Below are positions 1 through 64,000 of a stretch of DNA of 64,000 nucleotides, piece after piece. The translations under genes and the position numbers were made by a program. Numbering within the stretch: the first letter of the stretch is position 1; the number at the start of each line of letters is the position of its first letter. Source of the DNA: Patescibacteria group bacterium (GTDB taxonomy: Bacteria; Patescibacteriota; Minisyncoccia; UBA6257; 2-01-FULL-56-20); the NCBI GenBank assembly GCA_038063755.1, contig JBBTUL010000012.1, positions 572 through 64,571 on the forward strand, written 5' to 3'. Under the pieces are notes generated by a model. It saw only the letters and a program-made list of their open reading frames with translations, had not been told where the DNA came from and made no database searches.

Positions 1-700
1 GTCCCCGTCCGACCTGCGCGTTGTATATGTTGCGCCAAAGGGATCAGGTTGGTCGCTTTTTACCCTGGACACGAAAAGTAAAACCGCAAAACCGCAGAGC
101 CTTTCTTCTTTTTCTCACGAAGGACTCTTTCCTTCTTGGATTTTTCCGGACAAGATTTTTCTCTCCGAAAAGCCCTCTGCCCTTGTCGACACTTCGGTTT
201 TTAGCTTTGACCTCGCCAAAAAAATTCTTTCGCGAATAGTGCAGGGTCGTGGAGCGCTCGCGCTATGGGACAGGGACGCAAGCAGGGGGATTGTTTTTGT
301 TGGAAACGCGCGCGGAGGGGGATCTCTTGCTCTTGTAGACAGCAGCGGGAATATTGAAAAGCAGTTTTCTTTTGTCACGCTTCCTTCAAAGTGCGCCTTC
401 GAAACAAAAACGCTTGGTCCACAGGCGGGAGTAAAGGCAAAGAAAAAATCTTGGCTTGTTTGCGCCGTTCCTCGCGACAGAAGAGCCTTCGAATCCTCCA
501 TTCTCCCCGATGCGTATTTTCAGAAGGAGCTCCGCACCGAAGACGGCTTTTACCGCATCGACATCGAGACCGGAACGATTACCACGCTTTTTGACGAAGA
601 GGCGAGCTCTCTCGACGCAGCAGACGTGAAAACAAAAAACGGAAGGGTTTATTTCCTAAACCAATACGACAATTTTCTTTATAGCATCTCTTTGGAGTAG
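1..700 (+). CDS. hypothetical protein, 5'-truncated at window edge (beta-propeller-like Gly/Asp-rich repeats)
   Basis: Reading frame 2 is open from nt 2 through the stop at 698-700. The ORF-track entry 239..700 (GTG start) is the tail of this longer frame. Motifs such as GSGWSLFTLD and GALALWDRDASRGIVFVGN suggest a beta-propeller. It is followed by a hairpin terminator. Confidence 0.35.
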   Translation, partial: SPSDLRVVYVAPKGSGWSLFTLDTKSKTAKPQSLSSFSHEGLFPSWIFPDKIFLSEKPSALVDTSVFSFDLAKKILSRIVQGRGALALWDRDASRGIVFVGNARGGGSLALVDSSGNIEKQFSFVTLPSKCAFETKTLGPQAGVKAKKKSWLVCAVPRDRRAFESSILPDAYFQKELRTEDGFYRIDIETGTITTLFDEEASSLDAADVKTKNGRVYFLNQYDNFLYSISLE

Positions 701-712
701 CATCATAAAAGT

Positions 713-734
713 AAAAGCCCCGAAAGGGGCTTTT
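713..734. terminator. bidirectional rho-independent terminator between convergent genes
   Basis: aaaagcccc-gaaa-ggggctttt: a perfect 9-bp stem with a GNRA-like loop and A/T runs on both sides. It sits between the stop of the plus-strand ORF (700) and the stop of jag (733). Confidence 0.5.
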
Positions 735-1203
735 ACTTTTCTTCTTCGGGAGGTCCTAGCGGAGGCTTCTCCCCGTCTACGAGGCGGATCGTTACGCACC
801 TGCTCTTTCCTACCCCGTCGCTTACCGTCATGACGTCCGGATGCGCCGCAAGCTCGACGTGTATAAGGCGTCTCTCGTAAGAATTCATCGCCGGCAAAGA
901 GACCGCTTCTTTTGTCGCCCTTACCTTCCGTGCCGCAGCCCTTGCAAGCTCTCCCAGAAGCTTCTCTCTTTCTTTGCGATAGTTGTTCACATCAAAAACC
1001 ATCGGGTGTTCTCCCTCTTTTTGCGCAAGAACCTGCGAAAGATGGTTCAGCGCGTCTACGAGCTCAGGAAGGTGTCCTTGAAATGCTGGTGGTTGATTAT
1101 ATATAAAAACACTGCCGTGGTGATGCTCCAGGTCAAGCTCAACTGTATGCTCCCCGAATCCCATTCCTTCAATTGTCTTTTTTATGAATTGATCCCACTG
1201 CAT
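733..1203 (-). CDS. jag: Jag/KhpB-like R3H-domain RNA-binding protein
   Basis: C-terminal R3H signature (ERRLIHVEL) and a KH-like region. Position immediately downstream of yidC is the conserved yidC-jag arrangement. Confidence 0.7.
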   Translation of the reverse strand: MQWDQFIKKTIEGMGFGEHTVELDLEHHHGSVFIYNQPPAFQGHLPELVDALNHLSQVLAQKEGEHPMVFDVNNYRKEREKLLGELARAAARKVRATKEAVSLPAMNSYERRLIHVELAAHPDVMTVSDGVGKSRCVTIRLVDGEKPPLGPPEEEK

Positions 1204-1906
1204 GCTGTGATAAAGATTCTTTATTTACGATCATCTGTTGCACCACCGAGACGAGCGACGAGACAAACCAGTAGAGAGGAACTGCCGCAGGTAGGCCGAA
1301 AAAGATAACCACGGTCATAAGCGGCCCCACGAGAACCATCGATCTCGCAACACGATCCATAGAAGATGCGCTGTTTTGCGATTGCGCTGCAAGGGTGATC
1401 TTTCCCTGGACGTACTGAGCCACGGCCGCCGCGACCACCATTAGAATACTTCTCTCGTTTAAATTAATCAACCCGAAGAGAGTCGCGTTTATTCCTGCCG
1501 GGACATCAACAAATGAATATAGATCCAAAATCGGTATAGGGCTTAGTCCGCGAAGAAAAATTCTGTAGAGCGCGATAAGTATTGGCAGTTGGACAACAAG
1601 GAGGATCATCCCTGAAAATGGATTCACTCCCGCCGTCTTATAAAGAGCCATCACTTCTGTTGTTTGTTTTTTTGGGTCTTTTTTGTACTTCTCCTGTAGC
1701 TCTTTCATTTTTGGCTGTAGCTCCTTCAGCTGTTTTTGATGTCTAAGGCTTTTTTGAAAGATCGGAAACAAAAGAAGCCGGACCAGCACCGTAAGAAGGA
1801 TTATTGCAACCCCAAGGTCCTGAAATCCGATCGTATTATAAAGCCCAACCAAAAGATTAATAAGCGGGCGATGAAGGGTTTCGTTGAAAAATTCACCAAT
1901 AATCAT
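1169..1906 (-). CDS. yidC: membrane protein insertase YidC (short Oxa1-type)
   Basis: Five predicted TM helices, a YidC/Oxa1 core and a Lys-rich C-tail. Located between rnpA and jag. Confidence 0.8.
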   Translation of the reverse strand: MIIGEFFNETLHRPLINLLVGLYNTIGFQDLGVAIILLTVLVRLLLFPIFQKSLRHQKQLKELQPKMKELQEKYKKDPKKQTTEVMALYKTAGVNPFSGMILLVVQLPILIALYRIFLRGLSPIPILDLYSFVDVPAGINATLFGLINLNERSILMVVAAAVAQYVQGKITLAAQSQNSASSMDRVARSMVLVGPLMTVVIFFGLPAAVPLYWFVSSLVSVVQQMIVNKESLSQHAVGSIHKKDN

Positions 1907-2229
1907 TTTTTTCTTTTTGCTTCGCCAAAAAGAGCATACACCTCTTCTTTAAGGGCGGCAAACGAAAGACTTGTTGCTCCTTTTTTTGCTATCACACAAA
2001 CATCAAGCCCGAGCATGTCTTCTGGATCAAAAAGGGCTACAACTTGCCTTTTTAGACGATGCCGGTCTACTGCGCGCTTTGCTGCTTCTTTTGAAACAAC
2101 CACCCCAAGTCTTCCGGGGGTTTTCTCCGTTCTCTTAAAAAGGAGCTTTAGGTTTTTAGAGCTCGCTCCCCCATGAATAGTCTCAAAAAAAGATGAATCG
2201 AGCGGAGTTCGGCGAATCCTAGGAAGCAT
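1903..2229 (-). CDS. rnpA: ribonuclease P protein component
   Basis: 108 aa basic protein with RnpA-like motifs (GRLGVVVSKEAAKRAVDRHRLKR). Immediately downstream of rpmH, a conserved synteny. Confidence 0.8.
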   Translation of the reverse strand: MLPRIRRTPLDSSFFETIHGGASSKNLKLLFKRTEKTPGRLGVVVSKEAAKRAVDRHRLKRQVVALFDPEDMLGLDVCVIAKKGATSLSFAALKEEVYALFGEAKRKK

Positions 2230-2244
2230 ATTTCCCTTTTTCCG

Positions 2245-2379
2245 TTATAGCGCCAGCCTCTTGCGCCCCTTCGCTCTTCTCCGTTTAAGAACCTTTTTTC
2301 CGCCGGGCTTCCTGCGTCTTGCAATAAACCCGTGCGTTCGCGCCCTTTTCCTCTTCTTTGGTTGATATGTTTGCGACAT
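2245..2379 (-). CDS. rpmH: 50S ribosomal protein L34
   Basis: Not in the ORF track because it is under 60 aa. Manual translation of the minus strand gives [44 protein letters not shown], a textbook L34 sequence. It is upstream of rnpA as in most bacteria. Confidence 0.85.
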
Positions 2380-2433
2380 ACAACCCACTGTATCACCTTT
2401 CTCTTTTTTTGTAAAATTTTTTCTCTGAAATAT

Positions 2434-2453
2434 TTATTCACAGCAAATCCACA
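2434..2453. promoter_or_regulatory. two adjacent DnaA-box-like 9-mers upstream of dnaA
   Basis: TTATTCACA (2434-2442) and AAATCCACA (2445-2453), versus the consensus TTATCCACA. They lie in the rpmH-dnaA intergenic region. Confidence 0.4.
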
Positions 2454-2473
2454 GAAAAGATTCAAAAACTTTT

Positions 2474-3865
2474 TTGACTCCTTTCGAATTACCCGTACAA
2501 TGGAACCTAATGAATCTCGAAGAACTTTGGCAGCTCACACTAGGCGAAATGGAGGTTCAGCTTTCGAGGGCTAACTTTGCAACGTGGCTAAAAAGCAGTC
2601 GTCTTTTAAACAAAGACGACGGCGTAATGTATGTTTCTTTGCCGAACCACTTCGCCCGAGAGTGGGTCGAGAATAAATATCACAAAAACCTCCTTGGTAT
2701 CATCCGTGGATTTGATCCTTCGACTAAAAAAATTGAGTTTGTCGTTCGCCAAGAACATCAGGAGCCACCTCCCGAGAAAATAACTTCGAAAGAATTTGAA
2801 AAATTTGAAAACCGCATCGACTTTCAGTTTAAAGTTGATGGAGATAGTAATTTAAATTCTCGCTATACAATGGATTCTTTCGTTGTTGGCCCGTCGAACG
2901 AGCTTGCTTTTGCGGCAGCAAGCGCAATCGTTCAAGATGTTGGAGTAAAGTATAATCCTTTCTTTGTATACGGTGGAGTTGGCCTGGGGAAAACGCACCT
3001 TATCCAAGCGATCGGAAACGGTATTCTCGAAAAATATCAGAAAAAAATTCGTCCTCGTTATGTTTCTTCGGAGAAGTTCACGAGCGACATTGTTTGGGCG
3101 CTTCGTAATAAAAGAATCGATGATATAAAAAAGAAATACAGGGACTGCGATGTCCTTATTATCGACGACATTCAGTTTATTAGCGGGAAAGAAAAAACAA
3201 TGGAAGAATTTTTCCATACCTTCAACGCTCTTTATGAAAACAATAAACAAATTATTATTTCTTCTGATCGCCCGCCTCAATCTCTTGCAACGCTCGAAGA
3301 TCGCCTGCGCTCTAGGTTTGAGGGCGGTCTCATCGCCGACATAGGATATCCTGAATATGAAATGCGCCTCGCTATTATTCGCAGCAAGCTCCAGGAAAAA
3401 AACCAGGTTTTAACCGATGAAATTATTGATCTTATTGCTCGTCGAGTTAAGAAAAATATCCGAGAGCTTGAGGGGGTTTTAAATAAAATAATCTTTTCTC
3501 AAGAAACAAAAAAACGCCCCCTTACAGAAGAAGAGGTGGAAGAGGTTATCAAAAAATCGTTGAAAAACTTCTCGCAAAGGGTCTCCGATGACCAAATATT
3601 AAAAGCAGTAGCCGACTTTTTCCGGGTTGCTCCTGAGGACCTTATGCGGCGGATTCGGAAGAAAGAAATCGTTGAACCCCGTCAAATCGCCATGTATCTT
3701 CTTCGGGATATCCTCGATATGTCATACCCATATATTGGGGAAAAGATGGGGAGAGATCACACTACCGCAATTCACGCTGTTGAGAAAATAACCCAGGAAA
3801 TCAATAAGAATTCTTCTTTGAGCCAAAAAATCAATCTTATCAAGGATTTAATATACAGAAATTAG
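2474..3865 (+). CDS. dnaA: chromosomal replication initiator protein DnaA
   Basis: AAA+ Walker A (GGVGLGKTHL), a sensor/box VII region and a C-terminal DnaA DNA-binding domain (RQIAMYLLRD...GRDHTTAIHA). Confidence 0.95.
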   Translation: MTPFELPVQWNLMNLEELWQLTLGEMEVQLSRANFATWLKSSRLLNKDDGVMYVSLPNHFAREWVENKYHKNLLGIIRGFDPSTKKIEFVVRQEHQEPPPEKITSKEFEKFENRIDFQFKVDGDSNLNSRYTMDSFVVGPSNELAFAAASAIVQDVGVKYNPFFVYGGVGLGKTHLIQAIGNGILEKYQKKIRPRYVSSEKFTSDIVWALRNKRIDDIKKKYRDCDVLIIDDIQFISGKEKTMEEFFHTFNALYENNKQIIISSDRPPQSLATLEDRLRSRFEGGLIADIGYPEYEMRLAIIRSKLQEKNQVLTDEIIDLIARRVKKNIRELEGVLNKIIFSQETKKRPLTEEEVEEVIKKSLKNFSQRVSDDQILKAVADFFRVAPEDLMRRIRKKEIVEPRQIAMYLLRDILDMSYPYIGEKMGRDHTTAIHAVEKITQEINKNSSLSQKINLIKDLIYRN

Positions 3866-3992
3866 GAACCTTTAATACTCTTCTTATAAACAGGTATAAC
3901 CCGGAAAAAGAACCATTCCATAAAGATATCAACAGTTCCCATAGTACAGTAACAACAGTAATAATATATTAACTAATAGTAATAATAGGAGA
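3866..3992. other. AT-rich dnaA-dnaN spacer; candidate oriC DNA-unwinding element
   Basis: A 127-nt intergenic stretch with very high A+T (aacagtaataatatattaactaatagtaataata) between dnaA and dnaN, where oriC lies in many bacteria. Confidence 0.35.
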
Positions 3993-5111
3993 ATGAACTT
4001 TGTTATTTTAAGAGATAAATTAAAAGAAGGGCTGGATATAGTTTCTCATTTCGTAAATGACGGAAATAATCTTCCCGTTTTAAAAAATATTCTCGTCCGA
4101 GCAGACGAAAATAAAATAACTCTTTCGGCAACAAATCTTGAAAGCGGAATTTCTTTTTATATTCCTTGCAAGGTAATTCAACAAGGATCGTTTACAGCTC
4201 CGGCAAATATTTTAAGCCAAGTTATAAATAATATTCAACAAGACAAAATAAACGTCGAACAGAAAAACAGTTTTTTTGAAATAAAAACAGAAAATTATCA
4301 AGCTTCGATTCAGGGAATTTCTTCGGAAGATTTTCCGATTATTCCAAGAATTAAAAACATAACGACCTCGCTCGAAATAGAAGGAAAAATATTAAAAGAG
4401 GCCCTTGATCAGACAACTACAGCAACGCAGTTTTCAGATCTTCGCCCAGAATTAAACAGCATTCTTTTTTCATACGGTTTGAATAATATTACTTTCGTAG
4501 GAACCGATAGCTTTCGATTAGCGGAAAAAAAACTCCAAGAAAGCCAATTCTCTTCAAACGAGAAAAAAGAATGGAGCGTTTTACTTCCTTTAAAAACAGC
4601 ACAAGAACTTTCGAAAACTATAAAGAACGAAGGGAAAATAAAAATAAATAAAGACGAAAACCAAATTCTTTTCAAAAGCGAAAACTTCGAAATAATTTCA
4701 AGAACAATTGAAGGAGCGTTTCCTGACTACCAAGCTATAATGCCAAAACAATTTTATGCAGAAATAACTGCTTCAAGAGAAGAGTTTATTAACGCCCTAA
4801 AACTCATTGGAATAATGGCCGATTTTGGAAACGAAATTACCGTTCGTATTTCTCCTGGGAAGAAAGCGATCGAGCTTTTTTCGAAAAGCAAGAACCAAGG
4901 AGATAATACATATGTTCTTTCAGCAAAGATTGACTGTAAGAAAGACGCGATAGAAACGAGTTTTAATTGGAGATTTTTACTCGAAGGGCTAAAAAGCATT
5001 TCCGCAGAAGAAATATTTTTTGGAATAAACGAAGAAAATAAACCAGCAATACTGCGTGCCCCACAAAAAGGATCGTATTTTTATATCCTTATGCCGATTC
5101 TTAAGGGATAG
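3993..5111 (+). CDS. dnaN: DNA polymerase III beta sliding clamp
   Basis: 372 aa, three-domain clamp architecture, directly downstream of dnaA. Confidence 0.9.
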   Translation: MNFVILRDKLKEGLDIVSHFVNDGNNLPVLKNILVRADENKITLSATNLESGISFYIPCKVIQQGSFTAPANILSQVINNIQQDKINVEQKNSFFEIKTENYQASIQGISSEDFPIIPRIKNITTSLEIEGKILKEALDQTTTATQFSDLRPELNSILFSYGLNNITFVGTDSFRLAEKKLQESQFSSNEKKEWSVLLPLKTAQELSKTIKNEGKIKINKDENQILFKSENFEIISRTIEGAFPDYQAIMPKQFYAEITASREEFINALKLIGIMADFGNEITVRISPGKKAIELFSKSKNQGDNTYVLSAKIDCKKDAIETSFNWRFLLEGLKSISAEEIFFGINEENKPAILRAPQKGSYFYILMPILKG

Positions 5112-5112
5112 A

Positions 5113-7752
5113 TCAGTAGAGGATAGAAAAGGATTTTCCAGTGCTTCCAGACTCATCTTCCGCTTCAACCGAAAGGATGTTTTGCGGAAAAAGAGGAGCA
5201 GAAAAAGAAAAACGGAGTTCATAGCTTGTTCCAAACGAGCCAAGGAAGGATTGTACTAAGCGCTCGTTAAAATAAACGCGAATAGTCTTCATGGGAGCCG
5301 AGCTTTTTAAGTTAGCGACAATAGAAACCGGATTTGTGTTCGTAAAGCTTCCCTCGGATGGATGGACAACCGTAATCTGCGGAGGAAAAAGGGGTTTTTG
5401 AGAGGCGAGGATGTCCGAGGCAGAATCCTGCTGAACAGGAGAAAATATTCCGAGATTGTCTTTTGCCCACGAAAGAACACCGAATTCCCAACGCAAGAAT
5501 TGAGAATCAGAGGCCGGATTTTGCGGAGGGGGGCCAAGAGGATTTTTTTTATCGACAAAATAAAGAATCGAATGAACCTCGCTACCCTCAAGGTAGTTTC
5601 CCCGCAAAATATTTTTTTCTGGAAAAACAGGATCCGGTTTTGAAAAAATTTCTGAAGGAACCGTCTTTAACGCCTCTCCAAAAAACTTACTCCAAGTTGG
5701 TATCGCGGCGAGAATGCTCGATCCTTGTTTTTGCATTGCCGAACTGTCGTTGTTTCCCGCCCAAACGCCCACAACGAGAGATGGGGTATATCCAACCGCC
5801 CATGCGTCAACGTAGTCGTTGCTTGTTCCTGTTTTTAGCGCAACCTCGTGATCCGAGAAAACCGTAAGCGCAAGACTGCTTGGAGAAAGAAGTCCGGAGC
5901 GCGCTTCAACGTCGGTAAGGATGCTGTTTACTAAGCGAGGAAGCTGCGGTTCCAAAACGATCTTTTCTTTGTTTATGTAAGACTCCAAAACTTCTCCATT
6001 TCGATCCCGAACTTCCATGACAAAGGATTGTTCGCGAAGGACGCCCTCTTGAGAAAGAACAGAATATGCTTTTACAAGATCGACAAGGCGAACTGCCCCA
6101 CCTCCCAAGACCAGGGAGAGGCCGTATCGCTCAGGATTAGTGAGCGTAGCAAGACCCAGGCTGTTCATGAGGCGCACCGTGTCGGATATTCCCGCAAGAT
6201 ACAGAACCTTAACCGCGGGGACGTTTATAGATTGCGCCAAGGCATTACGGAAAGAAACGGGGCCGCGAAATTTCTGATCAAAGTTTTCAGGGTGGAAACA
6301 TTGCGGGGGATCAGAGCTGAAATCCGGCTTTGCCGGACACGAAGAGATCGAAGAGAACTCTGTTGGAACATCAAAGACAACGGTTTCCGGAGTATAACCC
6401 TTCATGAACGCATTTAAATAAACAAAGGGCTTGAGAGATGATCCTGGCTGGCGCAGGCCCTGGAGGGCGACATTAAAATTTCCTTCATTTTTTATATCAA
6501 AATAATCTCGCGAACCAACAAGAGCAAGGATCTGGCCAGTCTTGGGATCTTCCGCGACAAGAGCAGCATTCTTCCCTTTGTAGAGGCGTTCGTTGTTTTC
6601 AGCCCCTTCTTTTACGGTTTTTTCGGCGATCTCCTGCAAATTCCAATCGAGCGTGGTAATAACGCGAAGTCCTCCTTTTTGCACTGCATCTTCTCCGTAC
6701 TTCTGTACCAAATGGTCTTGTACGGCGAAAACAAAATGAGGGGCTTTAATGCTTTGTGTTGATTGCGGCATGAAACGAACCGGTTCCGAAAGAGCAGATT
6801 TATATTGCGCATCCGTTATAAAGCCAAGATCTTTCATTTTTCTAAGAACGACATTAGCCCTTCTTAAAAGCTCGCTTGCTCGGGATCCCCAAGGAGAGTA
6901 ATAGCTTGGCGCCTGCGGAAGGGCTGCAAGAATTGATGACTCCCGAAGAGATATTTCGTGGACCGGCTTTCCGAAATAGGCCCGACTAGCCGCCTCTGCT
7001 CCGTAAAGGGTTGAGCCATAAGGGATTTCGTTTAAGTAAAGCTCAAGGATCTGATCTTTTGTGTAATTCTCTGAAAGGCGGACAGCAAGCATAAGTTCCC
7101 TGAGTTTTCGAGAGACGGTTTTTTCCGGACTCAGAAAAGCATTTCTGGCCAGCTGCTGGGTTATGGTAGAGCCGCCCTGACGAATTTCTCCGTGGCGCAG
7201 ATTTACGACGAAAGCCCGAACGATACCACGCAGATCGAATGCCGGCTCCGTATAAAACTTTTCGTCTTCAATCGCGATAGTCGCCTGTTCGAGATGGTCG
7301 GGTATTTCAACAAGAGAAGCAACGGTGCGCCTTTCTCCGGCGTTAATTTCGTACAAAAGAACCTCCCCGGTCCTATCATATATCTTTGTAGACTCGCTTA
7401 CTTCTCGCGCCCTGATCTGCTCAATCGTCGGAAGGGAGCGAAAAAGGAAAATCAAAAAAAGAGAAAAAGCAAAGAAAAAAACAAAGAAAGGGAAAAGAAA
7501 GAACCGATTGAAATTCTGCCCTCGACGAAGAAAAGAAAAAAAGCGACGCATGTTCCAATTATGAACAAACGCGCCAGGAAAGTCTATTTCCTGGCGCGTT
7601 TGTTCTATGGATAAAGCGAAGCTTTTATTCCTCGCTCTCTTCGGTGCCGAGAGGCTCATCGACCTCTTCTTCAAGAGGTTCTCCGATATCGTTCTCGCCG
7701 TCGTCAACGCCGGCGTCTCCCCCTGGAGGGGTAACACCCTCTTCTTCGTCAC
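5113..7752 (-). CDS. class A penicillin-binding protein (PBP1A-type, glycosyltransferase + transpeptidase)
   Basis: GT51 motifs (GGSTITQQLARN, RKLRELMLA) followed by a transpeptidase domain and a long Ser/Thr-rich C-terminal extension. The true start is probably the internal Met at 7551 (MRRFFSFLRRG, just before the TM helix), which would remove the overlap with the 7625-7891 ORF. Confidence 0.85.
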   Translation of the reverse strand: MTKKRVLPLQGETPALTTARTISENLLKKRSMSLSAPKRARNKSFALSIEQTRQEIDFPGAFVHNWNMRRFFSFLRRGQNFNRFFLFPFFVFFFAFSLFLIFLFRSLPTIEQIRAREVSESTKIYDRTGEVLLYEINAGERRTVASLVEIPDHLEQATIAIEDEKFYTEPAFDLRGIVRAFVVNLRHGEIRQGGSTITQQLARNAFLSPEKTVSRKLRELMLAVRLSENYTKDQILELYLNEIPYGSTLYGAEAASRAYFGKPVHEISLRESSILAALPQAPSYYSPWGSRASELLRRANVVLRKMKDLGFITDAQYKSALSEPVRFMPQSTQSIKAPHFVFAVQDHLVQKYGEDAVQKGGLRVITTLDWNLQEIAEKTVKEGAENNERLYKGKNAALVAEDPKTGQILALVGSRDYFDIKNEGNFNVALQGLRQPGSSLKPFVYLNAFMKGYTPETVVFDVPTEFSSISSCPAKPDFSSDPPQCFHPENFDQKFRGPVSFRNALAQSINVPAVKVLYLAGISDTVRLMNSLGLATLTNPERYGLSLVLGGGAVRLVDLVKAYSVLSQEGVLREQSFVMEVRDRNGEVLESYINKEKIVLEPQLPRLVNSILTDVEARSGLLSPSSLALTVFSDHEVALKTGTSNDYVDAWAVGYTPSLVVGVWAGNNDSSAMQKQGSSILAAIPTWSKFFGEALKTVPSEIFSKPDPVFPEKNILRGNYLEGSEVHSILYFVDKKNPLGPPPQNPASDSQFLRWEFGVLSWAKDNLGIFSPVQQDSASDILASQKPLFPPQITVVHPSEGSFTNTNPVSIVANLKSSAPMKTIRVYFNERLVQSFLGSFGTSYELRFSFSAPLFPQNILSVEAEDESGSTGKSFSILY

Positions 7753-7891
7753 TCAGGGAAAGACCCTGAAGGGCAACATCGTATTCTTGCATTGTTATAT
7801 CTTTCAGGATACGACCTTTCGTTTCTTGTTCTCGGAATTGTTTATGAGAATCAATTGTGGTGAAGTATATGCGAGCAAACGTAGCTGTCAA
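7625..7891 (-). CDS. small hypothetical protein with strongly acidic C-terminus
   Basis: 88 aa with a DEEEG...EEEVDEPLGTEESEE tail. Its start overlaps the ruvC stop by 4 nt (ATGA), which suggests translational coupling. Confidence 0.4.
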   Translation of the reverse strand: MTATFARIYFTTIDSHKQFREQETKGRILKDITMQEYDVALQGLSLSDEEEGVTPPGGDAGVDDGENDIGEPLEEEVDEPLGTEESEE

Positions 7892-8370
7892 TACCCCTTA
7901 ATCCTTGTTTTTGGATCGGAAAAAGCGACCAAGGAAAGGGCGATGGCGTCATATGCATCGTCTATAAGGTCAAGGGTCGGTTCCCCGAGAATCAGGCGGA
8001 CCATCTTAGCAACAGCCTTCTTGTCGGCGCCGCCATAGCCCGCGAGGCTTGATTTAACCTCTGTGGGCGTATATTCGAGGATGGGAACTCCTCTTTCTTC
8101 GGCGGCGAGTACGGCGACGCCGCGTGCTTCTGCGACAGCAATGGCTGTTTTCTGGTTTTTAGAGAAGTATAGCCGTTCGATTGCAAGGGCCGACGGCCGA
8201 TAGGAAAGGAAAAGGGAGTCAAGACGTTTCTTGATTGTGGCGAGAGAAACAGCGCCGCCATCGGGGGAGTCCAAAATTCCAGCTTCGAGAAGAGAGAGGA
8301 AAGAGCCCTCTTTTTTCACAACGCCGAAACCCATGCGTTTTGTTCCCGGATCAATGCCAAGGATAATCAT
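7888..8370 (-). CDS. ruvC: Holliday junction resolvase RuvC
   Basis: The N-terminus MIILGIDPGTKRMGFGVV is the RuvC catalytic-Asp motif. Length is 160 aa. Confidence 0.85.
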   Translation of the reverse strand: MIILGIDPGTKRMGFGVVKKEGSFLSLLEAGILDSPDGGAVSLATIKKRLDSLFLSYRPSALAIERLYFSKNQKTAIAVAEARGVAVLAAEERGVPILEYTPTEVKSSLAGYGGADKKAVAKMVRLILGEPTLDLIDDAYDAIALSLVAFSDPKTRIKGY

Positions 8371-8536
8371 AAGAAAGAAATATCAGTATACACATTCTGG
8401 ATCGACTCGCGTCCCTTCGATCGTGAGCGTCCAGCCACATATAAATACTATACGAAAAAAAAGAAATTTGCCGGGAAACGCGGCAGTAAGCGGATGGCGC
8501 ACTAGCGAAAGGCAAAAAGAGTAGAATGAAAGGATA

Positions 8537-10225
8537 ATGGCAGAGACGCCACAATCTATTCTTCAGGCAAAGCTTACGGACATCCATCGCCAAGCGGAGG
8601 AGCGTGATGCTGAGCGGAGGGCAAAAGACAGGAAGACTCCGTACGTTGATGTTCGGAAGCTTCCCGTCTCAATCGATGCGGTGAAATTCATTTCCGAAGA
8701 AGACGCACGGAAGGCGTATATTGCCGCGGTCCAGATGGGGACGAGCGAACTCGCTGTTATTGTGTATGATCCGCTCCTCGAAGAAACAAAAAAAGTCATA
8801 GGCGAGCTCGAGAAAAAAAACTACCACGCGAAGATGTTCGTGGTTTCGAAAAGCGGACTCGCGCAAGTTTGGAGAATGTACGAGTTCATTCCTCCAGAAG
8901 CAAAAGAGATCACTGGAAAGGTTGAAATAACCAAGAAGCGCCTCGAGGAGCTCTTGGCGAAGCTTACCACCATTGAGACCGTAAAGAAGGAGATCGAAGG
9001 ATTCGATTTTGGCCATCTTTCAACCACAAACCTCATCGAGGCGATTCTCGCCGGAGCCATGGCGAACAGAACCTCGGATATTCACTTCGAAGCGGAGGAA
9101 AAAACAGCCCGCATCAGATTTCGCATTGACGGGTTGCTTCACGATGTTGTCTCTGCACTTCCGGCGAAAAATTACGAATCGCTTGTGTCGCGCGTAAAAC
9201 TTTTCTCTGGACTGAAAATAAATATTCACGGAGAGGCGCAAGACGGGAGGTTTACTATTAAGTTGGAAAACAAAGAAATCGAAATGCGCGTTTCGATTAT
9301 TCCCTCAGAGTTTGGAGAAACCGTTGTTATGCGTATTCTCGACCCCGCTGCGATTATGACCGACCTTGAGCATCTGGGGCTGCGCGCGGACGACCTTGCC
9401 CTGGTAGACGAGGAGCTTCGGAGGCCGAATGGACTTATTTTAAACACCGGGCCAACCGGATCAGGAAAAACAACAACGCTTTACGCGTTTTTGCGGAAAC
9501 TAGTGAACCCCGAAACCAAGATTATAACCATCGAGGATCCAATTGAGTATCGCGTGGCGGGGGTTGAGCAAACACAGACGAACACAGAGGTCGGATACAC
9601 CTTTGCCGATGGGCTCCGAGCTATCGTGCGCCAGGATCCCGACGTCATTCTTGTCGGAGAAATTCGAGATTTTGAAACCGCCAACATTGCTCTTCAGGCA
9701 TCGCTTACCGGACACATGGTTTTTTCAACGCTTCATACGAACAGCGCAGTCGGTGCGGTTCCTCGGCTCGTAGACCTTGGAGTGAAGGCGGAGAGTATTG
9801 GCCCTGCGCTTTCTCTTATTATCGCCCAGAGGCTCGTCCGAGTTCTTTGTGAAAACTGCAAGAAGGCAGTGCCTACCCCTTCGGACTTAAAGAAAAAAAT
9901 TGAAAGCTTCTTTGAAAAACTTCCATCAAGAGTTGACCGTGCGCCCTACGAAACGATAAAAATGTTTTTTCCGGTAGGATGCGAGAAATGCAATATGCTT
10001 GGCTATAAGGGGAGAAGGGGAATTTTCGAATTCCTTCGCTGCGGAACGGAATTTCAGGAATTAGTGCTTAGTTCGTCGTCTGAGGTGGGGCTTCGCAAGT
10101 TTGCCAAAAAGCAAGAAATGGTTTCTATGCAGGAAGACGGAGTGCTAAAGACGCTTTTAGGCATTACCACATTCGAGGAGGTTGAGTCTGTCACTGGGCC
10201 TATTGTGTGGGAAGAGAAGGCGTGA
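8537..10225 (+). CDS. GspE/PilB-family type II/IV secretion (type IV pilus assembly) ATPase
   Basis: T2SSE N-domain, Walker A GPTGSGKTTT, Asp and His boxes, and a C4 zinc-binding motif (CENC...CEKC). Confidence 0.8.
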   Translation: MAETPQSILQAKLTDIHRQAEERDAERRAKDRKTPYVDVRKLPVSIDAVKFISEEDARKAYIAAVQMGTSELAVIVYDPLLEETKKVIGELEKKNYHAKMFVVSKSGLAQVWRMYEFIPPEAKEITGKVEITKKRLEELLAKLTTIETVKKEIEGFDFGHLSTTNLIEAILAGAMANRTSDIHFEAEEKTARIRFRIDGLLHDVVSALPAKNYESLVSRVKLFSGLKINIHGEAQDGRFTIKLENKEIEMRVSIIPSEFGETVVMRILDPAAIMTDLEHLGLRADDLALVDEELRRPNGLILNTGPTGSGKTTTLYAFLRKLVNPETKIITIEDPIEYRVAGVEQTQTNTEVGYTFADGLRAIVRQDPDVILVGEIRDFETANIALQASLTGHMVFSTLHTNSAVGAVPRLVDLGVKAESIGPALSLIIAQRLVRVLCENCKKAVPTPSDLKKKIESFFEKLPSRVDRAPYETIKMFFPVGCEKCNMLGYKGRRGIFEFLRCGTEFQELVLSSSSEVGLRKFAKKQEMVSMQEDGVLKTLLGITTFEEVESVTGPIVWEEKA

Positions 10226-10513
10226 TAGAACAAAAGAAGGGCAGAAAATAAACAGCCCCGAAGTGGGGATGTTCTGCCGATAGGCGGCTCAAAACTGGGG
10301 GCGAATTCCGGTCAGGGAATCAAGTCTCTTCTCGTAGATTGAAAGAGGTTAGAAATATTTCGAGGATGAGTCTCGTCGAGACCAGACCGTCCTTAGAACT
10401 AGAAATAATTCCCGCGCCCCCAGATTTGAACCGAGTATCAACTGAAAGCATCTTATCATAAAGAAATGCAAATGTCAATACCCGGAAGCCGTTAGAAAAT
10501 AAAGACTTTTTAC

Positions 10514-11530
10514 ATGAACAACAATCCCTTGCACGGCCCAGATCCGATCGTTTCAAACGAGGATCAAAGCATGGATTCGGCTCTTCGTCCTCGCGCATGG
10601 GAGGAGTATGTTGGCCAGGGCAAGGCAAAAGAGAATCTAAGAATAATTATTGATGCCGCGCGGAAAAGAGGCGAAGCGATGGATCATGTTCTTTTTTCGG
10701 GTCCTGCGGGGCTCGGGAAGACGACGCTTGCGTACCTTGTTGCTCGCGAACTTGGAGCGAACGTGAGAACAACGTCCGGACCAGCTCTCGAGAAGATGGG
10801 AGACATGGCCGCAATTCTCACCAACCTTGAGCCGCACGAAATATTATTTATTGACGAAGCGCATCGAATCAACAGGCTCATTGAAGAAGTTCTTTATCCC
10901 GCGATGGAGTCGCGCAAATTACACTTGATGATAGGGAAGGGGCCGAGCGCCCGATCGCTTACCATCGATCTTCCGCCGTTTACCCTGATCGCCGCAACAA
11001 CTAGAGAGAATCTTCTGTCCCAGCCGCTTCGTTCTCGTTTCGGAGCGATTTTTCGCCTCGAGTACTACGGTGAAAACGATATCCAAAAAATACTTTCGAG
11101 ATCGTCAGAGATTCTTAAAATAGCCGTTTCGAAAGAGGGAGTTAATGTTCTTGCGAGAGCGTCGAGGTCAACGCCTCGCGTCGCGAACCGAATATTAAAA
11201 CGAGCGAGGGATTTTATGGAGGTTCAAGGGAAAAAAGAAATTGACGAAGGAGTGGCGAAACAGACACTCGATCTCCTCGAGATAGACGAAGTCGGACTCG
11301 AACAGCACGATCGGAAGCTTTTAAACGCAATCATCGAAAAGTTTGGTGGAGGCCCCGTCGGGATTGGAACGCTTGCGGCTGCGCTTTCCGAAGAACGAGG
11401 AGTTATAGAAGACATTTACGAGCCCTACCTTATGAGCTTAGGATTTTTACAAAGGACTCCTTCTGGCCGTGTTGTGCTTCCTGCCGCATACGACCATCTG
11501 GGAACCAAGAGAAAGGGAGGACTTCTTTAG
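10514..11530 (+). CDS. ruvB: Holliday junction branch-migration ATPase RuvB
   Basis: AAA+ protein with LFSGPAGLGKTTLA, FIDEAHR and a C-terminal winged helix. Confidence 0.9.
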   Translation: MNNNPLHGPDPIVSNEDQSMDSALRPRAWEEYVGQGKAKENLRIIIDAARKRGEAMDHVLFSGPAGLGKTTLAYLVARELGANVRTTSGPALEKMGDMAAILTNLEPHEILFIDEAHRINRLIEEVLYPAMESRKLHLMIGKGPSARSLTIDLPPFTLIAATTRENLLSQPLRSRFGAIFRLEYYGENDIQKILSRSSEILKIAVSKEGVNVLARASRSTPRVANRILKRARDFMEVQGKKEIDEGVAKQTLDLLEIDEVGLEQHDRKLLNAIIEKFGGGPVGIGTLAAALSEERGVIEDIYEPYLMSLGFLQRTPSGRVVLPAAYDHLGTKRKGGLL

Positions 11531-11537
11531 ATCAAGC

Positions 11538-12089
11538 ATGGTCTATATAAGCGAAATCCTCACGAATCCGATCGGAGATGATGCGCGAGGAGAGTGGGTC
11601 GAGATAGGAAACAGCGGGACGGAGGTGGTTTCTCTTGTCGGGTGGAGTCTCACCACAAAAAGCGGGAAAAAAGCCGCGCTTTTTGGAGAGATTGCCCCCG
11701 GGGACCTTCGTGTTTTTTCTCGAAGCGAAACGCGCCTCTCATTTAGAAACACAGACGAGGAGCTTGCGCTCTTTCGTCCGGATGGAACGATGGTGGTCAG
11801 AGCTTCCTTCCCCGGAACATCTATCGAGGGGAAAAGCCTGAATTATGAAAAAAATTTTTTCCTACCAGGAAAGCCGACTCCCGGGAAAGAAAATATTTTA
11901 GCTCTGATTGGCGTGGTTGAGACGCCATATCTTGATGGCGCAAGTCTTGTGCCAAGCAATCTCCATGCTCCTGCAGGAGCGCTCGTTGGGGTCGCCATCT
12001 TGTGCGCTGGCAGCATTCTCTTTATTGTAAAAACAAATGCGGCATTACACCACCTATTCTTCGCGGGAGACAAAAAAACTCGCGAGTGA
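11538..12089 (+). CDS. lamin-tail-domain (LTD) protein with C-terminal TM helix
   Basis: ISEILTNP...EWVEIGNSG...VSLVGWSL matches the LTD consensus (EWVEL.N.g...vdLsGW.L). There is a hydrophobic C-terminal segment. The start is taken at the first ATG after the ruvB stop. Confidence 0.55.
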   Translation: MVYISEILTNPIGDDARGEWVEIGNSGTEVVSLVGWSLTTKSGKKAALFGEIAPGDLRVFSRSETRLSFRNTDEELALFRPDGTMVVRASFPGTSIEGKSLNYEKNFFLPGKPTPGKENILALIGVVETPYLDGASLVPSNLHAPAGALVGVAILCAGSILFIVKTNAALHHLFFAGDKKTRE

Positions 12090-12501
12090 GGTCGGAAAAA
12101 AACTTCTCGCGGCGAGAGCGCAACAAGGAGCACGGGTCATCCTGCTTTCGGGCGACCTGGGAAGCGGGAAGACCGTTTTTGTGCAGGGACTGCTCCGCTC
12201 GTTTGGGCTTTCGGGGCGGATAACCAGCCCGACGTTTGTTCTCATGAGGCAGTACAAGATTCCAACCGGAAAGAAGATTGTTTACAATCGTGCGTATCAT
12301 GTCGACGCGTATCGGCTCAACAAAAAAACGCTCCATCATGCTCTAAAGAAAGAGGCCCTACAAGATCCGCGAGCTGTGGTGCTTATCGAGTGGCCGGAGC
12401 ACACCGAGCTTTGGAAAAAGGCAAAAAAGGCGGTTAGGATCACTTTTTCTCACGGGAGAAAAAGAAATGAGCGGAATATCGCAATGCCGAAGTTGTTTTA
12501 G
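12037..12501 (+). CDS. tsaE: tRNA t6A37 threonylcarbamoyladenosine biosynthesis protein TsaE
   Basis: P-loop ILLSGDLGSGKTVFVQGL with a TsaE/YjeE-like length of 154 aa. Confidence 0.7.
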   Translation: MRHYTTYSSRETKKLASEVGKKLLAARAQQGARVILLSGDLGSGKTVFVQGLLRSFGLSGRITSPTFVLMRQYKIPTGKKIVYNRAYHVDAYRLNKKTLHHALKKEALQDPRAVVLIEWPEHTELWKKAKKAVRITFSHGRKRNERNIAMPKLF

Positions 12502-12513
12502 ACGACGTCTGGT

Positions 12514-13434
12514 ATGATGAGAGCGACCATGAAAAAACTTCTTCTCGTAGATGCTCATTCTCTTCTCCATCGAGCGTTTCACGCGATTCCTCCGCTCACG
12601 AGCCCGTCTGGAGAAGTTGTAAATGCACTTTACGGAGTGGCAAAAATTATTACCAAGATACTAAGAGAGGAGGCTCCGGATTACGTTGCCGTTTTAAGAG
12701 ATTTGCCAGAGCCGACATTCAGAAAAAAGGAATACGAAGCATATAAAGCGACGAGGCCAAAAACCGCCGATGAGCTTGTCTCACAGCTAAAGCGAGCTCC
12801 CGAGCTTTTTGACGCATTCGGGATTCGCGTCTTCGAATCCCCCGGGTTTGAGGCCGACGATCTCATTGCGACGCTTGTCCATCAATTCAGAGAGGAGGAT
12901 GTTTCTGTCGTGATCGTGACAAGCGACATGGACGCCCTGCAGCTTGTCTTAGGAGACAAGGTCGTTGTTCTTGCGCCGAAAGGTGGGCTAGGAGAGTTTA
13001 CGGTTTACAACGAAGAAGGGGTGCGAGAGAAGCTCGGTGTTTTTCCGAGACAGGTGGTTGGTTTTAAGTCGCTGGTTGGTGATCAGTCGGACAATGTGAA
13101 GGGCGTCCCAGGAATCGGCCCAAAAACCGCAGCGGAAATTCTTGTAAAATACGAAGACATAGAATCTTTTTTTGAAAAAGGAGGAGAGGAAGAGAAATAC
13201 AAAAAGTTTATGGCCTTCAAGGACGATGCGTTTCGTGCAAAATACCTTGTTGAGCTTCGAAAGGACGCGCCGATTTCTTCAAGGCCAGAGGAGCTTTTGT
13301 ATAGAGGACACACCGAGAGAGAAAAAGAATATTTTGAAGAAATGGGCTTCAAGAGCCTTCTTAGGGAGGGTGGGACCTCCGAAAAAGCAAAGAAAGATGC
13401 CGTAAGGACCGCAAAAGCACAGAAACTGTTCTGA
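12514..13434 (+). CDS. standalone 5'-3' exonuclease (FEN / Pol I N-terminal nuclease family)
   Basis: LLLVDAHSLLHRAFHA, a helix-hairpin-helix region (KGVPGIGPKTAAEIL) and acidic metal-binding residues. No polymerase domain is attached. Confidence 0.75.
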   Translation: MMRATMKKLLLVDAHSLLHRAFHAIPPLTSPSGEVVNALYGVAKIITKILREEAPDYVAVLRDLPEPTFRKKEYEAYKATRPKTADELVSQLKRAPELFDAFGIRVFESPGFEADDLIATLVHQFREEDVSVVIVTSDMDALQLVLGDKVVVLAPKGGLGEFTVYNEEGVREKLGVFPRQVVGFKSLVGDQSDNVKGVPGIGPKTAAEILVKYEDIESFFEKGGEEEKYKKFMAFKDDAFRAKYLVELRKDAPISSRPEELLYRGHTEREKEYFEEMGFKSLLREGGTSEKAKKDAVRTAKAQKLF

Positions 13435-13471
13435 TTTCTATACCGGCGCGAGTGCTGGTATACTTATCCAT

Positions 13472-15049
13472 ATGTCATCCTCTCCCGCGGGCGATCTGGG
13501 CGATCGCTATTGGGCCCTCCGACTCAAAAAGGAGCCGAAAGAGATTCCGCGCATCCACGTAGATGAGGTAGCCTCACAAGTTTCCTCTTTTTACGAAAGA
13601 GCGAGAAATATTATTGATTACCAAGAAGAGCATCTTTTAAGGAAGCATTTTATTGCGCGAACGCTTCGCAGGCGTCTTGCTTTGCAAAAGAAACAAGACG
13701 CAGCAGAGCCGCTCGTAAAAGACATTGTTCGCGCCGGACATCTTTCAAACGATGCCGTTCCGGAGACAAAGATAGCGGAAGTTCAGCGGATTATAAACGC
13801 GTATAGGAGCATCGGAAGAGCGCTAAAAGACAAGGAGGAGATGTCGCGCGAAATGGGAGAGTGGGTTTTCAAAATTACCGCAAGCGCAATAGAAGAGTGT
13901 TTGTTTCCGCCAGCCGCAGACGAGCTTATTGCGGAATTTATGTTTGCGAGCCTAAGAGAGGGTCTTACGGTTCACCACAAAGACAGTATGTCGGACGACG
14001 AGGTTAGCGTACAGCTTTTTATTGCCGTACAGAAGGCGCTTCTTCGGGTTGATGCTGATCAGCTACAATATCGTCTTCTTGGATTTATTTATCCCGACTG
14101 GGTTGAGGCGGCTGACTCCGAAAAGGGAGCAGAGGTTGCATCGTCGCTGCCGAAGGTAAAGAAAATGATGAAAAATTACATCCAGAACCAGCTCGGAGCT
14201 CCTTTTCTCGCGCTTGCGAATAGATACAATACCGTTTTCCATCTTATTGGAGACGTCATGGCCTCTTCGGAAAGCCAAGAAGATCTTGCGCGAGCGCTAC
14301 GCGACCCACAAGAGCTTGAGCCGAGGGTGAAGATCGCGTATCAGAAGCGATTTAGCAAGGAAAAACGAAGGTTAAGGAAGTTCGCCTTGCTATCGGTTAT
14401 TTCCTTTTTTATATCAAAGATCGCGGTTGCTCTTGCGGTCGAGATACCGCTCGAAAAGTATTTTACAAGTTCATTTTCAGCGACGACGACGGCAATCAAC
14501 ATTCTTTTCCCTCCCCTGCTCATGTTTGTGATAGTTCTCTTCGTTCGTATGCCGCCACAGAAAAACAGACTATTAGTATTTGAAGAAATTAAAAAAGTTT
14601 TGTTCGGGGAAGGACAGACGTACGAGGTGGTTATGCCGAGGGCTCGGCTCGGAATCGGAGGAGCCGTAGTCCGCCTGTTTTACGCGGGACTTTTCGTGGC
14701 GTTGATGTTCGCAGTTTCTCGCGCTCTTTTTTCCGCCGGCTTCAATATTCCAAATATTATTATTTTCGTGATATTCACGTCGCTCGTTGCCGCAACGGGA
14801 GTAAGGGTTCACAATCGAGCGAGCGAGCTCAGCTTGAGAGAGAAAAAGCCAACAATCATTTCTTTTCTTTGGGACATTGTCGTAATGCCGTTTGTCACCA
14901 TCGGAACATGGATCATCAGGGCGCTCGCGCGGTTTAACGTTGTCGTTTTCTTGTTTAACATGCTCATTGACTTCCCGCTTCAGATTTTTGTCGAGTTTAT
15001 AGAAAACTTCCGCGACTTTATCCGAGGAAAGAAAGACGCAATGAGATAA
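13472..15049 (+). CDS. hypothetical membrane protein (about 300 aa soluble helical N-domain + 5-6 C-terminal TM helices)
   Basis: Long ORF with a good coding signal. It sits 4 nt upstream of the sensor kinase gene. Confidence 0.5.
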   Translation: MSSSPAGDLGDRYWALRLKKEPKEIPRIHVDEVASQVSSFYERARNIIDYQEEHLLRKHFIARTLRRRLALQKKQDAAEPLVKDIVRAGHLSNDAVPETKIAEVQRIINAYRSIGRALKDKEEMSREMGEWVFKITASAIEECLFPPAADELIAEFMFASLREGLTVHHKDSMSDDEVSVQLFIAVQKALLRVDADQLQYRLLGFIYPDWVEAADSEKGAEVASSLPKVKKMMKNYIQNQLGAPFLALANRYNTVFHLIGDVMASSESQEDLARALRDPQELEPRVKIAYQKRFSKEKRRLRKFALLSVISFFISKIAVALAVEIPLEKYFTSSFSATTTAINILFPPLLMFVIVLFVRMPPQKNRLLVFEEIKKVLFGEGQTYEVVMPRARLGIGGAVVRLFYAGLFVALMFAVSRALFSAGFNIPNIIIFVIFTSLVAATGVRVHNRASELSLREKKPTIISFLWDIVVMPFVTIGTWIIRALARFNVVVFLFNMLIDFPLQIFVEFIENFRDFIRGKKDAMR

Positions 15050-15053
15050 TCGT

Positions 15054-16361
15054 ATGAGTAAGAAAACAAACAAAATTATTTTCTTTGTTATAACCGCCCT
15101 TGCGCTTATTCTTGTGGCCGGGCTCTGCCTGTTCTATGCCCCGTGGTACTTTGCGGCTCCGGCGGTTACAGCGCTCTTCTTGGTTACGATTCTCCTCGGA
15201 AAAAGACCGCCAGGAGGGCCGAATGAACAGCCAATATATTCCGCGGAGGCGGGCAGCGAAAAAGACCAATTCAAAAGCATCATCTCGGCAATAGAAGATG
15301 GGCTTGTCGTTTACAACAAAGACTTCACGATTCTGTTTTTTAACTCTGCCGCAGAAAGACTCTTCGGAATTCAGCAGAAAGAGGTTGTTGGGAAAAAGAT
15401 AGAGCCTCAGAACGTTGAAACACAAGGCCTAAAACGCCTTGTACAGGTCCTGTTTCCGACGCTTGCTCCGACCATGACTCCTCGCTCAAAAGCGGGTGAG
15501 TACCCTCAGATCGTAGACCTTTCATTCGACGCCCCCTATCTCGAGCTTCGAACGATAACGTCTCCCGTGTCAGATGGCGCCGGAGGGCTTTCCGGATTTA
15601 TGAAGATCGTGCGAGATCGAACGCGAGAGGCTTCGCTCGTGAAGTCAAAAAATGAATTCATCACCGTCGCGTCGCACCAGCTTCGCACCCCGATCACCAA
15701 CGTCGGATGGACGCTTGAATCGCTTGCAGGAAATAGTGCGCTTGATGCGACAACGAAAACGCTCGTTGAGAATGCCCTGGTTTCTGTAAAACAGCTTCGA
15801 GGAGTAGTCGAAGATCTTCTAAATATTTCAAAAATAGAAGAAGGCAGGTTCGGTTATCAGTTTGAAGAAATGTCTCTCTCGGCGTTTCTCGAAAAGATAT
15901 TAGCAGAGGCGCTTCCGCAGGCGCGCCGAGTTGGTATTGCTCTTTATTTTGACAAACCACCGGAAGAGCTTTCGAAGGTGCGCATAGACCCAAATAAACT
16001 TTCGATGGCGGTTTCAAACTTTCTCGACAATGCAATCCGGTACAACACACAAAGCGGGAAGGTGACGGTTGAAATCAAAAATGAAGCGCCGTTTTTAAAG
16101 GTTTCCATAAAAGATACCGGCATTGGGATTCCGAAAGAAGACCTGCAGAAGCTTTTCACCAGATTTTTCAGAGCGGGAAATGCGGTAAAATCCGCAGCCG
16201 ACGGATCGGGACTGGGACTCTATATCGCACAAAACATCATTCATGCTCATGGAGGAAAGGTGTGGGTAGAATCCGAGCTTGGCCGAGGAACAACGTTTTA
16301 TTTCACCATACCGACAGATCCCTCCCTCATTCCACCCAAAGAGGTTCCGCTTGAGTTTTAG
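15054..16361 (+). CDS. sensor histidine kinase (2 TM, PAS, HisKA, HATPase_c)
   Basis: H-box SHQLRTPITNV and G-boxes (GSGLGLYIAQNIIHAHGGKVWVESELGRGTTFYF). No response regulator gene is adjacent. Confidence 0.8.
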   Translation: MSKKTNKIIFFVITALALILVAGLCLFYAPWYFAAPAVTALFLVTILLGKRPPGGPNEQPIYSAEAGSEKDQFKSIISAIEDGLVVYNKDFTILFFNSAAERLFGIQQKEVVGKKIEPQNVETQGLKRLVQVLFPTLAPTMTPRSKAGEYPQIVDLSFDAPYLELRTITSPVSDGAGGLSGFMKIVRDRTREASLVKSKNEFITVASHQLRTPITNVGWTLESLAGNSALDATTKTLVENALVSVKQLRGVVEDLLNISKIEEGRFGYQFEEMSLSAFLEKILAEALPQARRVGIALYFDKPPEELSKVRIDPNKLSMAVSNFLDNAIRYNTQSGKVTVEIKNEAPFLKVSIKDTGIGIPKEDLQKLFTRFFRAGNAVKSAADGSGLGLYIAQNIIHAHGGKVWVESELGRGTTFYFTIPTDPSLIPPKEVPLEF

Positions 16362-16363
16362 TT

Positions 16364-17143
16364 ATGATCATTTTTCTTTCCGGTCCAGACGACTATCGTC
16401 GATGCGAGAGGCGACGGTTTTACGAGGAAGAGTTCTCAAGGAAATATCCCGCTGCTCCAATCGAGAGATTCGACGGGGAAGAAGAGGGCGAGGTGGAGCG
16501 CCTGAGAGAGTTTCTTCGCGGACAGTCTTTGTTTGCTTTAGAGAAAATGGCGGTTCTCTCCGACGGGTTTGCTTTTGCGAAGGAGCTGAAGAAGATTTTG
16601 ATCTCAGTCCAAGAAGGAAAAAAAAGCGTTGTTCTTATAACGAGCAAGGACGGTGCTCCTAAAAGTATGAGTTTTCTCGAGGAAGAGCCGACGCTTTTTA
16701 AAGAGTTTTCGCATCTTGCGGGACAGGCATGGGTTGCCTTTATCAAAAAAACAGCAGCCGAGGAGCGTGTTCAGATCGACCCCGGCGCGGTAAGGCTCCT
16801 TTCCCGCGCCTACGAAAAAGATTCCTGGGGGCTCGTAACAGAGCTAAGAAAGCTGGCGTTCGTTCCCGGGGGAAACATATCTCTCGAAAAAGCGGAAAGT
16901 CTTGGAATTGAAGAAACACCTTTTTTCTGGGGCGTTATTCAGGGACTTAAGGGGCAAAGCACGAAAACAAGACTCTCTTCGCTCGAGACGCTTCTTTCGA
17001 AAGGAGAACCGCCCGCGAAGCTGTTTAACATGCTCGCATCGCTTTGGGTACAAAAAATGCCGTTTTTCGCAAAAAACGACATTCTTATTAAGAACGGGAA
17101 GCTTGATTACGAAGAAGCCTTGCTGGATCTTGTTACCAGCTGA
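16364..17143 (+). CDS. holA: DNA polymerase III delta subunit-like (short HolA)
   Basis: Region IDPGAVRLLSRAYEKDSWGLVTELRKLAF resembles the HolA helical domain (…GDLRALESELEKLALY). At 259 aa it is shorter than typical HolA. Confidence 0.5.
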   Translation: MIIFLSGPDDYRRCERRRFYEEEFSRKYPAAPIERFDGEEEGEVERLREFLRGQSLFALEKMAVLSDGFAFAKELKKILISVQEGKKSVVLITSKDGAPKSMSFLEEEPTLFKEFSHLAGQAWVAFIKKTAAEERVQIDPGAVRLLSRAYEKDSWGLVTELRKLAFVPGGNISLEKAESLGIEETPFFWGVIQGLKGQSTKTRLSSLETLLSKGEPPAKLFNMLASLWVQKMPFFAKNDILIKNGKLDYEEALLDLVTS

Positions 17144-17382
17144 GCTAGCCGCGATTTTAGGCGGCTTGCCTTGTTTTTTGCAATAGTGTTTCCTTTCGCG
17201 GCCTTGTCAAGAGCTTTATTTGCGGCAGAAAGGAGCTTTTTGATCTCCTCCTCTTTTTTTAACGAGATGCTTGATCGAAGAGTTTTTACTGCGGACTTGT
17301 AAGAGTCTTTTCGGGCGTCATTTCGCTCTTTCCGGCGAGCGTTTTGGCGAAGCGCTTTCTTGGCGGATGAAGTAATTGGCAT
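17107..17382 (-). CDS. rpsT: 30S ribosomal protein S20
   Basis: From the internal Met the sequence is MPITSSAKKALRQNARRKERNDARKDSYKSAVKTL..., typical S20. The longer ORF-track N-terminus is probably untranslated. Confidence 0.8.
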   Translation of the reverse strand: MPITSSAKKALRQNARRKERNDARKDSYKSAVKTLRSSISLKKEEEIKKLLSAANKALDKAAKGNTIAKNKASRLKSRLAQLVTRSSKASS

Positions 17383-17485
17383 GTTCTTTTGTGAAAAAAG
17401 TATATCGCACTCCCAAAAAATAACAAGACCCCCGCAGGAAGCCGCGTGATGGGCAGGGAAGCCTTCGGGGCGTATAATGTAGAAA

Positions 17486-18082
17486 ATGATACATTTCGTA
17501 TCGGGAACCATCCAAGAGAAAAACGAAGATAAGGTTGTGGTCGAGGTGGGGGGGGTGGGCTTGATGCTTACGACAACCTCGACTACGGCAAAGCGTCTCC
17601 CCCGGGTAGGGGAAAAGGCTTTTCTTTTTTCATACCTTCACGTAAAAGAAGACGCGCTTGATCTTTATGGATTCAGCGACGCGGAAGAAAGATCTTTCTT
17701 TGAACTCCTTTTAACCGTCTCCGGAGTCGGTCCTCGATCGGCGCTCGCGGTTCTTGAGGTTGCACATCTCGCCAAGCTCAAAGCGGCCATTGTTGAAGGA
17801 AGGGCAGACCTTCTGACTCAAGCATCCGGAGTTGGAAAAAAGATTGCAGAGCGCATTGTTCTCGAGCTTAAGGCGAAGGTAAGATCGCTACACCCCGACT
17901 CGACTATCGTGGAGATGGAGGGAGATTCGGACATCGTCGAGGCGCTTACCGGTCTTGGTTATAAAAAAGAAACCGTACGGGAAATCGTTGCAGGTCTTCC
18001 GGGGGGGCTTCACGGGTTTGATGTTCGCCTAAAAAGCGCACTCAAGACACTCGGCGGCGGAAAGAAAAAAAATGACGCTTGA
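17486..18082 (+). CDS. ruvA: Holliday junction DNA helicase RuvA
   Basis: OB-fold N-terminus (MIHFVSGTIQEK...VVVEVGGVG), HhH motifs (LLTVSGVGPRSALAVL, ASGVGKKIAERI) and a C-terminal domain III. Confidence 0.8.
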   Translation: MIHFVSGTIQEKNEDKVVVEVGGVGLMLTTTSTTAKRLPRVGEKAFLFSYLHVKEDALDLYGFSDAEERSFFELLLTVSGVGPRSALAVLEVAHLAKLKAAIVEGRADLLTQASGVGKKIAERIVLELKAKVRSLHPDSTIVEMEGDSDIVEALTGLGYKKETVREIVAGLPGGLHGFDVRLKSALKTLGGGKKKNDA

Positions 18083-19307
18083 GGCCATAAAAAAAATCAG
18101 AGCTATCCGATATGTTTCTCAGGTCTCGATACTCAACAAAACATATCATTTACTATTAGCCCTTTTCGGGGCTATGTGGTTTCGTTTTCCCTCCCGAGAC
18201 GTCGCGGTTGTCGGGATTACGGGGACAAAGGGGAAGAGCACAACCCTGGAGCTTCTTTCGGCTATGCTTGAAGCCGGAGGAAAAAAAACAGCCCTTCTTT
18301 CTTCGATAAGGGTAAAAATCGGAGACGACTCCGAGAAAAACCTTACCGGAAACAGCATGCCTGGACGGTTCGCGATCCAAAGATTCTTAAGAAGGGCTGT
18401 GGCGGCCGGATGCGATGCGGCGCTCATCGAGGTTACATCTCAAGGCACTTCTTCCTTCAGGCATCGGTGGATTGATTGGCGGGATGCGCTTATTACCAAT
18501 ATTGCTCCCGAGCATATCGAAGCGCATGGATCGTTTGAAAACTATCGCGCCGCGAAGCTTTTATTTTTAAAATATGCCGCAAAAAAAGGCGCGGGAATAT
18601 TTTTAAATAGCGATGACGGAGCCTCGGCGTATTTTAAAGAAGCGCTTGTGCGGGGTGGAGAGATTGCGGAATACTCCGTATCTCACCTTGTGAAAATTCC
18701 TCACGAAACGGAAAGCGTTCTTCCCGGAAAATTCAATAAAGAAAATATTGCGGCAGCTGTCGCGATCGCAAAGAAATATGGCGTAGGCGACAACGCGATA
18801 TACGAAGGACTCGCCCGTTTTCGCGGGATTCCCGGGAGAGTCGAGTTTGTCGCACGCGAACCATTTTCGGTTATTGTCGATTACGCACACACACCCGACT
18901 CCCTTCAAGCGATCTATAGAACCGTACGACCAGCAGGACACAAGCTTGTATGTGTTCTTGGATCGTGCGGGGGAGGAAGGGATAAGTGGAAGCGACCTGT
19001 GCTCGGAGAAATAGCCGCAGAAAACTGCGATCATGTTATCTTAACCAACGAAGACCCCTACGATGAAAACCCGGAAGACGTTGTAAGCGCGATCGCCGAA
19101 GGGATGCGAAAGAAGAAAGCAGCATCTTTCGAGGTCTTAATTGATCGCGCGGAAGCTCTTAAAAAAGCGATTTCTCTGGCTCAAGCGGGAGATGTTGTTC
19201 TCGCGACAGGGAAAGGAAGCGAGCCGTATATGCATTTTGCCCGCGGAAAGAAGATTCCCTGGAGCGATCAGGAAATACTCAAAAAAGCGCTTCACGAAAA
19301 AAACTAA
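18072..19307 (+). CDS. murE: Mur ligase, most similar to MurE (UDP-MurNAc-tripeptide synthetase), compact form
   Basis: P-loop VGITGTKGKSTT, DYAHTPDSL, and CGGGRDKWKRPVLGEIAAENCDHVILTNEDPYDENPEDV, which aligns with MurE GCGGDRDKGKRP...TDDNPRTEDP. Confidence 0.6.
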   Translation: MTLEAIKKIRAIRYVSQVSILNKTYHLLLALFGAMWFRFPSRDVAVVGITGTKGKSTTLELLSAMLEAGGKKTALLSSIRVKIGDDSEKNLTGNSMPGRFAIQRFLRRAVAAGCDAALIEVTSQGTSSFRHRWIDWRDALITNIAPEHIEAHGSFENYRAAKLLFLKYAAKKGAGIFLNSDDGASAYFKEALVRGGEIAEYSVSHLVKIPHETESVLPGKFNKENIAAAVAIAKKYGVGDNAIYEGLARFRGIPGRVEFVAREPFSVIVDYAHTPDSLQAIYRTVRPAGHKLVCVLGSCGGGRDKWKRPVLGEIAAENCDHVILTNEDPYDENPEDVVSAIAEGMRKKKAASFEVLIDRAEALKKAISLAQAGDVVLATGKGSEPYMHFARGKKIPWSDQEILKKALHEKN

Positions 19308-19329
19308 AGGCCCGGACGTATCCGGGTTA

Positions 19330-19653
19330 TTACTTGCCGCGCCGAAGCGCATTATTGATGTAGTCCGATTTTTCTTGTGGCTCGATTCGGTCGAAAGGCT
19401 TATTGCTCGCACGATCCGGACAGGAGCGAAGCGCTTCCTTCGCGAGGTCGCAGACCCGTTCCCAGTCAGGCTGAGAAACAAAAGACGGCTTTGAGTTTTC
19501 CGCGAGATTCTCGTTTCGCTTAAAAACAGTTAATCGACCCAGCTTATCAAGGCCGAATTGAAAAATAGCTCCACGCACAGACGCGGTGACCGCCGGCCAT
19601 CCGACTCGAATGATTCTCACTGGAGGCTTTCGCGACATCTTGCTCCCTGACAA
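19330..19653 (-). CDS. hypothetical protein
   Basis: 107-aa ORF filling the gap between murE and the RNase gene. No family recognised. Confidence 0.3.
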   Translation of the reverse strand: MSGSKMSRKPPVRIIRVGWPAVTASVRGAIFQFGLDKLGRLTVFKRNENLAENSKPSFVSQPDWERVCDLAKEALRSCPDRASNKPFDRIEPQEKSDYINNALRRGK

Positions 19654-19737
19654 ACAACAGATGCTGCCGCCATTCTATTCTAAAACGAAGAATCATTGCA
19701 AGGCCCACCACGCCAACTTTCCTGTATAATAAGTGAT

Positions 19738-21084
19738 ATGAAAATAACATTCTACGGCGGAGCGAAAACGGTAACGGGAGCAAACTATCTTCTCGAGTCC
19801 GGTGACACGAAAATTCTTATCGACTGCGGGTTGAGCCAGGGAAACAAAGAAGCGGAGAGAAAAAATTTTGAGCCTCTCCCGTATAACCCCTCTTCAGTAC
19901 AAGCGCTTTTTATAACGCATGCCCACGTAGATCATGTCGGAAAGATTCCCAAGCTCGTAAAGAGCGGTTTTGACGGGGCCATATACTCTACCCCCCCAAC
20001 AAAAGACTTTGCAGAGCTTCTCCTGCTTGATTCAGAGCACCTGCTTCGCAGGGAAGCCGAAGAAGAAGGGAGGGCGCCTCTTTATCTTGAAGAAGATGTT
20101 CTTCGGGCGATGACGCAATGGAAGACACAAGATTATCACAGTCCCTTTGAGATTGGGCCGTTTGTCGTCGAGTTTTTTGATGCCGGACACATTCTGGGTT
20201 CGGCGAGCATAAAATTTACCGCAGAGGGGAAAAGCATCATTTTCTCAGGCGATCTCGGAAACGCTCCCGCCCCAGTAATTCGCGATCCGGACCCTCTTCC
20301 TGCGGCAGACTACTGCGTTATAGAGTCAACGTACGGAGATAGGGTTCACGATTCAGCAGATACGAGAGAGAGCGAGCTTGAGAATGCCATAGAGGATACC
20401 GTAAGGGCAGGCGGAGTGCTCATGGTGCCTGCTTTTGCGATGGAGCGAACACAAGACCTTCTCTATCATTTAAACGGACTCGTCGAGCAGGGGAGGGTTC
20501 CCCGGGTTCCAGTTTATATAGACAGCCCCCTCGCCATTCGACTAACGGATGTTTATAAGAAGTATAAAGAATATTTTAATAGAAGCGTGACAAAAGAGAT
20601 GAGGGCCGGCGACGATATCTTAAACTTTCCAGGACTACACTTCACGCTTACCGCCGAACAATCGAAAGAAATAAACAACGTTCACCCGCCCAAGATTATT
20701 ATCGCCGGTTCTGGAATGTCGAACGGAGGAAGGATCCTGCATCACGAAAGACGCTACTTAAGCGATCCAAAAAGCTGTCTCTTAATAGTTGGTTATCAGG
20801 CGGCAGGAACCATGGGGCGAGCGCTCGTAGACGGCGCAAAGACAGTGCGGATGTTTAAAGAAGAAATTCCAGTGAGATGCAGCATACGATCAATAACTGC
20901 TTATTCCGCTCATGCTGACCAGCCACATCTTCTGGCCTGGCTTCGTCCAAGAAGGGGATCGCTCAAGGAGGTATTCGTCGTTCAGGGAGAGGAAGAAGGG
21001 GCGATGGTGCTTGCGCAAAAAATAAGAGATGAGCTTGCGGTACAAGCATCGGTGCCAAGCTACGGAGAAGAGTTCATGCTATAA
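19738..21084 (+). CDS. beta-CASP family metallo-beta-lactamase ribonuclease (RNase J / CPSF-like)
   Basis: HAHVDHVG MBL motif followed by beta-CASP motifs and a C-terminal RNA-metabolising MBL domain. A consensus promoter TTGCAA-17-TATAAT lies upstream at 19693-19730. Confidence 0.75.
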   Translation: MKITFYGGAKTVTGANYLLESGDTKILIDCGLSQGNKEAERKNFEPLPYNPSSVQALFITHAHVDHVGKIPKLVKSGFDGAIYSTPPTKDFAELLLLDSEHLLRREAEEEGRAPLYLEEDVLRAMTQWKTQDYHSPFEIGPFVVEFFDAGHILGSASIKFTAEGKSIIFSGDLGNAPAPVIRDPDPLPAADYCVIESTYGDRVHDSADTRESELENAIEDTVRAGGVLMVPAFAMERTQDLLYHLNGLVEQGRVPRVPVYIDSPLAIRLTDVYKKYKEYFNRSVTKEMRAGDDILNFPGLHFTLTAEQSKEINNVHPPKIIIAGSGMSNGGRILHHERRYLSDPKSCLLIVGYQAAGTMGRALVDGAKTVRMFKEEIPVRCSIRSITAYSAHADQPHLLAWLRPRRGSLKEVFVVQGEEEGAMVLAQKIRDELAVQASVPSYGEEFML

Positions 21085-21092
21085 TCGAAATC

Positions 21093-21698
21093 ATGACGAC
21101 TAACGGAAAAAAACATAACCACGACGATGTATATCATTTGAAGTACAAAATTGCTATTTCCGGTTCTGCGGATACGAGCATGTGTGCGCCCGACGCGCTT
21201 GAGAAAACAGAAGAGCTCGGCAGGCTTATCGCAGAGCACGGAATGGTGCTCGTAACCGGAGCAACAACAGGAGCTCCGTATTGGGCCGCAAAAGGCGCGA
21301 AAAAAGCAGGAGGTTTTGTAATAGGCATTTCTCCCGCCTCATCAAAAGCGCATCACATGAAAACATACCGTCTTCCTGTCGACTATCACGATCTTATTAT
21401 CTATACAGGATTCGGGTACTCAGGACGAAACCTTCTTTTCACACGAGCCGCGGATGCGATCGTGACAACGTGCGGAAGAATAGGAACCCTGAACGAGTTT
21501 ACGGACGCGTTCGAAGACCAAAAGCCCCAAGGGGTTCTTACTGCGACCGGAGGGACCACGGATCTTATCGACGAAATCTTGAAGGAGGCGAGAAGGGGGA
21601 GCGGTAAGGTTGTTTTCGATGATAACCCAAAGGCTCTTATCGAGAAGCTCATCGCGGTTCTCCAGGAAGAAGACAAAGACCTCGAAGAAGCCGCATGA
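21093..21698 (+). CDS. TIGR00725/LOG-family Rossmann-fold protein
   Basis: ISGSAD...LVTGATTGAPYWAAKGAKKAGGFVIGISP is a pattern of the LOG/DprA-like SLOG superfamily. Confidence 0.55.
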   Translation: MTTNGKKHNHDDVYHLKYKIAISGSADTSMCAPDALEKTEELGRLIAEHGMVLVTGATTGAPYWAAKGAKKAGGFVIGISPASSKAHHMKTYRLPVDYHDLIIYTGFGYSGRNLLFTRAADAIVTTCGRIGTLNEFTDAFEDQKPQGVLTATGGTTDLIDEILKEARRGSGKVVFDDNPKALIEKLIAVLQEEDKDLEEAA

Positions 21699-22054
21699 AG
21701 AAGCTATTTAAAAAACTAAAAAAAGCACTTGTGCCGAGGAAAAAGAGCGTGAAGAAGCCAAAAAAGAAAGCGGTTCGGGCGGTGAAGAAGAAGGCGACAA
21801 AAAAGAAAGAAGACGTTTTGGGCGTCGTTACCCATTTTTACGGACACATTAAGGTTGCCGTGCTTCGTGTAAAGAAGCCGTTTCGTGCCGGAGTAAAAAT
21901 AAAATTCCGTGGTGCGACGACCGATTTCGAGCAGACTGTCGCATCCCTACAGTACAACCACAAACCAATCGCTCTTGCGCCGAAGGGCAAGCAGGTTGGC
22001 ATGAAGGTGAAGGCGAGAGTGAGAGAGGGAGACATCGTATACAGGGCGCAATAG
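21695..22054 (+). CDS. small protein with histone-H1-like Lys-rich N-terminus and conserved beta-rich C-domain
   Basis: KKLFKKLKKALVPRKKSVKKPKKKAVRAVKKKATKKK followed by a globular domain. A 4-nt overlap with the upstream gene suggests coupling. Confidence 0.5.
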   Translation: MKKLFKKLKKALVPRKKSVKKPKKKAVRAVKKKATKKKEDVLGVVTHFYGHIKVAVLRVKKPFRAGVKIKFRGATTDFEQTVASLQYNHKPIALAPKGKQVGMKVKARVREGDIVYRAQ

Positions 22055-22062
22055 GGCGACGC

Positions 22063-23175
22063 ATGAAGGCTGTCGATTTAGGAAAAACAATTGGCGTCCT
22101 GGTTGCCGGGACCATGGGGGCCGGTATTTTTGCGCTTCCGGCGCTTTTTAGGGTATCCGGTTGGGCAACCGGCTTTTTTTATCTTTTTGCCCTCGGAGCC
22201 CTTGTCTCTTCCGTACACCTTCTTTACTGGAAGGTTCTCGAGAAAACGAACGGTGAGCATCGTCTTTTCGGGCTCGTTGAGAGATTTCTCGGGAAAAACT
22301 ACGCCGTATTCGCCTTTCTGCTTGTTGTTTTTGGTCTCGCGCTTGTCCTCCTTATCTATCTTCTTCTGGGCGAGAAGTTCCTAAGTTTTCTTTTCCCAGA
22401 GCTTAATGGGGTTGCGATTTATGCGTTTTGGATTGCCGCGTCAGTTCCTCTCTTTTTCGGAATAAAAAAAGTCGCAGGCGGCGAATCTCTCGTTGCTCTC
22501 GCAACAGGCGGGATTGCACTTTTCCTTTTCGCAAAGACACAAGAGCCGTTCGCAATTTTTGAAGGAAGCGCTTTTAGTTTAAAAAACATTGCCCTACCCT
22601 TCGGCCCAATCCTCTTCGCGGTTTCCGGATGGGTTTCGACACAAACAATGTTCAATGCCTGGAGAGCCAATAAGCGTCCGGGGACGCCTCGCTTTCTTAT
22701 TGCCGCCGGAACATTAACGGTGCTTTTAATCTATTCTATATTCGTGATGAGTACGGCACAGGTTGCGGGAGGTGTTTCTGGAGGGATAGATCTTCCTTCA
22801 TGGGCCGGAGTGTTCGGGAAAGAAATCACGACCATCATCGCTCTTTTTGGGCTACTTGCCGTTTGGGCCGCATACATCCCGCTTGCACTTGAAATAAAAA
22901 GCACGATGGAAAGCGACTTGCGTATGTCAAAAGCGCACTCTCTTCTTGTTGCACTTCTTACTCCCCTTGCATTATTCTCTCTCGGGCTCAAGAACTTTTT
23001 GGGTATAGTCGGTCTCGTGGGAGGAGTATTCGGTGCGGCTCAATATATTCTTTTGCTTCTTGTTGCAAAAAAAGCGCTCGACAAGAATACGTGGCAATCA
23101 GCGCTTATCGGACTTGGAATTGCAGTGTTTTCGCTCGGTGGAGCATATGAGATTTACCATTTCCTTTTCGCTTGA
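22063..23175 (+). CDS. amino acid transporter (Aa_trans/HAAAP-like, 10-11 TM)
   Basis: N-terminal GTMGAGIFALPALF motif typical of the amino acid/auxin permease and aromatic amino acid permease families. Confidence 0.55.
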   Translation: MKAVDLGKTIGVLVAGTMGAGIFALPALFRVSGWATGFFYLFALGALVSSVHLLYWKVLEKTNGEHRLFGLVERFLGKNYAVFAFLLVVFGLALVLLIYLLLGEKFLSFLFPELNGVAIYAFWIAASVPLFFGIKKVAGGESLVALATGGIALFLFAKTQEPFAIFEGSAFSLKNIALPFGPILFAVSGWVSTQTMFNAWRANKRPGTPRFLIAAGTLTVLLIYSIFVMSTAQVAGGVSGGIDLPSWAGVFGKEITTIIALFGLLAVWAAYIPLALEIKSTMESDLRMSKAHSLLVALLTPLALFSLGLKNFLGIVGLVGGVFGAAQYILLLLVAKKALDKNTWQSALIGLGIAVFSLGGAYEIYHFLFA

Positions 23176-23251
23176 GTATACTAGTGGGAGAATTGGAGGC
23201 GCAGAAAAAGCGCCCCGAAACGAAAGGCTTTTTATCACAAACTCGACAAAC

Positions 23252-23268
23252 CGCGCCCGTAGTTCAAC
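23252..23268 (+). repeat. 17-nt direct repeat CGCGCCCGTAGTTCAAC (copy 1); copy 2 at 23593-23609 is the 5' end of tRNA-Arg
   Basis: An exact 17/17 match of the two copies brackets the GIY-YIG ORF. Copy 1 is a truncated tRNA 5' fragment. Confidence 0.6.
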
Positions 23269-23324
23269 CCCGACGCGCGAAGCGGCCGGGGCTCCGACCC
23301 CAAAAGGCGTCGGAGCGGATAACC

Positions 23325-23588
23325 ATGAAAGGAATCGTATATATTCTTCAAGACAAGCTCGGCCGGTATTATATCGGAAGCACGGTTGATATTGATCGTC
23401 GAATGAAGCAGCACAAGGCTTGTCACACGGCGACAACAAAGCGAATGCAGAGCCCACGGCTGGTGCTCAAACAGGAATACGCCTCGATTGAGGAGGCAAG
23501 AAGAACCGAAGCGCGCCTGAAAAAACTAAAAAGAAAGGACTACATTGAAAAAATAGTCGCAGAAGGGTACATTAGAGGCGCTGGATAA
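23325..23588 (+). CDS. GIY-YIG nuclease domain protein (homing-endonuclease-like, free-standing)
   Basis: MKGIVYILQDKLGRYYIGSTVDIDRRMKQHK carries the GIY-YIG signature (G-I-V-Y...Y-Y-I-G-S-T...R...H). The Met at 23325 has a good context. Confidence 0.7.
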   Translation: MKGIVYILQDKLGRYYIGSTVDIDRRMKQHKACHTATTKRMQSPRLVLKQEYASIEEARRTEARLKKLKRKDYIEKIVAEGYIRGAG

Positions 23589-23593
23589 TTTTC

Positions 23594-23665
23594 GCGCCCG
23601 TAGTTCAACGGATAGAATGCATCCCTCCGAAGGATGAGATTGAAGTTCAATTCTTCACGGGCGCA
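23594..23665 (+). tRNA. tRNA-Arg (anticodon CCG)
   Basis: Manual fold: acceptor GCGCCCG/CGGGCGC, D-arm GTTC..GAAC, anticodon stem CATCC/GGATG with loop CTCCGAA (anticodon CCG), T-arm TGAAG-TTCAATT-CTTCA, discriminator A. CCA is not encoded. Confidence 0.8.
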
Positions 23666-23734
23666 CAAGAACTTGACCCTGGTGAGTGGTTGTGATAAAA
23701 ATCAAAGTAGCAAAGACTGAGGAAAGGGAAAACG

Positions 23735-24196
23735 ATGGCCAAGGCTCCTCGCGATATTTTAGCTGAATTTCGTGCCGCTAGTTCAGAAAAAATGCTTCGT
23801 ATGTCGTGGGAGGATTTTTTTGCGATACCGTTGCTAGCCAATGCCGCTGAGGCGAAACAGGACCACTTGGAGCGGATTGATTATGCGATCAGGCTGCGGA
23901 TGTTGAAGCTCCTCTCTGGGGGGGCGCCGCCGCTTTTTGAGCTTAAAGAGTCCTATAGGGCGGTAGCGACCCTCGCCGCTAGCGTCGCGAGCGCTCCGGC
24001 CAAGAGCGCCTTGGTCAAGAGAGAAGACTTGAGGATGGCAGGGAGATGGTGGGCCTTTGCCAGCCTTCTTGACTTGCATATTTTAAATCTTGACTCGCGA
24101 AAAGCCTTCGAAGATCAAGGCATCTCCAGGGGAGTTGAGGAAGCAATAGCCACCCCCGAAGACGACGACTCCGCCGCCCGGGGTCCCGAGTTGTGA
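23735..24196 (+). CDS. hypothetical protein encoded in a GC-rich segment
   Basis: 153 aa. G+C is visibly higher than the flanks. An intrinsic terminator follows. Confidence 0.45.
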   Translation: MAKAPRDILAEFRAASSEKMLRMSWEDFFAIPLLANAAEAKQDHLERIDYAIRLRMLKLLSGGAPPLFELKESYRAVATLAASVASAPAKSALVKREDLRMAGRWWAFASLLDLHILNLDSRKAFEDQGISRGVEEAIATPEDDDSAARGPEL

Positions 24197-24216
24197 AGTG
24201 TCTGTTATCTGCCCAG

Positions 24217-24241
24217 AAACCCGCCAAAAATGCGGGTTTTT
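24217..24241 (+). terminator. rho-independent terminator
   Basis: acccgc-caaaaat-gcgggt followed by TTTTT. Confidence 0.5.
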
Positions 24242-24250
24242 AATTTCAAA

Positions 24251-24277
24251 TAAAAAAACTCGGCAAGAGAGGCCGAG
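24251..24277 (-). terminator. rho-independent terminator for the minus-strand zinc-ribbon gene
   Basis: Minus strand reads ctcggcctctcttgccgag followed by TTTTTTTA, immediately after the stop at 24278. Confidence 0.45.
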
Positions 24278-24733
24278 CTAGAACCGACGATCCGATGTTC
24301 TGGTAAGCGCTTTGATGGTAAATGCCGAAAAACTGCTTGGGCAAAGAAGGAGATGCTCCAGCTTCCACCTGTCGCCCTCGGGGGCATCGACTTCTTGAAA
24401 ATACCTTCCGATTACGGGGTGCTTTGCCCCGCACGAAGGACAATCGCCATTTATTAGGTCTTTGATGGGGACAGCCTTGAATCCACGAGGGTCTTCGCCT
24501 TTAAGAAGTTCTTCAACAATAACCCTCTCGCCGGCACCGTCTAAAAAGAAAAAAGCATCCGAATGTTTTCCCGGGTCGTCTTCCCTCCAGGAAGAAAAGA
24601 TACCGCGAAATGCTTTTTCGAAAAGCAAGGTGCGGGCAATTTTTTCTTTAAGTTCGTCCACTCTTTTTGAGAGATCAGAAAAGCGCGATTCAAGAACTTT
24701 TCTGTGTTCTTCGGCTGTTCCCGCAAATCTCAT
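24278..24733 (-). CDS. coiled-coil + C4 zinc-ribbon protein (COG1579-like)
   Basis: Coiled-coil N-terminal part and a C-terminal CPSCG...C...C pattern. Start taken at the internal Met (MRFAGTAEEH). Confidence 0.4.
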   Translation of the reverse strand: MRFAGTAEEHRKVLESRFSDLSKRVDELKEKIARTLLFEKAFRGIFSSWREDDPGKHSDAFFFLDGAGERVIVEELLKGEDPRGFKAVPIKDLINGDCPSCGAKHPVIGRYFQEVDAPEGDRWKLEHLLLCPSSFSAFTIKALTRTSDRRF

Positions 24734-24834
24734 AGCGCCTCTTCTTGCGTCAGAGTTCTGGAAAAAAAATAGCACGCACGCGCCCCAAAAGCAAGAGATT
24801 TTCTCTATCGGTGCAGAAGGGATATAATTTCGAA

Positions 24835-25431
24835 ATGGACAAAGAAGAGGCATTGAAGAAACTTTTTCAAGAAGTAGTGAGCGACAAAAACCTTCCGCTT
24901 CAAGAGCCGAATTTGGTTTTTGGCGAAGGGAACGTTGACGCTGAGGTGATGTTTGTCGGGGAAGCGCCCGGGTTTCACGAAAACGAAGAGAAGCGTCCCT
25001 TTGTTGGGCGCGGCGGACAACTCCTGAACAGGAATATCGAAAAAATCGGCTGGAGACGCGAAGATGTTTATATTACGAATATCGTAAAGCGCAGGCCGCC
25101 CGACAATCGAGATCCGCTTCCGGAGGAGATCGAAGCTTATAAGCCCTACCTCACGAAGCAGATCGAGATCATAAATCCGCTTGTTGTGGCCACCCTCGGA
25201 AGGTTTTCAATGAATTATTTTTTGCCGGGCGCGAAGATAACACGAGACCAAGGAAAGGTGTTTCGCGTGGGAGGCCGATTCATCGTGCCAATACTCCATC
25301 CGGCGGCCGCGCTTCGCGCGACCGGAATGCTCGAAGCCTTTGAGGAGGTTTTTCAGAAGCTTCCTCGAATCGTTTCGCGATGCAAGAAAGAACTCGCAAA
25401 AACCGAGAACGAGAGTACGACCGCGAATTAA
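24835..25431 (+). CDS. uracil-DNA glycosylase, family 4
   Basis: GEGNVDAEVMFVGEAPGFHENEEKRPFVGRGGQLL and HPAAALR are UDG family 4 motifs. Confidence 0.8.
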   Translation: MDKEEALKKLFQEVVSDKNLPLQEPNLVFGEGNVDAEVMFVGEAPGFHENEEKRPFVGRGGQLLNRNIEKIGWRREDVYITNIVKRRPPDNRDPLPEEIEAYKPYLTKQIEIINPLVVATLGRFSMNYFLPGAKITRDQGKVFRVGGRFIVPILHPAAALRATGMLEAFEEVFQKLPRIVSRCKKELAKTENESTTAN

Positions 25432-25494
25432 GAGGCAGGAGCTTCTTGCGCAGAAAAGGGAAAAAGCCAAAGGAAGCTGATATAATATGGATAC

Positions 25495-25857
25495 ATGAAC
25501 TTTGCCTTTGTGTACGTCGTCAATAGATTCTTTTTCCGTCTTTCGGATTTTTTTCATCACTGGTATATTGACGGGTCGCGGACCATCGCACATGGATTTG
25601 TTTCTTTCCTGGAGCGGGTGGATCAGGTCATAGCGCTTCGCATTACCTTTCTTCATTTTTTTCAGCCGCTATACAAAGACTTCACGTTTATCGGAAGAGT
25701 TCTTGGTGTTGTGTTCCGATCAATCCGGCTCATTATTGGCATCGCAGTGTATGCGGGAATATGCGCTTTTTTCCTAGGCTTCTATTTGGCCTGGATTTTT
25801 TTACCGCTCTTTTTCCTGATATCCTCATACGCCGCATTTAAGAAAGGCTATGTATAG
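25495..25857 (+). CDS. small hypothetical membrane protein
   Basis: 120 aa with 2-3 TM helices, directly upstream of the Clp-like gene with an 8-nt overlap. Confidence 0.35.
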   Translation: MNFAFVYVVNRFFFRLSDFFHHWYIDGSRTIAHGFVSFLERVDQVIALRITFLHFFQPLYKDFTFIGRVLGVVFRSIRLIIGIAVYAGICAFFLGFYLAWIFLPLFFLISSYAAFKKGYV

Positions 25858-28372
25858 AGAAACGATAACCGGAGAGCAGGTTCGTTCCCTCGAGCCATAC
25901 TTCGACGATCCGCGACTTGGCATGACGGCGCCCGGGCGACTACTGGTCCGGATGATCGGAGGGGTCGGGTACGCGGCGATTGTGGCCGCAACGCTAACGG
26001 CGCTTATTTCAGATGTTTCTTGGCTTCGTTTTTTGGGGATGTTTCTTTCACTCGTCGTGCTTGACCGGATTGTTCATGCAGGAAAAGGAGACATTCCACT
26101 CTCTGAGCTTCCCGAAAAGGGAAGGGTGAATCTTTTGCATCACACCACCCCGGCGGCGCTTCGCATTATCGAACGAGCAAGCGAGAGAAGTAAAATCAAA
26201 AAAACCGATTTTTATATCGAAGTTGCGCGGGAGCTTGTTCGGCTGCGGCAAATTCGCGAGGGCCTTGTTCGTCTCGATGTCCGCCCGGAGGAGTTCGAGG
26301 GCAAAATCAAAGAATTTTTAAAGAAAGAAAAGGCAGACGATACTGAAGAGACTAACAAGCTCATCTTTCGCATGATGCAACGATCGTTCGCTGGAGCTTT
26401 GGGACACCAGGATAAATACATTGACCCATCCGATCTTTTTTCGGCGCTTGCAGATGCTCCCGGATATACGGAGCGACTTTTCTCCACGTTTGATATCGAG
26501 GCGGGAGACCTTGAGCGCGCGTTGCTTTTTACGCTCGAACACAGATCTTCGTGGCTGAGAAGGATACCCCGCTCTCTCGGAGGCTTCGTGTTTGAGTCGG
26601 ATAGGCAACCGAGACATCGTGTTATGAATAGGGCTTGGACGGCGCGCCCAACCCCCACGCTTGATCGATACGGGGCAGACTTCACCGATGCGGCTCGATC
26701 CTCAAAAATTGGATTTTTAATAGGACACGAAGAAGAATACAACCGTTTAATAGAAGCGCTTTCGCGCCCGTCAAAACCAAACGCACTTTTGATCGGGGAT
26801 GCGGGGATTGGAAAAGAAACGATTATTTCTCATTTCGCATTCGCTCTCGTAAAAGACAAAGTGCCAAAAGCGCTTTTCGATAGGCGTTTGGTCGCGCTTG
26901 ACGTCGCGCGCCTCATCGCGGGAGCCGGTCCCGAAGAACTACAAGCGCGCCTCGCCGTCATTGTTGATGAAATTGTCGCGGCAGGAAATATTATTCTTTA
27001 TATTCCGGACCTTCATAATCTCGCGAAGACCTCAGGCGCCGCATATCTTTCAGCCGCGGACGCTCTTATGCCAATCATTTTAAGCGACCTTTTTCCGATC
27101 ATTGGGACCACATATCCGCGGGAGTTTAAAGAATACATAGAAAGCAGAAGTGATTTTCGCGGCGCGTTCGAGACCATTCAAGTGCAGGAGATATCGGAAA
27201 GCGAGGCTCAGACCGTCCTCGTATACGACAGCCTCATTCTTGAGAGGAAAACGGGAAAAGTCATAACGCTAGGGGCGATAAAGGGATCGGTGAGGCTTGC
27301 AAAAAAGTATTTTCGTTCAAAGTTCCTTCCCTCAAGCGCCGAAGACCTCTTAAAGAGCGCGCTTGCCTACGCCGAGCAGCATGATGAAAAAACCATAACG
27401 CCGGCGACAATTATTAAGGTTGCGGAGGAAAAAGTGAACATCCCGATTCACGAGGCAGACGGAAAAGAAGCCGAACGGTTGCTCAACATGGAGAGTCTTA
27501 TCCACGAACGCCTTATCGACCAGGAAGAGGCGGTAAAGGCCGTTTCAGACTCCCTGAGGGAATATCGGAGCGGACTTTCACGTCCCGGCGGGCCAATCGC
27601 AAGCTTCCTCTTTGTTGGACCGACCGGCGTCGGAAAGACAGAACTTGCGAAAACTCTCGCCACCATCGAGTTCGGGTCGAAAGAATCAATGGCGCGCTTC
27701 GACATGACCGAATATCAAGACAAACAGAGTTTTTACCGATTTATTGGAGCTCCGGATGGATCAACGCGCGGAGCTCTGACCGATGCGGTGAAAGAAAAAC
27801 CCTACTGCATTGTGCTGCTCGATGAATTTGAGAAAGCCTACCCGGACATTCTTGACCTTTTCCTCCAGGTTTTAGACGACGGAAGACTTACCAATAATCT
27901 TGGAGAAACAGTCGATTTTACCCACACGGTCATTATCGCAACATCAAACGCACATTCGGACATCATCAACTCCGCGCTTCGGGAAGGGCAACAGATGTCG
28001 GAAATCGCTGAATATTTAAGACGAAAGCTTACGGACGTGTTCAAGCCGGAACTTCTGAATCGATTTTCTCGAGTCGTGGTTTTTAAGAGCCTTAGCATGG
28101 CGGACATGAAAAAAGTTGCAGCACTTCAGCTTCGAGAAGTGGCTGAAACGGCCTCGGGCCGCGGCATCACGCTTACATTTGACGAGGAAGTAATAAGCGA
28201 ACTTGCGAAACTTGGATACGATCCGGCGTTCGGTGCCCGACCATTACGGAGGGTGATAGACGAGAAAATAAGAAGCGCTCTCGCATCAAGCATTCTTGAG
28301 AAAAAATCTCCGCGAGGAACGGCGTTTCGTGTATCGATAAAAGACGGGGCATTCGTATTTTCTCTGGTATAG
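25850..28372 (+). CDS. ClpB/ClpC-like double-AAA+ chaperone with atypical hydrophobic N-terminal region
   Basis: NBD1 with degenerate P-loop LIGDAGIGKET, NBD2 with LFVGPTGVGKTELAK, and a sensor-2/ClpB_D2-small region. The N-terminal ~80 aa contain two predicted TM helices instead of a Clp_N domain. Confidence 0.7.
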   Translation: MYRETITGEQVRSLEPYFDDPRLGMTAPGRLLVRMIGGVGYAAIVAATLTALISDVSWLRFLGMFLSLVVLDRIVHAGKGDIPLSELPEKGRVNLLHHTTPAALRIIERASERSKIKKTDFYIEVARELVRLRQIREGLVRLDVRPEEFEGKIKEFLKKEKADDTEETNKLIFRMMQRSFAGALGHQDKYIDPSDLFSALADAPGYTERLFSTFDIEAGDLERALLFTLEHRSSWLRRIPRSLGGFVFESDRQPRHRVMNRAWTARPTPTLDRYGADFTDAARSSKIGFLIGHEEEYNRLIEALSRPSKPNALLIGDAGIGKETIISHFAFALVKDKVPKALFDRRLVALDVARLIAGAGPEELQARLAVIVDEIVAAGNIILYIPDLHNLAKTSGAAYLSAADALMPIILSDLFPIIGTTYPREFKEYIESRSDFRGAFETIQVQEISESEAQTVLVYDSLILERKTGKVITLGAIKGSVRLAKKYFRSKFLPSSAEDLLKSALAYAEQHDEKTITPATIIKVAEEKVNIPIHEADGKEAERLLNMESLIHERLIDQEEAVKAVSDSLREYRSGLSRPGGPIASFLFVGPTGVGKTELAKTLATIEFGSKESMARFDMTEYQDKQSFYRFIGAPDGSTRGALTDAVKEKPYCIVLLDEFEKAYPDILDLFLQVLDDGRLTNNLGETVDFTHTVIIATSNAHSDIINSALREGQQMSEIAEYLRRKLTDVFKPELLNRFSRVVVFKSLSMADMKKVAALQLREVAETASGRGITLTFDEEVISELAKLGYDPAFGARPLRRVIDEKIRSALASSILEKKSPRGTAFRVSIKDGAFVFSLV

Positions 28373-28377
28373 CGAAT

Positions 28378-30120
28378 TTGTCCATGCAACATACATCGAA
28401 CGGAGACATCGCGCGTATCTTGCGGGGAGTCGCCGAATATCTCACGATGGAGAGCGCGAACCCGTTTCGCATTCGCGCTTACGGGCGCGCCGCAGAGGCC
28501 ATAGAGTCCCTCGAAGAGGATATTTTTTTAATCTATAAAAACGGAGGAGAGAAGGCGCTGGAGGCCGTCCCCGGGGTAGGGATGGCGATAAGAGATCACG
28601 TCATAGAAATTTTCCGCACCGGAAAGCTCGGTGAATATGAGAGGCTGAAAAAGAAGACGCCGGTGCGCCTCGACGAGCTTACGAAGATTGAAGGACTTGG
28701 GCCAAAGTCTGTCAAAAAATTATACGAAAAACTGGGCGTGCGAAATATAAAAGACCTTGAGCGCGCGGTTCGGAAGGGCTTGGTTCAGGAAATTCCTGGA
28801 TTTGGCGAAAAAACAGAAAAGAGAATATTGCGCTCGCTTGAGTTTTCGAAAAAAACGAGCGGAAGGATTCTTCTCGACAAGGCATCGGCGATTGCGCAAT
28901 CGATAAAAAAAAGAATAGGAGGAATCGAGGGTGTTTCTCTCTGTGAGGTTGCAGGGTCCTTCAGGCGGAGAAAGGAAACCATCGGGGATCTCGACCTTCT
29001 CGTTGTTGCAAAGAATCCCGCGCGAATCATGGATTCTTTTGTGCGCATGGAGGGAGTAGGACGGGTTTTGGCGCACGGGAAGACAAAATCTTCGATAACG
29101 CTCAAAAGCGGCCTTGATGTGGATCTGCGCATTGTTCCGAAAGAGTCTTGCGGAGCAGCGCTTAATTATTTCACGGGTTCAAAAGAGCACAATATTGCGT
29201 TGCGCGAGATTGCGATCAAAAAGGGATTAAAGCTCAACGAGTACGGACTTTTCAAAGGAGAAAAAGTAATTGCCGGGAAAAATGAAGAAAAGCTCTACGA
29301 GGCGTTGGGGCTTGAATATGTTCCGCCAGAACTTCGCGAAAACACAGGAGAGATCGAAGCCAGCATGCGAAGGAAGGGCAGCAGGCTCCCGAAGCTTATC
29401 GGATACGACACCTTAAAAGGCGACCTTCAGGTGCAGACCGAGTGGAGCGACGGAGTTGCCTCAATCGAAGAAATGGCGCGCGAAGCGCTCCGGAGGGGGC
29501 TCTCGTATATTGCGATAACCGATCACACCAAACGACTCACCATTGCAAATGGCCTCAATGAAAAGCGCCTTACCCTTCAAGCGAAAGAGATTGACCGCGC
29601 AAATATTGCCCTGAAGGGAAAAATAACAATCTTAAAAGGGACCGAGTGCGACATCTTAAAAGACGGCTCACTTGATCTTTCGGACAAGGTGCTCGCAAAG
29701 CTTGATGTTGTTGGCGCATCGGTGCATTCATATTTTAATCTCGAACGAAAGGCGCAAACGGAGCGCATTATAAAAGCCATGGAGAATCCGAATGTAGACA
29801 TTATTTTTCACCCAACCGGACGCCTTATCGGAAGGCGTGATGCTTACGCGATAGATATTGACGCGATTATTAAGGCGGCGAAGCGGACCGGAACCATTCT
29901 CGAAATAGACGCCTTTCCCGACAGGCTTGATCTATGCGATGAATATATAAAGAAGTGCGTTGTCTCCGGCGTAAAGCTTGCGATAGACTCCGACGCGCAT
30001 GCTCCAGAGCACTTCTCTGTTTTGGAATTCGGCTTGGCGCAGGCGCGCCGAGGTTGGGCGACAAAGGGAGACGTCATAAACACGAGAAATCTCTTTGACC
30101 TCAAGAAGCTCTTAAAATAA
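28378..30120 (+). CDS. polX: DNA polymerase X family protein with C-terminal PHP (3'-5' exonuclease) domain
   Basis: HhH motifs (IEGLGPKSVKKLYEKLGV, IPGFGEKTEKRI), pol beta-like palm (DLDLLVV) and PHP motifs (ITDHT...HPTGR...DSDAH). Confidence 0.8.
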   Translation: MSMQHTSNGDIARILRGVAEYLTMESANPFRIRAYGRAAEAIESLEEDIFLIYKNGGEKALEAVPGVGMAIRDHVIEIFRTGKLGEYERLKKKTPVRLDELTKIEGLGPKSVKKLYEKLGVRNIKDLERAVRKGLVQEIPGFGEKTEKRILRSLEFSKKTSGRILLDKASAIAQSIKKRIGGIEGVSLCEVAGSFRRRKETIGDLDLLVVAKNPARIMDSFVRMEGVGRVLAHGKTKSSITLKSGLDVDLRIVPKESCGAALNYFTGSKEHNIALREIAIKKGLKLNEYGLFKGEKVIAGKNEEKLYEALGLEYVPPELRENTGEIEASMRRKGSRLPKLIGYDTLKGDLQVQTEWSDGVASIEEMAREALRRGLSYIAITDHTKRLTIANGLNEKRLTLQAKEIDRANIALKGKITILKGTECDILKDGSLDLSDKVLAKLDVVGASVHSYFNLERKAQTERIIKAMENPNVDIIFHPTGRLIGRRDAYAIDIDAIIKAAKRTGTILEIDAFPDRLDLCDEYIKKCVVSGVKLAIDSDAHAPEHFSVLEFGLAQARRGWATKGDVINTRNLFDLKKLLK

Positions 30121-30140
30121 CTTTGTCGTAAAAATCAGTC

Positions 30141-30737
30141 TTGCTGTGCTTTTTTCGGCATCCACCATGCGCGTGGTATGATGGACTAGTGACGCAACCG
30201 ACACACAAGGAACATCGGGAAGAAAAGGGCGCTTCGCAGGCGCGCCCGCAACTTCGCATAAAAAAACAAGTGGTTGCCGGTTTCGTGGTGTTCCGACGAA
30301 CACAGGAGGGGATAAAGTTCCTGCTTCTCTATAAGCGAGGAAACTATTGGAACTTTCCAAAGGGGCATTTTGAAACAGGCGAGAACAGTTTGGCGACCGC
30401 GCTTCGCGAAACCGAAGAGGAGACGGGAATCAAAAGAAGCGAACTCAGAATCATTCCCGAGTTTCGCGCCTACGAGCAGTTTTCGTTCAGGAGCGGGAAT
30501 CAGAAGATTCACGACACTGTTATTTTGTATCTTGCGGAGACGAGGAGGGCCGATGTGCGTATCGCCCCCCGAGAGCATAGCGGATTTGCCTGGTTTTTGC
30601 ACCAAGACGCGCTAAAAGCGCTCGGAAGCAAGTACGTCGGAACGAAGCGAGTTTTAAAACAAGCAAATGATTTCCTTCGCAGAAAAAGTGTTGAGCGTCG
30701 TGCGGCGCATCCCCCGAGGAAAGACGCTCACGTATAA
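30141..30737 (+). CDS. NUDIX hydrolase
   Basis: Nudix box GHFETGENSLATALRETEEETGI. The start may be downstream of the first Met. Confidence 0.7.
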   Translation: MLCFFRHPPCAWYDGLVTQPTHKEHREEKGASQARPQLRIKKQVVAGFVVFRRTQEGIKFLLLYKRGNYWNFPKGHFETGENSLATALRETEEETGIKRSELRIIPEFRAYEQFSFRSGNQKIHDTVILYLAETRRADVRIAPREHSGFAWFLHQDALKALGSKYVGTKRVLKQANDFLRRKSVERRAAHPPRKDAHV

Positions 30738-30924
30738 AGAAGTGGCGCGCATGGCCGGGAGTCCTCGTGCCTACCGCGCGGTGGGGAATATTTTAAATCG
30801 TCACGGCGGGGTGGATCGTGGTATTCCTTGCCACCGGGTTACAAAGTCAGACGGCACGGTGGGCGGCTACGCTCACGGGATAAAGAAAAAGGCAGAACTT
30901 CTTCGAAGAGAGGGAGCCGTCTAA
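30667..30924 (+). CDS. MGMT-family DNA-binding domain protein (O6-alkylguanine alkyltransferase C-domain, standalone)
   Basis: YKEVARMAGSPRAYRAVGNILNRH...IPCHRV contains the PCHRV active-site motif. It is only 85 aa with no N-domain. It overlaps the Nudix ORF by about 70 nt in another frame. Confidence 0.6.
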   Translation: MISFAEKVLSVVRRIPRGKTLTYKEVARMAGSPRAYRAVGNILNRHGGVDRGIPCHRVTKSDGTVGGYAHGIKKKAELLRREGAV

Positions 30925-30937
30925 AGAAAAGCGAGGG

Positions 30938-30967
30938 TTGACACAAAGCGCATAGCCGTGTTATAAT
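30938..30967 (+). promoter_or_regulatory. near-consensus sigma70 promoter (TTGACA-18-TATAAT)
   Basis: ttgacacaaagcgcatagccgtgttataat, followed by a structured ~65-nt 5'UTR (ggctgg...ccagcc) and an AGGAG RBS. Confidence 0.55.
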
Positions 30968-31033
30968 TTATCCTAGCAGGCTGGAAACTGAGGCCTAATG
31001 AAAGGCCCAGGTCACCCAGCCAAAGGAGCAGAA

Positions 31034-31354
31034 ATGAGAAGCAAGGGAGCGTTTTTGATTCTCCTGGCTGTCGCGATTCTCGGCGCCGCGTGCGCCGAGA
31101 AGCCGCGCTCCGCAGACTTCGTGACGGCGAGGGTGCTGGCTATGGACCAGGGCTACGCCCTGGAAAACACGTGGATCGAGACCATGTACAAAGGTGGTCG
31201 GTGGGTTGTTGTGGTTTCAGGGGTCGCGGTAAATGTGGCTAGAATTGACGGCCGCGATATCTATTGGGCCCGCACGAATACCTGCCTTGCTCCGGTGCCG
31301 GTTCGGCGCGAGACCTTCAAGTGCAATCCCAGCCGACTCGCTCGTATGCCGTAG
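31034..31354 (+). CDS. small secreted/lipoprotein-like hypothetical protein, GC-rich
   Basis: Signal peptide MRSKGAFLILLAVAILGAACAEK, G/C-dominated third codon positions, and its own strong promoter and RBS. Confidence 0.5.
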   Translation: MRSKGAFLILLAVAILGAACAEKPRSADFVTARVLAMDQGYALENTWIETMYKGGRWVVVVSGVAVNVARIDGRDIYWARTNTCLAPVPVRRETFKCNPSRLARMP

Positions 31355-31427
31355 TGGTAGTGCATCACCCCCCGACGAAATCGGGGGCGTAGCATTTTAA
31401 AAGCGCCGCGAAAAGAAAAACAGCGAC

Positions 31428-31775
31428 CTACTTGGTCGCCGCTTCAACTACTTTTTTAAATACCGCCGGTTCGTTTGCCGCGAGATCCGCAAGGATTTTG
31501 CGGTCAAGCGCGATTTTTTTCTTTTTGAGTATTCCGATGAACTTGCTATACGTAGTTCCCTCGGCGCGCAGTGCGGCGTTCATGCGAACATTCCAGAGCG
31601 CGCGGAAGGTGCGCTTCTTTTCCTTTCGTCCTCGGAACTCTCTTGAGAGCGCGTGGAGCAGCGCTTCTTTCGCGGCTCGTTCTTTTGACTTACGACCCCA
31701 ACGGAACCCCTTTGTTCGTTTTAAAAGTTTTTCACGTTTCTTATGAGCAATCGTTCCTCGTTTTACCCTTGGCAT
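31428..31775 (-). CDS. rplT: 50S ribosomal protein L20
   Basis: MPRVKRGTIAHKKREKLLKRTKGFRWGRKS... is canonical L20. Confidence 0.9.
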   Translation of the reverse strand: MPRVKRGTIAHKKREKLLKRTKGFRWGRKSKERAAKEALLHALSREFRGRKEKKRTFRALWNVRMNAALRAEGTTYSKFIGILKKKKIALDRKILADLAANEPAVFKKVVEAATK

Positions 31776-31783
31776 GAGAGCTG

Positions 31784-31951
31784 TTAGTAATTAATAACTT
31801 TTTTGTATGTATGGTTCAGTCCGAGCGTTTTGCGTTTTCCGCGGACGTTTCGGCTCGATTTTCTGGTTCGAAAATGGTTCACGCCCATTGGTCGGCGGAC
31901 AATCTTTCCATTTTTCGTAACTTTAATCCTTTTTGACTGGCTCTTTCGCAT
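31784..31951 (-). CDS. rpmI: 50S ribosomal protein L35
   Basis: Not in the ORF track (55 aa). Manual translation gives MRKSQSKRIKVTKNGKIVRRPMGVNHFRTRKSSRNVRGKRKTLGLNHTYKKVINY*. It ends 8 nt before rplT. Confidence 0.85.
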   Translation of the reverse strand: MRKSQSKRIKVTKNGKIVRRPMGVNHFRTRKSSRNVRGKRKTLGLNHTYKKVINY

Positions 31952-32303
31952 GGCAAAATGTAATCCCTATGATAGCCCAAGCCGGGCGTTTGTGCAAGAG
32001 GACGCGCCGCCGTCCGCCACCTCGTTGTTTTCGAGTACCGACTGTTCGCATGCTCCTGCGGCATGCGCCAGTCTGCGCTCTCGGCTTCGAATATCCTGCG
32101 GATGCCAAGCACTCGAAGCCTCCGAGAGCTACTCCAGAAACAACGAGGTGGTGTACGTCTGTCTTCCCGTGCGCCTACGAAAAGGCCTGCCGCGCGCCCC
32201 AAGGGAGGGTAAGACTTGGCCAAGCGGCCCTGGAGCGCACTCCCGTGGGTGTGCGGCAGGCAATATTGTCTCAGAACGGAAAGACGGAAAGGGCGGTGCC
32301 TGC
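31952..32303. ncRNA. GC-rich, highly structured ~350-nt RNA element between infC and rpmI: candidate L20-responsive leader (minus strand) or RNase P RNA
   Basis: No credible ORF. Several long complementary segments, e.g. CCACCTCGTTGTTTTCG/CCAGAAACAACGAGGTGG (32028-32044 / 32134-32150), GCTCTCGGCTTCGA/TCGAAGCCTCCGAGAGC, and GCATGC...GCATGC. RNase P-like strings appear on both strands: plus has AGGGTAAG, GAGCGCAC and CAGAAC..GCTTAC; minus has ACAAACGCCCGGCTTGGG, which resembles the CR-V ACAGAACCCGGCTTA. Confidence 0.4.
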
Positions 32304-32804
32304 TTACGAAGGCTTCTTGGTCGAGAGGATCTGCGTTGTAAATCCGCTGCCTCCGAAGGCGGGCTGGCTTAACACGCGATATTCTACGGTAATGAGTTTC
32401 ATGAAATCCCTTAGTTTCTGCGCCGCCCATTCCTTGTTCCGTTTCTCGCGCCCCCGAAGGCGCAAAAAAATCTCAACCGGATGTCCCTCCTCCAAAAATT
32501 TCTCGAGCTGACGCACTTTTACCGAAAGGTCATTTTGAGCCGCCTTCGCGCTTATCTGTACGCGCTTCGAACCGGTAGCTTTTTGAAGTTGGCGCTCTTT
32601 TTTTGCAGCCTTCTCTTGTTCGTAGCGGAATTTGTCGAAGCTCATGATGCGGGTAACCGGAGGCTTTGCATTCGGGGAGATTTCGATAAGATCAAGCCCT
32701 TTTTCGCGCGCAAGAGAAAGCGCCTCATCGCGCGTAAGGACTCCGAGGTTTCCTCCTTCGGGGTCGATCACGCGCACTTCAGGCGCCGTAATAGCAGTAT
32801 TTAT
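32304..32804 (-). CDS. infC: translation initiation factor IF-3
   Basis: IF3 N- and C-domains (RVIDPEGGNLGVLTRDEALSLAREKGLDLIEI...). The frame stays open upstream of the first ATG (…KINTAITAPEVRVID), so a non-AUG (AUU/AUA) start is likely, as is usual for infC. Confidence 0.8.
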   Translation of the reverse strand: MNTAITAPEVRVIDPEGGNLGVLTRDEALSLAREKGLDLIEISPNAKPPVTRIMSFDKFRYEQEKAAKKERQLQKATGSKRVQISAKAAQNDLSVKVRQLEKFLEEGHPVEIFLRLRGREKRNKEWAAQKLRDFMKLITVEYRVLSQPAFGGSGFTTQILSTKKPS

Positions 32805-32850
32805 TTTTGCGAGATGGTGAAGAATGTGAGTAGGATATGTGTTACAGGTA

Positions 32851-32880
32851 CAGTATAAAACAGAGACTGGTTTTTAGCAA
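32851..32880 (-). promoter_or_regulatory. candidate infC promoter (minus strand TTGCTA-17-TATACT)
   Basis: Minus strand reads ttgctaaaaaccagtctctgttttatact, about 45 nt upstream of the inferred infC start. Confidence 0.35.
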
Positions 32881-32995
32881 AAAAAAGAGGACGAGCGGAG
32901 GATAAAAACCCGGTGTCTCAATAAAGAAGCGAGAGAGAGGATTGGTCCCCTTCGGCTTGGTTCGTTTGGTAGGCGCGCATTAGAAAAGTGTTATG

Positions 32996-33071
32996 TTCTA
33001 CTGTTTGACGATCGTCAAACAGTAGAATCCGAGAGATTAAGGTTGACACGGGGGCTGGGACGTGATAGAAT
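32996..33071 (+). promoter_or_regulatory. 32-nt perfect palindrome (operator-like) followed by a TTGACA-17-TAGAAT promoter
   Basis: TTCTACTGTTTGACGATCGTCAAACAGTAGAA (32996-33027) is a perfect inverted repeat. TTGACA at 33043-33048 and tagaat at 33066-33071 follow, then a GAGGAG RBS upstream of the 33150 gene. Confidence 0.5.
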
Positions 33072-33149
33072 GCCAAACGGCATTGCAGTCCGCGAATGGT
33101 AATCGGGAGCCTTCGTGGGCTGAAAAACAAATCCCGAGAGGAGCAAGTC

Positions 33150-33593
33150 ATGACCTGGATCCTCGCCGTAGCCCTCTTGATCGTTTCCATTTCCGGGGTC
33201 ATCGCCTCCCGGAAAAACCGGAGGGCGCTCAATCAACTCTACGCCGAGATCGCGGCGGCGCGCACCCGCCTGTTCGGCCTCAAAGAGGCCAAGGCGGTCG
33301 GACAGTACCTGGAAAACGCTGGCGACGACGCGGCGGCGGCCGTCCGCGGAGTAGTGCTCGGCGTCCTGGGATACGTGAACAACGTACCCTCCGAGCTCGC
33401 CGAGCTCAGGGCGCAGACGGAGAAGATTTGCACCTCCGAGGCCGCCAAAATCGACGGCCTGAAGGCCAAGGTGCGTCAGTTCGAGTCCGCGATCGAGGAC
33501 GCTTACACGCGTTCGGCGGATGCCGAAAACGAGCTCTTCGACACCGAGCTCGTCGCCGAGCCCTTCCTCGACGAGGAGAGTGTCGGCGACTGA
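33150..33593 (+). CDS. hypothetical membrane-anchored coiled-coil protein encoded in a very GC-rich insert
   Basis: N-terminal TM (MTWILAVALLIVSISGVIA), a helical Ala/Glu-rich body and an acidic tail. G+C is far above the neighbouring genes, which produces spurious overlapping ORFs in other frames. Confidence 0.5.
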   Translation: MTWILAVALLIVSISGVIASRKNRRALNQLYAEIAAARTRLFGLKEAKAVGQYLENAGDDAAAAVRGVVLGVLGYVNNVPSELAELRAQTEKICTSEAAKIDGLKAKVRQFESAIEDAYTRSADAENELFDTELVAEPFLDEESVGD

Positions 33594-33630
33594 CGTCCTT
33601 CCAGCACTTTGTAGTCATGTAGTCATCGAC

Positions 33631-33659
33631 GCCCGGCAATCCAGCCGGGCTCGTTTTTT
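33631..33659 (+). terminator. rho-independent terminator
   Basis: gcccggc-aatcca-gccgggc followed by tcgtttttt. Confidence 0.55.
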
Positions 33660-33757
33660 ATATACAAAAACAGACAGGCGCGCTTTGGCAATAATGTATA
33701 ATCATTTATTAGCAGGTGAATCGGTCGACACCTCGAAATGAAAAACAAAGAAACAAT

Positions 33758-34153
33758 ATGCTTTCCAAATTAAAGAATCCAGACTTAGGACTTTTTCTCG
33801 TACGCCTCGCGCTTGCGCTTGTTTTTATCGCGCATGGCTTTGGGAAGTTCGCAGACATCGCGGGAACAACTGCATTTTTTGGAAAAATTGGCCTTGCGCC
33901 GTTTTTCGTCTACCTTGTTGCCGCGGTTGAATTTGTTGGAGGCCTCGCGATGCTTCTGGGGCTTTTTACGGATGTCGCCGGAGTTGCGCTTGCACTCGTC
34001 ATGCTTTTCGCGATCATTCTCGTGAAGGGAGGAAAAGGGTTTTTCGGATTTGAACTCGATCTAACTCTTCTTCTTGCGGCTTTGGGTGTTGCAATGGCTG
34101 GACCTGGCAAATATGCGGTAAAGTGGTTTCAAAAACCACCCGCACAGGTATAA
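33758..34153 (+). CDS. DoxX-family membrane protein
   Basis: LGLFLVRLALALVFIAHGFGKF...GGLAMLLGLFT is the DoxX pattern, with 4 TM helices. A TTGGCA...TATAAT promoter lies upstream at 33685-33712. Confidence 0.7.
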   Translation: MLSKLKNPDLGLFLVRLALALVFIAHGFGKFADIAGTTAFFGKIGLAPFFVYLVAAVEFVGGLAMLLGLFTDVAGVALALVMLFAIILVKGGKGFFGFELDLTLLLAALGVAMAGPGKYAVKWFQKPPAQV

Positions 34154-34170
34154 GCTCCTTACCAAAAACT

Positions 34171-34200
34171 GCCCTCGACCTTCGTCGGGGCGGTTTTTTT
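34171..34200 (+). terminator. rho-independent terminator
   Basis: ccctcgac-cttc-gtcgggg-cgg followed by TTTTTTT. Confidence 0.5.
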
Positions 34201-34242
34201 ATTGACTGATTTTTGCAGGCGACGTAGGATAATCGGAGAAGC

Positions 34243-34509
34243 TTGACTGGAAGAGCGAGGGGACTGGTGCCACCGAACGAAGGCCCAAAACGCGTAGAGA
34301 CAATCGAAGAATTCGCTCAAGCGATTGATTTGCTTCCCGACGGAGCGGTTGAATGCTTCAGCGTTCCGGCAAACGACGATTTTTCCGATATGCGGAAGGT
34401 TTCCGAAAAACTTCTTCTTGTCCTGGGAGCAGATTGGAGAATTTCCCTCCGGAAAATTGGCGTGGACAAGAACGATACTCAAAGATTTTTTATCCTCGTA
34501 AGCACCTAA
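34243..34509 (+). CDS. small hypothetical protein
   Basis: 88 aa, downstream of a TTGACT...TAGGATAAT promoter-like element at 34198-34232. Low confidence. Confidence 0.3.
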   Translation: MTGRARGLVPPNEGPKRVETIEEFAQAIDLLPDGAVECFSVPANDDFSDMRKVSEKLLLVLGADWRISLRKIGVDKNDTQRFFILVST

Positions 34510-34540
34510 AACCCAAACCCAGAAAGGAAAGGAGACAGAG

Positions 34541-34786
34541 ATGTCAGAAGAAATTAAATGGATCGGTGGCCTCGACGAACTTGAGACGGAGATCGCCAAG
34601 ATGAAGATTGGCGATGAGAGGGAGTTCATGTTTGATGGAGCGATCGGGCAGGCAGAGGCATCCGAACGCGCATTCAGAATCAATCTTTTAAGAAAAGAGG
34701 GTCGCGCATGGATTCAGGTCGGGGCGTGGGGGCTGATGCCGGACCCCACGACGAAAATTAAGGTTCGTGTTCGAATTTCTCACTAG
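34541..34786 (+). CDS. small hypothetical protein
   Basis: 81 aa with a strong RBS (ggaaaggagacagagATG) and followed by a clean terminator. Confidence 0.4.
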   Translation: MSEEIKWIGGLDELETEIAKMKIGDEREFMFDGAIGQAEASERAFRINLLRKEGRAWIQVGAWGLMPDPTTKIKVRVRISH

Positions 34787-34790
34787 AATA

Positions 34791-34817
34791 GCCGCAAAAC
34801 GCGGCTTTTTTCTTTTT
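34791..34817 (+). terminator. rho-independent terminator
   Basis: gccgc-aaaac-gcggc followed by ttttttcttttt. Confidence 0.6.
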
Positions 34818-34958
34818 AAGAGGGGAATCGTCTCTTTCGGGTGTCGTCGCAGCAAGGGTAAGGTCTGGCCTAGCGGCCTTGGAGCGCCCGAGCGGAGACG
34901 ATACCCGAAAAAGACCGCATTCCGGGGAGATTTATTGTTATGCACAGCGCCACAACAA

Positions 34959-35029
34959 ATCTCGACCATCGAGGTGTATAATGCTTATATGTACAAAAAA
35001 GCTGATTTTTCCGCATCTCGACCATCGAG
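34959..35029 (+). promoter_or_regulatory. two copies of a 15-nt direct repeat ATCTCGACCATCGAG flanking an extended -10 element; putative operator/promoter of the HTH-TM regulator gene
   Basis: Copy 1 is at 34959-34973 and copy 2 at 35015-35029, both exact. TGTATAAT lies at 34975-34982 between them. The start of the 35051 gene is 22 nt after copy 2. Confidence 0.45.
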
Positions 35030-35050
35030 ATTATTGATTTTAAAGGATTT

Positions 35051-35455
35051 ATGACCGAAAGCGGGGAAAAGTACATAAGCCTTAAAGAAGCCGCAAGATT
35101 GTCGGGTTATTCGCCGGACTATGTCGGACAGCTTATCAGAAAAGGAAAGCTCCCCGGAAAACAAATATATTCGAATATTGCCTGGGTGACGACCGAAGAG
35201 GCCATTAAAAAATACATGGAAGGATCGCTTCCCGAAAACGGAGGCGAAGCGGGAGCTCCCTGGCTAGAGCGAAAGGCGGCAATTCTTGAGAAAAAAAAGC
35301 TTTTTCGGCGGGTAACGATTTTACTAAGAGTAATTCTTAGTGCCATGATTTTTTTCGCGATAGTTCTTTTCTATGTATTTACCGCAAGCGTTGAACAGCG
35401 CCTTGAACAGCGCGCACTTCGACAGGCAGAGGTAGGCCAAGAAAAAATGAAATGA
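35051..35455 (+). CDS. helix-turn-helix DNA-binding protein with a C-terminal TM helix (membrane-anchored regulator)
   Basis: ISLKEAARLSGYSPDYVGQLIRKGKLPG is a MerR/excisionase-type HTH. The hydrophobic segment is VTILLRVILSAMIFFAIVLFYVF. Confidence 0.55.
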   Translation: MTESGEKYISLKEAARLSGYSPDYVGQLIRKGKLPGKQIYSNIAWVTTEEAIKKYMEGSLPENGGEAGAPWLERKAAILEKKKLFRRVTILLRVILSAMIFFAIVLFYVFTASVEQRLEQRALRQAEVGQEKMK

Positions 35456-37083
35456 AAAACGAGCATGAGGAAAAGAAGTGTTTCATGCGCGATATTGTTT
35501 TTTATCCCGCGAGCACAGCCCGGCCGAAAAAAGAAAGAAAAGCCGGCGATCTATTTTCGAGATGCGTTGCGATCATGGCAATGTGCTCGATTATCTTTTT
35601 TCCGCTGGCTCCGGTTCGCGGAGAAGAGGCTTCCCCTGATGCGAGTGTCGATGTTTCCGAGGTCATCCAGCCCACAGGCGAAATAAACGAGACAGCAGAG
35701 GACGGCGAAAAAATTTTATCAGAACTTCCTTCGGAGCAAGTAGAACAGATCGAACTTGTTCCGGACGAGAACCCCTTTTCTGAAGAGCAGTCCGTCGAGA
35801 GCTCTTCTGGCGCAGAAAACGCAGTGCCCGAGCCAAAAGCAGAAGAAGTGCTTGTCGAAAACAACGGGGAGACACAGAGCGTCGTCTCTTCCGAAGAAAC
35901 GTCAAGCGAACCCGATCCCCTGATAAACACCGAAGAGAGCGGAGGATCGACGGGGAGTCTCTCAGCAACATCATCATCGTCAGAAGAACCGGCTGTGCCG
36001 CGTGAAGAAGAAAACAGGAGCTCAGCACCGGAGGACGAGAACGAGCCGATCCTTGAAGCTCAAGACGCAAGTACTCCATACGAGGACTTAACTACCGAAG
36101 AACTTTCCGCCAAGCTCAAAGACCAAGAAGCGCGATACCAGGAAGAGCTTGAGCGGAAAAATCGTGTCATCGAAGAGCTTACAGAAAACGCAACCCAAAG
36201 GCCGCGGAGGGAAGCGGAAAAAGAGCTTCAGGCGAGATGTGTCGCGCTTGCGCACGGATACTTTTGTCTTGACGGAGATGGCGCTGCTTCATCCGGAGAA
36301 GTGCTTGCGAGCCCGTCAGATAACGGATTTTTACGCGCCGAGCGTGTTTCCGGTAACTATGAAATATATCTGACGGGAGCGTCTGGAGAAGAGCGTATTA
36401 CTGAAAATGACTACGACGATATTTTTCCGGAACGTGATCGAGGCGGAGCAATGATCGTCTGGCAGGGAAACCCCGGAGGTACGTGGCAGATTTTTGTAAA
36501 AAATGGGCTTGATCCGGTGGAGCAGCTTACCAACACGAACGACTCGAATATGAACCCGCGCGTTTCGAGCGATTTCGTGGTCTGGCAGGGATGGCGCGAC
36601 GGGAATTGGGAAATATTTTTAGCGGAGAAAAAAAACAATATAGAAGATGGCGCGACGAGCACTGTTTCAAAAGAGTCGTGGAGCGTTGAGCGGTTAACCA
36701 CGAATATCACAAATGACATGTTTCCCAGCATCGCACGAGGACTGGTAACGTGGCAGTCATGGAATGGTTCGGGGTGGGAGATTCTTGTGTACGATATTAA
36801 AAATAAAAAAATCGAAAAACTTGAGGGTTCCGGAGTTGCAGAAAGTCCTCGCTTCGCGCTCATTGCCGAGGAGCGAAATACGGACGGAACGTTTCGAACG
36901 GTTGGATATGACCTTGCTTCAGGAAGGAAGCTAGAGCTTCACCTTGATCGTTTGCCGATTACGATACCAGTCGATCCTCCCGCCCCACCGCTTCACGAAC
37001 AGGATGGAGTTTTTCCTGCGCCTTCCGGCGGACATACAGAGAAGAAGGTTGAGGGAGGCGAAGATGGAGCTACACCAGAATGA
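35452..37083 (+). CDS. secreted protein: acidic low-complexity region + PD40/TolB-like beta-propeller repeats
   Basis: Hydrophobic N-region, a long E/S/D-rich linker, then at least 3 repeats of the form ...VWQG.(R)DG.WEIF(L/V). Confidence 0.55.
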   Translation: MKNEHEEKKCFMRDIVFYPASTARPKKERKAGDLFSRCVAIMAMCSIIFFPLAPVRGEEASPDASVDVSEVIQPTGEINETAEDGEKILSELPSEQVEQIELVPDENPFSEEQSVESSSGAENAVPEPKAEEVLVENNGETQSVVSSEETSSEPDPLINTEESGGSTGSLSATSSSSEEPAVPREEENRSSAPEDENEPILEAQDASTPYEDLTTEELSAKLKDQEARYQEELERKNRVIEELTENATQRPRREAEKELQARCVALAHGYFCLDGDGAASSGEVLASPSDNGFLRAERVSGNYEIYLTGASGEERITENDYDDIFPERDRGGAMIVWQGNPGGTWQIFVKNGLDPVEQLTNTNDSNMNPRVSSDFVVWQGWRDGNWEIFLAEKKNNIEDGATSTVSKESWSVERLTTNITNDMFPSIARGLVTWQSWNGSGWEILVYDIKNKKIEKLEGSGVAESPRFALIAEERNTDGTFRTVGYDLASGRKLELHLDRLPITIPVDPPAPPLHEQDGVFPAPSGGHTEKKVEGGEDGATPE

Positions 37084-40000
37084 CAAGCGCGATTCGATTT
37101 TTTGAGAAAAGAAGACAGCGCATCGAGGCGACGCTTGCGATTCTGCTTGCTGCCCTTTCTGCATATACGCTTCTTGTCGGTAACCAATCATTGCACGAAC
37201 TTATCCCTATTCCTCCGAAAGAAGCGAAGGCCGCGCAGGTGACGATTGATACGACCGTTTCGATTACCATCGGAAAGCACATGCTTTCCGGAAAGCAGAC
37301 GGTGTGCACGTCGGACACCGCATGTTATGCATTCTATATTGATGCGACCCCGAACGCGGAAGATATTGCCTTCGTTTCTTCGACAAACGGCGGAGCTTCC
37401 TGGGGGACGCCACATATAGTCGCCGCAGGAACGTGGCTCGGTGTCGTTATTTGGTACGATCGCTGGACTCCGGGAGATACGACCGGAAACACGGTACACA
37501 TGGTTACGTTCGAGTCCACGCTCGACCGGCTTTATTACACAAGCTTCGATACGGTAACAGAGGCGACCACAAGCGTAGTCGATGCCTCCGGAGCGGCCGA
37601 AGGGGCGCTTGCGGCAGGAAACGACCTTGCAATCACCAAGGCAACAAACGGTTATCTTTACCTTGGGACGGTCGACGCGACTGCCCCTACCGCCGGAGCG
37701 AACTTTATCGAAAAATGCCCGGCAAATTGCACGGCAACGACAAGCTGGGTGGCCGCAGGAACAAACCCGTGGACGAATGCGGGGGACAACCTCGACGGGA
37801 ATTTCGATCTTGTGATGATGCCGCTTCCTGCGGGAGATATTATGCTCGTTGCCCGCGATGTGGCGCTTGAGGACATCGAATATCAGATTTACACGAGCTC
37901 CACGAACACTTGGAATGCGAGCTTCACGGACCTCGACACCGGCGCGCAGGACATTACTACGTTTCCCTTTACTATCTCGGGCATTGCGGACACATTCAAC
38001 AACGATCTTTATCTTGCGTATGTGGCGAGCACGAGCGTTACGAACAGAAGCGAGCTTCGCGCATGGCGATATTCGTCCTCCACGTGGGCACAGCTTGCGA
38101 GTCCCTGGCCCGAGGCAACGGATGCTGTTTCCCTCATTAACGACGTATCGATTGGGATGGATTATTCCTCGGGCGATCTTTACGTCGCCTACGTGAGAGA
38201 CCCCACGAACGATGCGACGAACAACGGCAACGTTTACTACTCAAAGTCGACCGACGGAGGGACAACGTGGACCATCGACACGCTTCTTTCGAACGGCACC
38301 GTGGGAGACCTGCGCGGCATTTCAATAAATAACATCTCGAATGAACGTATCTTCGGGGTTTGGTTTAACCCGACACCGGACGACATTTTCGGAAACACGG
38401 CTCAAGACCTTACCCCGCCGACGTTTTCACAGTCCGCATATCGTTGGTTTGAAAACACAAACGCCACTTCCGTTGGCGTGGCGCTTGCCGCACAAGACAC
38501 AGCCACTACGCTTACCACCTCAAGCCAAGTATTTCGACTGCGACTCTCAGTGGATGCAGCAAACAACGGCGGGCGAAGATACTGGGTGAATGCGAAATTG
38601 CAATACGCCACCTCAACGGGCGCATGCGATGTCGGATATTCCGGCGAGACATATATAGACGTGGCAACTTCGTCTGGGCCGATTATTCTTTTCGACAACG
38701 CGCTTCCGCTCGATGGGGCAACCTCGACCGCGACTTCGAGCGATCCCGTTCACGGGGGACATCCTGCAACCGCACAGACCTACGAAGAGGCAAACCCGTT
38801 TACGAATTCAATTTCTCGTGTCGCAAGCGGCACGGACGGCATTTGGGATTTCGCTCTCAAAGACAACAACGCGCCGACAGTAACAACGTATTGTTTTAGA
38901 ATCGTTGACGCGAGCGGATCGCTCTTGGGAGCACCGAGCGTTATCCCACAGGTTACAACCTTTGCGGTTCCGACCTACACACAAAATTACTATCGATGGT
39001 ACGTGGACAACGGCACGACAACACCTTCTGATCCTTGGCCTTCGGGCGCCGTAGATATTGGGGAAAACGCTCCGATCACATATGCACAAGATCCCCCTGC
39101 CTCAGGCGAGCATTTGCGCTTGCGCATGACAAGTCAGATTGGGACAGAAGTGCTTGCAACGACAACGCAAGATTTCAAATTGCAATTCGGTACGCCATCC
39201 GCAACCTGCGGAGACGTCTCTTCATGGAACGATCTTGGCGCGCTGGGGAGCGGGGTGATTTGGCGTGGGTGGAATAGCGCCCCGGCCGACGGCACAGTAC
39301 TCGCTTCGAGCTCTCCGCAGGCGGGCGAGCTTTTGCTTTCAGTCTCGGATAGAGGAGGGACGTATGAAGAGCAAAACGGCACCGGACAAAATCCCTATCG
39401 AGTGAATATCGGGGAAGACGTGGAATACGATTGGTCCATTGAAGACAACGGAGCAACCGCATCGACGACGTATTGTTTCCGCATGACAAAAGAGAACGGA
39501 GCTGAGTTCGGGTCTTATAGTTTTTATCCAACGCTTTCTACGTCAGGATACCGACCGAAGACTCAAAACTGGAGGTGGTACGATGACGAAGCAAGCGAAA
39601 CTCCAACCACCTTTCTAGCCGCCGAAAATACTGCACCGACGAACATTGCGAATCAAAACTCCATAAAGCTGAGAATTACGATCAAAGACACGGCAAACGC
39701 TTCTGGCGTAAACGAGAAGTTTAAGCTTCAATTTTCGGAATATTCCGATTTCTCAGGAAGCGTGCAAGACGTTACTCCTGGTTCAGGTTGTTCGGGAAAT
39801 AGTATTTGGTGTTATACAGATGGCGGCGGACTAGACAACGGAATTATTACTACCAAAGTTCTCTCCGATGCAGATGCCTGCACCGGAGGAGCCGGAAATG
39901 GATGCGGAATGCACAATGAAGTTCCAACATCGACAAGCTCGTTTAGTCCAGCAGCAAACGCTGCAACGGAGTACGAGTTTACCATCAAGCAAGATGGAGC

Positions 40001-40625
40001 AAGGGCAAGCGCGGTATATTTCTTTCGGGTGTATAACGTAACGCGGAATCTTGCGACTCCACTGAACACCTCCGAGATATATCCGAGCCTTACCGTAGAA
40101 GGCGGGTCTCTTACGTTTAGTATTGGGGGCGTTGCAAGCGGAACAATAACAGAAGGGATTACGACGGATACCGAAACAACCGCAAGCACGATTCCTTTTG
40201 GAGTATTAGCGTTTGGAGCGGATAGAAAAGCCGCACACCGCCTTACGATCACCACAAACGCAACCGATGGATATAGGGTTTTCTTGTTTCAAGGACAAGG
40301 GTTTATAAACGAAGACGGGGATGAAATACCCCGCGTTGCAGGGACGAACGCGAGTCCTCTTGCCTGGGGCATCGGCTGTTATACAACCTCGAGCGGGTGT
40401 TATGGGTATCATTCAGGAGACGATGTTCTTTTCGGCGGGTCGACTCGGTTTAGCGCAGACGATACGTATGCGAAGCTCACGACATCCTCCGAGGAGATAG
40501 CGTTCAGCGCGATACCGGGAACGGCAGATACGCATGACGTTATATTCAGAACAAAGGCTTCGGGAAGCCAACCCGGCGGAACATATCAAAGCAGTATCGC
40601 CTATATCGCCGTGACATATTTCTGA
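37080..40625 (+). CDS. giant (1181 aa) Thr/Ser-rich surface protein with BNR/Asp-box repeats and a conserved C-terminal beta module
   Basis: N-terminal TM/signal, then BNR motifs (SSTNGGASWGT, KSTDGGTTWTI). N-terminal domain paralogous to the 51463 protein (AAQVTIDTTV...VIWYDRWTPGDTTGNTVHMVTFES versus AAQVTIDSTV...AIWYDRWTPGNATGTIIHVSTID). The C-terminal ~150 aa are shared with the 43136, 51463 and 58290 proteins. Confidence 0.7.
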   Translation: MTSAIRFFEKRRQRIEATLAILLAALSAYTLLVGNQSLHELIPIPPKEAKAAQVTIDTTVSITIGKHMLSGKQTVCTSDTACYAFYIDATPNAEDIAFVSSTNGGASWGTPHIVAAGTWLGVVIWYDRWTPGDTTGNTVHMVTFESTLDRLYYTSFDTVTEATTSVVDASGAAEGALAAGNDLAITKATNGYLYLGTVDATAPTAGANFIEKCPANCTATTSWVAAGTNPWTNAGDNLDGNFDLVMMPLPAGDIMLVARDVALEDIEYQIYTSSTNTWNASFTDLDTGAQDITTFPFTISGIADTFNNDLYLAYVASTSVTNRSELRAWRYSSSTWAQLASPWPEATDAVSLINDVSIGMDYSSGDLYVAYVRDPTNDATNNGNVYYSKSTDGGTTWTIDTLLSNGTVGDLRGISINNISNERIFGVWFNPTPDDIFGNTAQDLTPPTFSQSAYRWFENTNATSVGVALAAQDTATTLTTSSQVFRLRLSVDAANNGGRRYWVNAKLQYATSTGACDVGYSGETYIDVATSSGPIILFDNALPLDGATSTATSSDPVHGGHPATAQTYEEANPFTNSISRVASGTDGIWDFALKDNNAPTVTTYCFRIVDASGSLLGAPSVIPQVTTFAVPTYTQNYYRWYVDNGTTTPSDPWPSGAVDIGENAPITYAQDPPASGEHLRLRMTSQIGTEVLATTTQDFKLQFGTPSATCGDVSSWNDLGALGSGVIWRGWNSAPADGTVLASSSPQAGELLLSVSDRGGTYEEQNGTGQNPYRVNIGEDVEYDWSIEDNGATASTTYCFRMTKENGAEFGSYSFYPTLSTSGYRPKTQNWRWYDDEASETPTTFLAAENTAPTNIANQNSIKLRITIKDTANASGVNEKFKLQFSEYSDFSGSVQDVTPGSGCSGNSIWCYTDGGGLDNGIITTKVLSDADACTGGAGNGCGMHNEVPTSTSSFSPAANAATEYEFTIKQDGARASAVYFFRVYNVTRNLATPLNTSEIYPSLTVEGGSLTFSIGGVASGTITEGITTDTETTASTIPFGVLAFGADRKAAHRLTITTNATDGYRVFLFQGQGFINEDGDEIPRVAGTNASPLAWGIGCYTTSSGCYGYHSGDDVLFGGSTRFSADDTYAKLTTSSEEIAFSAIPGTADTHDVIFRTKASGSQPGGTYQSSIAYIAVTYF

Positions 40626-40627
40626 AC

Positions 40628-41671
40628 ATGATAAAATTCAAGAACTTTTTCCGCGGAAAAACATTTTTATATATAGTCACCGCTTTTTCTGTCGGAGTTT
40701 TTTACGTTACGCTTCCATTACCCGCGGAAGCGATTATTTCAGTAAGCCGGTTTTTAGAAATGCATCCGGCGGTCGTCGACCTGAAAGGAATGCCGCGTGA
40801 CATTTTAGGGGGAGAATTTCAAATTAGGAATATTGCCGATCATCGCATTGCGGTGTATCCATTCGTTTACGGAGTCGAAGAAGAAAACGGAGTACAGAAG
40901 TTTTTAGATTCATCACTTGCAGACCAAGCGGAGTCGCTTGCGAATTGGATATCGCTCCATCGCGGCGTCATCATGCTTGATCCCGGAGAAGAGAAAAAAG
41001 TGCAATTTAACTTGCAAATCAATTTGCGAGCAGAGCCCGGGTTCTACCACGCAGTTATCGGGGTTGGCGAAGGTGCGACAAGAGATGATGCCGAGCAAGA
41101 TATTTCTCGCGCAGCAACGCTTGCGGTAAATGTTGAAGTGATAAGCGATGTTCGGGTAGACTTTGCTCTCAAGTCATTCCGAGCGACAAAAACATTTCTC
41201 GTGGGATCATCTCCGGCATTCTCGTACCGCGTCCTAAATAACGGAAATCGGCCAGAAGCTCCTCGTGGTGAGCTTCGAATATATAACCGCCGAGGGAAAG
41301 AGATTTCGTTTATCCCAACGAACACTGAGGGAAAGATTGTCTCGCCAGGCGAGGAAGCACCCTTCTCGGTCAATTCGGAAGCCGTTTTCCCGATTGGAAG
41401 ACATAAGGCGTTTCTCGATGTTTCTTACGGAGAAGAGGGCGGAAAACACCTTACCGATACAGCTTTTTTCTGGGTTTTCCCGCTGATTTGGGTGTTTGCG
41501 GTTGGAGTGCTGTTTTTCGCGATTATCATAGCCGCCATTGCTTTACACTATATATATGAGCGACGGCACAGGAAAACGGTCCAGATGCACCCCATGAGGC
41601 CATATGCCCACGACATTATCGACCTTCGCAGGGGCGCGGGGCAAACAAGAGACAAGAACGGAAATGAATAG
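40628..41671 (+). CDS. membrane-anchored surface protein, paralog family A (signal peptide + two beta-sandwich domains with N-x-G-N motif + C-terminal TM)
   Basis: Signal peptide, then ...VLNNGNRPEAPRGELRIYNRRGKEISFI..., then C-terminal TM FFWVFPLIWVFAVGVLFFAIIIAAIAL and a basic tail. Paralogous to the proteins at 41664, 44389 and 60191. Confidence 0.6.
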   Translation: MIKFKNFFRGKTFLYIVTAFSVGVFYVTLPLPAEAIISVSRFLEMHPAVVDLKGMPRDILGGEFQIRNIADHRIAVYPFVYGVEEENGVQKFLDSSLADQAESLANWISLHRGVIMLDPGEEKKVQFNLQINLRAEPGFYHAVIGVGEGATRDDAEQDISRAATLAVNVEVISDVRVDFALKSFRATKTFLVGSSPAFSYRVLNNGNRPEAPRGELRIYNRRGKEISFIPTNTEGKIVSPGEEAPFSVNSEAVFPIGRHKAFLDVSYGEEGGKHLTDTAFFWVFPLIWVFAVGVLFFAIIIAAIALHYIYERRHRKTVQMHPMRPYAHDIIDLRRGAGQTRDKNGNE

Positions 41672-42983
41672 AATCCATCGCGTGCGCAGAGGGACGATTG
41701 CAGGTGTTATTCTTTTTTGCCTAATTACGTTTTCTCCCTTATCGCTTTTCGCCGCGGAAAAAGTTTCCCTCACCATCACCCCGCCGCTTTTTCAACTGAA
41801 CGTAAAACCTGGAGATTTCTGGTCGAGCTCAGTGAGGGTGATAAACGCGAATAACGCGCCACTCACTTTATATGCTCGTGTGTACGGATTTATCGCAGAG
41901 GGAGAAGACGGACACGGAGATTTTATTTCTATTAGCGAGGGTGCGAATGGAGACGACGCGATGCTTGCGCGATGGATTAATCTTCAAGAAAAAGAAATAG
42001 AACTTTCTCCTGGTGCAAGTGGAGAGATTCCATTTACCATTTCGATTCCAAAAAGCGCTCCTCCTGGAGGGCAGTATGCAGCAATCCTTGTTGGAACCGC
42101 TCCGCCGGAGTTTTCATCGGTGGGACCGGCAATGCTTGTCTCTGGATCTGTGTCGTCTCTTCTGTTTGTCCGGATCGATGGAGACGTGCGCGAGGAAGGG
42201 GTGATTAGAGAATTCGTCACCGAGGAAAGTGTTTATCAATCGCCAAGAGCAAATTTTTCTGTTCGCTTTGAAAATCTTGGAAATGTTCATCTGCGTCCGC
42301 AGGGCGATATCACGATCTATAATATGTGGGGAAAAGAACGCGGAAGGATACTGGTTAACCAACAGACAGATTTTGGAAATGTTCTTCCGAAGAGCACGAG
42401 AAAATTCGCCTTCGAATGGATTGGAGAGAGCAACCTCTTTGAAGCGGGAAGGTATCGCGCCGTCGCAACGCTGGCCTACGGCCGCGACGCGCGACAAAAT
42501 GTCTCGCGATCAGTCACTTTTTGGGTTATTCCGACGAAAGAGACCATCGCGGTTTTCGGAAGTCTCATTTTTGGAGTATGGTGCCTTATTCTTCTTATTC
42601 GAAGGTACGTCCGACGCGCACTTAGGCTGGAAATGGTGCGTCGCGGAATGCATGATGGGATAAACGGGCATGATGTTTCTCGTCTGCGTGATGAAAAACC
42701 ATTGTTGCGACCGGAAGTTCTCCTAAGACCGCTTGAGATTGGCATCGTTGATCTTCGAAAAACAAAAGAAGCACTTGAAAAAACAGAAAGCAAAAACAAA
42801 AAACTCATTGCAAGGGGCTTGCTCAGGAAATACGTTCTTGTTCTTGTTTTTATCCCGACAGCTTTATTTTTGATTCTTTGGTTCTTTGTATATTTTAAAG
42901 AGGTTCTCGTGAAAGAGAGAGTGTTCGAGATCAACATACAAAAAGAAAGCTCATCTCTCGCGCAGAGCCGAGCAATAGTCTAG
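41664..42983 (+). CDS. membrane-anchored surface protein, paralog family A
   Basis: RIDGDVREEGVIREF...FENLGNVHLRPQGDITIYNMWGKERGRIL, plus a C-terminal TM and a second TM near the end. An 8-nt overlap with the upstream paralog suggests an operon. Confidence 0.6.
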   Translation: MNRIHRVRRGTIAGVILFCLITFSPLSLFAAEKVSLTITPPLFQLNVKPGDFWSSSVRVINANNAPLTLYARVYGFIAEGEDGHGDFISISEGANGDDAMLARWINLQEKEIELSPGASGEIPFTISIPKSAPPGGQYAAILVGTAPPEFSSVGPAMLVSGSVSSLLFVRIDGDVREEGVIREFVTEESVYQSPRANFSVRFENLGNVHLRPQGDITIYNMWGKERGRILVNQQTDFGNVLPKSTRKFAFEWIGESNLFEAGRYRAVATLAYGRDARQNVSRSVTFWVIPTKETIAVFGSLIFGVWCLILLIRRYVRRALRLEMVRRGMHDGINGHDVSRLRDEKPLLRPEVLLRPLEIGIVDLRKTKEALEKTESKNKKLIARGLLRKYVLVLVFIPTALFLILWFFVYFKEVLVKERVFEINIQKESSSLAQSRAIV

Positions 42984-43018
42984 GACAGAGAAGGCGAAAA
43001 AGGAGGATTCGTGCAGGG

Positions 43019-43082
43019 TGTGGATAACTTGCGCATTTTGTGTGTACAAAGTTGCTATACTTAATTTAAGGCAAGTTATCCA
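43019..43082. promoter_or_regulatory. 12-bp inverted repeat TGGATAACTTGC / GCAAGTTATCCA (38-nt spacer) containing a perfect DnaA-box 9-mer
   Basis: The arms are at 43021-43032 and 43071-43082. tgtggataa (43019-43027) is the reverse complement of TTATCCACA. It lies upstream of the 43136 gene. The same TGTGGATAACTT 12-mer recurs at 58231-58242. Confidence 0.4.
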
Positions 43083-43135
43083 TTGCCGAAAAGGAAAGGT
43101 CGTCGGTATATTACCGCAATAACATTTAAAATTTC

Positions 43136-44260
43136 ATGACAGACGTACGTTTCATAGGAAAAGAAAAAATGGAGCTTATTGCGATCGCTCTTATTGTGAG
43201 CTTGGTAATGTGGACGGCTGGATTCTCTCTCTGGGTGCGTCACGCCGAAGCCGCAAACCTCACAAACGTAAGCGACGTATTAAGCAGTTCTGACCTCGGA
43301 GTGGTTGCAACGCATACAATTCAATACACCAATGCGACAACCACGATTTCCGGCCAGACGATCCGAATCACATTCGATCCAACAACCGACGCCTTTGGTG
43401 GCATACAAAGCCTTGTAACATCGAGCGTCACGTTTTCCGGAGCAAGCCTTGTGGGAACCTGTACGGGTGCCGCAAGCGAAGTGACGCTCACGACAAGCAC
43501 CGCGGCAAATGACGAAAGCGTTATTTTCACCGTGTGCGCGGGTGATACGGTTTCGGCTGGAGCAAAGACAATTACAATCAATGGGACTATTACGAATCCC
43601 GTGGGAGCAGGTTCTTATATTGTCCGCATTGCAGGAACACAGGACAATTCTGCTGACACGCGAGTCGCAATCATAAGCAGCGTAACGGTAACCGCTTCGG
43701 TTGATACAAGCTTCACGTTCACTATCGCAGCGGTAGCAACTGGAACGGATGTGAACGGGACGACCACAACCGCAAACAGCACCGCAACGGCAATCAACTT
43801 TGGAACTCTAGTTCCTGGACAAGCAAAGTTTATTGCTCAAGAGCTTTCGGTTACGACAAACGCAAAAAACGGATTCATAGTTACCGTAAAAGAAAATCAA
43901 AATCTTCTCTCCTCAACAGGAGCCGACATAGATCTCTTTAAGGACGGAAGCTCAATAGCAGCGCCGACCGCGTGGACGTCTCCACTCGGAACTCTCGATC
44001 AAGAGAATACTTACGGCCACATTGGTCTTACGAGCGAAGACTCAGATTTAAACGGTGATGAGTTTGCAGCAGGTCTCTACGCTGGAAACTTCCAAGCGAC
44101 ATCAAGCAGGCAGGTTTTCTCGCACACTGGACCGGCTGACGGAACGACTGCTGACAAGGGACTTACTCAGGTCGGCTATCGCATCCAGGTCACCGCACTC
44201 CAAGAAGCTGCGAACGACTACACGAATACGCTTACCTACGTGGCAACCCCGACCTTCTAG
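43136..44260 (+). CDS. secreted Thr-rich protein carrying the shared C-terminal pilin/WxL-like beta module
   Basis: Signal/TM with cleavage-like AEA-AN. Body INFGTLVPGQAKFIAQELSVTTNAKNGFIVTV aligns to IPFGVLAFGADRKAAHRLTITTNATDGYRVFL of the 37080 protein. The terminal strand is DYTNTLTYVATPTF. Confidence 0.55.
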   Translation: MTDVRFIGKEKMELIAIALIVSLVMWTAGFSLWVRHAEAANLTNVSDVLSSSDLGVVATHTIQYTNATTTISGQTIRITFDPTTDAFGGIQSLVTSSVTFSGASLVGTCTGAASEVTLTTSTAANDESVIFTVCAGDTVSAGAKTITINGTITNPVGAGSYIVRIAGTQDNSADTRVAIISSVTVTASVDTSFTFTIAAVATGTDVNGTTTTANSTATAINFGTLVPGQAKFIAQELSVTTNAKNGFIVTVKENQNLLSSTGADIDLFKDGSSIAAPTAWTSPLGTLDQENTYGHIGLTSEDSDLNGDEFAAGLYAGNFQATSSRQVFSHTGPADGTTADKGLTQVGYRIQVTALQEAANDYTNTLTYVATPTF

Positions 44261-44388
44261 TCGAGACGAAGCGGCAAACGTGTTTGACTTGTACCCCCGC
44301 CAGGAATGGCGGGGGTATGTCTTTTGTGATATAATCTCTACATTCAAGGCCGAGCGAATGGTGATCACCCGAAATAATTAAACGAAAA

Positions 44389-45480
44389 ATGAAACATATT
44401 TTACGATTTTGCCTGGTTTTCTGTGTTTTTCTGTTGTTTGTCGCCGTGTTTAACGTCTCGTCGGTTGCATTGGGGCAGGAGAGGGTAGGGGCAAAAGTCC
44501 AGCCAGCTTTTATCGACGGTCCCGAGGCGCGAATCGACCCTGGGAGCTCAAAGAACTATGTTTTGAAGGTAACCAACCTCGACTCAGAAGAGAAGACATA
44601 TTCTATTGTGACACGAGATATAAAGGGACTTTCCGAATCCGGCGACCCGGTTTTTGCCGATCCAGAAGAGGACATTCTTGCCGGTATAAGTTTGTGGGTG
44701 CGGACAAATAAAAAAATACTAACAGTTGGTCCGGGAGGAACAGGTGAGGTGCTTGCCACAATTTCCGTTCCAAGCGACGCCTCTCCAGGAGGACACTTCG
44801 GAGGAGTTTTCTTTGTTGTTGGAGCGAAGAGCCTGAGCGAAACCGGTTCGGGTGTCGGATATGAAATAGGAACATTAATAAATTTAAGAATTGCAGGGGA
44901 GATCAAAGAAGAGGCGCGGATACGAGAGTTTAGTTCGGAGAAGATGATTTACGGATCGCCAAACGTATTGTTTTCCACGCGCGTCGAAAACTTAGGAAAT
45001 GTTTTGGTGCGCCCCAGGGGTCCAGTTGAGATAACGAGCATGTTTGGGAAAAAGAAAAAAACAATCGTTATGAACGACGAACGTTCGGGTGTGTTCCCTG
45101 GCCAAGAGCGTTCGTTTGAATCTCGCTGGGAGGGAGACGGGTTTTCTTTCGGAAGATATCAGGCGACGATATCTCTCGCTTACGGAGAAGAAGTAAGCAG
45201 GACGATTTCTTCTTCAATCGCGTTCTGGGTTCTACCGCTCAAAACAATCCTTCCGGTTTTTGGGGGGCTCGTCGCTATCATATTGCTCGTGGCGTTCTCG
45301 TTTAAGATATATCTAAAGAGAAGGATAAAAGAATTCGAACAAGCAGGAGCGATTCAGGGAGGAAGCGTTCTTGGCAGAGGAGAGGCACGAACACCGTTTT
45401 CTCGGCTTCTTTTCGTAACGCTCGGAGTAATGTTCTTCGTACTTGTTCTTTTCTTACTGCTCTTCGTTTTCTTTGGATAG
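44389..45480 (+). CDS. membrane-anchored surface protein, paralog family A
   Basis: RIAGEIKEEARIREF...VENLGNVLVRPRGPVEITSMFGKKKKTIV, plus a C-terminal TM (LPVFGGLVAIILLVAF) and a second hydrophobic tail. Confidence 0.6.
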   Translation: MKHILRFCLVFCVFLLFVAVFNVSSVALGQERVGAKVQPAFIDGPEARIDPGSSKNYVLKVTNLDSEEKTYSIVTRDIKGLSESGDPVFADPEEDILAGISLWVRTNKKILTVGPGGTGEVLATISVPSDASPGGHFGGVFFVVGAKSLSETGSGVGYEIGTLINLRIAGEIKEEARIREFSSEKMIYGSPNVLFSTRVENLGNVLVRPRGPVEITSMFGKKKKTIVMNDERSGVFPGQERSFESRWEGDGFSFGRYQATISLAYGEEVSRTISSSIAFWVLPLKTILPVFGGLVAIILLVAFSFKIYLKRRIKEFEQAGAIQGGSVLGRGEARTPFSRLLFVTLGVMFFVLVLFLLLFVFFG

Positions 45481-45484
45481 GCTC

Positions 45485-45877
45485 ATGAAAAAAGAGATAA
45501 GCACACTCGTCCTGGGAGCGCTTACGCTTCTTGCGGGAGGAATTTCGTTTTACGGTGTTTCTGCGCTTACAAAAAATACTTCAGGCGATTTATTTCTCGC
45601 GCAGCTCGGATCGGCCATCGGGATCACGGTTGGCGTGTTGCCAAACGAGGCGAACACGCTCCTTGCGCAGCTAAAGGAAAAAGAACAAGCGCTTGATGTG
45701 CGAGAGCAAAATATTTCATTTCGAGAAGCGGAGTTGCGTGGAGAGTCCGCGCTGGACGAAGCCGAGTACTACGGACGAGTAGTAAAAGCTTTAATAGCGG
45801 CGGTGTGCGCCCTTCTTGTGCTTGTGGCCGTGAACTTTTGGTTTGACCATCGACGCTCCCGAAAGGAAAGAGCATAA
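45485..45877 (+). CDS. small two-TM hypothetical protein with central coiled coil
   Basis: MKKEISTLVLGALTLLAGGISFYGVSAL is an N-terminal TM, and there is a C-terminal TM. It starts 4 nt after the preceding gene. Confidence 0.4.
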   Translation: MKKEISTLVLGALTLLAGGISFYGVSALTKNTSGDLFLAQLGSAIGITVGVLPNEANTLLAQLKEKEQALDVREQNISFREAELRGESALDEAEYYGRVVKALIAAVCALLVLVAVNFWFDHRRSRKERA

Positions 45878-45884
45878 TATTTGG

Positions 45885-47609
45885 ATGAAAGACAGAGTAG
45901 CGAGGCGGCAGGCTCTATTTCTTTTCCTGGCAGCATGCCTCTTTTTTCGTTCGTGGATTGCGCACGGAGCAATCATTCCCTATATAAACGATACTATTTC
46001 TACGTCAGAGCCGGGAGCGGCGGCAGACCAAACGATTGTGTTTCAAGTCGCAAGAAGCGTTCCGCCTGGAGGAGCGATCGTGATTACGCCGCAGGCAGGA
46101 GCGTTTTCGATTCCTTCTGATCTTGATGCGACAGATGTTGATTTTGCGACCTCTTCCTCGCCGACGGGAGCTTGGCAAGAACGAGCGCTTTCGTCTTTTG
46201 CGTCAACAACGGCAGACGAGGTGAGCGTCGTTTCGGGGAGTTTTGGATCTATCACGATCACCCTTTCCTCCGGAGAGGGGCTTGAGGCCGGTATTTTTTC
46301 GCGAGTTAAAGTTGGACTACATGCAGAATCAGGGGACGCAGGGGACAAGCAGATAACAAACTCAACTTCTACCGGTTCATACCGAATATTTGTCGAAACG
46401 AGAAGCAGCACGTCTTCGCTCATCGATCAGGGAACAACGATGATTGCGATTGTTGCGCCAATAAATTCCGGAGCAGGAAGAACGGATTTCGATCCACCGC
46501 TTAGATCAAACGGTCTTCCGGCGAGCGCGCTTCCTGGAGGAACCTCTAACGTAGAAATATCACTTAATACTGATGAGCTTGCATTTTGTAGATACGCAAC
46601 ATCATCGGGAATTGCGTATGCGGGCATGGTGAATTATTTTTCGAACACGACAAGCACGCTTCATTCGATGGTTATCACGGGACTTGCAAGCGGAGCGGCG
46701 TATTCTTTCTACACGCGATGCGGCGATCTTTTCGGAAACAACAATCCGGACGACTTCGAAATTGCATTTACAATCGACCCGCCGCTTCCTCCGCCTCCAT
46801 CCGGACAAGGAACCGTTGTTGGCGGGACGGGCGCAGGTAGTGGAGGCGGGGGTGGCGCTCCGTTTCCGGTACCGCTCGGGCAGCCATCGGTAACATTTAA
46901 AGGAAGAGCATATTCGTCCGCAGAGGTCATCCTATTAAAAGACGGGAAACAAGAGAAGCAAGTGTTTGCCGATAGCGAAGGAGTTTTTGAGTTGACCGCG
47001 CAAAATCTTTCGCAGGGAGTTTATGGGTTTTCTCTTTTTGCGGCCGATTCGAAGGGAAGAAAGTCGGGATCATACGGAACGACCCTTACTCTTGTTTCCG
47101 GAACGCGTAATGTGATTTCAAATATATTCCTTCCGCCCACCATAGGAGCGCTTCGGACAAACCTCAAAAAAGGTGAGCAATTATTAGTTGAAGGACAAAC
47201 CATTCCGCACGCAACCCTCGAAGTGCTTCTCTATAGGCGTTCAGATGCCGCACAGCTTGAGCAGAAGGCGCTGAAGTACAGCGCAACAGCAAAAAGCAGC
47301 GGTGCTTGGCAATTCGTCATTCCAACAGTCTCTCTTTCGGAAGATGTCTATGAGGTCAGGGCTCGAGCGACATCCGATGATATTGGAACAAGTATCTTGG
47401 GTTCTCCTATTGCGGTGGGAGTTGGGCGAGACGTAGGTGCTTCTGCTTCAAAGAGCGCAGACTTCAATCGGGATGGGAGAGTAAATCTTGTAGACTTCTC
47501 GATTTTTCTTGTGTATTTAAACGGAAAAAACGTCGAAGGTGATTTAAACGATGATGCAAAGGTAAACATCGCGGATTTTAGCATCCTGCTCTTCCAGTGG
47601 ACCGGGTAA
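45885..47609 (+). CDS. secreted multi-domain protein with C-terminal tandem dockerin-type calcium-binding repeats
   Basis: Signal peptide, Ig/Fn-like repeats and a poly-Pro/Gly linker. The C-terminus DFNRDGRVNLVDFSIFLVYL...DLNDDAKVNIADFSILLFQW is two dockerin segments (D-x-N-x-D-G-x-V-N-x-x-D + helix). Confidence 0.6.
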   Translation: MKDRVARRQALFLFLAACLFFRSWIAHGAIIPYINDTISTSEPGAAADQTIVFQVARSVPPGGAIVITPQAGAFSIPSDLDATDVDFATSSSPTGAWQERALSSFASTTADEVSVVSGSFGSITITLSSGEGLEAGIFSRVKVGLHAESGDAGDKQITNSTSTGSYRIFVETRSSTSSLIDQGTTMIAIVAPINSGAGRTDFDPPLRSNGLPASALPGGTSNVEISLNTDELAFCRYATSSGIAYAGMVNYFSNTTSTLHSMVITGLASGAAYSFYTRCGDLFGNNNPDDFEIAFTIDPPLPPPPSGQGTVVGGTGAGSGGGGGAPFPVPLGQPSVTFKGRAYSSAEVILLKDGKQEKQVFADSEGVFELTAQNLSQGVYGFSLFAADSKGRKSGSYGTTLTLVSGTRNVISNIFLPPTIGALRTNLKKGEQLLVEGQTIPHATLEVLLYRRSDAAQLEQKALKYSATAKSSGAWQFVIPTVSLSEDVYEVRARATSDDIGTSILGSPIAVGVGRDVGASASKSADFNRDGRVNLVDFSIFLVYLNGKNVEGDLNDDAKVNIADFSILLFQWTG

Positions 47610-47651
47610 GCGAAAAGAGAGGATTCTTCCTATGATATACTATGAGTAACG

Positions 47652-48158
47652 ATGACTTCGTTTCTCGAAAAACTGAACGAAAAACTTGGGAAAACCGTTA
47701 CGCAGACCGCGAAACCTGAGGGCGGTGAGACGGCTGGTCCAGAAGTGGCGCGACAAGAGGTGTTTACAAAAAACACCGACCTTCCCGCGGATATATATCA
47801 AAATCCAACACACATTATCGTTTATATTCCTGCCGCAGGGGTACATCCGCAGGATTTCGAAGTTGTCCTTGACGAAGAGCATGATCTTTTAACGATTCGA
47901 GGATTGAGGACAAGACCACAAGACGTTGCTGGTATCGAAAAGGACGAAGATGGGCATTTCATTTCTCAGGAGTGCAAGTGGGATTCACTATTTAGAAAAA
48001 TAATACTTCCTGCCGAAGTTGATCCATCTCGCGTCGAGGCTATTTTTACAAAGGGAGTGCTGGTGATTAAGCTCCCCATATTAAAACCAGGAGAGGGCGT
48101 AAAGCTTCGCGTGAAAGAAGTGGAAAGCCCGGCAAAGACCGTTCAAAAAGCGACATGA
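47652..48158 (+). CDS. Hsp20/alpha-crystallin family small heat-shock protein
   Basis: Alpha-crystallin domain (FEVVLDEEHDLLTIRG...IILPAEVDPSRVEAIFTKGVLVIKLP). Confidence 0.8.
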   Translation: MTSFLEKLNEKLGKTVTQTAKPEGGETAGPEVARQEVFTKNTDLPADIYQNPTHIIVYIPAAGVHPQDFEVVLDEEHDLLTIRGLRTRPQDVAGIEKDEDGHFISQECKWDSLFRKIILPAEVDPSRVEAIFTKGVLVIKLPILKPGEGVKLRVKEVESPAKTVQKAT

Positions 48159-49942
48159 TTTCAAGAAGAAAAAGGAACCTATACGCTCTTCTTCTGTGTG
48201 CCGCATGCGTTGCAGCGGTCACCCCTTTTTTTATTCAACGAGCTGATGTTTTTGCGGCCGGGCCATCTCTTGGCATAAGTCCAGCAAGCGGTTCGTATGG
48301 AACCGGGGGAACGTTTACCGTAAAAATTATGCTTCAAGGATCGGGCGGAGTCGGTATAAATGCCGCAGATGGGGTTTTAGTTTTTGACAAAACCCTCCTC
48401 TCCGTGCAGAGCGTGTCAAAAGAGAATTCAATTTTCAGTCTGTGGACTGCCGATCCAAGCTTCTCGAATGGGGCAGGTACGGTAAGCTTCAGCGGCGGAA
48501 CGCCGACTCCGTTTACAAAAGAAAGCGGAGCAGTTATGTCGGTGGTGTTTAAAGCCGTTGCTCCGGGCGATGCAAGCGTCGAGCTTTCCGAGGGATCCAT
48601 TCTTGCTGCGGATGGAAAAGGAACGAACGTATTAAGTTCGCTCGGGAAAGCGACGTACACGCTTGGCGGATTATCTGCGAATCCGAAGAAGGCACCAGAG
48701 ATAACTGGAGCAGGAACGGCACCAGCAGAGTTGAAGGTCGAGACGAAAGGACAATTCGCTCCTTCAACGGAGATCGTTTCGCAAAGTCACCCGAATGCTG
48801 ACAGCTGGTATTCAAATAAAAACCCAGAATTTTCGTGGAAGCTTGACCCGCTTATCGCAGGCGTAAGCACGGCCCTTACCGAGAAAGCAGGTTCCGATCC
48901 CGGCCGAGCATCAGAAGGGCTACAAGAGACGAAGAGGTTCAACGATGTCGAGGATGGTATTTGGTACTTCCATGTGCGGTTTAAAGATCAAAATGGAGCT
49001 TGGAGCGCTCCAATGCATCGGAGGGTTGGAATTGATACGATTGCTCCTCTCGCATTTGACCTTGCTGTGCAGAAAGAGCTGTCGGAAGAGGGCTATCGGT
49101 TGTCGTTCATTGCGGAAGACGCACTTTCCGGAATTGATCACTACGAAATTCGACTCGATGGAAAGGAGATCGCCTCGCTTGGCGTAGATGTTCCGACGAA
49201 AGGACCATATCGTATGTCGGCGCTTTTGTCGGGGAAGCACGCAGTGACGGTCCGCGCGCTTGATAAAGCAGGGAACGCCACAGAATCAACAAAAGAGCTT
49301 GTTGCGGAAGGTATTGGAACGCCGAAGATCACAAATTTCCCAGACACAACGAAAGAACATGTGCCGGTCGTGATTCAGGGTATCGCGGACTCAAAAGCGA
49401 CGGTGCTCGTGATGATCGACAAGGAAGGGAAGGAATTTTCAAGAGAACGAGTGCGAGCGACTGATGATGGTGGATGGGTGTATGGGAGGCAAGAGGGAGT
49501 TCCGCCGGGAAATTACACCATTACCGCAAAGATGCTTGGTGCATACGGAACAGAAAGCCAGACCTCAGAGTCGATTTCGATTTATGTTTCAAGAACTCCG
49601 CTTGTCGAGCGATTCGGACTCATTGCAATTATCGTGCTCGCCCTTGCGGTCGCAGGCCTCGTGAGCGCTCTTTGGTACGAAAGGAAGATTTTCATACGGA
49701 GCAAGAGCCGAGCGCTTGAAGAGGTGAAAGAGATACAAGCAAAAACAAAAGCAGTATTCGAGGCTCTTCGCGAGGAAGTTGAAGAAAAAGTAAAAATGCT
49801 TGACGAGAAGCCATCTACCCCAGAAGAGGCGATCGATGCCATCGATACGGATCGCGTTGTTGATAGCATACGCGAGGCACTCGATGTTTCTGAGGACATG
49901 ATCTCGAAAGAGGTCGAGGATGTCCAAAAAGCGCTCGAATGA
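48155..49942 (+). CDS. membrane-anchored protein with N-terminal cohesin-like domain (putative dockerin receptor/scaffold)
   Basis: Signal peptide. GTFTVKIMLQG...INAADGVLVFDKTLLSVQSV...VMSVVFKAVAPGDASVEL resembles the cohesin signature (CDFVYSYDPNVLEIIEI...ATIVAKVKSGAPNG). There is an SGIDHYE...RALDKAGN module shared with the 62327 protein, a C-terminal TM (LIAIIVLALAVAGLVSALWY) and a cytoplasmic coiled-coil tail. Confidence 0.55.
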   Translation: MISRRKRNLYALLLCAACVAAVTPFFIQRADVFAAGPSLGISPASGSYGTGGTFTVKIMLQGSGGVGINAADGVLVFDKTLLSVQSVSKENSIFSLWTADPSFSNGAGTVSFSGGTPTPFTKESGAVMSVVFKAVAPGDASVELSEGSILAADGKGTNVLSSLGKATYTLGGLSANPKKAPEITGAGTAPAELKVETKGQFAPSTEIVSQSHPNADSWYSNKNPEFSWKLDPLIAGVSTALTEKAGSDPGRASEGLQETKRFNDVEDGIWYFHVRFKDQNGAWSAPMHRRVGIDTIAPLAFDLAVQKELSEEGYRLSFIAEDALSGIDHYEIRLDGKEIASLGVDVPTKGPYRMSALLSGKHAVTVRALDKAGNATESTKELVAEGIGTPKITNFPDTTKEHVPVVIQGIADSKATVLVMIDKEGKEFSRERVRATDDGGWVYGRQEGVPPGNYTITAKMLGAYGTESQTSESISIYVSRTPLVERFGLIAIIVLALAVAGLVSALWYERKIFIRSKSRALEEVKEIQAKTKAVFEALREEVEEKVKMLDEKPSTPEEAIDAIDTDRVVDSIREALDVSEDMISKEVEDVQKALE

Positions 49943-49970
49943 ACTTGAGGCATAACGCCCATGACAAGTT

Positions 49971-51410
49971 ATGACTCCATCCCTTCACAACATAAGCTTC
50001 CGCGATAGCGGGAAAACAATAGTAATACAGAGCAAGTTTTTACTACAAAGTTTCCCAAAAAGGAAAAAAATAATCGGGATTATCTTGACGCTTTTTGCAA
50101 TAGGCGTTCTTTGCTACGCCTTTATTACGAAGGCGGGTGTTGCGACGTTTTATCCATTCTCATGTCTTGGGAACTGGCACAATGTGCAGAACGCCCTTGG
50201 CAAGCCAGATCTCGTCGAGGGAGACCCAGACGAGCTTTTTACAGATGAGAATTCTGCGCGGTCGTGGGGATCTGACTCGCAGATATTTTGCGGAAGCTTT
50301 GTCGGAGACGGCGACGAAGAGAAGACATTCCAAGCCGCTCACCTCAGGTTATTTTGGGCGGTAAAAAACGAGAGCTCAAACGAAATTGCCCCTCCCCTCG
50401 ACACGGCAAGCGGTGGAACGGGAGGTTCTGCGGGCGAAACGGTCCCGTCGGAAGAGGCGAGCGCTACGGCGTGGGCGGAAGATGACGCACCGATCCCGGA
50501 AGATACGACGACATCTTCGCCGTCTGAGCCAGTGGCACCTTCGGAGGGCGTGTCCGGTTCTCCGGAGAACATTACTCCCGTCCCGACCGAAAGTCAGGAG
50601 CCGAGCGGGAATGCCACAACCACCAGTGCGCCGGATCCGGATGCATCCACTTCGTCCCCGCAAGCATCGCGTCCGCGCGAGGGCGGATTACTCGCCTCCA
50701 TTCTACGGTCCGTACGCGCCGAGGGGCCCGGAGTGGCGTCCGACACGCTCGTTATTCCATTCGATGTTTCTTCAAGCACGAATCTTATTGCCGCACCGCC
50801 GGTGTCGAGAGAAGACTCGGATGTACTCTATGAGGTTGCAATGTCTCTTGATGGCAGTATGTGGGATTCTCTCATTAAAATGAAGTCTCCGGAAGACGAG
50901 GCGACCATTCAGCTCCCGATACGATCCTGGGACGAGCTCAAGCGGCTTCAAATCCGGATTCGTGAGATCGCCGCCGGGAAACTCCAAAAAACCATGTACC
51001 TCGACGGGATGATTGTCGACGTCGAATATGGCATTCCGGAAGAAAGCACCGGGCAGGTTGCGCCAAGCCCCACCGAGAAAGAGAGGGAGGTGTACGATGC
51101 GCGCGCGGAACATAGTTGTACCGTCGAGCCATTTTCGGTGAATGTCGCAAAAGGAGCGAGCGCCGTCATAACGCTTTCGCTACACCCGGCACATCAGGAG
51201 CGAATTTACCAAACCGAGATGGGGCCACTTCCGTCGGGCGTATTGGTTGAAGTTGGAGAGGGGAAGGATCCACAGGACAAAACGCTCACGTTTCGCGTAG
51301 GCGAAGATGCGCTTGTTGGGTCATTCAACGCCGTTATCGTATACAAAGAAATTCAGAAAGACGGAGGTGTCATTCCCTCGGCGTGTCAGTATAATTTGGT
51401 GATCGAATAG
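49971..51410 (+). CDS. secreted protein with long acidic Ser/Pro/Glu-rich low-complexity region
   Basis: N-terminal TM/signal (IIGIILTLFAIGVLCYAFI) followed by an E/S/P/T-rich linker and a globular C-domain. Confidence 0.5.
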   Translation: MTPSLHNISFRDSGKTIVIQSKFLLQSFPKRKKIIGIILTLFAIGVLCYAFITKAGVATFYPFSCLGNWHNVQNALGKPDLVEGDPDELFTDENSARSWGSDSQIFCGSFVGDGDEEKTFQAAHLRLFWAVKNESSNEIAPPLDTASGGTGGSAGETVPSEEASATAWAEDDAPIPEDTTTSSPSEPVAPSEGVSGSPENITPVPTESQEPSGNATTTSAPDPDASTSSPQASRPREGGLLASILRSVRAEGPGVASDTLVIPFDVSSSTNLIAAPPVSREDSDVLYEVAMSLDGSMWDSLIKMKSPEDEATIQLPIRSWDELKRLQIRIREIAAGKLQKTMYLDGMIVDVEYGIPEESTGQVAPSPTEKEREVYDARAEHSCTVEPFSVNVAKGASAVITLSLHPAHQERIYQTEMGPLPSGVLVEVGEGKDPQDKTLTFRVGEDALVGSFNAVIVYKEIQKDGGVIPSACQYNLVIE

Positions 51411-51462
51411 GCATTCTTCGGCTTCTCTGTGTCTTGTTCTACAATATAGGAAATAGGCGCTT

Positions 51463-54093
51463 ATGCGCAGTGTCCTTATGAAGAAAGAATTTGTTCATGT
51501 CAGTGTTATAGCTCTCGCCATCGGACTTTTGTGGTTCGGGAGCGTGCGCCTCCTTTTCCTTTCTCCCCCGAACGAGGGGCGCGCTGCCCAGGTGACGATT
51601 GATTCGACCGTGCACACCACGGCGACCACCCACAACGGTACGACGCTTACCGTTGCCTTCACGAGCGATCAGACCGGATACTCATTTTACAGGGACGCGA
51701 GCGGCAGTTGTGGATATCGGAAAACCACCGACGGCGGAGCGACATGGACGACGACCACGACACTCATAGATACGCAGACGGATTGTCTCCGTATCGCGAT
51801 CTGGTATGACCGCTGGACGCCGGGAAACGCCACCGGAACCATTATCCATGTTTCGACGATCGACTCCGGAAGTGACAACGTGTGGTACAACTATCTCGAC
51901 ACATCGGGTGACACGCTCGGAAGCACAACCGCGGTAAACGCGACCGGCATAAATCAAGGAGGAACGTTCGCTGCCGGATCGAATCTTCAGGCGATAACAA
52001 GAGGAACGGACGGAACATTGTATATGGGTGTTCAGGATGCGAGCGATTCGTTCGTGATCCAGTGCACGGGAAGTTGCGTGGCGACATCGGGGAGCTGGAC
52101 GGAGGCCGGGACGAACCCTTTTAGTTTGGCGAACGACTGGCTACTACTCGCGCCCATCACGAACGGGCGCATCCTCGCGGTCCGTTGGAGTCTCACGCTC
52201 GACGATGTGCAGTCTAAAATTTGGACCCCCGCATCGAGCTCGTGGAGCGGAGCGTGGACCAATATCGACACGAACTGTATTCAGAACGGTACCTACGACG
52301 GACACTTCGGTCTTTCAATCAACAAAAATACAAATAGCGTGTTGATGGCCTTCGGTTGCGATCTGAGCACCATTGGAGCGAACAACGACGACATCCGGAC
52401 CGCAATTTTTAACTCGTCGAACAGTACCTGGGCTACCACCACAGATGCGGTTACGAACGATACGAAGGGTATCACCGGAGTAAAGCTCGGACTCGACGAC
52501 AATACCGGAAATATTTATGTGGTTTACAGCGCGAGGGCGACGTCGACCATCTCCACCTCGACGAACGTCTATTATAAGGTTTCGACGAGCACCATGTTGT
52601 CGTGGGGAGCAGAGCAAGGGCCATTAAACACCGCACCCGACGACATATACGGCCTGCGCATCGATGGATTGAACGCGGACAGGATTTACGCGACATGGGT
52701 GGGTGTCACCGCGGACTCGCTTTACGGAAACACCGTTGCCGATCTTGTGCCGACCACATTCGAACAGTCGGGATATCGCTGGTTTACGAATCAAAACGCC
52801 ACAAGCGTGGGGCCTCCATTCGCGCTTCAGAATACATCATCCGTTGCGCCGAGCATCGGCAATCCGTTTCGTTTGCGCATGTTGGTCCATGTCGGAGGCG
52901 ACGGCGCGGACGTAAACAGGGAATCTTTTGATCTTCAGGTCGCGACAAGCACTGCGGGCGGGTGCGACACCGCTTTCTCCGGCGAAACATACGTCGACGT
53001 TTCGACATCGACCGGAGAAATCCGTTTCTACGACAACAGCTCGTCGAGCGACAATACCGCCCTCAAGGCGACATCGACGGATCCGGTTCACGGAATCGAC
53101 ACCGTCGTAAACCAAACCTACGAAGAGGCGAATCCATTCACGAATTCGATAGCGAAAATATTCGGCGGACAGGACGGGAAATGGGACTTCTCGCTCTACA
53201 ACGCATCGGCGACCCCGATGAGCACGTATTGTTTTCGTATTGTGAGGGACGACGGATCCCCTCTAAGTACATATTCGGCCGTTCCCGAAATAACGATAGA
53301 CGACCCGCCATCCGTTTCGGGCGTCGTGCTAAACGATGATACAAATATTGCGCTTACTGAGGGGGTAACGTGGCAGATTTTTGCGAGCGGAACTATTACC
53401 GATAGCAACGGATATGCTGATATCGTCGGCGCGCAAGCAAAAGTATATCGATCCGGCGTAGGACGGTCATGTTCGCCGAATGACAACAACTGCTACCAAG
53501 ATAGTTCATGTTCTCTTGCGGGGTGTTCTGGGACGACGTGCAAGGCTCTTTGTTTTGTGAATGTGCAGTATTTTGCCGATCCGACAGATACCGATACGCC
53601 ATACGAAGCAGAGTCCTGGCTTGCAAGTATTGAAGCCGTTGACGCGCGATCCGCAACAAGCACGGCAACAAGCACGGCGATTGTCGATGTGCTTTCGCTT
53701 CTCGCGCTTGCTGTGACGCCGCAGATAAATTATGGAAGCCTGAGTCCAGGCGCGATTATCGATCCGCTCTCCGCGACATCAAGCGTGTCCGCAAGCGGCA
53801 ATGTTTCGATTGACACAACCCTTTACGGTGCGAACATGACTTCGGGGGCGGAGAGTATCAGCGTCTCGAATGAGCGGTACGCAACCACGTCAATTCCTTT
53901 TTCATCGGGGACAGTGCTTCTTGCAAGTCCGGGAGCCGCGCTCGATTTAAACATTCCAAAAACGTCAACCTCAACCTCACAAGCAAGCTCAACTGTTTTC
54001 TGGGGCATACAGGTTCCACTACCGCAGCCAACCGGAAACTATACCGGCATTAATACGTTTATCGCCACAGAGAACACTCTTCCCTGGCCGTAG
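51463..54093 (+). CDS. giant (876 aa) BNR/Asp-box surface protein, paralog of the 37080 protein
   Basis: Conserved N-domain and a BNR motif (KTTDGGATWTT). Shared internal block DPVHGIDTVVNQTYEEANPFTNSIAKIFGGQDGKWDF, versus DPVHGGHPATAQTYEEANPFTNSISRVASGTDGIWDF in the 37080 protein. Shared C-terminal module ends NYTGINTFIATENTLPWP. Confidence 0.7.
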   Translation: MRSVLMKKEFVHVSVIALAIGLLWFGSVRLLFLSPPNEGRAAQVTIDSTVHTTATTHNGTTLTVAFTSDQTGYSFYRDASGSCGYRKTTDGGATWTTTTTLIDTQTDCLRIAIWYDRWTPGNATGTIIHVSTIDSGSDNVWYNYLDTSGDTLGSTTAVNATGINQGGTFAAGSNLQAITRGTDGTLYMGVQDASDSFVIQCTGSCVATSGSWTEAGTNPFSLANDWLLLAPITNGRILAVRWSLTLDDVQSKIWTPASSSWSGAWTNIDTNCIQNGTYDGHFGLSINKNTNSVLMAFGCDLSTIGANNDDIRTAIFNSSNSTWATTTDAVTNDTKGITGVKLGLDDNTGNIYVVYSARATSTISTSTNVYYKVSTSTMLSWGAEQGPLNTAPDDIYGLRIDGLNADRIYATWVGVTADSLYGNTVADLVPTTFEQSGYRWFTNQNATSVGPPFALQNTSSVAPSIGNPFRLRMLVHVGGDGADVNRESFDLQVATSTAGGCDTAFSGETYVDVSTSTGEIRFYDNSSSSDNTALKATSTDPVHGIDTVVNQTYEEANPFTNSIAKIFGGQDGKWDFSLYNASATPMSTYCFRIVRDDGSPLSTYSAVPEITIDDPPSVSGVVLNDDTNIALTEGVTWQIFASGTITDSNGYADIVGAQAKVYRSGVGRSCSPNDNNCYQDSSCSLAGCSGTTCKALCFVNVQYFADPTDTDTPYEAESWLASIEAVDARSATSTATSTAIVDVLSLLALAVTPQINYGSLSPGAIIDPLSATSSVSASGNVSIDTTLYGANMTSGAESISVSNERYATTSIPFSSGTVLLASPGAALDLNIPKTSTSTSQASSTVFWGIQVPLPQPTGNYTGINTFIATENTLPWP

Positions 54094-54125
54094 GATTCTC
54101 GAAAACTCCTGGTACAATAAGAGGT

Positions 54126-55625
54126 GTGAAGAAGAATTTTAAGAAAGAAGACTCCGTTAGAGTACTCATTCTTGTGTTCGCCATCGTTTTTTTTGCTGCG
54201 TCCACGAATCGGTTTCTTGAGCGTGCGATAGCAGAGGATGCATCGCCGCCGAAAATATCACAAATAAAGATTCTTGAGACAAACGCCACCTCTGCAGTGA
54301 TTACCTGGATCACCGATGAGCCAGCAGATTCACTTCTGAACTATGGACTTGATACCCGATATGGCACGGCCAGAGATCCGCAGCCACTTGTCCGCGATCA
54401 CTCCGTTGCCGTCACCGAACTAGAGCCTTCAACGACTTACTACTTTCGAGTAATGTCGGTTGATGCAACCGGAAACCAGAGCATCTCGGGGCATTACTCT
54501 TTCACGACGCCAACAACAAAAGAAATTTCAGGAATTGAGAAGATCGAAGAGCCAACTCAGCGCTCGCTTGTCGAGAAGGCAGCCTCCCTCGTCGAGAAAA
54601 TTACAGACCCAGATGCGCTAAAGCTTGTTGCGAAAGAAATCGGGAATGCTGCCGAGCGCATCGTTGATCGGCCACAGATCGTCGGTGCACCCGAGCTCCA
54701 GATCGGATCTGATCAGGTGTCCGTGCGGTGGGAAACAGATATAGATGCGAATTCGCTTGTTTCATTCGCGACAGAGGAAGAGTACGACGGTGAAGATTCA
54801 TATCGCCGAAAAGAAGGGGACGAAGGAGCATATACAAAAAATCATGAAGTAATTCTTTATGGCCTCCGTTCGGCGACAAAATATCATTATCAGATTTCTT
54901 CAAGAGGGGAGGTTGGACCTACCGCAAAAACGAACGACAAGACCTTTGTTACGCGCGCCCTTCTTCCGCAGATTTTCGACTCGCGCATCGATAAGGTCGA
55001 GGAGTACGCGGTGACGGTAAGCTGGGCGACGACCATCCCTTCCGCTGCGCTTGTGGAGTACACCAACATGCGAACGGGGGAGAGCAAGTCAATCGGCAAT
55101 CCGTCTTTTCTCGTGAGTCATGTTCTCCGCATTCAAGATTTAAGCTATAAAACTCCTTATGCGATTACTATTAAAGCCAGGAATCAGCTTGGAGAAGAGG
55201 CGGTGAGCAATCCATTAAACTTCACAACGACAAAGGACGAATATTCCCCCGCCATTTCTCGCGTGAGCAACGAATCGACCCTTTATCCGGCGGCCGATGC
55301 GAAGATACAGACGATTGTAAACTGGGAGACCGACGAACCCGCAGCTTGCCAACTTTTCTACGGACAAGGGCTTTCGATTGACGAAAAAAGCACGTTTTCA
55401 CTTCCTGAAAACCCATATTTTACAACAAGCCACGTAGAGGTCATTACCGCGTTTGCTCCGTCAACGGTCTACAAATTCTGGATTTCATGCCGCGACCGAA
55501 ACGAAAACAAGAGTCGATCCGAGGATTTTGTGCTTTTTACGCCCCAGAAAGAAAAAAATATTATTGATATCATTCTCGAAAATTTTCAAGGAACTTTTGG
55601 CTGGTTGGGTTCGGTGGGAAAATAA
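54126..55625 (+). CDS. secreted protein with about four fibronectin type III-like domains
   Basis: GTG start followed by a signal peptide. Fn3/PAP-N-like repeats (PPKISQIKILETNATSAVITWITDEP...TTYYFRVMSVDATGN). Confidence 0.6.
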   Translation: MKKNFKKEDSVRVLILVFAIVFFAASTNRFLERAIAEDASPPKISQIKILETNATSAVITWITDEPADSLLNYGLDTRYGTARDPQPLVRDHSVAVTELEPSTTYYFRVMSVDATGNQSISGHYSFTTPTTKEISGIEKIEEPTQRSLVEKAASLVEKITDPDALKLVAKEIGNAAERIVDRPQIVGAPELQIGSDQVSVRWETDIDANSLVSFATEEEYDGEDSYRRKEGDEGAYTKNHEVILYGLRSATKYHYQISSRGEVGPTAKTNDKTFVTRALLPQIFDSRIDKVEEYAVTVSWATTIPSAALVEYTNMRTGESKSIGNPSFLVSHVLRIQDLSYKTPYAITIKARNQLGEEAVSNPLNFTTTKDEYSPAISRVSNESTLYPAADAKIQTIVNWETDEPAACQLFYGQGLSIDEKSTFSLPENPYFTTSHVEVITAFAPSTVYKFWISCRDRNENKSRSEDFVLFTPQKEKNIIDIILENFQGTFGWLGSVGK

Positions 55626-55635
55626 TCACGACAAT

Positions 55636-56946
55636 ATGCCAGAACCAATCATCACAGGAAAAGATCTTCGCGTAGTGTACAATCTTGGGAAGTCCAACGA
55701 GTATCTTGCTCTTAAGATCGACGATTTCGAGATATACCCGCAAGAATACATTATTTTATTCGGTCCTTCTGGGTGCGGGAAGTCAACACTGCTTTACTCC
55801 CTTCTTGGGGTTCTTCCCCCGACATCGGGAGAGCTTCTTATCAAAGGTGAGAACCCGTACAAATATTCGGATGCGAAAATGGTTCGTTTCCAGCAGTCGG
55901 TTGTCGGAATCATTTATCAGTCATTTAACCTTATCCCCTCGCTTTCCGTTTTGGACAACGTTGCCTTGCCGAGAATTTTCGCAAATGCACCCAAAGCAGA
56001 ACGCGAACGACAAGGATTCGCACTGCTTCGAAGATTCGGAGTCGAAGCACAGGCGCGCAAGCTTCCAACGTCTCTCTCGGGAGGACAAATGCAGCGTATC
56101 GCCGTTGCCCGTTCGCTCGTAAACGATCCGGAAATACTTTTGGGCGATGAGCCGGTAGGAAACCTTGACAGCGTTTCGACGAAGCAGGTCATGGACACGT
56201 TGGACGAAATCAATATGCGAGATAGAAAAACAATCATTCTCGTTACGCACGATGCGAAGCATTTGCCATATGCGCACCGCGTTTACCACATGAGAGACGG
56301 AAAGATTGTCCGAGAGGTCATTAATCCGGAAAAGCCGCAGATAAAAAAAGTTGAGAAGGGAAAAACGATTTTAACCGAGATCGAAAAGCTTTCACGCATA
56401 TTCCCATATGCAACTCCAGAAGAGCTTCGCGTGAAGAGCATTGTAAACTTTCTGACACAAGAACTTACCTTCGATCAGCTGCAGCGACTGGAGGTTCTTG
56501 TGGAATCTTTTTTGAACGGAAGACTCGAAGAAGCGACATTTTTATGGAGCCTTCGCGCTCCATTCGACAAGGGAGGCGCCGGGGTTCCGGAACGCACCGC
56601 AGAAGAAATGGTTCACCGAGTATCGAAAATCGTCACGGATGCAAGGAATATAAGCAGATTCAGAAGGCGATTCGAAGAGCGTGTGAAGTCCTCGAAACAG
56701 CAGGAAAGAATCATTGATTTAAGAAAAAGCCTACTTGATGCTTACGAAGGGCAAGTAACACTCGAAGAGCTCGGTCGCCTTGAGGGGGCTCTCCAGAGGC
56801 GCGTATCGGGCCTTATGACCCTCGAGGAATTTAGGGAGGAGCTCCACAAGCCGCTTGAGCAGGGCGGGATTGGATTTCACACCTCGACCGCGCATAGATT
56901 TTCTCAACATCTTGAGAAGTTGATTGCGCAAGGAACGCATTTATAA
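55636..56946 (+). CDS. ABC transporter ATP-binding protein (MacB/LolD-type) with about 200-aa helical C-terminal extension
   Basis: Walker A GPSGCGKSTLL, signature LSGGQMQRIAVARSL, Walker B ILLGDEP, and a long extra C-terminal domain of unknown function. Start taken at the first ATG after the upstream gene. Confidence 0.8.
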   Translation: MPEPIITGKDLRVVYNLGKSNEYLALKIDDFEIYPQEYIILFGPSGCGKSTLLYSLLGVLPPTSGELLIKGENPYKYSDAKMVRFQQSVVGIIYQSFNLIPSLSVLDNVALPRIFANAPKAERERQGFALLRRFGVEAQARKLPTSLSGGQMQRIAVARSLVNDPEILLGDEPVGNLDSVSTKQVMDTLDEINMRDRKTIILVTHDAKHLPYAHRVYHMRDGKIVREVINPEKPQIKKVEKGKTILTEIEKLSRIFPYATPEELRVKSIVNFLTQELTFDQLQRLEVLVESFLNGRLEEATFLWSLRAPFDKGGAGVPERTAEEMVHRVSKIVTDARNISRFRRRFEERVKSSKQQERIIDLRKSLLDAYEGQVTLEELGRLEGALQRRVSGLMTLEEFREELHKPLEQGGIGFHTSTAHRFSQHLEKLIAQGTHL

Positions 56947-56947
56947 C

Positions 56948-58156
56948 ATGAGACTAGACGATACCATAAAACTTTCCACGCGCATGTTTAAGACGAATCC
57001 GGCACGTACGTGGCTCACCATCCTCGGTATGGGCGTGGGAACTTCCGCGGTTGTCCTTCTGGTCGGACTTGGATTCGGACTGCAAGGCATTCTTCTCGAG
57101 CAGATTGTTTTTGGAGATACGCTCTTAAGCTTAAACGTTACAAATCCCGGATCTCGCGTAGTGGTTCTTGATCAGTCGCGACTCGAAGAGTTTTTGAAAA
57201 TAGAAAACGTAGAGGACGTCTCGCCGCTCGGAAGCGTTTCGGCGCTCATCACATTCAACAACCTAACCGGAAACATAACGCTTCAAGGAAGCGGACCATC
57301 GTATTTTCGCTACACCGGGACGCTTGCTGACAAAGGAGGAATTTTTAAAAAAGGGGAGGAGGCGGAGGACCGAAACAAAGTTCTTCTTTCTAAAGGAGCG
57401 CTGAAACTTTTTGGAATCGAGAACACAGAAGACGCATTGGGTAAGCCCGTTAGGTTTCGCGCGTTTGTAAAAAATCCGACGAATGGCACGACGCAAGAGG
57501 TTTCGATTGAAAAGGAGTATACCGTGAAGGGAGTAACGAACGATGCAGCTTCGATAATCGCCATGCTCACCCTCGAGGAATTTTCTTCGCAGGTTCCGAT
57601 TTCTTCCTACGAGCGCGTTCAGGTCAAGGTGACGAATAGCAACTTCCTCACTCAAGTACAAGACGCCATTGTGGGGAAAGGGTTCGTGGTAACGGCGCTT
57701 TCAAAAACGGTCGAACAAGCGAATAAAATTTTTAAAGGAGTACAGGCCGTGCTCGCATGTTTCGGAGGAATAGCACTTCTGGTTTCTGCAATCGGAATGT
57801 TTAATACGATGACCGTCACCCTGCTTGAGAGAACGAACGAAATCGGCATTATGCGAACCATTGGGGCATCACCGCGAGACATCAAGATACTGTTTCTTTC
57901 CGAATCGGTTGTCGTGGGATTTTTGGGCGGGGTAATCGGAATACTGATCGGAGTAATAATAGGCGTCGGATTAAACCTGATTTTAAACGCCGTGGCGAGT
58001 CATTTCGGAGGAGTTGCTGTCCGTCTTTTCAGATATCCATGGCTCTTTCTCATTTTTATTGCCACATTTTCCGGCGTAGTGGGGTTCCTGACCGGACTTT
58101 TTCCTGCAAAAAGAGCTTCGGGGCTGAACCCGCTCGACGCAATTCGATATAAGTAG
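56948..58156 (+). CDS. ABC transporter permease, FtsX/MacB-like (N-terminal TM, large extracytoplasmic domain, 3 C-terminal TM)
   Basis: MacB-PCD-like periplasmic region followed by an FtsX domain ending in the GLNPLDAIRYK motif. Starts 2 nt after the ATPase stop. Confidence 0.75.
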   Translation: MRLDDTIKLSTRMFKTNPARTWLTILGMGVGTSAVVLLVGLGFGLQGILLEQIVFGDTLLSLNVTNPGSRVVVLDQSRLEEFLKIENVEDVSPLGSVSALITFNNLTGNITLQGSGPSYFRYTGTLADKGGIFKKGEEAEDRNKVLLSKGALKLFGIENTEDALGKPVRFRAFVKNPTNGTTQEVSIEKEYTVKGVTNDAASIIAMLTLEEFSSQVPISSYERVQVKVTNSNFLTQVQDAIVGKGFVVTALSKTVEQANKIFKGVQAVLACFGGIALLVSAIGMFNTMTVTLLERTNEIGIMRTIGASPRDIKILFLSESVVVGFLGGVIGILIGVIIGVGLNLILNAVASHFGGVAVRLFRYPWLFLIFIATFSGVVGFLTGLFPAKRASGLNPLDAIRYK

Positions 58157-58230
58157 TTTTTGTGTTCAGCCTTCTTCCGCTCTTCCTCTTGCGAGGGGAA
58201 AGTGCTTATTTTCCGAAATAAAAGACCGGA

Positions 58231-58242
58231 TGTGGATAACTT
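58231..58242. promoter_or_regulatory. second copy of the TGTGGATAACTT motif, upstream of the 58290 gene
   Basis: Exact 12/12 identity with 43019-43030. It lies about 50 nt upstream of the start codon. Confidence 0.3.
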
Positions 58243-58289
58243 CTGGATTTCCTGTGTGTTAAGATAAGGCTATAAGGAATTTTGAAAGA

Positions 58290-60110
58290 ATGAACGAAAG
58301 AAAAGCAGGAAAAATAACGATTTCAGTTGTGCTTGTCAGCGCAATTATATTCGTTTCGGCAATGGCCATTCGGTTTTCTCCGTTCGTTCCGGTTCATTTA
58401 AGTAGCGTAAATGCGGATACCGCAACAACGAGCGTGACGGTAGTAAACACTCCGCCGAATTGGAGCGTGGATGCGCAGGAATATGTTGTGTCATCGACGA
58501 GTACGCCGACAAATGCAAGCTCCACGGTAACCTGGGTCGGTACGGCCATCGACGACAACAGCGAAAACTATTATTTATTGCTTTGCAAGACGACCTCAAC
58601 CCCAACCGCAAACGCGAGCGCCGCGCCTACTTGTGCCGGCGGGGCATCGAATCAATGGGGAGTCTCTCCTTCAACAATAAGTAGCATTCAGGCTACCACC
58701 ACCTATATTGCCAAGGTGACAGATGTTGAGGCAAACGACTGGTATGCCTGGATATGTGATGGAAACCCCGCAAATCCCCGTTGTAATACCACATACAAAA
58801 CAGGAACCGGCAATACCGCCTCCCCCTTTGTGGTGAACCATCGGCCGGCATTTACCTCTTTTGTTGACGATTCGCCCAAAAACCCAGGCGACACGGTTAC
58901 TTGGACTTCAGTATCAAGCGATGCCGATGTTTATGGCGGACAAGATCTAGTAACGCTCTATGTGTGCAAGGCAAGTGATTTTAATGGAACAGCATGTGGT
59001 GCAGGCGGAACATATTGCACTTCGAGTGCAACATCTTCCAATCCAACCTGCAACTTCGCGCTTGAAAATCCGAAGCAAGACACGAACTACTCCGCGTATG
59101 GTTATGTAATCGATAACCATAATTTCGCGGCGCTGGGCGGATCACATGGATCCGATTCGTCGATTACTATTTCAAACGTTGCGCCAAGCATCGCGTCTTC
59201 GAGCATACAACTTCTTGACACCGATGAAGCAGGAGGGCTTACGCTTACGAGTCCTTCGGCACAAACTAGCGGTTTTAAAGTTAAGCTTACCGTGACAGAC
59301 AACAATAGCTGTCAAAACGCATCCGCAGGACAGGAGATCGCCTCAGCGCTTGTTAATGTGTATCGATCGGGTATTGGACAGGCAGGCTGTCAGACGAGTG
59401 GAAATTATAACGCAAATAATTGTTATGCGGGAGCAGTCAGTACTTCAACCTGGAATGTTTCCTGCACGCAAGATGGAGGATCGTGTTCTGGCGGATCTGA
59501 TTCAACGGCGACCTGGACGTGTACTTTCCCACTCTGGTTTCTCGCAGATCCGACCGACGGCTCTTCGCTTACCGACTCAACATGGTTTGCCGAAAACTGG
59601 CTTCCTTCAGTTCGTGTGACGGACGACAATACTGCAACGAGCACACTCACCGAAGCAAGCTCTGGAAACGAGGTGTTGAGCTTTATGGCGTATACGCTCA
59701 ATACTTCGCAAATCAGCTATGGCTCTCTTGAACCAGGACAGAGGAACGATCCCGTCTCTCAGACAACACTTTTTTCGGCTACCGGAAACGTTGGGCTTGA
59801 CCAAACGCTCTATGGAAACGATATGTGTACAACATATCCAAGCTGCAATCCTGTAAGCACCACATCAACCATTCCCAAGGGGAAACAGCACTATGCGACC
59901 TCAGGTCTTGCCTACGCCTCGGCCATAGCGCTTATAGTGGATCCGGGAGCAGAGCTTGAGCTAAATGTCCTAAAAACGACATCAACGAGCACTCCAGCAA
60001 ATGCAAACACCTTCTGGGGGATCGAAATTCCGTCAAGCATTACTCTCGCAGGAGACTATACCGGCCAAAACACGTTTATTGGGATAAAAGGGGAAGCGCA
60101 AAGCTGGTAG
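58290..60110 (+). CDS. secreted Thr/Ser/Cys-rich surface protein carrying the shared C-terminal beta module
   Basis: Signal peptide. The C-terminal ~170 aa (ISYGSLEPGQRNDPVSQTTLFSATGNVGLDQTLYGNDM...DYTGQNTFIGIKGEAQSW) align with the C-termini of the 51463 and 37080 proteins. Confidence 0.6.
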   Translation: MNERKAGKITISVVLVSAIIFVSAMAIRFSPFVPVHLSSVNADTATTSVTVVNTPPNWSVDAQEYVVSSTSTPTNASSTVTWVGTAIDDNSENYYLLLCKTTSTPTANASAAPTCAGGASNQWGVSPSTISSIQATTTYIAKVTDVEANDWYAWICDGNPANPRCNTTYKTGTGNTASPFVVNHRPAFTSFVDDSPKNPGDTVTWTSVSSDADVYGGQDLVTLYVCKASDFNGTACGAGGTYCTSSATSSNPTCNFALENPKQDTNYSAYGYVIDNHNFAALGGSHGSDSSITISNVAPSIASSSIQLLDTDEAGGLTLTSPSAQTSGFKVKLTVTDNNSCQNASAGQEIASALVNVYRSGIGQAGCQTSGNYNANNCYAGAVSTSTWNVSCTQDGGSCSGGSDSTATWTCTFPLWFLADPTDGSSLTDSTWFAENWLPSVRVTDDNTATSTLTEASSGNEVLSFMAYTLNTSQISYGSLEPGQRNDPVSQTTLFSATGNVGLDQTLYGNDMCTTYPSCNPVSTTSTIPKGKQHYATSGLAYASAIALIVDPGAELELNVLKTTSTSTPANANTFWGIEIPSSITLAGDYTGQNTFIGIKGEAQSW

Positions 60111-60190
60111 TCTTCTTGAGCGAAGAAGATCTAGCGCTCAGGCGTGATTTTCGCGTATAATCAAGGATGTTCGGCTAGGAACATGTTTTT

Positions 60191-61138
60191 ATGACACGAA
60201 CGAAGATTGAATGTACCCGGATTATTTTTCTGTTTGTTTTCGGAGTTATTTTTGCAACGAACACCGCGCTTGCCGGTTTTGGAATTACTCCACCATACGT
60301 GAAGAACGACGGTCTTACCAAAAGCTCACACTACGAACAAAAAATAGTTTTAGTCCGCGGTGATCCCGTGGAAGATCTTCGCGCAAAAATTACCGTGAAC
60401 GTCCCCGGTGCGGACGAGTGGATATCTGTTGATCGCGGACTCGAATTCATGCTTCCCAAAGGAGAGCAGCAAACACCGATCGTTGTAAGCGTTGATGTCC
60501 CTAAAAAAGTAAAATTCGGAGAGTACAAAGGAAACATCCGTGTTGTCATTTCTCCGCTTGGCGGGCCGCAGGCAGGAACCGTTGGGGTCGTGCTCGGTGC
60601 GCAGATCGACGTTGTTTTGAATATTATCGACAAGCAAGTTGCAACATTCCGCGTATGGACCGTAAACATTTCCGATCTCGAAGAAGGAAGGAAAGTTGCA
60701 TGGATGGATTTCCCCGGGAAAATTCGTTTTACTATGCAGATCGAAAACTCCGGAAATGTTGCGATCGCGCCGAGCAGGGTTGAATTTGAAATCCGCGATA
60801 GCCAAGGAAACGTTATCGAAAAGACCCAAAATACTGGTTCAATAAAAAAGCTGCAGCCGTTTGAGGTCAAGCAGGTTATTGCCGAGCTCCCGACGTGGGT
60901 GAAGGCTGGAAACTATACTGTTGGGTACAAAATTTACAACAAAGAGGAGGTGGTCCATTCCGGCGATCTTTCGCTCAGCATCCTTCCGAGAGGTTCGCTT
61001 CCGGGTTATTTGGGATACGGAGTCCTAGGTCTTTCCGTTGGCGATCTCGGAGTTCTCATCCTCATAATAGGAGCGGCGCTTCTCACCCTTGGGGTGGGTA
61101 TCCGCTGGGTCATTCTCCATGTCCGAATTAGGCAATAA
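60191..61138 (+). CDS. membrane-anchored surface protein, paralog family A (fourth copy)
   Basis: Signal peptide, ...IENSGNVAIAPSRVEFEIRDSQGNVIEK..., and a C-terminal TM (LGVLILIIGAALLTLGVGI) with a basic tail. Confidence 0.55.
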   Translation: MTRTKIECTRIIFLFVFGVIFATNTALAGFGITPPYVKNDGLTKSSHYEQKIVLVRGDPVEDLRAKITVNVPGADEWISVDRGLEFMLPKGEQQTPIVVSVDVPKKVKFGEYKGNIRVVISPLGGPQAGTVGVVLGAQIDVVLNIIDKQVATFRVWTVNISDLEEGRKVAWMDFPGKIRFTMQIENSGNVAIAPSRVEFEIRDSQGNVIEKTQNTGSIKKLQPFEVKQVIAELPTWVKAGNYTVGYKIYNKEEVVHSGDLSLSILPRGSLPGYLGYGVLGLSVGDLGVLILIIGAALLTLGVGIRWVILHVRIRQ

Positions 61139-62288
61139 ACGCCGAAAACAAAGGGTTCTCGAGCGGCCTTGTTTATGTATTCGAGTCGCTGTTTTAACCT
61201 TTACGGCCATTTTGCTTGCCGGAGTTCCGCCGACGAGCTTTGCGACGGATCCGATTGTTGCAACGACGACCGTGACGGTAAGTATTTGCGGAAATGGAGC
61301 TATTGAGTCCGGGGAGGCTTGCGACGACGGCATAAACCCAGGAGGGTATGCGACATCGACCGCGGGGCGAGAGTGTGCGCCTGGATGTACCTCGTTCGGC
61401 CCATATTGCGGCGATCAAGTTCTTCAAGTGCTCTATATGGAACAGTGCGATGACGGAAACAACACATCGGGAGACAGATGTTCGGATGTGTGTGTCATAG
61501 AGAATATTTCTGCGATGGGAGGATCGAGCGGGGGAGCGGGCCCTTTTCCTGGCGGATCGTTCAATCAACCCCAAGCGACAAAGGTGGTGATACAGGGCAA
61601 GGCATACCCCGATGCAAACGTGAGCATCTTGAAGGATGGAACCGCCATCGGAGTTGTTCGCGCAAATGCTCAGGCTGATTTCTACTTCGCCTCGCCGGAA
61701 ATATCCCCAGGAGTGACTACGTTCGGATTTTGGGCAGAAGACAACAAGGGACTTCGATCAATTGCTCTTACGACAACGCTTACGGTTACCGCGAACGCAA
61801 TAACTACCATTTCGGGAGCATTTCTTCCTCCGACAATAAACATCGACAAGCGGAGTGTTAAAAAAGGCGAGGTATTAAATATTTCCGGACAATCCGCTCC
61901 ACTCGTGAGCGTTGTGGCGCACGTAAACTCAGAAACAAAAATAACCGAGGAAGTAAAGACAAACACTCAAGGTGAGTGGAAGGTGCCATTCGACACGGCG
62001 CCGCTTTCCGAAGAAGAGTTTCATAGCGCGAAAGCACAATTCAGGACCGTAAGCGAAGGGAATATAATTTCGAGCGCATTTAGCCAAACACTAAGCTTCT
62101 ACGTTGGCGTTAAGGGGGAGGGGAGGGCGTTTGTTGCGGACTTAAACCAAGACAAGAAGGTAAATCTTGTCGACTTTTCGATCCTCCTGTTTTATTGGGG
62201 GACGGCAACGCCGCTTGCGGATTTAAACCAAGACAAGAAGGTAAATCTCACCGACGTGTCGATATTATTGTTTTACTGGACTGGATAA
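61119..62288 (+). CDS. secreted protein with Cys-rich CGxG...CDDGN repeats and C-terminal tandem dockerin-type repeats
   Basis: CGNGAIESGEACDDGINPG and CGDQVLQVLYMEQCDDGNNTSGDRCSDVC are a Myxococcus-type Cys-rich repeat pattern. The C-terminus has two repeats of ADLNQDKKVNL(V/T)D(F/V)SILLFYW. Paralogous to the 45885 protein. Confidence 0.55.
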   Translation: MSELGNKRRKQRVLERPCLCIRVAVLTFTAILLAGVPPTSFATDPIVATTTVTVSICGNGAIESGEACDDGINPGGYATSTAGRECAPGCTSFGPYCGDQVLQVLYMEQCDDGNNTSGDRCSDVCVIENISAMGGSSGGAGPFPGGSFNQPQATKVVIQGKAYPDANVSILKDGTAIGVVRANAQADFYFASPEISPGVTTFGFWAEDNKGLRSIALTTTLTVTANAITTISGAFLPPTINIDKRSVKKGEVLNISGQSAPLVSVVAHVNSETKITEEVKTNTQGEWKVPFDTAPLSEEEFHSAKAQFRTVSEGNIISSAFSQTLSFYVGVKGEGRAFVADLNQDKKVNLVDFSILLFYWGTATPLADLNQDKKVNLTDVSILLFYWTG

Positions 62289-62326
62289 GGACGAATTGAG
62301 CTTTTCTTCATATTTAATGTGTTAAT

Positions 62327-63307
62327 ATGAACAATATACTTATGAGAAGTTCATTCTACGGTCTTCTTGTCGGCTTCCTCGTCCTACTTGCGGCGTCTCC
62401 TGCCGCGTATGCAGCAAAGCTTTACCTTTCTCCTGCGGATGGAGTTTTTGCGCAAGGGGAAGCATTTAAGGTGCAGATTCGGGTTGATAACGAAAAAGAA
62501 TGCGTGAATGCGGCACAGGTAAATCTTTCATACGACAAATCATTGCTCGAGGTTCTCGATGTTTCTCGAGGCGATTCGATATTTACCTTGTGGGTGAGCG
62601 ACCCGTTTATCAATCCGAAGTTTGGAACCATATCTTTTTCCGGAGGGATCCCTGGCGGTTACTGTGGACGAGTTTCCGGTGATCCAAGTCTTACGAACAC
62701 GATCGCAACGGTGGTGCTTCGATTCGCTTCTTTGCCCGATGGAATAGGGGCTTCTCCGTCGGCAGCGGTTGGTTTTCTCGGGGGGACCGAAGTTTTGTTA
62801 AACGATGGACTAGGGACGCCGGCAAAGCTGTCTCTCGAGGGGGCATCATTTACAACAAAGAAGGGAGACGGCGCTTCTCGAAATCAGTGGATCGACGAAA
62901 TCAAGAAAGACAAAGTTCCGCCAGAACCATTTTCGGTAGAAGTACACCAAGACGAAGCGCTTTTCGGGGGAGGCCACTTTATAGTTTTCTCAACCCTTGA
63001 TAAGCAAAGCGGGATCGATCATTACGAAGTGATAGAGTCCGATGCCCAGGGGTTTGATCAGGGAGGGTTCAGAAAAGCAAAATGGCGCCGTGTTACCAGC
63101 CCCTATCTTTTGAAAGATCAGGAGGTGAGAAGTTTAATTAAAGTTCGGGCGCTTGATAAGGCTGGGAATGAAAGAATAGGAGAATTTGTTCCAGAAAACG
63201 TCCGTCAGGCACCATTCAAGACAAAATCATTCTTCTGGACGACAGCGGCCCTCGTGATAAGCGCACTTGCCGCGTTCTTCCGCATATTCATTTTAAAGAA
63301 GCTCTAA
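62327..63307 (+). CDS. membrane-anchored protein with N-terminal cohesin-like domain (second scaffold paralog)
   Basis: Signal peptide. AFKVQIRVDNEKECVNAAQVNLSYDKSLLEVLDVS...ATVVLRFASLPDG is a cohesin-like signature. Shares the SGIDHYEV...RALDKAGN module and has a C-terminal TM (FFWTTAALVISALAAFF). Confidence 0.55.
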   Translation: MNNILMRSSFYGLLVGFLVLLAASPAAYAAKLYLSPADGVFAQGEAFKVQIRVDNEKECVNAAQVNLSYDKSLLEVLDVSRGDSIFTLWVSDPFINPKFGTISFSGGIPGGYCGRVSGDPSLTNTIATVVLRFASLPDGIGASPSAAVGFLGGTEVLLNDGLGTPAKLSLEGASFTTKKGDGASRNQWIDEIKKDKVPPEPFSVEVHQDEALFGGGHFIVFSTLDKQSGIDHYEVIESDAQGFDQGGFRKAKWRRVTSPYLLKDQEVRSLIKVRALDKAGNERIGEFVPENVRQAPFKTKSFFWTTAALVISALAAFFRIFILKKL

Positions 63308-63317
63308 CACTCTCCCC

Positions 63318-64000
63318 TTAGGCTTGCTTGCGTTCTCCAAGGTGAGTGTAGTACCACCGTTTTACCAACTCGGTTGTAATGAAGTAGGCAACAACGATTC
63401 CGATGGCCACGAGGAAGAGGTGGAGAGGAGGCTTTCCAAAAGAGAACAATACGCTGCCCCACGGCGAAAGGGGAAGAAGTATTGCAAGAATAGCCATGAA
63501 GCCGGTAAGGGCGAAAACGGTTACGCTTGGCATGGTTGAGCGGAAAAACCAGCGCGATGTTCGAATTGAGAAAAGAAGAGCGAGCTCGGTGAGTACGCTT
63601 CCCACGAACCAAAGCGCTTGTAGATTCGATTCTCCGTAACGGACGAATATGCCGAAAAACGAGAAATCGAAGAGCGTGCTTATGAGGCCAAGAGTGATTG
63701 CAAGAAAGGCGATTTCTTTAACGTTATATTTTTTTGGAGTAAGCAATTCTTCCTCGTCTACGTGGTCGGTTGATATGCTGAGCATTGGGAAGTCTGACAG
63801 GAGATTTAAAAGCAGTATTTGGACCGGAAGCATGGGGAGGTAGTCAACCACAAGAGACGCAAAAGCGAGCGCATAGAAGTTTCCGAAGTTGGAAGCGAGG
63901 GTCGCTTTGATGTAGGTGGTAGTATTTGCGAAAACACGACGTCCCTCTCTGATTCCGTCGATTATTACCTCAAGGCTTTTGTTGAGAAGGATAATGTCAG
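63318..64000 (-). CDS. P-type cation-transporting ATPase, C-terminal part (gene continues beyond window end)
   Basis: The frame is open to nt 64000. Upstream translation reads ...DGIREGRRVFANTTTYIKATLASNFGNFYALAFASLVVDYLPMLPVQILLLNLLSD, the conserved TM5-TM6 region of P-type ATPases (cf. [22 protein letters not shown]...LPLQILWVNLVTD). Confidence 0.7.
   Translation of the reverse strand, partial: DIILLNKSLEVIIDGIREGRRVFANTTTYIKATLASNFGNFYALAFASLVVDYLPMLPVQILLLNLLSDFPMLSISTDHVDEEELLTPKKYNVKEIAFLAITLGLISTLFDFSFFGIFVRYGESNLQALWFVGSVLTELALLFSIRTSRWFFRSTMPSVTVFALTGFMAILAILLPLSPWGSVLFSFGKPPLHLFLVAIGIVVAYFITTELVKRWYYTHLGERKQA

Follow-up and report, generated by a model that had tools for sequence, protein, structure and literature searches.

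How does a small GIY-YIG nuclease gene come to lie immediately ahead of a tRNA-Arg(CCG) gene, bracketed by two copies of the 5′ end of that tRNA? In the window (the whole 64-kb stretch of DNA that was analysed), the 17-nt sequence CGCGCCCGTAGTTCAAC occurs exactly twice, at 23252–23268 and at 23593–23609, and it is absent from 100 shuffles of the window even when two mismatches are allowed. This repeat, the intact tRNA and an 87-aa GIY-YIG ORF had been reported in an initial annotation of the window, and sequence inspection, ARAGORN and Pfam place all three where that annotation had put them. On balance we favour the reading that the locus is one occupied site of a tiny selfish element that recurs at the 5′ side of Patescibacteria tRNA genes and has non-autonomous derivatives.

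Organisation of the tRNA-Arg(CCG) locus and its empty counterparts

Directly after the stop codon of a permease gene lies a −10-like hexamer, TATACT (23177–23182, plus strand), in a promoter-like match, TTTACC-18-TATACT. It is probably the native promoter of the tRNA, its function being predicted from the sequence, and it would serve the whole element and tRNA as one unit too. There follow, all on the plus strand, a copy of tRNA positions 1–15, two hairpins, a copy of tRNA positions 16–22, the ORF and the intact tRNA. The first copy, a′ (23253–23267), is an exact match to positions 1–15 of tRNA-Arg, comprising the acceptor 5′ strand, U8, A9, the D-stem 5′ strand and the start of the D-loop, and together with C23252 and C23268 it makes up the 17-nt repeat. 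The repeat had been taken for the 5′ end of the tRNA, which is correct for positions 1–15, but its outer bases are ambiguous, the first C corresponding to tRNA position −1 and C23268 also opening the first hairpin. This hairpin, H1 (23268–23291; ccccgac, a 10-nt loop, gccgggg), has a 7-bp stem with one A·C mismatch, and the second, H2 (23292–23315; ctccgac, a 10-nt loop, gtcggag), has a perfect 7-bp stem whose 3′ arm includes GGAG, 10–13 nt ahead of the ATG. The initial annotation had noticed H2 but missed H1. Following H2 the tRNA copy resumes as b′ (CGGATAA, 23316–23322), which on comparison with CGGATAGAA of the tRNA is exact at positions 16–21 and mismatched at position 22, and two bases separate b′ from the ATG. 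The upstream copy is therefore partial, as had been claimed, but it is not simply a truncated fragment: it runs from position 1 to about position 22 and is split by a 48-nt twin-hairpin module inserted cleanly between positions 15 and 16. The claim that an ORF alone lies between the repeats does not hold, since both hairpins and b′ are also found there. The earlier description covered neither the conserved pair of hairpins nor the part of the relic that resumes behind them, nor the mirror and solo forms considered below.

The nuclease gene (23325–23588, plus strand) encodes 87 aa followed by TAA (23586–23588), and its product is of the UPF0213/Slx1-like type. A 5-nt spacer, ttttc (23589–23593), leads to the intact tRNA-Arg(CCG) (23594–23666, plus strand), which is called by ARAGORN, scores 65 bits against the Rfam tRNA model (cutoff 29) and has a fully paired acceptor stem. 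The permease, proteins with no Pfam match and a UDG are the neighbours of the locus, and no integrase or recombinase is found among the neighbouring genes. Relics of tRNA 3′ ends lie downstream of tRNA-Arg(CCG) in the window and in relatives. By tblastn there is no second copy of the element in the window. Sites of the form CCGAC..GTCGG number 7 in the window compared with 2.1 expected; two of the others that we inspected lie inside long ORFs (...GPTGVGKT..., of Walker-A type, and ...ILVGEIRD...) and are unrelated, and hairpin modules in the window are confined to the tRNA-Arg(CCG) locus. A 12-nt perfect inverted repeat, TTTTTATCACAA, flanks the locus, with its left arm at 23229–23240 and its partner at 23690–23701; none of 200 shuffles reached this level within the window, and its membership of the element is uncertain. 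The idea that this repeat forms a leader–trailer processing stem was rejected, since a match at p ≤ 0.05 is present in only 8 of 66 loci, the best match having a median length of 7 nt.

Two relatives, L081 (permease 65% identical) and L082 (54% identical), share synteny with the window and carry tRNA-Arg(CCG) directly after the permease; at this tRNA both are without the ORF, the hairpins and the extra tRNA 5′ copy. In an alignment the −10-like block TGAGTATACT..GTGG is invariant across the window, L081 and L082, and the leader is alignable between the window and the empty sites up to tRNA +1. In L082 the tRNA begins 11 nt past the −10-like block, and in L081 the tRNA +1 position coincides with the position of a′ in the window. 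Compared with these sites, the window has 341 bp added between the tRNA promoter region and the tRNA body. Because two syntenic relatives have the same tRNA after the same permease without the insert, we regard the 341-bp block as an insertion and not as a leader. The empty sites that the initial annotation had proposed looking for thus exist in relatives, and L081 and L082 provide what is expected of a homing endonuclease gene, namely an empty allele at a conserved site.

Recurrence, hairpin modules and decayed forms across Patescibacteria

A search for further GIY-YIG genes beside tRNAs, as had also been proposed, revealed a tRNA on the same strand starting no more than 24 nt past the ORF stop in 68 of 76 evaluable homologous loci. 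The gap between stop codon and tRNA ranges from −10 to +24 nt, and the partner tRNAs represent 13 anticodon species. As the remaining eight loci are tandem, solo-module or mirror forms, or have an interrupted tRNA, every evaluable locus is linked to a tRNA. At 20 loci T8-A9-G10 of the tRNA doubles as the stop codon of the ORF. We considered chimeric acceptor stems as a signature of homing and rejected them, since the stem is perfectly paired in 70 of 71 element-adjacent tRNAs; only L009 has a chimeric one.

The upstream copy matches the local tRNA downstream of it, be this Arg, Thr, Val, Phe, Ile, His or Ala; the two are identical over 10–15 nt in 25 loci and differ by 1–2 nt in 11, and across the family b′ tracks the D-loop and D-stem of the local tRNA. 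The alternative that the repeat is part of a longer conserved leader thus fails, because the upstream copy follows the local downstream tRNA. An independent module-first sample gives an exact acceptor-strand copy in 36 of 55 solo modules among the matches listed. Hairpin entry is clean, either at tRNA 15|16 or at 10|11, and the choice of junction goes with the protein clade; one syntenic tRNA-Phe locus hosts, in different genomes, two protein clades with different junction classes, and the partner tRNA varies inside protein clades. The ends of the duplicated tRNA segment vary, on the left from +1 to about −10 and on the right from position 19 to position 29. Hairpins also enter elsewhere: His and Thr relics have them in the anticodon loop, and L046 has one entry point in the variable loop.

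At 72 of 81 loci a hairpin-split tRNA copy adjoins the ORF, with the same sequence still present in intact form. These loci contain 160 hairpins, 133 of them with perfect 7-bp stems, of the general type NNCCGAC-loop-GTCGGN′N′. The inner five pairs are fixed in sequence, and the outer two covary, with three to four Watson–Crick types and 94% pairing. Hairpins of this type are enriched about 50-fold in leaders, are 77% perfect even where the tRNA copy has decayed, and are sometimes nested, with one hairpin in the loop of another. The non-Watson–Crick pairs of the stems (21 G·T and 15 A·C) are uninformative as to whether the hairpins act as RNA or as DNA. Rfam offers no known RNA family for the hairpins, tRNA being the sole match at E ≤ 1, and four related loci likewise match tRNAs only.

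A hairpin-first scan of metagenomes, whose pattern required perfect core arms and one type of D-loop, recovered about four times as many solo modules ahead of intact tRNAs as ORF-bearing copies (55 and 14, respectively, among the matches listed). The solo form consists of a hairpin-split 5′ copy, 10–57 nt and an intact tRNA; such ORF-less copies retain the cis module and its tRNA context, as expected of non-autonomous, MITE-like derivatives. Other variants include tandem reinsertions (L002, L019, L020 and L062), internally deleted ORFs, which look like intermediates (L019 and L120), a perfect tandem duplication of the segment −10 to 27 (L115), mirror arrangements and 3′ relics.

Comparison of pairs of loci indicates that the element is more alike than its surroundings. 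The element proteins of L022 and L045 are 86% identical (dS 0.48), flanking host proteins of the same two loci are 30–35% identical, and homology begins exactly at the tRNA copy; L036 and L063, like L001 and L062, have only the element and the tRNA in common. The notion of a tiny selfish element, put forward in the initial annotation, is supported by this excess similarity over the host flanks, by patchy presence, and by the tandem reinsertions, deleted ORFs and ORF-less derivatives. Proteins of identical sequence always occupied the same locus (24 contigs read for P0075 and 14 for P0002), which gives no sign of recent multi-copy transposition. In one species the element is fixed in all 24 contigs read. 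Strong purifying selection on the protein (see below) and the many well-kept solo modules could equally reflect a function for the host.

The GIY-YIG protein and its precedents

The 87-aa ORF matches the Pfam GIY-YIG family (PF01541) with an E value of 8.5e-13 and 48.9 bits (cutoff 22.6), and its product is 100% identical to a protein of a Patescibacteria metagenome-assembled genome. Among 30 family members Y6, Y16, G18, R26 and H30 are invariant and E62 is present in at least 90%; by analogy with I-TevI and UvrC we assign catalytic roles among them, the motif comprising the Tyr of GIY, the Tyr and Gly of YIG, an Arg and the metal-binding Glu. An AF2 model (pLDDT 84.8) has a GIY-YIG fold with the order strand-strand-helix-helix-strand-helix-helix, for which Foldseek returns UPF0213, Slx1 and the N-terminal domain of UvrC as best matches, Slx1 with an rmsd of 2.0 Å over 71 residues. 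Consistent with this, a profile search against the PDB ranks 1zg2 best (E 7.1e-11), followed by 1ywl (9.8e-8) and Slx1 (5e-4), with I-TevI reaching only 2.4e-3. In NCBIfam there is only a sub-threshold N-terminal match, to grpIintron_endo, and matches to PHROGs are weak and likewise N-terminal only. Judged by sequence and modelled fold, the protein is a single-domain member of the GIY-YIG superfamily in the UPF0213/Slx1-like clade. The label homing-endonuclease-like, given in the initial annotation, would best be used with caution, as the protein is of the small UPF0213/Slx1 type and not of the I-TevI/Seg type. A conserved basic C-terminal helix, KKLKRKDYIEKI..DGYIK, marks the tRNA-linked clade. 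Conservation of the residues, the fold and a dN/dS of about 0.1 within the family, indicative of purifying selection, predict that its members are working nucleases. A phage origin was rejected, since the family is essentially absent from viral contigs: among 2.9 million of these we found only four relatives, all distant (34–47% identity).

UPF0213/COG2827 proteins (BH0048, 1zg2; EF2693, 1ywl) and the Slx1 domain are closest in sequence and fold, and share with the Patescibacteria protein its size and single domain. We know of no report of tRNA linkage or mobility for these proteins, whereas the Patescibacteria clade has a basic C-terminal helix and an obligatory context of tRNA and hairpins. 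As an element, its nearest precedent is to be found in the free-standing Seg-type GIY-YIG homing endonucleases, above all SegB of phages T4 and T6, a protein of about 220 aa with DNA-binding modules. Both have a GIY-YIG domain, both are encoded among or beside tRNA genes, and both are present in some relatives and absent from others. SegB differs in being phage-borne and multi-domain, in contrast to a chromosomal protein of 87 aa with one domain, and its loci are without a hairpin module, a hairpin-split tRNA copy or ORF-less derivatives. Phage T4 SegB, a free-standing nuclease of the GIY-YIG type, recognises the T-psi-C stem-loop, a motif conserved in tRNA genes (PMC2330249); the presumed target of the Patescibacteria element is instead the D-arm. 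SegB is enriched beside tRNAs and causes segments to be amplified in tandem, a tRNA 5′ end being joined to the segB 3′ end (PMC13096335), a process paralleled by the tandem units of tRNA and nuclease that we observe in Patescibacteria.

Other small or tRNA-associated elements are similar in part. The IS200/IS605 elements (with their PATE/MITE derivatives) and REP/RAYT systems are also tiny, have a sequence-fixed hairpin signal with covarying positions and are commoner as hairpin-only copies, but they rely on HUH (Y1) transposases acting on single-stranded DNA, leave the target unduplicated and lack tRNA specificity; here the only ORF is a GIY-YIG gene and not one for an HUH transposase or TnpB, the hairpins lie at one position and not subterminally at both ends, and the target is partially duplicated. 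Prophages, integrative conjugative elements and islands that integrate into tRNA genes are rendered harmless by a carried or duplicated part of the gene, which likewise leaves an intact tRNA and a relic repeat, but these elements use tyrosine or serine recombinases, duplicate the 3′ end and span kilobases, whereas here the 5′ end is duplicated, the element is 0.1–0.35 kb long, and the enzyme is solely a hydrolytic nuclease. Group I introns that bear homing endonucleases in bacterial tRNA genes and the rRNA insertions of CPR bacteria are selfish residents of conserved structural-RNA genes in the same manner, the latter in the same host clade; these CPR insertions encode GIY-YIG or LAGLIDADG proteins, and the GIY-YIG-encoding ones match neither group I nor group II introns (PMC11270868). 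In contrast to introns, the Patescibacteria element appears to be unspliced, with gene function saved by duplication instead of RNA excision. In the searchable literature we came across no account of a GIY-YIG/hairpin element linked to tRNA genes of CPR bacteria.

Proposed mechanism and rival explanations

More specifically, and more tentatively, we propose that these loci represent a new class of minimal mobile DNA of CPR/Patescibacteria, in which an Slx1-like, structure-specific GIY-YIG nuclease acts together with a twin-hairpin cis module of fixed sequence. The pair would colonise tRNA genes at the position that codes for the D-arm, perhaps through recognition of DNA folded like a cloverleaf. 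Partial duplication of the target would keep the tRNA alive, the tRNA promoter and the U8-A9-G10 stop would be borrowed, and ORF-less derivatives would be abundant, at most tRNA genes of a genome. Under the favoured reading the element would have no promoter of its own; a single precursor would arise from the tRNA promoter, and RNase P, by cutting at tRNA +1, would part mRNA from tRNA. Where U8-A9-G10 is the stop codon, full-length protein would come from the unprocessed precursor only, resulting in low expression. The nuclease, being too small for a long asymmetric site and related to Slx1, probably reads the hairpins and/or the D-arm-coding part of the tRNA gene. A DNA break at or near tRNA 15|16 (10|11 in one protein clade) would be followed by recombinational repair from an occupied copy, which would carry the hairpins, and in some cases the ORF too, into the cut gene; survivors would be those products that keep or regenerate an intact tRNA via partial tandem duplication, and the hairpin-split copy would then be a disrupted, immune target site. 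ORF-less modules would be non-autonomous or decayed, either mobilised in trans or left behind by the cycle of gain, decay and loss that is typical of homing endonuclease genes.

Spread is thus envisaged as probably occurring by nuclease-triggered recombination. Since the intact tRNA retains the presumed target, self-cleavage would need to be tolerated or prevented. Campbell-type integration of a circle, SDSA homing, duplication of the target by a staggered cut, and tandem duplication with homing of the hairpins each account for part of the range of standard, mirror, tandem and solo forms; no single scheme accounts for the whole range. Transfer of a plain cargo (hairpins, b′, ORF and a, the counterpart of a′) predicts an acceptor strand of the donor type after jumps between tRNAs; both copies are instead local. 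A model of target-site duplication does not account for hairpins inside the left copy.

If the proposal is correct, these elements would be the smallest known class of nuclease-driven mobile DNA (0.1–0.35 kb), widespread in a huge and poorly understood bacterial radiation, and would employ an undescribed trick on essential tRNA genes, in which the 5′ part is duplicated, the spare is split by hairpins and the real gene stays intact. It would account for mis-annotated "GIY-YIG family proteins", over-long ORF calls and pseudo-tRNA fragments in Patescibacteria, and would suggest a biological role, open to testing, for the enigmatic UPF0213 branch of these nucleases. It would also tie in with recent work in which phage SegB was found to reshape tRNA loci, make available for biochemistry a compact nuclease with a defined hairpin ligand, and offer a marker of horizontal exchange among CPR bacteria.

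Some of the same observations lend themselves to other explanations. The twin-hairpin module might be the real mobile unit, a MITE- or transposon-like entity moving by staggered cuts with variable target duplication, and the GIY-YIG protein a trans-acting nuclease or "transposase" encoded by a minority of copies. The excess of solo modules over ORF-bearing ones among the matches listed, the better conservation of the hairpins than of the tRNA copy and the variable ends of the duplicated segment, which resemble variable target-site duplications, can all be read in this way, as can the perfect tandem duplication at L115 and the nested hairpins, which suggest autonomous propagation. We nevertheless consider transposition of the module unlikely: a transposon would sit between the copies and not within the left one, no element was seen in identical form at a second locus, and to our knowledge hydrolytic GIY-YIG nucleases have no strand-transfer activity. 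Alternatively, the arrangement could benefit the host, the hairpin-split copy being a structured leader for transcription, processing or stability of the tRNA and the GIY-YIG protein a housekeeping repair nuclease that is co-transcribed by happenstance. The low dN/dS, fixation of the element in the one species, the frequency and good preservation of modules ahead of many tRNAs even without an ORF, and the chromosomal UPF0213 proteins as nearest solved relatives are in keeping with this notion. We judge it improbable in view of the two syntenic relatives that lack the element wholly at the same tRNA and the differing partner tRNAs within protein clades; moreover, the tandem and mirror forms, together with truncated ORFs and 3′ relics, resemble debris and not regulation, and a leader copy would be expected to compete with the tRNA's own acceptor strand.

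The favoured reading of a selfish element at the 5′ side of tRNA genes also has to be set against two explanations that we find scarcely credible. In one, the interrupted gene is an unconventional tRNA intron or split tRNA that becomes functional once the hairpins are removed from the RNA, which would suit the insertion of hairpins at landmarks of the cloverleaf (the D-loop, at 15|16, and the anticodon and variable loops mentioned above) and the existence in CPR rRNA genes of non-intron insertions, some encoding GIY-YIG proteins (PMC11270868). Against this, the interrupted copies are nearly always truncated, to positions 1 to about 24 or 8–73, an intact tRNA is always adjacent, and Rfam matches to introns or ribozymes are absent at E values up to 1. 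Of about 200 modules deleted in silico, only 2 gave back a callable tRNA, both beside an intact paralogue, and the idea was rejected. In the other, the repeat is an att-site scar left by a genomic island or prophage that an integrase inserted, or else a duplication arising by chance or in assembly. Partial duplication of a tRNA gene is classic for integrative elements, and the tRNA 3′-end relics downstream, in the window and in relatives, would be in line with such a history; for the 5′ structure, however, an att-site scar is refuted by duplication of the 5′ end, an insert of merely 341 bp and the lack of an integrase nearby. The repeat has zero chance expectation, and an assembly artefact is excluded because the same 5′ structure recurs in about 150 independent assemblies among the matches listed.

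A split tRNA copy and a GIY-YIG gene at a filled site

The sequence CGCGCCCGTAGTTCAAC is present at 23252-23268 and again at 23593-23609; a third copy was not found in the window even with two mismatches allowed, and shuffled sequences gave 0 matches. The second copy overlaps the start of a tRNA-Arg(CCG) gene that ARAGORN places at 23594-23666, the sole tRNA it calls across the 64 kb, in agreement with Rfam (65 bits). Ahead of the tRNA lies an ORF of 87 aa, from an ATG at 23325 to a TAA at 23588, which exceeds the Pfam GIY-YIG threshold by a wide margin; an identical protein is annotated in a Patescibacteria MAG, which places the window in a CPR bacterium. The 17-nt repeat, the intact tRNA and the small nuclease ORF described in the initial annotation are thus all confirmed. 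Its statement that only the ORF lies between the repeats does not hold, as the 72-nt stretch that leads from the first repeat to the ATG also contains twin hairpins and resumed tRNA sequence. Specifically, a copy of tRNA positions 1-15 (23253-23267) is followed by hairpin H1 (23268-23291; ccccgac/gccgggg), by hairpin H2 (23292-23315; ctccgac/gtcggag) and by CGGATA (23316-23321), which corresponds to tRNA positions 16-21. The fragment thus reproduces tRNA positions 1 to ~22, with a 48-nt twin-hairpin module placed cleanly between positions 15 and 16 (15|16). Hence the truncated tRNA 5′ fragment and 7-bp hairpin reported earlier are both present, but there are two hairpins and the tRNA copy continues after them. 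We note that mechanical ORF calling starts a 138-aa ORF at a TTG (23172-23588), so that it spans the tRNA copy and hairpins; similarly mis-called starts are probable for many database entries of the family that are 112-147 aa long and begin to match at residue 30-60. A 12-nt perfect inverted repeat (TTTTTATCACAA/TTGTGATAAAAA; 23229-23240 and 23690-23701) flanks the region from the tRNA copy through the tRNA and is significant by shuffling in the window, yet is no general feature of the family.

The initial annotation had suggested comparing related genomes for an insert-free tRNA-Arg locus, and such empty sites exist. We searched for relatives of the upstream permease and examined the contigs of the closest two (L081 and L082; 65% and 54% identity), in which the gene order is that of the window: a SLOG protein, a small protein, the permease, then UDG and ClpB. 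In both relatives tRNA-Arg(CCG) directly follows the permease, 76 and 18 nt past its stop, and both lack an ORF, hairpins and a further tRNA copy at this locus. The block TGAGTATACT..GTGG at the permease stop is unchanged across the three genomes and has the score of a -10-like element, and the window leader can be aligned to that of L081 up to the start of the L081 tRNA, which corresponds to the start of the window's upstream tRNA copy. Taken together, the empty sites and the aligned leader with its -10-like block indicate that 341 bp were gained between the probable promoter of the tRNA and its body.

Downstream of tRNA-Arg(CCG), relics of a tRNA 3′ end (..CCTGGCGAGGGCAC) are present in all three genomes (window 23677-23690, L081 5272-5316, L082 5358-5395), the T-loop being interrupted by a perfect palindrome (CCTGCCTGCC/GGCAGGCAGG) in L081 and by another, GC-rich insert in L082; these make up a second class of tRNA relic split by a hairpin, here on the 3′ side. 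In L082 the interval from the tRNA to UDG holds five additional small genes (5632-7656), one with a SocA_Panacea domain, that are absent from the window and L081 and probably form a small island at the tRNA 3′ side. The window ORFs in this interval (23735-24196, plus, 153 aa; 24278-24853, minus, 191 aa) have no Pfam match, and since the relatives have other small ORFs there, the stretch following the tRNA is variable.

Recurrence, rearrangement and signs of mobility at tRNA genes

Other GIY-YIG copies next to tRNAs, which the initial annotation had proposed looking for, are widespread. Using an alignment of 30 homologues, we retrieved 80 loci from one-genome-per-species contigs, all Patescibacteria-type MAGs. 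Of the 76 that could be evaluated, 68 have a tRNA on the strand of the ORF that starts at most 24 nt past the ORF stop. The identity of this tRNA may be Arg (GCG, TCT, CCG or TCG), Thr (TGT, GGT or CGT), Val (GAC or TAC), Phe, Ile, His or Ala, and in 20 loci the tRNA's own T8-A9-G10 supplies the stop codon. The other eight loci are linked to tRNAs as well, being tandem units, mirror forms, a case with a solo module lying between the ORF and the tRNA, or a case with an interrupted tRNA. In most loci the local tRNA 5′ end is repeated 70-115 nt ahead of the ORF start, with the two-hairpin module exactly at 15|16, or at 10|11 in one clade, followed by a few local D-loop and D-stem bases. This junction class tracks protein clade, whereas tRNA identity changes inside clades. 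The acceptor stem of the adjacent tRNA is perfectly paired in 70 of 71 cases. The sole mispaired stem belongs to a tRNA-Thr that looks chimeric (L009, 3001-3350): GCCGCCT on the 5′ side of its acceptor stem faces AAGTGGC on the 3′ side, a partner for GCCACTT, and the upstream relic has a third type, GCCAGAA. At another locus (L079, 3270-3560) the tRNA after the ORF (TCCGGCGTAGCTCAGTGGTAGAGCAGTTGGCTGTGAA...) appears broken past the anticodon stem by a long insert, and has neither an ARAGORN call nor an Rfam family at the gathering threshold.

Scanning metagenome contigs with TAGCTCAG-H1-H2-TTGG matched at least 120 stretches. Among the matches listed, 55 of 79 evaluable modules are solo, consisting of a split tRNA copy, 10-57 nt and an intact tRNA with no ORF, and 14 have the ORF and then the tRNA; the remainder are tandem or mirror forms. 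Solo modules in this set adjoin Val, Thr, Ile, Phe, Lys, Met, Ala and Arg genes and are local copies: by the scoring used, 36 of 55 have an acceptor strand identical to that of the tRNA downstream, and several of the mismatches look like a 1-nt offset of the ARAGORN start. The duplicated segment is ragged (left end +1 to ~-10, right end position 19 to 29). One locus is a perfect tandem duplication (L115), two ORFs are internally deleted (L019 and L120), and in L002, L020 and L062 an earlier ORF copy has left its 3′ end upstream of the tRNA copy, which indicates tandem reinsertion. In mirror forms (L025, L046, L051, L132 and L139) an intact tRNA precedes the ORF, the hairpins and a tRNA 3′ part, and roughly one locus in four has a second relic, of the tRNA 3′ part and likewise split by hairpins, directly after the intact tRNA.

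The two most similar elements, L022 and L045, share 86% protein identity (dS 0.48) and ~92% hairpin identity, whereas neighboring host proteins are just 30-35% identical, and homology starts exactly at the tRNA copy. Further pairs have only the element and tRNA in common, and a syntenic tRNA-Phe locus holds, in different genomes, two protein clades with differing junction classes. Identical proteins were not found at more than one locus, which counts against recent activity.

The hairpin module and the nuclease

Hairpins are paired (n = 160, in 72 of 81 loci), 133 having perfect 7-bp stems. The inner five stem pairs are fixed in sequence (CCGAC/GTCGG), and the outer two comprise three or four Watson-Crick types with 94% pairing. 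Outer pairs that vary and still pair argue that the stem is real, and the fixed core is probably read by a protein. Loops of 3-60 nt at times hold a nested copy of the same hairpin. Hairpin density is ~50-fold higher in the 230 nt ahead of the ORF than elsewhere in the loci, where matches mostly adjoin other tRNAs or tRNA relics, and hairpins remain intact where the tRNA copy has decayed. Counts of G.T (21) and A.C pairs (15) do not separate an RNA from a DNA role, and no Rfam family matches the hairpins. Two other CCGAC..GTCGG sites in the window (9639-9657 and 27620-27633) lie inside long ORFs and were set aside as coincidental; one encodes ...ILVGEIRD... of a 562-aa ORF and the other GPTGVGKT (Walker-A-type) of an 840-aa ORF, a ClpB-like protein by position and synteny.

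The GIY-YIG tyrosines, Arg26, His30, Glu62 and a basic C-terminal helix are conserved, and dN/dS is ~0.1 in six closely related pairs. An AF2 model adopts the GIY-YIG fold (pLDDT 85). Among solved structures the UPF0213 members BH0048 and EF2693 come closest, followed by the nuclease domain of Slx1 and by UvrC-N; I-TevI is distant. In NCBIfam and PHROGs the sole matches, to 'homing endonuclease' entries, are weak and confined to the N-terminal part. Some 540 clusters (50% identity) match the family at E<=1e-10, and it is essentially absent from the viral contigs searched.

A probable selfish element, its possible mechanism and its precedents

A selfish element fits these facts far better than chance, a tRNA leader, an integrase scar or an intron does: the insertion has empty counterparts, the arrangement recurs at many tRNAs, the duplicated sequence is local, the cis module is conserved, the nuclease gene is under selection, and both decayed and non-autonomous copies occur. 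Were the split copies intron-containing tRNAs, removing the module should restore them; in silico removal gives back a tRNA call in 2 of ~200, arguing that the copies are dead and not introns.

How such a selfish element moves we can only infer as a whole. Most likely, the captured tRNA promoter would drive transcription, the nuclease would target the D-arm-coding region and/or the hairpin module, recombinational repair would leave as survivors only products retaining an intact tRNA, and the disrupted target would be the hairpin-split copy. No single simple scheme accounts for both copies being local after jumps between tRNA species and yet for hairpins within the left copy. Boundaries at cloverleaf landmarks, together with kinship to Slx1, make putative structure-specific recognition of folded tRNA-gene DNA an attractive idea.

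The best precedent is phage SegB, a GIY-YIG nuclease that recognizes a tRNA motif and drives tandem amplification of tRNA-plus-nuclease units (PMC2330249, PMC13096335); the likeness lies in the association of a GIY-YIG nuclease with tRNA genes and in the tandem units. A survey of rRNA insertions in CPR bacteria describes sparse GIY-YIG-encoding insertions that are neither group I nor group II introns and leaves tRNA unmentioned (PMC11270868). The known kinds to which the element is akin are free-standing homing endonuclease genes, tRNA-targeting integrative elements and hairpin MITEs. A full-text literature search found no description of the tRNA/hairpin/GIY-YIG architecture, and there is a substantial chance that the element merits its own class.

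Other small GIY-YIG subfamilies may be linked to tRNAs as well. In L087, 1.7 kb from a family member, a second, different GIY-YIG protein of 83 aa ending ..GRNWIKNSVKIR is encoded (3888-4240, minus) with a same-strand tRNA-Ser(TGA) 15 nt downstream, and tRNA-Ser(TGA) lies ~0.5-2.6 kb from the element in about 10 of the 80 loci.

Follow-up and report, generated by a model that had tools for sequence, protein, structure and literature searches.

A GC-rich small membrane-protein gene with a predicted leader structure beside a long intergenic palindrome in a Patescibacteria genome

Atypical GC content is routinely taken as a sign of horizontal transfer. The 64,000-nt stretch of Patescibacteria DNA analysed here (the window) contains a small gene of very high GC content, equipped with its own expression signals and preceded by a long perfect palindrome, and the locus raises two questions: is the gene a recent arrival, and does the palindrome control it? 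A sequence-only reading had answered yes to both, taking the block from palindrome to terminator for a recently acquired regulated module and the palindrome for the operator of a dimeric repressor. We instead give roughly even chances to an explanation in which two separate things lie side by side, a native family gene whose GC content is selected at the level of the mRNA and an independent REP-like palindrome. The analysis newly defines an unannotated membrane-protein family, a candidate leader pseudoknot and a small set of related long palindromes that lie between genes.

The palindrome, promoter, GAGGAG, 147-aa ORF and terminator listed in the sequence-only reading are all present and non-random, and from promoter to terminator they form a self-contained transcription unit on the + strand. 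A -35 hexamer that matches the consensus, TTGACA (33043-33048), is followed after a 17-nt spacer by an extended -10 element, TGaTAGAAT (33063-33071; TG at 33063-33064 and TAGAAT at 33066-33071). The promoter has 11 of 12 matches to the TTGACA/TATAAT consensus, and a scan of the whole window found just one further + strand site scoring at least 11/12. Placing the transcription start by the position of the -10 element gives a predicted 5' leader of ~72 nt (33077-33149), in which a Shine-Dalgarno sequence, GAGGAG (33138-33143), can be read directly; 6 nt separate it from the start codon, the ATG at 33150. The coding sequence (33150-33593; NCBI MEK7608579.1, locus tag AAB495_03290) specifies a predicted bitopic membrane protein of 147 aa. 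Downstream, an intrinsic terminator (33631-33659), GCCCGGC-aatcca-GCCGGGC, consists of a 7-bp all-GC stem (33631-33650) and a T run. In this groundwater Patescibacteria bacterium the unit as a whole (33043-33659) would be monocistronic, with a near-consensus promoter of the sigma-70 type. No regulator gene adjoins it, as had been remarked before. Elsewhere in the window, positions 35051-35455 code for an HTH_17 protein.

Homology searches showed that the protein, although unannotated and lacking a domain match, is not an orphan: its family comprises ~35 small proteins, likewise unannotated, that share an N-terminal membrane helix, an invariant core and a coiled coil. A phmmer search against 1.84 billion representatives recovered 11 relatives of similar size, and a profile search recovered 32. 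These homologues are deeply diverged, with 25-45% identity and in different hosts; among ~15 billion proteins there was no close homologue, the best match being 53% identical over one third of the protein. Searches for significant Pfam, NCBIfam, PHROG, PADLOC or PDB sequence matches, and Foldseek searches of PDB and BFVD, yielded none. Family alignments show F42, G43, L44 and L73 to be invariant and A47, A50, G71, V72, G74, Y75 and F139 to be nearly so, and the conserved family core, FGLKEA...GVLGY, appears in the window protein as LFGLKEA...GVVLGVLGY. Typical Patescibacteria neighbours surround the family gene at all 12 loci examined, NCBI labels two members as Patescibacteria, and to date the family is known from contexts of this type alone.

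An AlphaFold2 model of the window protein is all-helical (mean pLDDT 92.5). A membrane helix is placed at approximately residues 2-20, and residues 79-140 make up a second, long helix. Basic residues would place everything after the N-terminal helix in the cytoplasm, and across the family the C-terminal part is predicted to be a helix or coiled coil of roughly 60 residues. We classify the family as undescribed small bitopic membrane proteins (predicted); the window protein is likely to form oligomers and likely to be abundant. The family resembles FtsB/DivIC/FtsL and the Rz-type i-spanins in size (~100-150 aa) and in the order of its parts, an N-terminal membrane helix and then a long coiled coil. 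However, the coiled coils of FtsB and Rz are periplasmic, whereas the topology predicted for this family has the C-terminus inside, and the family possesses its own FGLKEA...GVLGY core with no significant sequence match in the databases named above and no Foldseek match in PDB or BFVD.

The compositional jump at the gene proved to be both real and large. The window ORF has a GC content of 0.642, with values of 0.66, 0.42 and 0.845 at the first, second and third codon positions. Across 58 non-overlapping window ORFs of at least 100 aa, a set that includes a few shadow frames, third-position GC (GC3) has a mean of 0.503, an sd of 0.066 and a maximum of 0.672, so the ORF lies ~5 sd out, a significant deviation. 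Measured over 60-nt segments, GC is 0.58-0.73 across 33160-33610, 0.52-0.53 in the leader, which is near background, 0.58 over the promoter, which is mildly raised, and 0.43-0.47 past the terminator. Only the coding part carries the excess GC, which does not take in the whole block from palindrome to terminator.

The same anomaly recurs in relatives of the gene. GC3 reaches 0.86 in L068 and 0.85 in L072, close to the 0.845 of the window gene, and is 0.80 in L071 and L075, 0.74 in L076 and L077, 0.70 in L073, 0.68 in L079, 0.66 in L074 and 0.62 in L069; neighbouring genes at the family loci have GC3 of 0.39-0.65 (sd ~0.03-0.05). The sole host-like member is L080, at 0.48. With 11 of 12 loci at 0.62-0.86, the GC3 anomaly is a family trait, and a conserved family holds GC3 15-45 points above host genes across deep divergence. 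Strong expression signals are likewise shared. Each family gene has a promoter of its own (12/12 loci), and a scan found TTGACA-16/18-TATAAT with at least 11/12 matches at nine of the 12; the promoters of the other three (L071, L073 and L075) were judged by eye and match the consensus less well. Strong GC-rich terminators were present in all eight family loci inspected.

The GC-rich codon usage, with its preference for codons ending in C or G, may be kept by selection on the mRNA. We compared the folding energy of the coding sequence with that of synonymous-codon permutations in 12 family genes and 33 controls. Family genes folded more stably than their permutations (mean z -1.9, with five of 12 at or below -2) and did so to a greater extent than controls (mean z -0.6, with three of 33 at or below -2; Mann-Whitney p = 0.005). 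Per nucleotide, folding energy ranged from -0.34 to -0.48 in the family and from -0.23 to -0.42 in controls. The window coding sequence has a moderate excess (z = -1.95) and two family members have z above 0; L080 has the strongest excess of all (z = -5.9), though it lacks the GC3 excess. Special selection on one local structure, the 8-11 bp hairpin (GGCCTC-AAR-GAGGCC plus extensions) that encodes the invariant peptide RFGLKEAEA, was considered and rejected: the hairpin is real, but its stability does not exceed what codon usage predicts (mean z -0.4) and gives no sign of additional selection. In the related loci L069 and L074, synonymous conservation of the family gene is no higher than in its neighbours, which lends the proposed selection on codons no direct support.

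The leader of the gene also has the potential to form a defined structure. Both the RNAfold minimum-energy structure and a pseudoknot search contain an 11-bp hairpin, S1, in which 33086-33096 (CAGTCCGCGAA) pairs with 33112-33122 (TTCGTGGGCTG) on the + strand. The S1 loop holds TCGGGA (33103-33108), which the pseudoknot search pairs with TCCCGA (33132-33137) to give a candidate second stem, S2, of 6 bp; an A-rich linker, aaaaacaaa (33123-33131), joins S1 to the 3' strand of S2, which ends 2 nt ahead of GGAG. The pseudoknot score of the window leader, 42, was equalled by none of 200 shuffles. Using a search that was designed after the pattern had been spotted by eye, we obtained scores at p <= 0.025 versus shuffles for seven of 12 family leaders compared with two of 32 control genes, and the remaining five family leaders had no significant pseudoknot. 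A MAFFT alignment of the leaders put the stems out of register and aligning them by hand would be circular, so shuffle and control tests were used instead of covariation. The leaders can be aligned just within the subgroup L072/L073/L076, in which the second stem is GAGGG:CCCTC in one member of the sister pair L072/L073 and GTGGG:CCCAC in the other. Pseudoknot sequences are not conserved between subgroups; the window leader has the topology common to this subgroup but not its sequence.

In its layout, a hairpin whose loop segment pairs downstream and is followed by an A-rich third loop, the candidate structure resembles the preQ1-I and SAM-II riboswitches and the rpsO/S15 and T4 gene 32 operators. 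It also shares with H-type pseudoknot control elements the position of the 3' strand, which in the family stops 1-7 nt before the Shine-Dalgarno sequence. Unlike the known elements, family leaders have neither an Rfam match nor unpaired nucleotides conserved across subgroups, and the structure, a candidate element, is present in only seven of the 12 leaders. At E values up to 10, Rfam returned nothing in 32780-33760 except chance matches on the opposite strand. A permissive scan of the infC-rpmI spacer gave nothing credible, and at gathering thresholds the only known RNA in the whole window was one tRNA (23594-23665), which is not near the locus. It seems rather improbable that the leader pseudoknot by the Shine-Dalgarno sequence represents a new, Patescibacteria-specific class of cis-regulatory RNA, although this is more probable than the interpretation of the palindromes as recombination sites that is considered below. 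A strongly folded transcript, a leader hairpin or pseudoknot at the ribosome-binding site and a terminator hairpin would together yield a stable, tightly controlled and highly expressed message. High expression is suggested by promoter quality only; a role of structure in mRNA stability or translation, like the function of the protein, is something we infer.

Upstream of this unit lies the palindrome, TTCTACTGTTTGACGATCGTCAAACAGTAGAA (32996-33027), 32 nt long, with arms of 16+16 nt that are 100% complementary and have no spacer between them. It occurs once in the window, in which the chance expectation of a perfect palindrome of this length is ~1.5e-5 (64000 x 4^-16). Its GC content is 37%. 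The palindrome sits in a divergent 5'-5' spacer and stops 15 bp short of the -35 box (33027 versus 33043), without overlapping the core promoter. A conserved 22-nt core, CTGTTTGACGATCGTCAAACAG (33001-33022), links it to another Hainich MAG, H43-bin210_1, in which 24 kb of sampled sequence contains five related copies, all extragenic or at gene ends. These copies have the same core, with outer arms that are different yet still complementary: three of five outer-arm pairs covary between the window and H43 (TA/TA versus GTC/GAC), the arms also differ in a compensatory manner within H43 (AGTGTC versus AATGTC), and the core itself shows a compensatory change from CTG..CAG to CTA..TAG. The H43 copies lie at gene 3' ends, also between convergent genes, and four of the five are beside terminators. 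Neither the palindrome nor its GACGNNCGTC core (GACG-N2-CGTC) is present within 350 nt upstream of any of the 11 other family genes. Most GTDB matches to the core (in Limnohabitans, Bacteroidales and others) were discarded as unrelated ordinary hairpins, most of them with terminator-like T runs.

We propose that the palindrome is independent of the gene. It would belong to a small group of long palindromes in the intergenic DNA of Hainich Patescibacteria, able to form hairpins, that would behave like REP-type repeats, and it would not be a conserved control element of the membrane-protein gene family; some copies may double as protein-binding sites. As with REP and BIME elements, these are long extragenic palindromes capable of forming hairpins, they are present in several copies in H43, mostly at gene 3' ends near other hairpins, and their pairing is kept by compensatory changes. 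They differ from REP and BIME elements in their very low known copy number, in the window copy being perfect, loopless and located in a divergent spacer, and in the conserved GTAG head, which is on the window copy alone.

Could the gene be native and the palindrome nevertheless regulate it? Here the palindrome would be an operator or activator site for the promoter at 33043, recognised by a dimeric regulator encoded elsewhere, which we judge unlikely. The dyad is indeed perfect, as the sequence-only reading had emphasised, and its centre lies ~66 bp upstream of the predicted start, in the zone bound by upstream activators and by the alpha subunit of RNA polymerase. A candidate regulator would be a PaaX-like protein (a winged helix plus a Cas2-like domain) that recognises dyads centred on GACG-N2-CGTC: in H43 one variant copy overlaps TTGACG-17-TATAGT, which could well be the promoter of the PaaX_M/Cas2-like gene that follows directly, and a second PaaX-like gene, in L064, has the similar sites CTGACGATCGTACAG and CACGACCGTCAC just upstream. 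These contexts favour a protein-binding role for at least some copies. However, the PaaX association consists of two loci and was found after the fact, and the window has no PaaX-like gene. The palindrome overlaps neither the -35 nor the -10 element nor the start, and a promoter so near to consensus should need no activator. In addition, the terminator-side position of most H43 copies is at odds with operator function, and paired changes of the arms within one genome suit the upkeep of a hairpin better than a fixed half-site. An operator role for this gene is not favoured.

The native-gene explanation must also be weighed against translational codon optimisation, whereby the high GC3 would belong to a very highly expressed gene, mRNA structure would play no part and the leader structures would be incidental. 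Near-consensus promoters in at least nine of 12 family genes are consistent with this, as is the strong preference for C-ending codons. Furthermore, the two ORFs of the window with the highest GC3 are those that follow its two strongest + strand promoters, and similar cases, small envelope genes with strong promoters and GC3 of 0.65-0.74, occur in L042 and L036. Yet the window genes for L20, L35 and IF3 show no such codon shift, and the shift takes in AAG, GAG and CAG, as expected of a general push towards GC and not of optimisation matched to tRNAs. L080, which combines host-like GC3 with the strongest excess folding, also argues against it. We regard codon optimisation on its own as a distinctly unlikely account of the gene; selection on the mRNA remains our preferred one.

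It is similarly improbable, in our estimation, that palindrome, gene and terminator arrived together as a recent foreign module from a high-GC donor, retaining the composition of that donor and with the palindrome as a repressor operator. The size of the GC3 deviation and the autonomous expression signals are what such a module would show, and the locus upstream of infC is not conserved in more distant relatives. The module is identical in L001, which is from the same population and was the only close relative recovered; the next relatives, at 56-68% IF3 identity, share rplT-rpmI-infC (one of them also genes beyond rplT) and show no synteny on the gene's side of infC, so that insertion borders are not definable. 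Across relatives, we found no ORF of host-like composition conserved at this position. The family occupies about 7 genomic contexts in 12 loci, with two members adjoining serine recombinases or an IS30-like gene, and the gene therefore does move. Palindrome and gene are also bracketed by an 8-nt direct repeat, AGGCGCGC (32971-32978 and 33676-33683); this is probably a chance occurrence, with an expectation estimated at a few percent, and terminal inverted repeats are absent around the block.

Several observations stand against recent acquisition. Relative to its own genome, the gene has raised GC3 in 11 of the 12 family members, and the family is seen in Patescibacteria-type contexts only. No close homologue marks a donor and none occurs in viral contigs, the GC excess stops at the boundaries of the coding sequence, and the promoter is of the type seen at other Patescibacteria loci. 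The palindrome is AT-rich, does not reach into the core promoter and is missing upstream of the other family genes; the window contains no integrase, and its sole tRNA is not near the locus. L069 and L074 have the common order PMT-NUDIX-gene, and the fraction of identical residues that use the same codon is 0.62 for the family gene and 0.63 and 0.65 for two neighbours. In this pair the gene appears to have been inherited vertically and to have diverged in step with its neighbours. The GC3-rich envelope genes of L042 and L036 further weaken the case for acquisition. Recent transfer of the gene is not favoured; a model in which an unsampled high-GC reservoir supplied the gene repeatedly and each copy then ameliorated also fits the GC3 range of 0.86 to 0.48. 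Should the family-wide pattern of high coding GC3, strong mRNA folding and structured leaders be borne out, islands could not be called reliably by composition for a class of strongly promoted envelope genes of Patescibacteria, and the pattern would point to selection on mRNA stability or structure in these small, slow-growing cells.

A phage origin was rejected, as neither the palindrome core nor the protein family was found in IMG/VR. Phage 'morons' and ORFan islets are similar in being single autonomous gene units of host-deviant composition whose position varies among lineages. They differ in that the deviation here is common to deeply diverged homologues and affects the coding sequence only, the L069/L074 pair is in step with its neighbours, and no phage or donor context was found.

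That the palindromes are core sites of an Xer-like recombinase, moving single self-expressed gene cassettes in an integron-like manner without an integron integrase, is highly improbable, although palindrome plus ORF147 would then be a cassette, explaining the many genomic contexts of the family gene. The palindrome can be read, like difH/XerH and difSL/XerS sites, as 8-bp arms around a 6-bp centre, CGATCG, and one H43 copy is 65 nt from an Xer-like gene, at a locus with the order tRNA-Leu, degenerate palindrome, single PaaX-like gene, palindrome, Xer-like recombinase. It is not a dif site because it is multicopy in H43 and origin-proximal, 29 kb from dnaA in the window; the window encodes no Xer-type tyrosine recombinase, which speaks against an integron attC as well. 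Its half-site, TGTTTGAC, is similar to that of parS, TGTTTCAC, but relative to the 16-bp chromosomal parS consensus (TGTTNCACGTGAAACA) both halves of the palindrome have G for C and its centre is longer by 4 bp; the window contains no canonical parS, its best match, with 3 mismatches, being elsewhere and at chance level. A restriction site at the centre was also dismissed, as CGATCG is not conserved and H43 copies have CGGTCG or CGGCCG. A LexA-type box was among the readings set aside: the palindrome, with CTGT-N14-ACAG, resembles one, the spacing in E. coli being N8. Within the coding sequence, an overlapping antisense gene was likewise rejected: the codon-aligned antisense frame has no start codons, but it is open in most family members, an expected by-product of high GC3.

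The sequence-only reading suggested that the 147-aa ORF (33150-33593, plus strand) and its signals form a recently acquired, GC-rich module. Its elements are each in place: the palindrome (32996-33027), promoter (33043-33071), ribosome-binding site, ORF and terminator (33631-33659). The ORF is far above the background composition as reported, with GC 0.642 and GC3 0.845, against a mean GC3 of 0.503 (sd 0.066, maximum 0.672) across the 58 window ORFs of at least 100 aa, and the GC excess ends at the coding-sequence boundaries. GC at the three codon positions (0.66, 0.42 and 0.845) follows the pattern of a genuine coding sequence. The promoter has 11 of 12 consensus matches plus an extended -10 TG, and only one other plus-strand site in the 64 kb scores as high. 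The ORF is NCBI MEK7608579.1 (locus tag AAB495_03290) on a 146,617-bp contig of a groundwater Patescibacteria MAG; a 3.6-kb contig from Hainich well H41 is 99.86% identical to the window, and the whole module is identical. In our view the best reading of the unit is a resident gene that can nevertheless change position. Its GC-rich coding sequence would be a maintained property, tied to an mRNA predicted to be strongly folded and strongly transcribed; the level of expression, the stability of the mRNA, the formation of a pseudoknot and the binding of protein are all predictions from sequence.

A word-indexed search of 5.8 billion proteins returned the ORF itself as sole match. When 1.84 billion representatives were searched in full with phmmer, 11 relatives emerged (96-146 aa, E 4e-6 to 8e-4), and a subsequent profile search brought the number to 32. 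The ORF is thus not an orphan; it is best read as a member of a new family of membrane proteins in Patescibacteria. In the alignments the family has one coherent architecture: a hydrophobic helix at the N-terminus, then basic residues, an invariant FGL, a near-invariant (K)EAEAA..Y, a segment A..V.GVVVGVLGYEN.V, some 50 residues of heptad-like sequence and a C-terminal ..A.LF. An AlphaFold2 model from the 35-sequence alignment (mean pLDDT 92.5) has helices at 2-38, 44-57, 59-72 and 79-140. Pfam, PHROGs, NCBIfam, PADLOC and PDB profiles gave no consistent family name, Foldseek against PDB and BFVD gave nothing consistent, and no members were found in IMG/VR. All 12 distinct loci fetched have typical Patescibacteria neighbours, including NUDIX, PMT, DUF2079, DedA/VTT, TGT, NusB, T2SSE and MreB genes. 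At locus L073 (5001-6686) a member truncated at 96 aa abuts a large serine recombinase gene, and at L068 (1625-5871) the member follows an IS30-like transposase gene, beyond which, about 2.7 kb further upstream, is a large serine recombinase gene. Mobile elements may often lie next to the family gene or target it.

GC3 of the family gene was far above that of its neighbours at every locus except L080, the most divergent member, which has no GC3 excess. Gene and mean neighbour values were 0.845 and 0.50 in the window (against window ORFs), 0.86 and 0.49 in L068, 0.85 and 0.39 in L072, 0.80 and 0.45 in L075, 0.80 and 0.65 in L071, 0.74 and 0.48 in L076, 0.70 and 0.42 in L073, 0.66 and 0.43 in L074, and 0.62 and 0.48 in L069; for L077 (0.74) and L079 (0.68) the reference is GC, not GC3, of the rest of the locus (0.49 and 0.40). 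Because members share only 25-45% pairwise identity, a single recent transfer cannot explain this family-wide excess. Moreover, L069 and L074 share the gene order PMT-NUDIX-gene, with 82% identity for the neighbours and 77% for the family gene, and the fraction of identical residues using the same codon is 0.62 for the family gene, against 0.63 and 0.65 for the neighbours. Its codons have therefore diverged in step with theirs, showing that the gene was co-inherited with them while staying GC3-rich. These results argue against recent acquisition. A serious rival is that the gene was transferred repeatedly from an unsampled high-GC reservoir and that its composition then ameliorated gradually, a model favoured by the occurrence of the family in about seven contexts among the 12 loci and by its twice adjoining recombinases.

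The codon shift is general, favouring C-ending codons for Ala, Gly, Val, Leu, Ile, Phe, Thr, Ser and Pro as well as AAG, GAG and CAG, and the L20, L35 and IF3 genes lack it. The peptide (R)FGLKEAEA (33270-33296 in the window), a motif found in all family loci, is encoded by a codon-level palindrome, GGC CTC AAR GAG GCC, which with TTC/GAA and CGC/GCG extensions gives an 8-11 bp hairpin; L071 has GLTQA in its place, encoded by GGCCTG-ACG-CAGGCC, and there the hairpin is kept. It is no more stable than predicted from the gene's own codon usage.

All 12 family genes have a promoter of their own. In nine, a scan found 11 or all 12 positions of TTGACA-16/18-TATAAT matched, and several of these nine also carry an extended -10 TG; those of L071, L073 and L075, read by eye, match the consensus less well. 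A strong GC-rich terminator follows each of the eight genes whose downstream sequence was inspected. Published calls of three family genes are over-extended into the promoter. The window's other near-perfect plus-strand promoter, at 30938 (TTGACA-18-TATAAT, 12/12, extended TG), drives a lipoprotein-like ORF (31034-31354, plus strand; MRSKGAFLILLAVAILGAAC...) with GC 0.60 and GC3 0.67, a GC3 second only to that of the 147-aa ORF among the window ORFs. Together with its promoter, ribosome-binding site and terminator it forms a second self-contained GC-rich unit (30938-31400). The ORF lies between an MGMT-like gene and rplT, is missing from the syntenic relative L045 and has no match in Pfam. Strongly promoted small envelope-protein genes in other Patescibacteria loci likewise have GC3 of 0.65-0.74: at L042 (457-894 and 1655-1975) and L036 (3786-4961), where locus GC is about 0.50, genes for small or secreted proteins lie behind near-consensus promoters. 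These cases suggest that strong promoters and GC-rich codons are generally linked in these genomes, so that a GC-rich composition appears to be the sign of strongly promoted genes as a class, not of foreign DNA.

Each coding sequence was compared with synonymous-codon permutations that held protein and codon usage fixed. Family genes folded with a mean z of -1.9 (5/12 at or below -2; window gene -1.95, L074 -4.3, L080 -5.9), and 33 control genes from the same loci with a mean z of -0.6 (3/33 at or below -2; Mann-Whitney p = 0.005). Because the strongest excess structure is that of L080, the sole member without a GC3 excess, we favour strong mRNA folding as the common denominator of the family.

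In five leaders we saw by eye a hairpin loop carrying a G-rich run complementary to a C-rich run that follows an A-rich linker just 5' of the Shine-Dalgarno sequence. A search for H-type pseudoknots with the 3' strand ending at most 11 nt before the Shine-Dalgarno sequence, designed once this pattern had been seen, gave p <= 0.025 against dinucleotide shuffles for 7 of the 12 family leaders and for 2 of 32 other genes. The score was reached by 0/200 shuffles for the window and L079, and by 1, 2, 3, 4 and 5 for L075, L072, L073, L068 and L076. In the window, predicted stem S1 pairs 33086-33096 with 33112-33122 and S2 pairs 33103-33108 with 33132-33137, the third loop being aaaaacaaa (33123-33131). 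Between L072 and L073, GAGGG:CCCTC is replaced by GTGGG:CCCAC. The structure is absent from five of the 12 leaders, leader sequences are not conserved across subgroups, and the leader matched no Rfam family. The evidence for this putative pseudoknot is suggestive.

The palindrome had been taken for the operator of this gene. It stops 15 bp short of the -35 box, and neither it nor its GACG-N2-CGTC core lies upstream of any other family gene, which speaks against that role. The best reading is a REP-like hairpin repeat independent of the gene, the main alternative being an operator for a distant regulator. Scanning GTDB species representatives for CTGTTTGAC-N4-GTCAAACAG gave 40 loci, most of them ordinary hairpins, many with a terminator-like T run after them, which we rejected as related copies. 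Three came from one Hainich MAG, Patescibacteria H43-bin210_1, in which relaxed local scans found one variant and one degenerate copy more. The copies share a 22-nt core; their outer arms differ yet remain complementary (TTCTA/TAGAA in the window, ATGTC/GACAT in H43). Within H43, AGTGTC/GACACT and AATGTC/GACATT differ in a compensatory way, and one copy has a paired core change, CTG..CAG to CTA..TAG. These compensatory changes indicate that symmetry is being maintained, as would suit a hairpin or cruciform-forming element.

One H43 copy (L010) lies between convergent genes and overlaps a stop codon; two (L020 and L036) are found past canonical terminators and no more than about 60 nt from contig ends, inside a longer repeat of two further hairpins. 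On L036 (contig JBBUGM010000009.1) the degenerate copy (5170-5205) directly follows a tRNA-Leu, and another (5837-5874), overlapping a plausible TTGACG-17-TATAGT promoter, separates genes for a PaaX_M/Cas2-like winged-helix protein (5227-5817) and an Xer-like tyrosine recombinase (5939-6826), both on the minus strand. The stretch 5078-6826 looks like a single-gene cassette bracketed by palindromes, beside a recombinase and a tRNA. A second PaaX-like gene, at L064, has CTGACGATCGTACAG and CACGACCGTCAC just upstream, and PaaX-like genes beside such sites suggest that some copies may be protein-binding sites. Neither a PaaX-like nor an Xer-like protein was found encoded in the window, which also has no canonical parS. 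A 10-codon mini-ORF (32993-33025; ATG TTC TAC TGT TTG ACG ATC GTC AAA CAG TAG) spans the palindrome exactly, probably by coincidence; no convincing ribosome-binding site precedes it.

The module lies directly between the minus-strand genes infC, rpmI and rplT and a plus-strand DoxX gene (33758-34153). The listed infC ORF (32304-32777, minus strand) begins at GTG, and its true start is probably the ATT codon five codons upstream (32790-32792; ATT ACG GCG CCT GAA GTG...), ATT being an unusual start codon typical of IF3 genes. The infC-rpmI spacer (31952-32303) is about 350 nt long, with GC 0.58 and several open frames; relatives L045 and L049 have no room for such a spacer. It has no Rfam match; a structured leader of rpmI-rplT that responds to L20 is one possibility, some other non-coding RNA another.

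The replication-origin region lies within the window (1-5200), with rnpA, yidC and jag (R3H) on the minus strand, dnaA (2474-3865) and dnaN (3993-5111); dnaA is about 29 kb from the module. The cumulative GC-skew minimum falls near 4.5 kb, and the same region, at about 3.5-5 kb, includes an AT-rich stretch (GC 0.32-0.37). The annotated 5' part of the PBP1A ORF (5113-7752, minus strand) contains a perfect hairpin (7563-7605) with 19-nt arms and a 5-nt loop (GAACAAACGCGCCAGGAAA...TTTCCTGGCGCGTTTGTTC). A TTGACA-16-TATACT promoter lies upstream of it at 7891, and translation may in fact begin beyond the hairpin. A minus-strand promoter (TTGACA-17-TAAGAT, extended TG, -35 beginning at 10478) sits in the spacer that separates the T2SSE ATPase gene from ruvB (10226-10513); it has no ORF downstream and may drive a small RNA.

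Follow-up and report, generated by a model that had tools for sequence, protein, structure and literature searches.

The 20 genes at positions 35,051-63,307 of the window (the whole stretch of DNA analysed, 64 kb in length) are supported as a dedicated, conserved cell-surface assembly locus, which by its sequence appears to be distantly related to the Pam pili known from Candidatus Mycosynbacter amalyticus (Saccharimonadia; Troman et al., 2026, bioRxiv 10.64898/2026.03.03.709456). We consider it probable that the locus specifies a surface fibre of the Pam type, assembled with chaperones but without an usher and containing large lectin-like subunits, and that this fibre is encoded in two adjacent cassettes of a monoderm CPR cell. 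The fibre system is taken to be chaperone-assisted because pilin-like subunits with a Pam-type C-terminal domain (CTD; g6 and g3) occur together with four PapD/WxLIP-like chaperones, and other pilus types are excluded because domain searches of the locus proteins found no usher, sortase or LPXTG. We infer that the function of the locus is to build and anchor surface protein fibres, including their polymerisation, their anchoring and the binding of a host. An earlier note on this DNA had recognised the surface assembly function and had missed the pilin-like subunits and the four membrane-anchored chaperones as its organising principle.

Organisation and conservation of the locus

The 20 open reading frames are co-directional, span 28 kb with short gaps or overlaps between neighbours (Table 1) and match the NCBI gene calls on contig CAYHMX010000005.1 (GCA_964357965.1), in line with the earlier count of about 20 consecutive plus-strand genes. 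The last gene of the run, g20, is followed by a P-type ATPase gene on the minus strand. In a Kyte-Doolittle scan, 18 of the 20 products had an N-terminal hydrophobic segment and/or transmembrane (TM) helices, the exceptions being the Hsp20 protein g10 and the ABC ATPase g15, which bears out the description of almost all products as secreted or membrane-anchored; plausible cleavage sites of the A-x-A type are readable in the protein sequences. Profile searches (Pfam/NCBIfam) found surface and envelope domains in g9, g11, g15, g16, g19 and g20, and BLASTP and hhalign recovered the paralogy that had been noticed within the locus (g3~g13, g13~g17, g3~g6, g4~g5~g7~g18, g9~g19 and g11~g20). As had been considered, the DNA comes from a CPR bacterium, one of the Paceibacteria/Parcubacteria lineage. 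It is an ultra-small groundwater bacterium, and its cell is taken as monoderm in the proposed model.

Table 1. Features of the surface assembly locus and their positions in the window.
Feature	Position	Strand	Description
g1	35051..35455	+	Small HTH_17 (excisionase/MerR-like) protein, one C-terminal TM (88-106); candidate locus regulator
g2	35485..37083 (ORF opens at 35452)	+	Membrane-anchored acidic protein, C-terminal beta-propeller, TM 34-52
g3	37080..40625	+	1181-aa secreted protein; candidate adhesin-bearing fibre subunit
g4	40628..41671	+	Chaperone-like; signal peptide, two beta-sandwich domains, C-terminal TM (286-304)
g5	41664..42983 (ORF opens at 41604)	+	Chaperone-like; C-terminal TM and extra cytoplasmic/TM tail
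g6 control region	43019..43084	.	Perfect DnaA-box 9-mer TGTGGATAA (43019-43027) and inverted partial copy AAGTTATCCAT (43073-43084)
g6	43136..44260	+	Major pilin-like subunit, secreted, two domains
Hairpin after g6	44290..44319	+	Strong, intrinsic-terminator-like; 13-bp stem, 8 GC pairs, T-rich tail
g7	44389..45480	+	Chaperone-like; signal peptide, beta-sandwich domains 35-168 and 176-281, TM from 284
g8	45485..45877	+	130-aa bitopic protein; candidate fibre terminator/anchor
g9	45885..47609	+	Pilin N-terminal domain (NTD) without CTD, FN3-like module, Big_13 modules, C-terminal dockerin; candidate fibre-anchor adaptor
g10	47652..48158	+	Hsp20/alpha-crystallin without signal peptide, fixed between g9 and g11
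g11	48155..49942	+	Signal peptide, cohesin, Ig-like modules (Big_13), TM, cytoplasmic tail; candidate membrane anchor for g9
g12	49971..51410	+	Membrane-anchored; low-complexity acidic stalk and C-terminal domain, TM 34-52
g13	51463..54093	+	g3 paralog over first ~610 aa (propeller and repeat modules), type-2 CTD instead
g14	54126..55625	+	Secreted, four FN3-type domains; opens cassette B
g15	55636..56946 (start uncertain; ORF opens at 55453)	+	MacB/LolD-type ABC ATPase
g16	56948..58156	+	MacB-type permease, 4 TM, MacB periplasmic core domain between TM1 and TM2
Second DnaA-box motif copy	58231..58242	.	TGTGGATAACTT, 59 nt before g17
g17	58290..60110	+	Cys-rich secreted protein, Ig-like modules, type-2 CTD
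g18	60191..61138	+	Shorter chaperone-like protein of cassette B, C-terminal TM (286-304)
g19	61119..62288	+	Cys-rich DUF4215 repeats, Ig-like modules, dockerin; without pilin NTD
g20	62327..63307	+	Signal peptide, cohesin, Ig-like module, C-terminal TM (305-323); cassette-B anchor

The locus consists of two separately conserved cassettes side by side, A (g1-g13) and B (g14-g20). The earlier proposal of one super-cluster therefore stands for the co-directional run and not for a single unit: each cassette also occurs alone in other genomes, and the order A then B recurs elsewhere (L092/L093). In a comparison of 80 loci the cassette orders were conserved. The core order of cassette A, g3-g4-g5-g6-g7-g8-g9(-Hsp20-g11), was found again in dozens of Paceibacteria species, with g5-g6 adjacent in 51 loci, g6-g7 in 61, g7-g8 in 52, g8-g9 in 47, g9-g10 in 23 and g10-g11 in 22, and the order g11-g12-g13 in 6-7. 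The order of cassette B (g14-g20) recurred in five species (5 loci), and g14-g15 in 5 loci plus L092/L093. A g1-like gene precedes a g3-like gene in 5 other loci, in cassette-B loci the g13-like genes are preceded by g2-like ones, and a pilin-like gene adjoins a chaperone-like gene in distant clusters (L089-L091) too. In many genomes that carry cassette A, no cohesin gene lies within 10 kb. Since the order of the genes is repeated in many species-level genomes and the 9-mer core of a shared motif recurs upstream of g6 homologs, the locus is not a chance collection, as had been argued.

Subunits, chaperones and anchors

The g6 protein comprises a signal peptide, a beta-sandwich NTD (42-179), a conserved linker strand (~183-199) and a type-1 CTD (~217-374), and its AF2 model (pLDDT 90) has a signal helix, beta domains at 42-179 and 231-372, and a strand at 193-199. 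The 120 best of its 1327 scored homologs share 48-100% identity with it. Family conservation is higher in the linker (0.68) and CTD (0.64) than in the NTD (0.49), the pattern also seen in PamA/B (bioRxiv 10.64898/2026.03.03.709456), and C109 and C134 are invariant. In g3, a BNR/PL42-like propeller at the N-terminus is followed by repeated beta modules, then by a linker strand and finally by a pilin CTD of type 1 (Pam-like); its propeller matches are weak (BNR_2/BNR_4; PL42 lyase E 0.004) and far below threshold.

The C-terminal domain common to g6 and g3 (CTD against CTD, hhalign probability 99.8%, E 4.5e-30; g3 C-terminus against g6, 3.4e-25) appears from profile comparisons to be distantly homologous to the Pam pilin C domain. 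The model NF058581 (CPR_Pam_pilin_C) matched g6 (E 1.8e-4, model 3-148/148) and the CTD of g3 (E 8.2e-6, 26 bits, model 2-148/148); the window proteins score 21-26 bits, and all scores given here lie below the curated cut-off of 55 bits. The model also matched 32 of 37 g3-type C-domains (best 7.3e-11) and only 7 of 40 g6 family members at E <= 0.01. Fold searches with g6, in copies of the PDB that did not include Pam structures, gave only generic Ig-like matches (YcnI/YweA, TasA-like TLP, Gram-positive pilins, cohesins). The g3 paralog g13 (BLASTP 3.9e-105) shares its type-2 CTD with g17 (C-termini, BLASTP 2e-34; hhalign 99.8%), which matched no Pfam or NCBIfam model. This family numbers 1118 representative clusters, is always C-terminal and gave 0/73 matches to the Pam domain, with hhalign not significant and g13 reaching E 0.18 only against NF058581.

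The proteins g4, g5, g7 and g18 have the membrane-anchored, two-domain fold of WxLIP and PapD/FimC-class chaperones. The AF2 model of g7 (pLDDT 88) consists of two beta-sandwiches and a TM helix, and its top Foldseek matches were WxLIP (9i1y/9i25, 9e-13), followed by CfaA, CsuC, CupB2, FimC, Caf1M, DraB and PapD (1e-9 to 1e-7). The g7 family profile matched the sequence of EfmWxLIP1 (1.5e-5), and many g7 homologs carry PF06030. Mutual hhalign probabilities among g4, g5 and g7 are 100% (g4 against the g7 family, E 4.5e-50; g5 against g7, E 1.1e-84), g5 has a weak WxLIP_PGBD match (E 0.0031), and g18 reaches 96.7% against g7 and 97.9% against g4. The C-terminal TM helix is present in 44 of 48 g4 homologs and 58 of 61 g7 homologs.

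In the small protein g8 the mature N-terminus is conserved and strand-like (family sequence VGVSVGVxPNPYNTL); a coiled coil follows, and then a C-terminal TM helix, which is present in 51 of 52 homologs. In g9, residues 30-229 align with 27-204 of g6 (hhalign probability 99.7%, E 3e-25); the first part of the linker (VxV) is kept, and the SVDTxFTFTI stretch is missing. The cohesin/dockerin pairs named earlier hold at the Pfam gathering scores (Cohesin 24.1, Dockerin_1 22.9): g9 (25.8 bits, with Big_13 also above its gathering score) and g19 (25.9 bits; DUF4215 4.9e-9, myxo_disulf_rpt 1.8e-13) carry dockerins, and g11 (24.6 bits; Big_13 1.7e-10) and g20 (29.5 bits) carry cohesins. The dockerin F-hand motif is present in 45 of 50 g9 homologs. 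The C-terminal 250 aa of g9 and g19 are similar (4.5e-55), as are g11 and g20 (8e-34). All 29 g11 homologs have a C-terminal TM helix, with a conserved cytoplasmic tail of ~100 aa, and the one in L004 has an unmarked Cohesin match. The Hsp20 gene g10 (Pfam HSP20 4e-11) overlaps the start of g11 with its stop codon.

Control sites and remaining genes

The motif shared by positions 43019 and 58231 was confirmed as exact, with only these two copies in the 64 kb, each within a 30-nt stretch over which the sites share 80% identity. Its 9-mer core, a perfect DnaA box, precedes the g6 homolog in 46 of 59 loci. Across 1.29 Mb of related loci the 9-mer occurs 88 times (~10 expected), 67 of these upstream of g6 homologs. 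Homologs of g1 have seven DnaA-box 9-mers in their upstream regions, and TTATGCACA at 34938, near g1, is a DnaA box with 1 mismatch; none were seen upstream of g17 homologs in other cassette-B loci. Of 61 g6 homologs, 67% are followed by a hairpin with MFE <= -20 kcal/mol, versus 16% of neighbouring genes. In the window, a control region of its own lies before g6 and a terminator after it.

HTH_17 in g1 (Pfam E 2.9e-5) scores below its gathering score, and the g2 propeller matches (NCBIfam beta_prop_Msarc repeats E 4e-14; TolB-like 7.7e-7) are both below cut-off; g12 matched nothing in Pfam or NCBIfam. Cassette B opens with g14 (Pur_ac_phosph_N 2e-21, fn3 2.2e-16), followed by the MacB-type ABC pair that had been recognised before: g15 (ABC_tran 2.6e-28; LolD 2.4e-51 and MacB 2e-44, both below equivalog cut-offs) has a helical C-terminal extension of ~200 aa, and g16 matches MacB_PCD (2.3e-17), FtsX (1e-17) and, over its full length, MacB (6e-25).

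Proposed assembly, known systems and rival explanations

In the assembly that we propose, subunits would pass the membrane via Sec, membrane-tethered chaperones would cap g6 and g3 at their open C-terminal domain, and polymerisation would proceed by donor-strand exchange, the linker strand of one subunit filling the C-domain groove of the preceding one. Large propeller, Ig or lectin-like binding heads would be added by g3 and possibly also by g13 and g17 via their own type-2 C-domain. The fibre might be closed and held at the membrane by g8, through its strand-like N-terminus, coiled coil and TM helix, or by docking of the g9 dockerin on the g11 cohesin, a tether that the domains lead us to infer. 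In cassette B, the g15/g16 pair may give its partners ATP-driven mechanical work outside the membrane, which is the least supported step, and the DnaA-box sites would set expression of the major subunit g6. Counting against this reading are the NF058581 scores below cut-off, the generic fold matches of g6, the incomplete linker of g9, the type-2 C-domain without significant relation to the Pam domain, and the cassette-A genomes that have no cohesin gene nearby. A role in host attachment, suggested solely by the lectin-like or propeller passenger domains, is plausible.

The earlier note knew of no described system with these parts. The core of the locus resembles the Pam operon and the WxL/WxLIP clusters of Firmicutes (PMC10599100), whereas the extra parts were not found described. 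Both the locus and Pam belong to the CPR lineage and have an operon with several paralogous two-domain pilins secreted by Sec, which consist of a beta-sandwich NTD, a conserved linker strand and an open Ig-like CTD similar to NF058581 and have paired cysteines. Both also have PapD/FimC-like chaperones with a C-terminal TM helix and giant fibre-like proteins nearby, and neither has an usher or trans-envelope machine. The locus differs in its class, Paceibacteria, which is unmentioned in the Pam paper, in its scores against NF058581, and in having three chaperones plus one where Pam has two. It has no RbmA-like PamR, and instead g8 and the pilin-NTD-dockerin protein with its membrane cohesin; it has no ATP-synthase neighbourhood, and has a fixed Hsp20 gene and a second cassette with a different, unmodelled CTD. 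To the parts reported for Pam pili it adds a DnaA-box control site, a MacB-type ABC motor and a joint between cohesin and dockerin; the Pam paper mentions neither these nor Hsp20, and literature searches found no report of them. Chaperone-usher pili (Pap, Fim, CFA/I, Csu, Caf1) share the two-domain, Ig-like fold of the chaperone and presumably donor-strand complementation/exchange as the principle of assembly, but the locus lacks an usher and the cell an outer membrane, its chaperones are membrane-tethered, and its pilin has two domains with an internal rather than N-terminal donor strand.

The WxL/Csc clusters (WxL proteins and WxLIP, i.e. DUF916-DUF3324-TM; PMC10599100, PMC1534035; PDB 9i1y, 9i25) suggest another reading, which we regard as unlikely: a non-filamentous, wall-bound adhesin complex with no polymer, in which g4, g5, g7 and g18 would each hold one 'small' (g6) or 'large' (g3, g13, g17) protein on the cell wall by a strand inserted into its C-terminal domain, as proposed for Enterococcus/Lactobacillus. 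The four chaperone-like proteins agree with WxLIP in fold, domain order, C-terminal TM helix and detectable sequence similarity, WxLIP itself being the best structure and sequence match of g7, and PF06030 in many homologs points the same way. The gene logic is also alike (PMC10599100), with a small surface protein, large proteins in which variable binding domains precede the same CTD, and a partner anchored in the membrane; between WxLIP and WxL a strand-insertion contact is predicted. The type-2 C-domain, too, behaves like a generic C-terminal display module on >1000 varied proteins. However, no WxL domain (Pfam) was detected in any C-domain even at E <= 10, and the locus lacks an LPXTG CscD-like protein and has cohesin-dockerin and ABC parts that WxL clusters lack. 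Its type-1 C-domain is pilin-like, apparently related to a domain seen to polymerise by cryo-EM (bioRxiv 10.64898/2026.03.03.709456), one cassette has three chaperone paralogs, and the conserved linker strand and the expression architecture of g6 suit a stoichiometrically dominant polymer subunit.

That g6 is unusually conserved across Paceibacteria for an exposed pilin, with strong expression signals, would also fit a lattice or sheath. In such an S-layer, g6 would form a 2-D lattice tied to the membrane by the cohesin-dockerin pairs g9/g11 and g19/g20, with the large proteins as embedded spikes; g9 has the g6 N-domain and could co-assemble, and in 2015 Luef et al. reportedly saw a distinct surface layer on CPR cells by cryo-EM. 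We find this improbable: the C-domain homology points to a filament subunit, dedicated chaperones of the PapD/WxLIP-like kind are characteristic of strand-complemented fibres and not of S-layers, and the locus proteins contain no SLH or known S-layer domain, with only a trace of SlpA_N (E 1.8). Very little probability falls to a cellulosome-like display in which cohesin-dockerin pairs would hold polysaccharide-degrading BNR/PL42-like propeller enzymes for feeding. Both domains are present and g3 has its propeller and lyase-like matches, and as in the anchoring scaffoldins of Clostridium thermocellum (OlpB/SdbA) a dockerin with two F-hand repeats sits on a secreted protein, its cohesin on a cell-bound partner encoded alongside. 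But those matches are far too weak, the dockerins sit on non-enzymatic pilin-like or Ig/FN3-repeat proteins (g9, g19) and not on propeller proteins, each anchor has a single cohesin and a TM helix instead of SLH, and domain searches of the locus proteins found no GH, CBM or scaffoldin.

For the Pam-type fibre that we favour, the closest relatives of the cassette-B motor are the type VII ABC systems MacB, LolCDE and FtsEX, with which g15/g16 share the parts typical of mechanotransmission ABC systems: an ATPase, an FtsX permease with 4 TM helices and an extracytoplasmic MacB core domain. The pair differs from them in its extended ATPase, in having no membrane-fusion protein or TolC, and in its setting between an FN3 protein and fibre-type genes.

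Gene content and organisation of the locus

The run of about 20 consecutive plus-strand genes described in the earlier note was recovered by ORF listing and translation, which yielded 20 genes (g1-g20) between positions 35051 and 63307. These ORFs agree with the NCBI gene calls of GCA_964357965.1 (CAYHMX010000005.1), and part of the locus has an identical copy in a Hainich 0.1-um groundwater assembly. The run stops at g20, which is followed by a P-type ATPase gene on the opposite strand. An N-terminal hydrophobic segment and/or transmembrane (TM) helices were found in 18 of the 20 products, in agreement with the claim that almost all are secreted or membrane-anchored; only the Hsp20 protein g10 and the ABC ATPase g15 have neither. 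Pfam and NCBIfam searches confirmed the domains named from the sequence, Cohesin (g11, g20), Dockerin_1 (g9, g19), ABC_tran (g15), and MacB_PCD plus FtsX (g16). The paralogy proposed within the locus was likewise borne out for g3 and g13, the C-termini of g13 and g17, the C-terminus of g3 and g6, g4 with g5 and g7 (and g18), g9 and g19, and g11 and g20. The only RNA gene detected in Rfam and tRNA scans was a tRNA-Arg outside the locus.

Relatives of the pilin-like protein g6 and the chaperone-like protein g7 carry annotations of the Paceibacteria lineage (Paceibacterota, Parcubacteria, Lloyd-, Sung-, Kaiser- and Azambacteria, Minisyncoccia, or 'Patescibacteria group'). Because of these annotations, the window is assigned to a CPR bacterium of this lineage. 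The label 'uncultured Candidatus Saccharibacteria' on some TPA records is not considered reliable, given that the same loci fall together with named Paceibacteria records.

The earlier note had named missing synteny in related genomes as a result that would speak against its interpretation; a comparison of g1-g20 with the ORFs of 80 non-redundant related loci found gene orders that recur among them (see table). A second conserved order, g14-g15-g16-g17-g18-g19-(g6-like)-g20-g11-like-g11-like-g2-like-g13-like, was present in five loci. In the window, cassette A (g1-g13) is directly followed by cassette B (g14-g20), an arrangement also present in another genome, where DUF2341/LamG replaces the propeller at the g13 position. 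Cassette B of five loci (L072, L074, L075, L078 and L085) contains a g6-like gene of its own, located between those for the dockerin and cohesin proteins; cassette B of the window has none and instead carries a copy of the g6 control region at g17, which has acquired it here.

Features of the window, and adjacent gene pairs among the related loci (adjacency counts are lower bounds, with many loci ending at contig edges)
Feature	Position in window	Loci with genes adjacent
Low-GC stretch	2001-6000	
ORF, low-GC stretch	2474-3865	
ORF, low-GC stretch	3993-5111	
PilB/GspE-type ATPase	8537-10225	
tRNA-Arg	23594	
59-nt repeat, g3 copy	37200-37258	
Perfect DnaA box upstream of g6	43019-43027	
g8, small bitopic protein	45485-45877	
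g10, Hsp20	47652-48158	
g11, cytoplasmic tail	49600-49942	
59-nt repeat, g13 copy	51553-51611	
Type-2 C-domain of g13	53401-54093	
Perfect DnaA box upstream of g17	58231-58239	
Type-2 C-domain of g17	59418-60110	
g3-g4		38
g4-g5		46
g5-g6		51
g6-g7		61
g7-g8 (g8 located 3' of g7)		52
g8-g9		47
g9-g10		23
g10-g11		22

Pilin-like and chaperone-like proteins and comparison with known systems

Pam pili were described in a 2026 preprint on Ca. Mycosynbacter amalyticus, which is also the source of the NCBIfam model NF058581 (CPR_Pam_pilin_C). By cryo-EM, PamA and PamB are two-domain pilins that polymerise by strand insertion, the strand linking the two domains of one pilin entering the Ig-like, open C-domain of the next; linker and C-domain are their most conserved parts, and their cysteines are paired. 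The PapD/FimC-like Pam chaperones have a TM helix at the C-terminus, an usher is absent, and an RbmA-like protein, PamR, is the proposed membrane anchor (10.64898/2026.03.03.709456).

At least 1327 scored homologs of g6 were obtained, the best 120 with identities of 48-100% to g6, and relatives are encoded in at least 220 species-representative genomes; no Pfam domain or informative name is attached to any of the homologs listed. In the confident AlphaFold2 model of g6 (40-sequence alignment, pLDDT 90), a signal helix is followed by two beta domains (42-179 and 231-372) with an isolated strand (193-199) between them. Conservation decreases from the linker (0.68) to the C-domain (0.64) and the N-domain (0.49), the pattern of the Pam pilins, and C109 and C134 form an invariant cysteine pair. 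By model, segment conservation and paired cysteines, the predicted architecture of g6 is that of a Pam pilin, with a signal peptide, a beta-sandwich N-domain, one linker strand and an open Ig-like C-domain.

Against NF058581 (curated cut-off of 55 bits), g6 scored 21.6 bits (E 1.8e-4) and the isolated C-domain of g3 26 bits (E 8.2e-6), in both cases with the full model aligned. The model matched only 7 of 40 members of the g6 family at E <= 0.01 and 32 of 37 g3-type C-domains (best E 7.3e-11), and no C-domain score, those of g6 and g3 included, reached the curated cut-off. Profile comparison indicates that the C-domains of g6 and g3 (type 1) are clearly homologous to each other (hhalign 99.8%, E 4.5e-30); since all scores lie below 55 bits, they are considered distant homologs of the Pam pilin C domain and not members of that family. 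If assembly is of the Pam type, the linker of one pilin would enter the C-domain of the next by donor-strand exchange. The mature proteins g3 and g13 have in common a conserved, strand-like N-terminus, AAQVTID[TS]TV, immediately behind the predicted cleavage site of the signal peptide. It is encoded within a 59-nt repeat that is 76% identical between the two genes, and may act as a donor strand of another kind.

The model of g7 (pLDDT 88) shows two beta-sandwiches followed by a TM helix. Its best PDB matches in Foldseek were the Enterococcus faecium WxLIP structures 9i1y and 9i25 (WxL-protein-bound; E 9e-13), followed by the chaperone-usher chaperones CfaA, CsuC, CupB2, FimC, Caf1M, DraB and PapD, and EfmWxLIP1 was found by sequence with the g7 family profile (E 1.5e-5). 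Many g7 homologs contain PF06030/DUF916, for which the window proteins themselves score below the Pfam gathering score. Clear paralogs of g7 are g4 and g5, and a more distant one is g18; the C-terminal TM helix is conserved. These four proteins correspond to the operon-encoded PapD/FimC-like chaperones with a C-terminal TM helix of Pam systems, and the locus also contains the one or more WxLIP (DUF916-DUF3324-TM) typical of WxL clusters.

The main rival to a fibre is therefore a non-filamentous WxL-like complex, which has in its favour that WxLIP is the best match of the chaperone-like proteins. The lack of a detectable WxL domain and the pilin-like nature of the C-domain speak against it. A true WxL cluster was rejected, as the C-domains of g6, g3, g13 and g17 have no Pfam WxL match even at E <= 10, and two or more adjacent WxL-domain proteins were not found in the locus. 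An S-layer-type lattice would account for how highly g6 is conserved, but the chaperones do not fit it. Chaperone-usher pili share only the chaperone fold with the locus, whose 20 proteins have no Usher or Fimbrial match in Pfam, and sortase pili were rejected because there is no LPXTG-like motif near any C-terminus and no sortase domain in the locus.

Candidate anchors, cassette B and the DnaA-box motif

The dockerin protein g9 resembles g6 from the signal peptide through the N-domain to the first part of the linker (hhalign 99.7%, E 3e-25), and continues with FN3 and Big_13 modules and a dockerin, without a C-domain. The F-hand motif of the dockerin is conserved in 45 of 50 g9 homologs, and the F-hand repeats are duplicated. 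Pfam scores just exceed the gathering scores in all four cases, for Cohesin (24.1 bits) with 24.6 bits in g11 and 29.5 bits in g20, and for Dockerin_1 (22.9 bits) with 25.8 bits in g9 and 25.9 bits in g19. The predicted cohesin and dockerin modules reside on separate proteins, as in cohesin-dockerin systems. A cellulosome was rejected because there is one cohesin per protein and no multi-cohesin scaffoldin, and the dockerins are on Ig/FN3 proteins, with no enzymes and no GH or CBM domains.

Besides its cohesin, g11 contains Ig-like modules and a TM helix, the latter found in 29 of 29 homologs; it also has a well conserved tail of about 100 aa on the cytoplasmic side, with the conserved sequence KTKAVFEALREEV... 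The gene for the signal-less Hsp20 protein g10 lies between g9 and g11 in 22-23 loci, and its stop overlaps the start of g11; this position, together with the tail of g11, suggests a cytoplasmic partner for the anchor. Members of the g8 family have a highly conserved strand-like mature N-terminus (VGVSVGVxPNPYNTL), followed by a coiled coil and a TM helix. No RbmA-like PamR (N-terminal strand, two FnIII domains, C-terminal TM helix) was recognised in the locus, and g8 and the pair g9 plus g11 are candidates for an analogous logic. In such a scheme, g8 would terminate or anchor the fibre, PamR-like in logic, and g9 would be a last subunit that is unable to accept another and is tied to the membrane via g11.

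In cassette B, the ATPase g15 and the permease g16 (four TM helices, FtsX type, with a MacB periplasmic core domain) have the composition of a MacB-type (type VII) ABC system, and their sequences make them a genuine MacB-type pair. The locus encodes neither a membrane-fusion protein nor a TolC partner, and the pair adjoins a four-FN3 protein. FtsEX, LolCDE and MacB are mechanotransmission ABC systems, and by analogy g15/g16 might transmit mechanical work to the outside of the membrane.

The type-2 C-domain, present at the C-termini of g13 and g17, belongs to a family without an existing model that numbers 1118 or more representative clusters (E <= 1e-3). It is always located at the extreme C-terminus of its host proteins (113-3739 aa), whose N-terminal passengers include LamG, FN3, RCC1 and discoidin domains, and it has four conserved cysteines and the motifs ADPTD, YGxLxPG, WGIxxP and GxYxGxNT. 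No significant link to the Pam domain emerged from any test: the hhalign comparison with the type-1 domain was not significant, NF058581 matched none of 73 type-2 members and, in a separate search, one of nine (E 0.18), and there was only a faint trace of DUF4402 (E 0.046). The type-2 domain is a candidate part of a fibre subunit or a candidate display module.

The repeated motif reported earlier is a 12-mer, TGTGGATAACTT, that occurs at exactly two positions in the window, 43019 (upstream of g6) and 58231 (upstream of g17). Its core, TGTGGATAA/TTATCCACA, is the textbook DnaA-box consensus, and the perfect 9-mer TTATCCACA is likewise limited to these two sites; a box with one mismatch lies 113 nt before g1. 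Across the related loci, a box is located upstream of the g6 homolog in 46 of 59 loci (L002-L085), with the extended consensus (A)GTTATCCACA; both orientations occur, and two or more copies are common. In 1.29 Mb of related loci, 88 boxes were observed versus about 10 expected, of which 67 lie before g6 homologs and 7 before g1 homologs. A replication origin was rejected, as there are only one or two boxes, cumulative GC skew climbs steadily across the window, and the box tracks g6 across genomes. We read the box as a putative operator for the gene of the major subunit, one that would be bound either by DnaA as a transcription factor or by the HTH_17-TM protein g1. No promoter is claimed because a sigma-70 scan yielded no more sites than shuffled sequences. 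A strong hairpin lies 3' of g6, and such hairpins follow 67% of the g6 homologs and 16% of the neighbouring genes, a pattern that fits production of the g6 subunit at a level far above that of its neighbours.

A possible surface fibre of Paceibacteria

Paceibacteria are the largest CPR class. The prevailing view is that CPR bacteria live attached to hosts, but to our knowledge almost nothing is known of the machinery for this attachment outside Saccharimonadia. The locus is a concrete and widely conserved candidate for surface fibres of Paceibacteria, with polymerisation, anchoring, regulation and host binding that we infer. In a joint reading, which we put forward tentatively and consider rather unlikely as a whole, it encodes a Pam-related fibre that is held by cohesin and dockerin, switched by a DnaA box and assembled by WxLIP-homologous chaperones, together with the MacB-coupled display of cassette B. 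The anchor would consist of g9 as an adaptor with a pilin N-domain and g11 as a membrane cohesin with a cytoplasmic tail and a fixed Hsp20 partner, and in cassette B a MacB-type mechanotransmission ABC system would be coupled to display of the type-2 C-domain family.

The core principle is already known, from 2026 for another CPR class and, for WxLIP, from 2023 for Firmicutes. The Pam paper contains no Paceibacteria family, cohesin-dockerin pair, Hsp20 gene, DnaA box, MacB cassette or type-2 domain family, and literature searches for Parcubacteria or CPR with dockerin or cohesin, or for a DnaA box with a pilin, returned nothing relevant. The link between Pam chaperones and WxLIP of Firmicutes suggests a common monoderm form of chaperone-assisted fibre assembly, and if the joint reading is true, the Pam pili of CPR and the WxL clusters would form two branches of a single monoderm superfamily of chaperone-assisted surface assembly. 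Cohesin and dockerin may act here as a fibre anchor and not as an enzyme scaffold. The DnaA-box site would be among the few cis-elements conserved across species that have been proposed for this bacterial group, and switching of the major subunit gene by it would make production of the fibre depend on the state of replication.

Distant clusters found in other lineages with the C-domain profile (L089, 7775-15809; L090, 9073-13017; L091, 7767-12029) have one to three pilin-like genes with a type-1 C-domain adjoining WxLIP-like chaperone genes, with WhiB, cytochrome oxidase or rpoBC among the genes nearby; these clusters may be Pam operons proper. In the window itself, a PilB/GspE-type ATPase (T2SSE, E 4e-119) is encoded 25 kb upstream of the locus, so that the genome region also holds part of a type IV pilus system. 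The low-GC stretch near the start of the window (0.39-0.41 versus about 0.49 elsewhere) may be foreign DNA.
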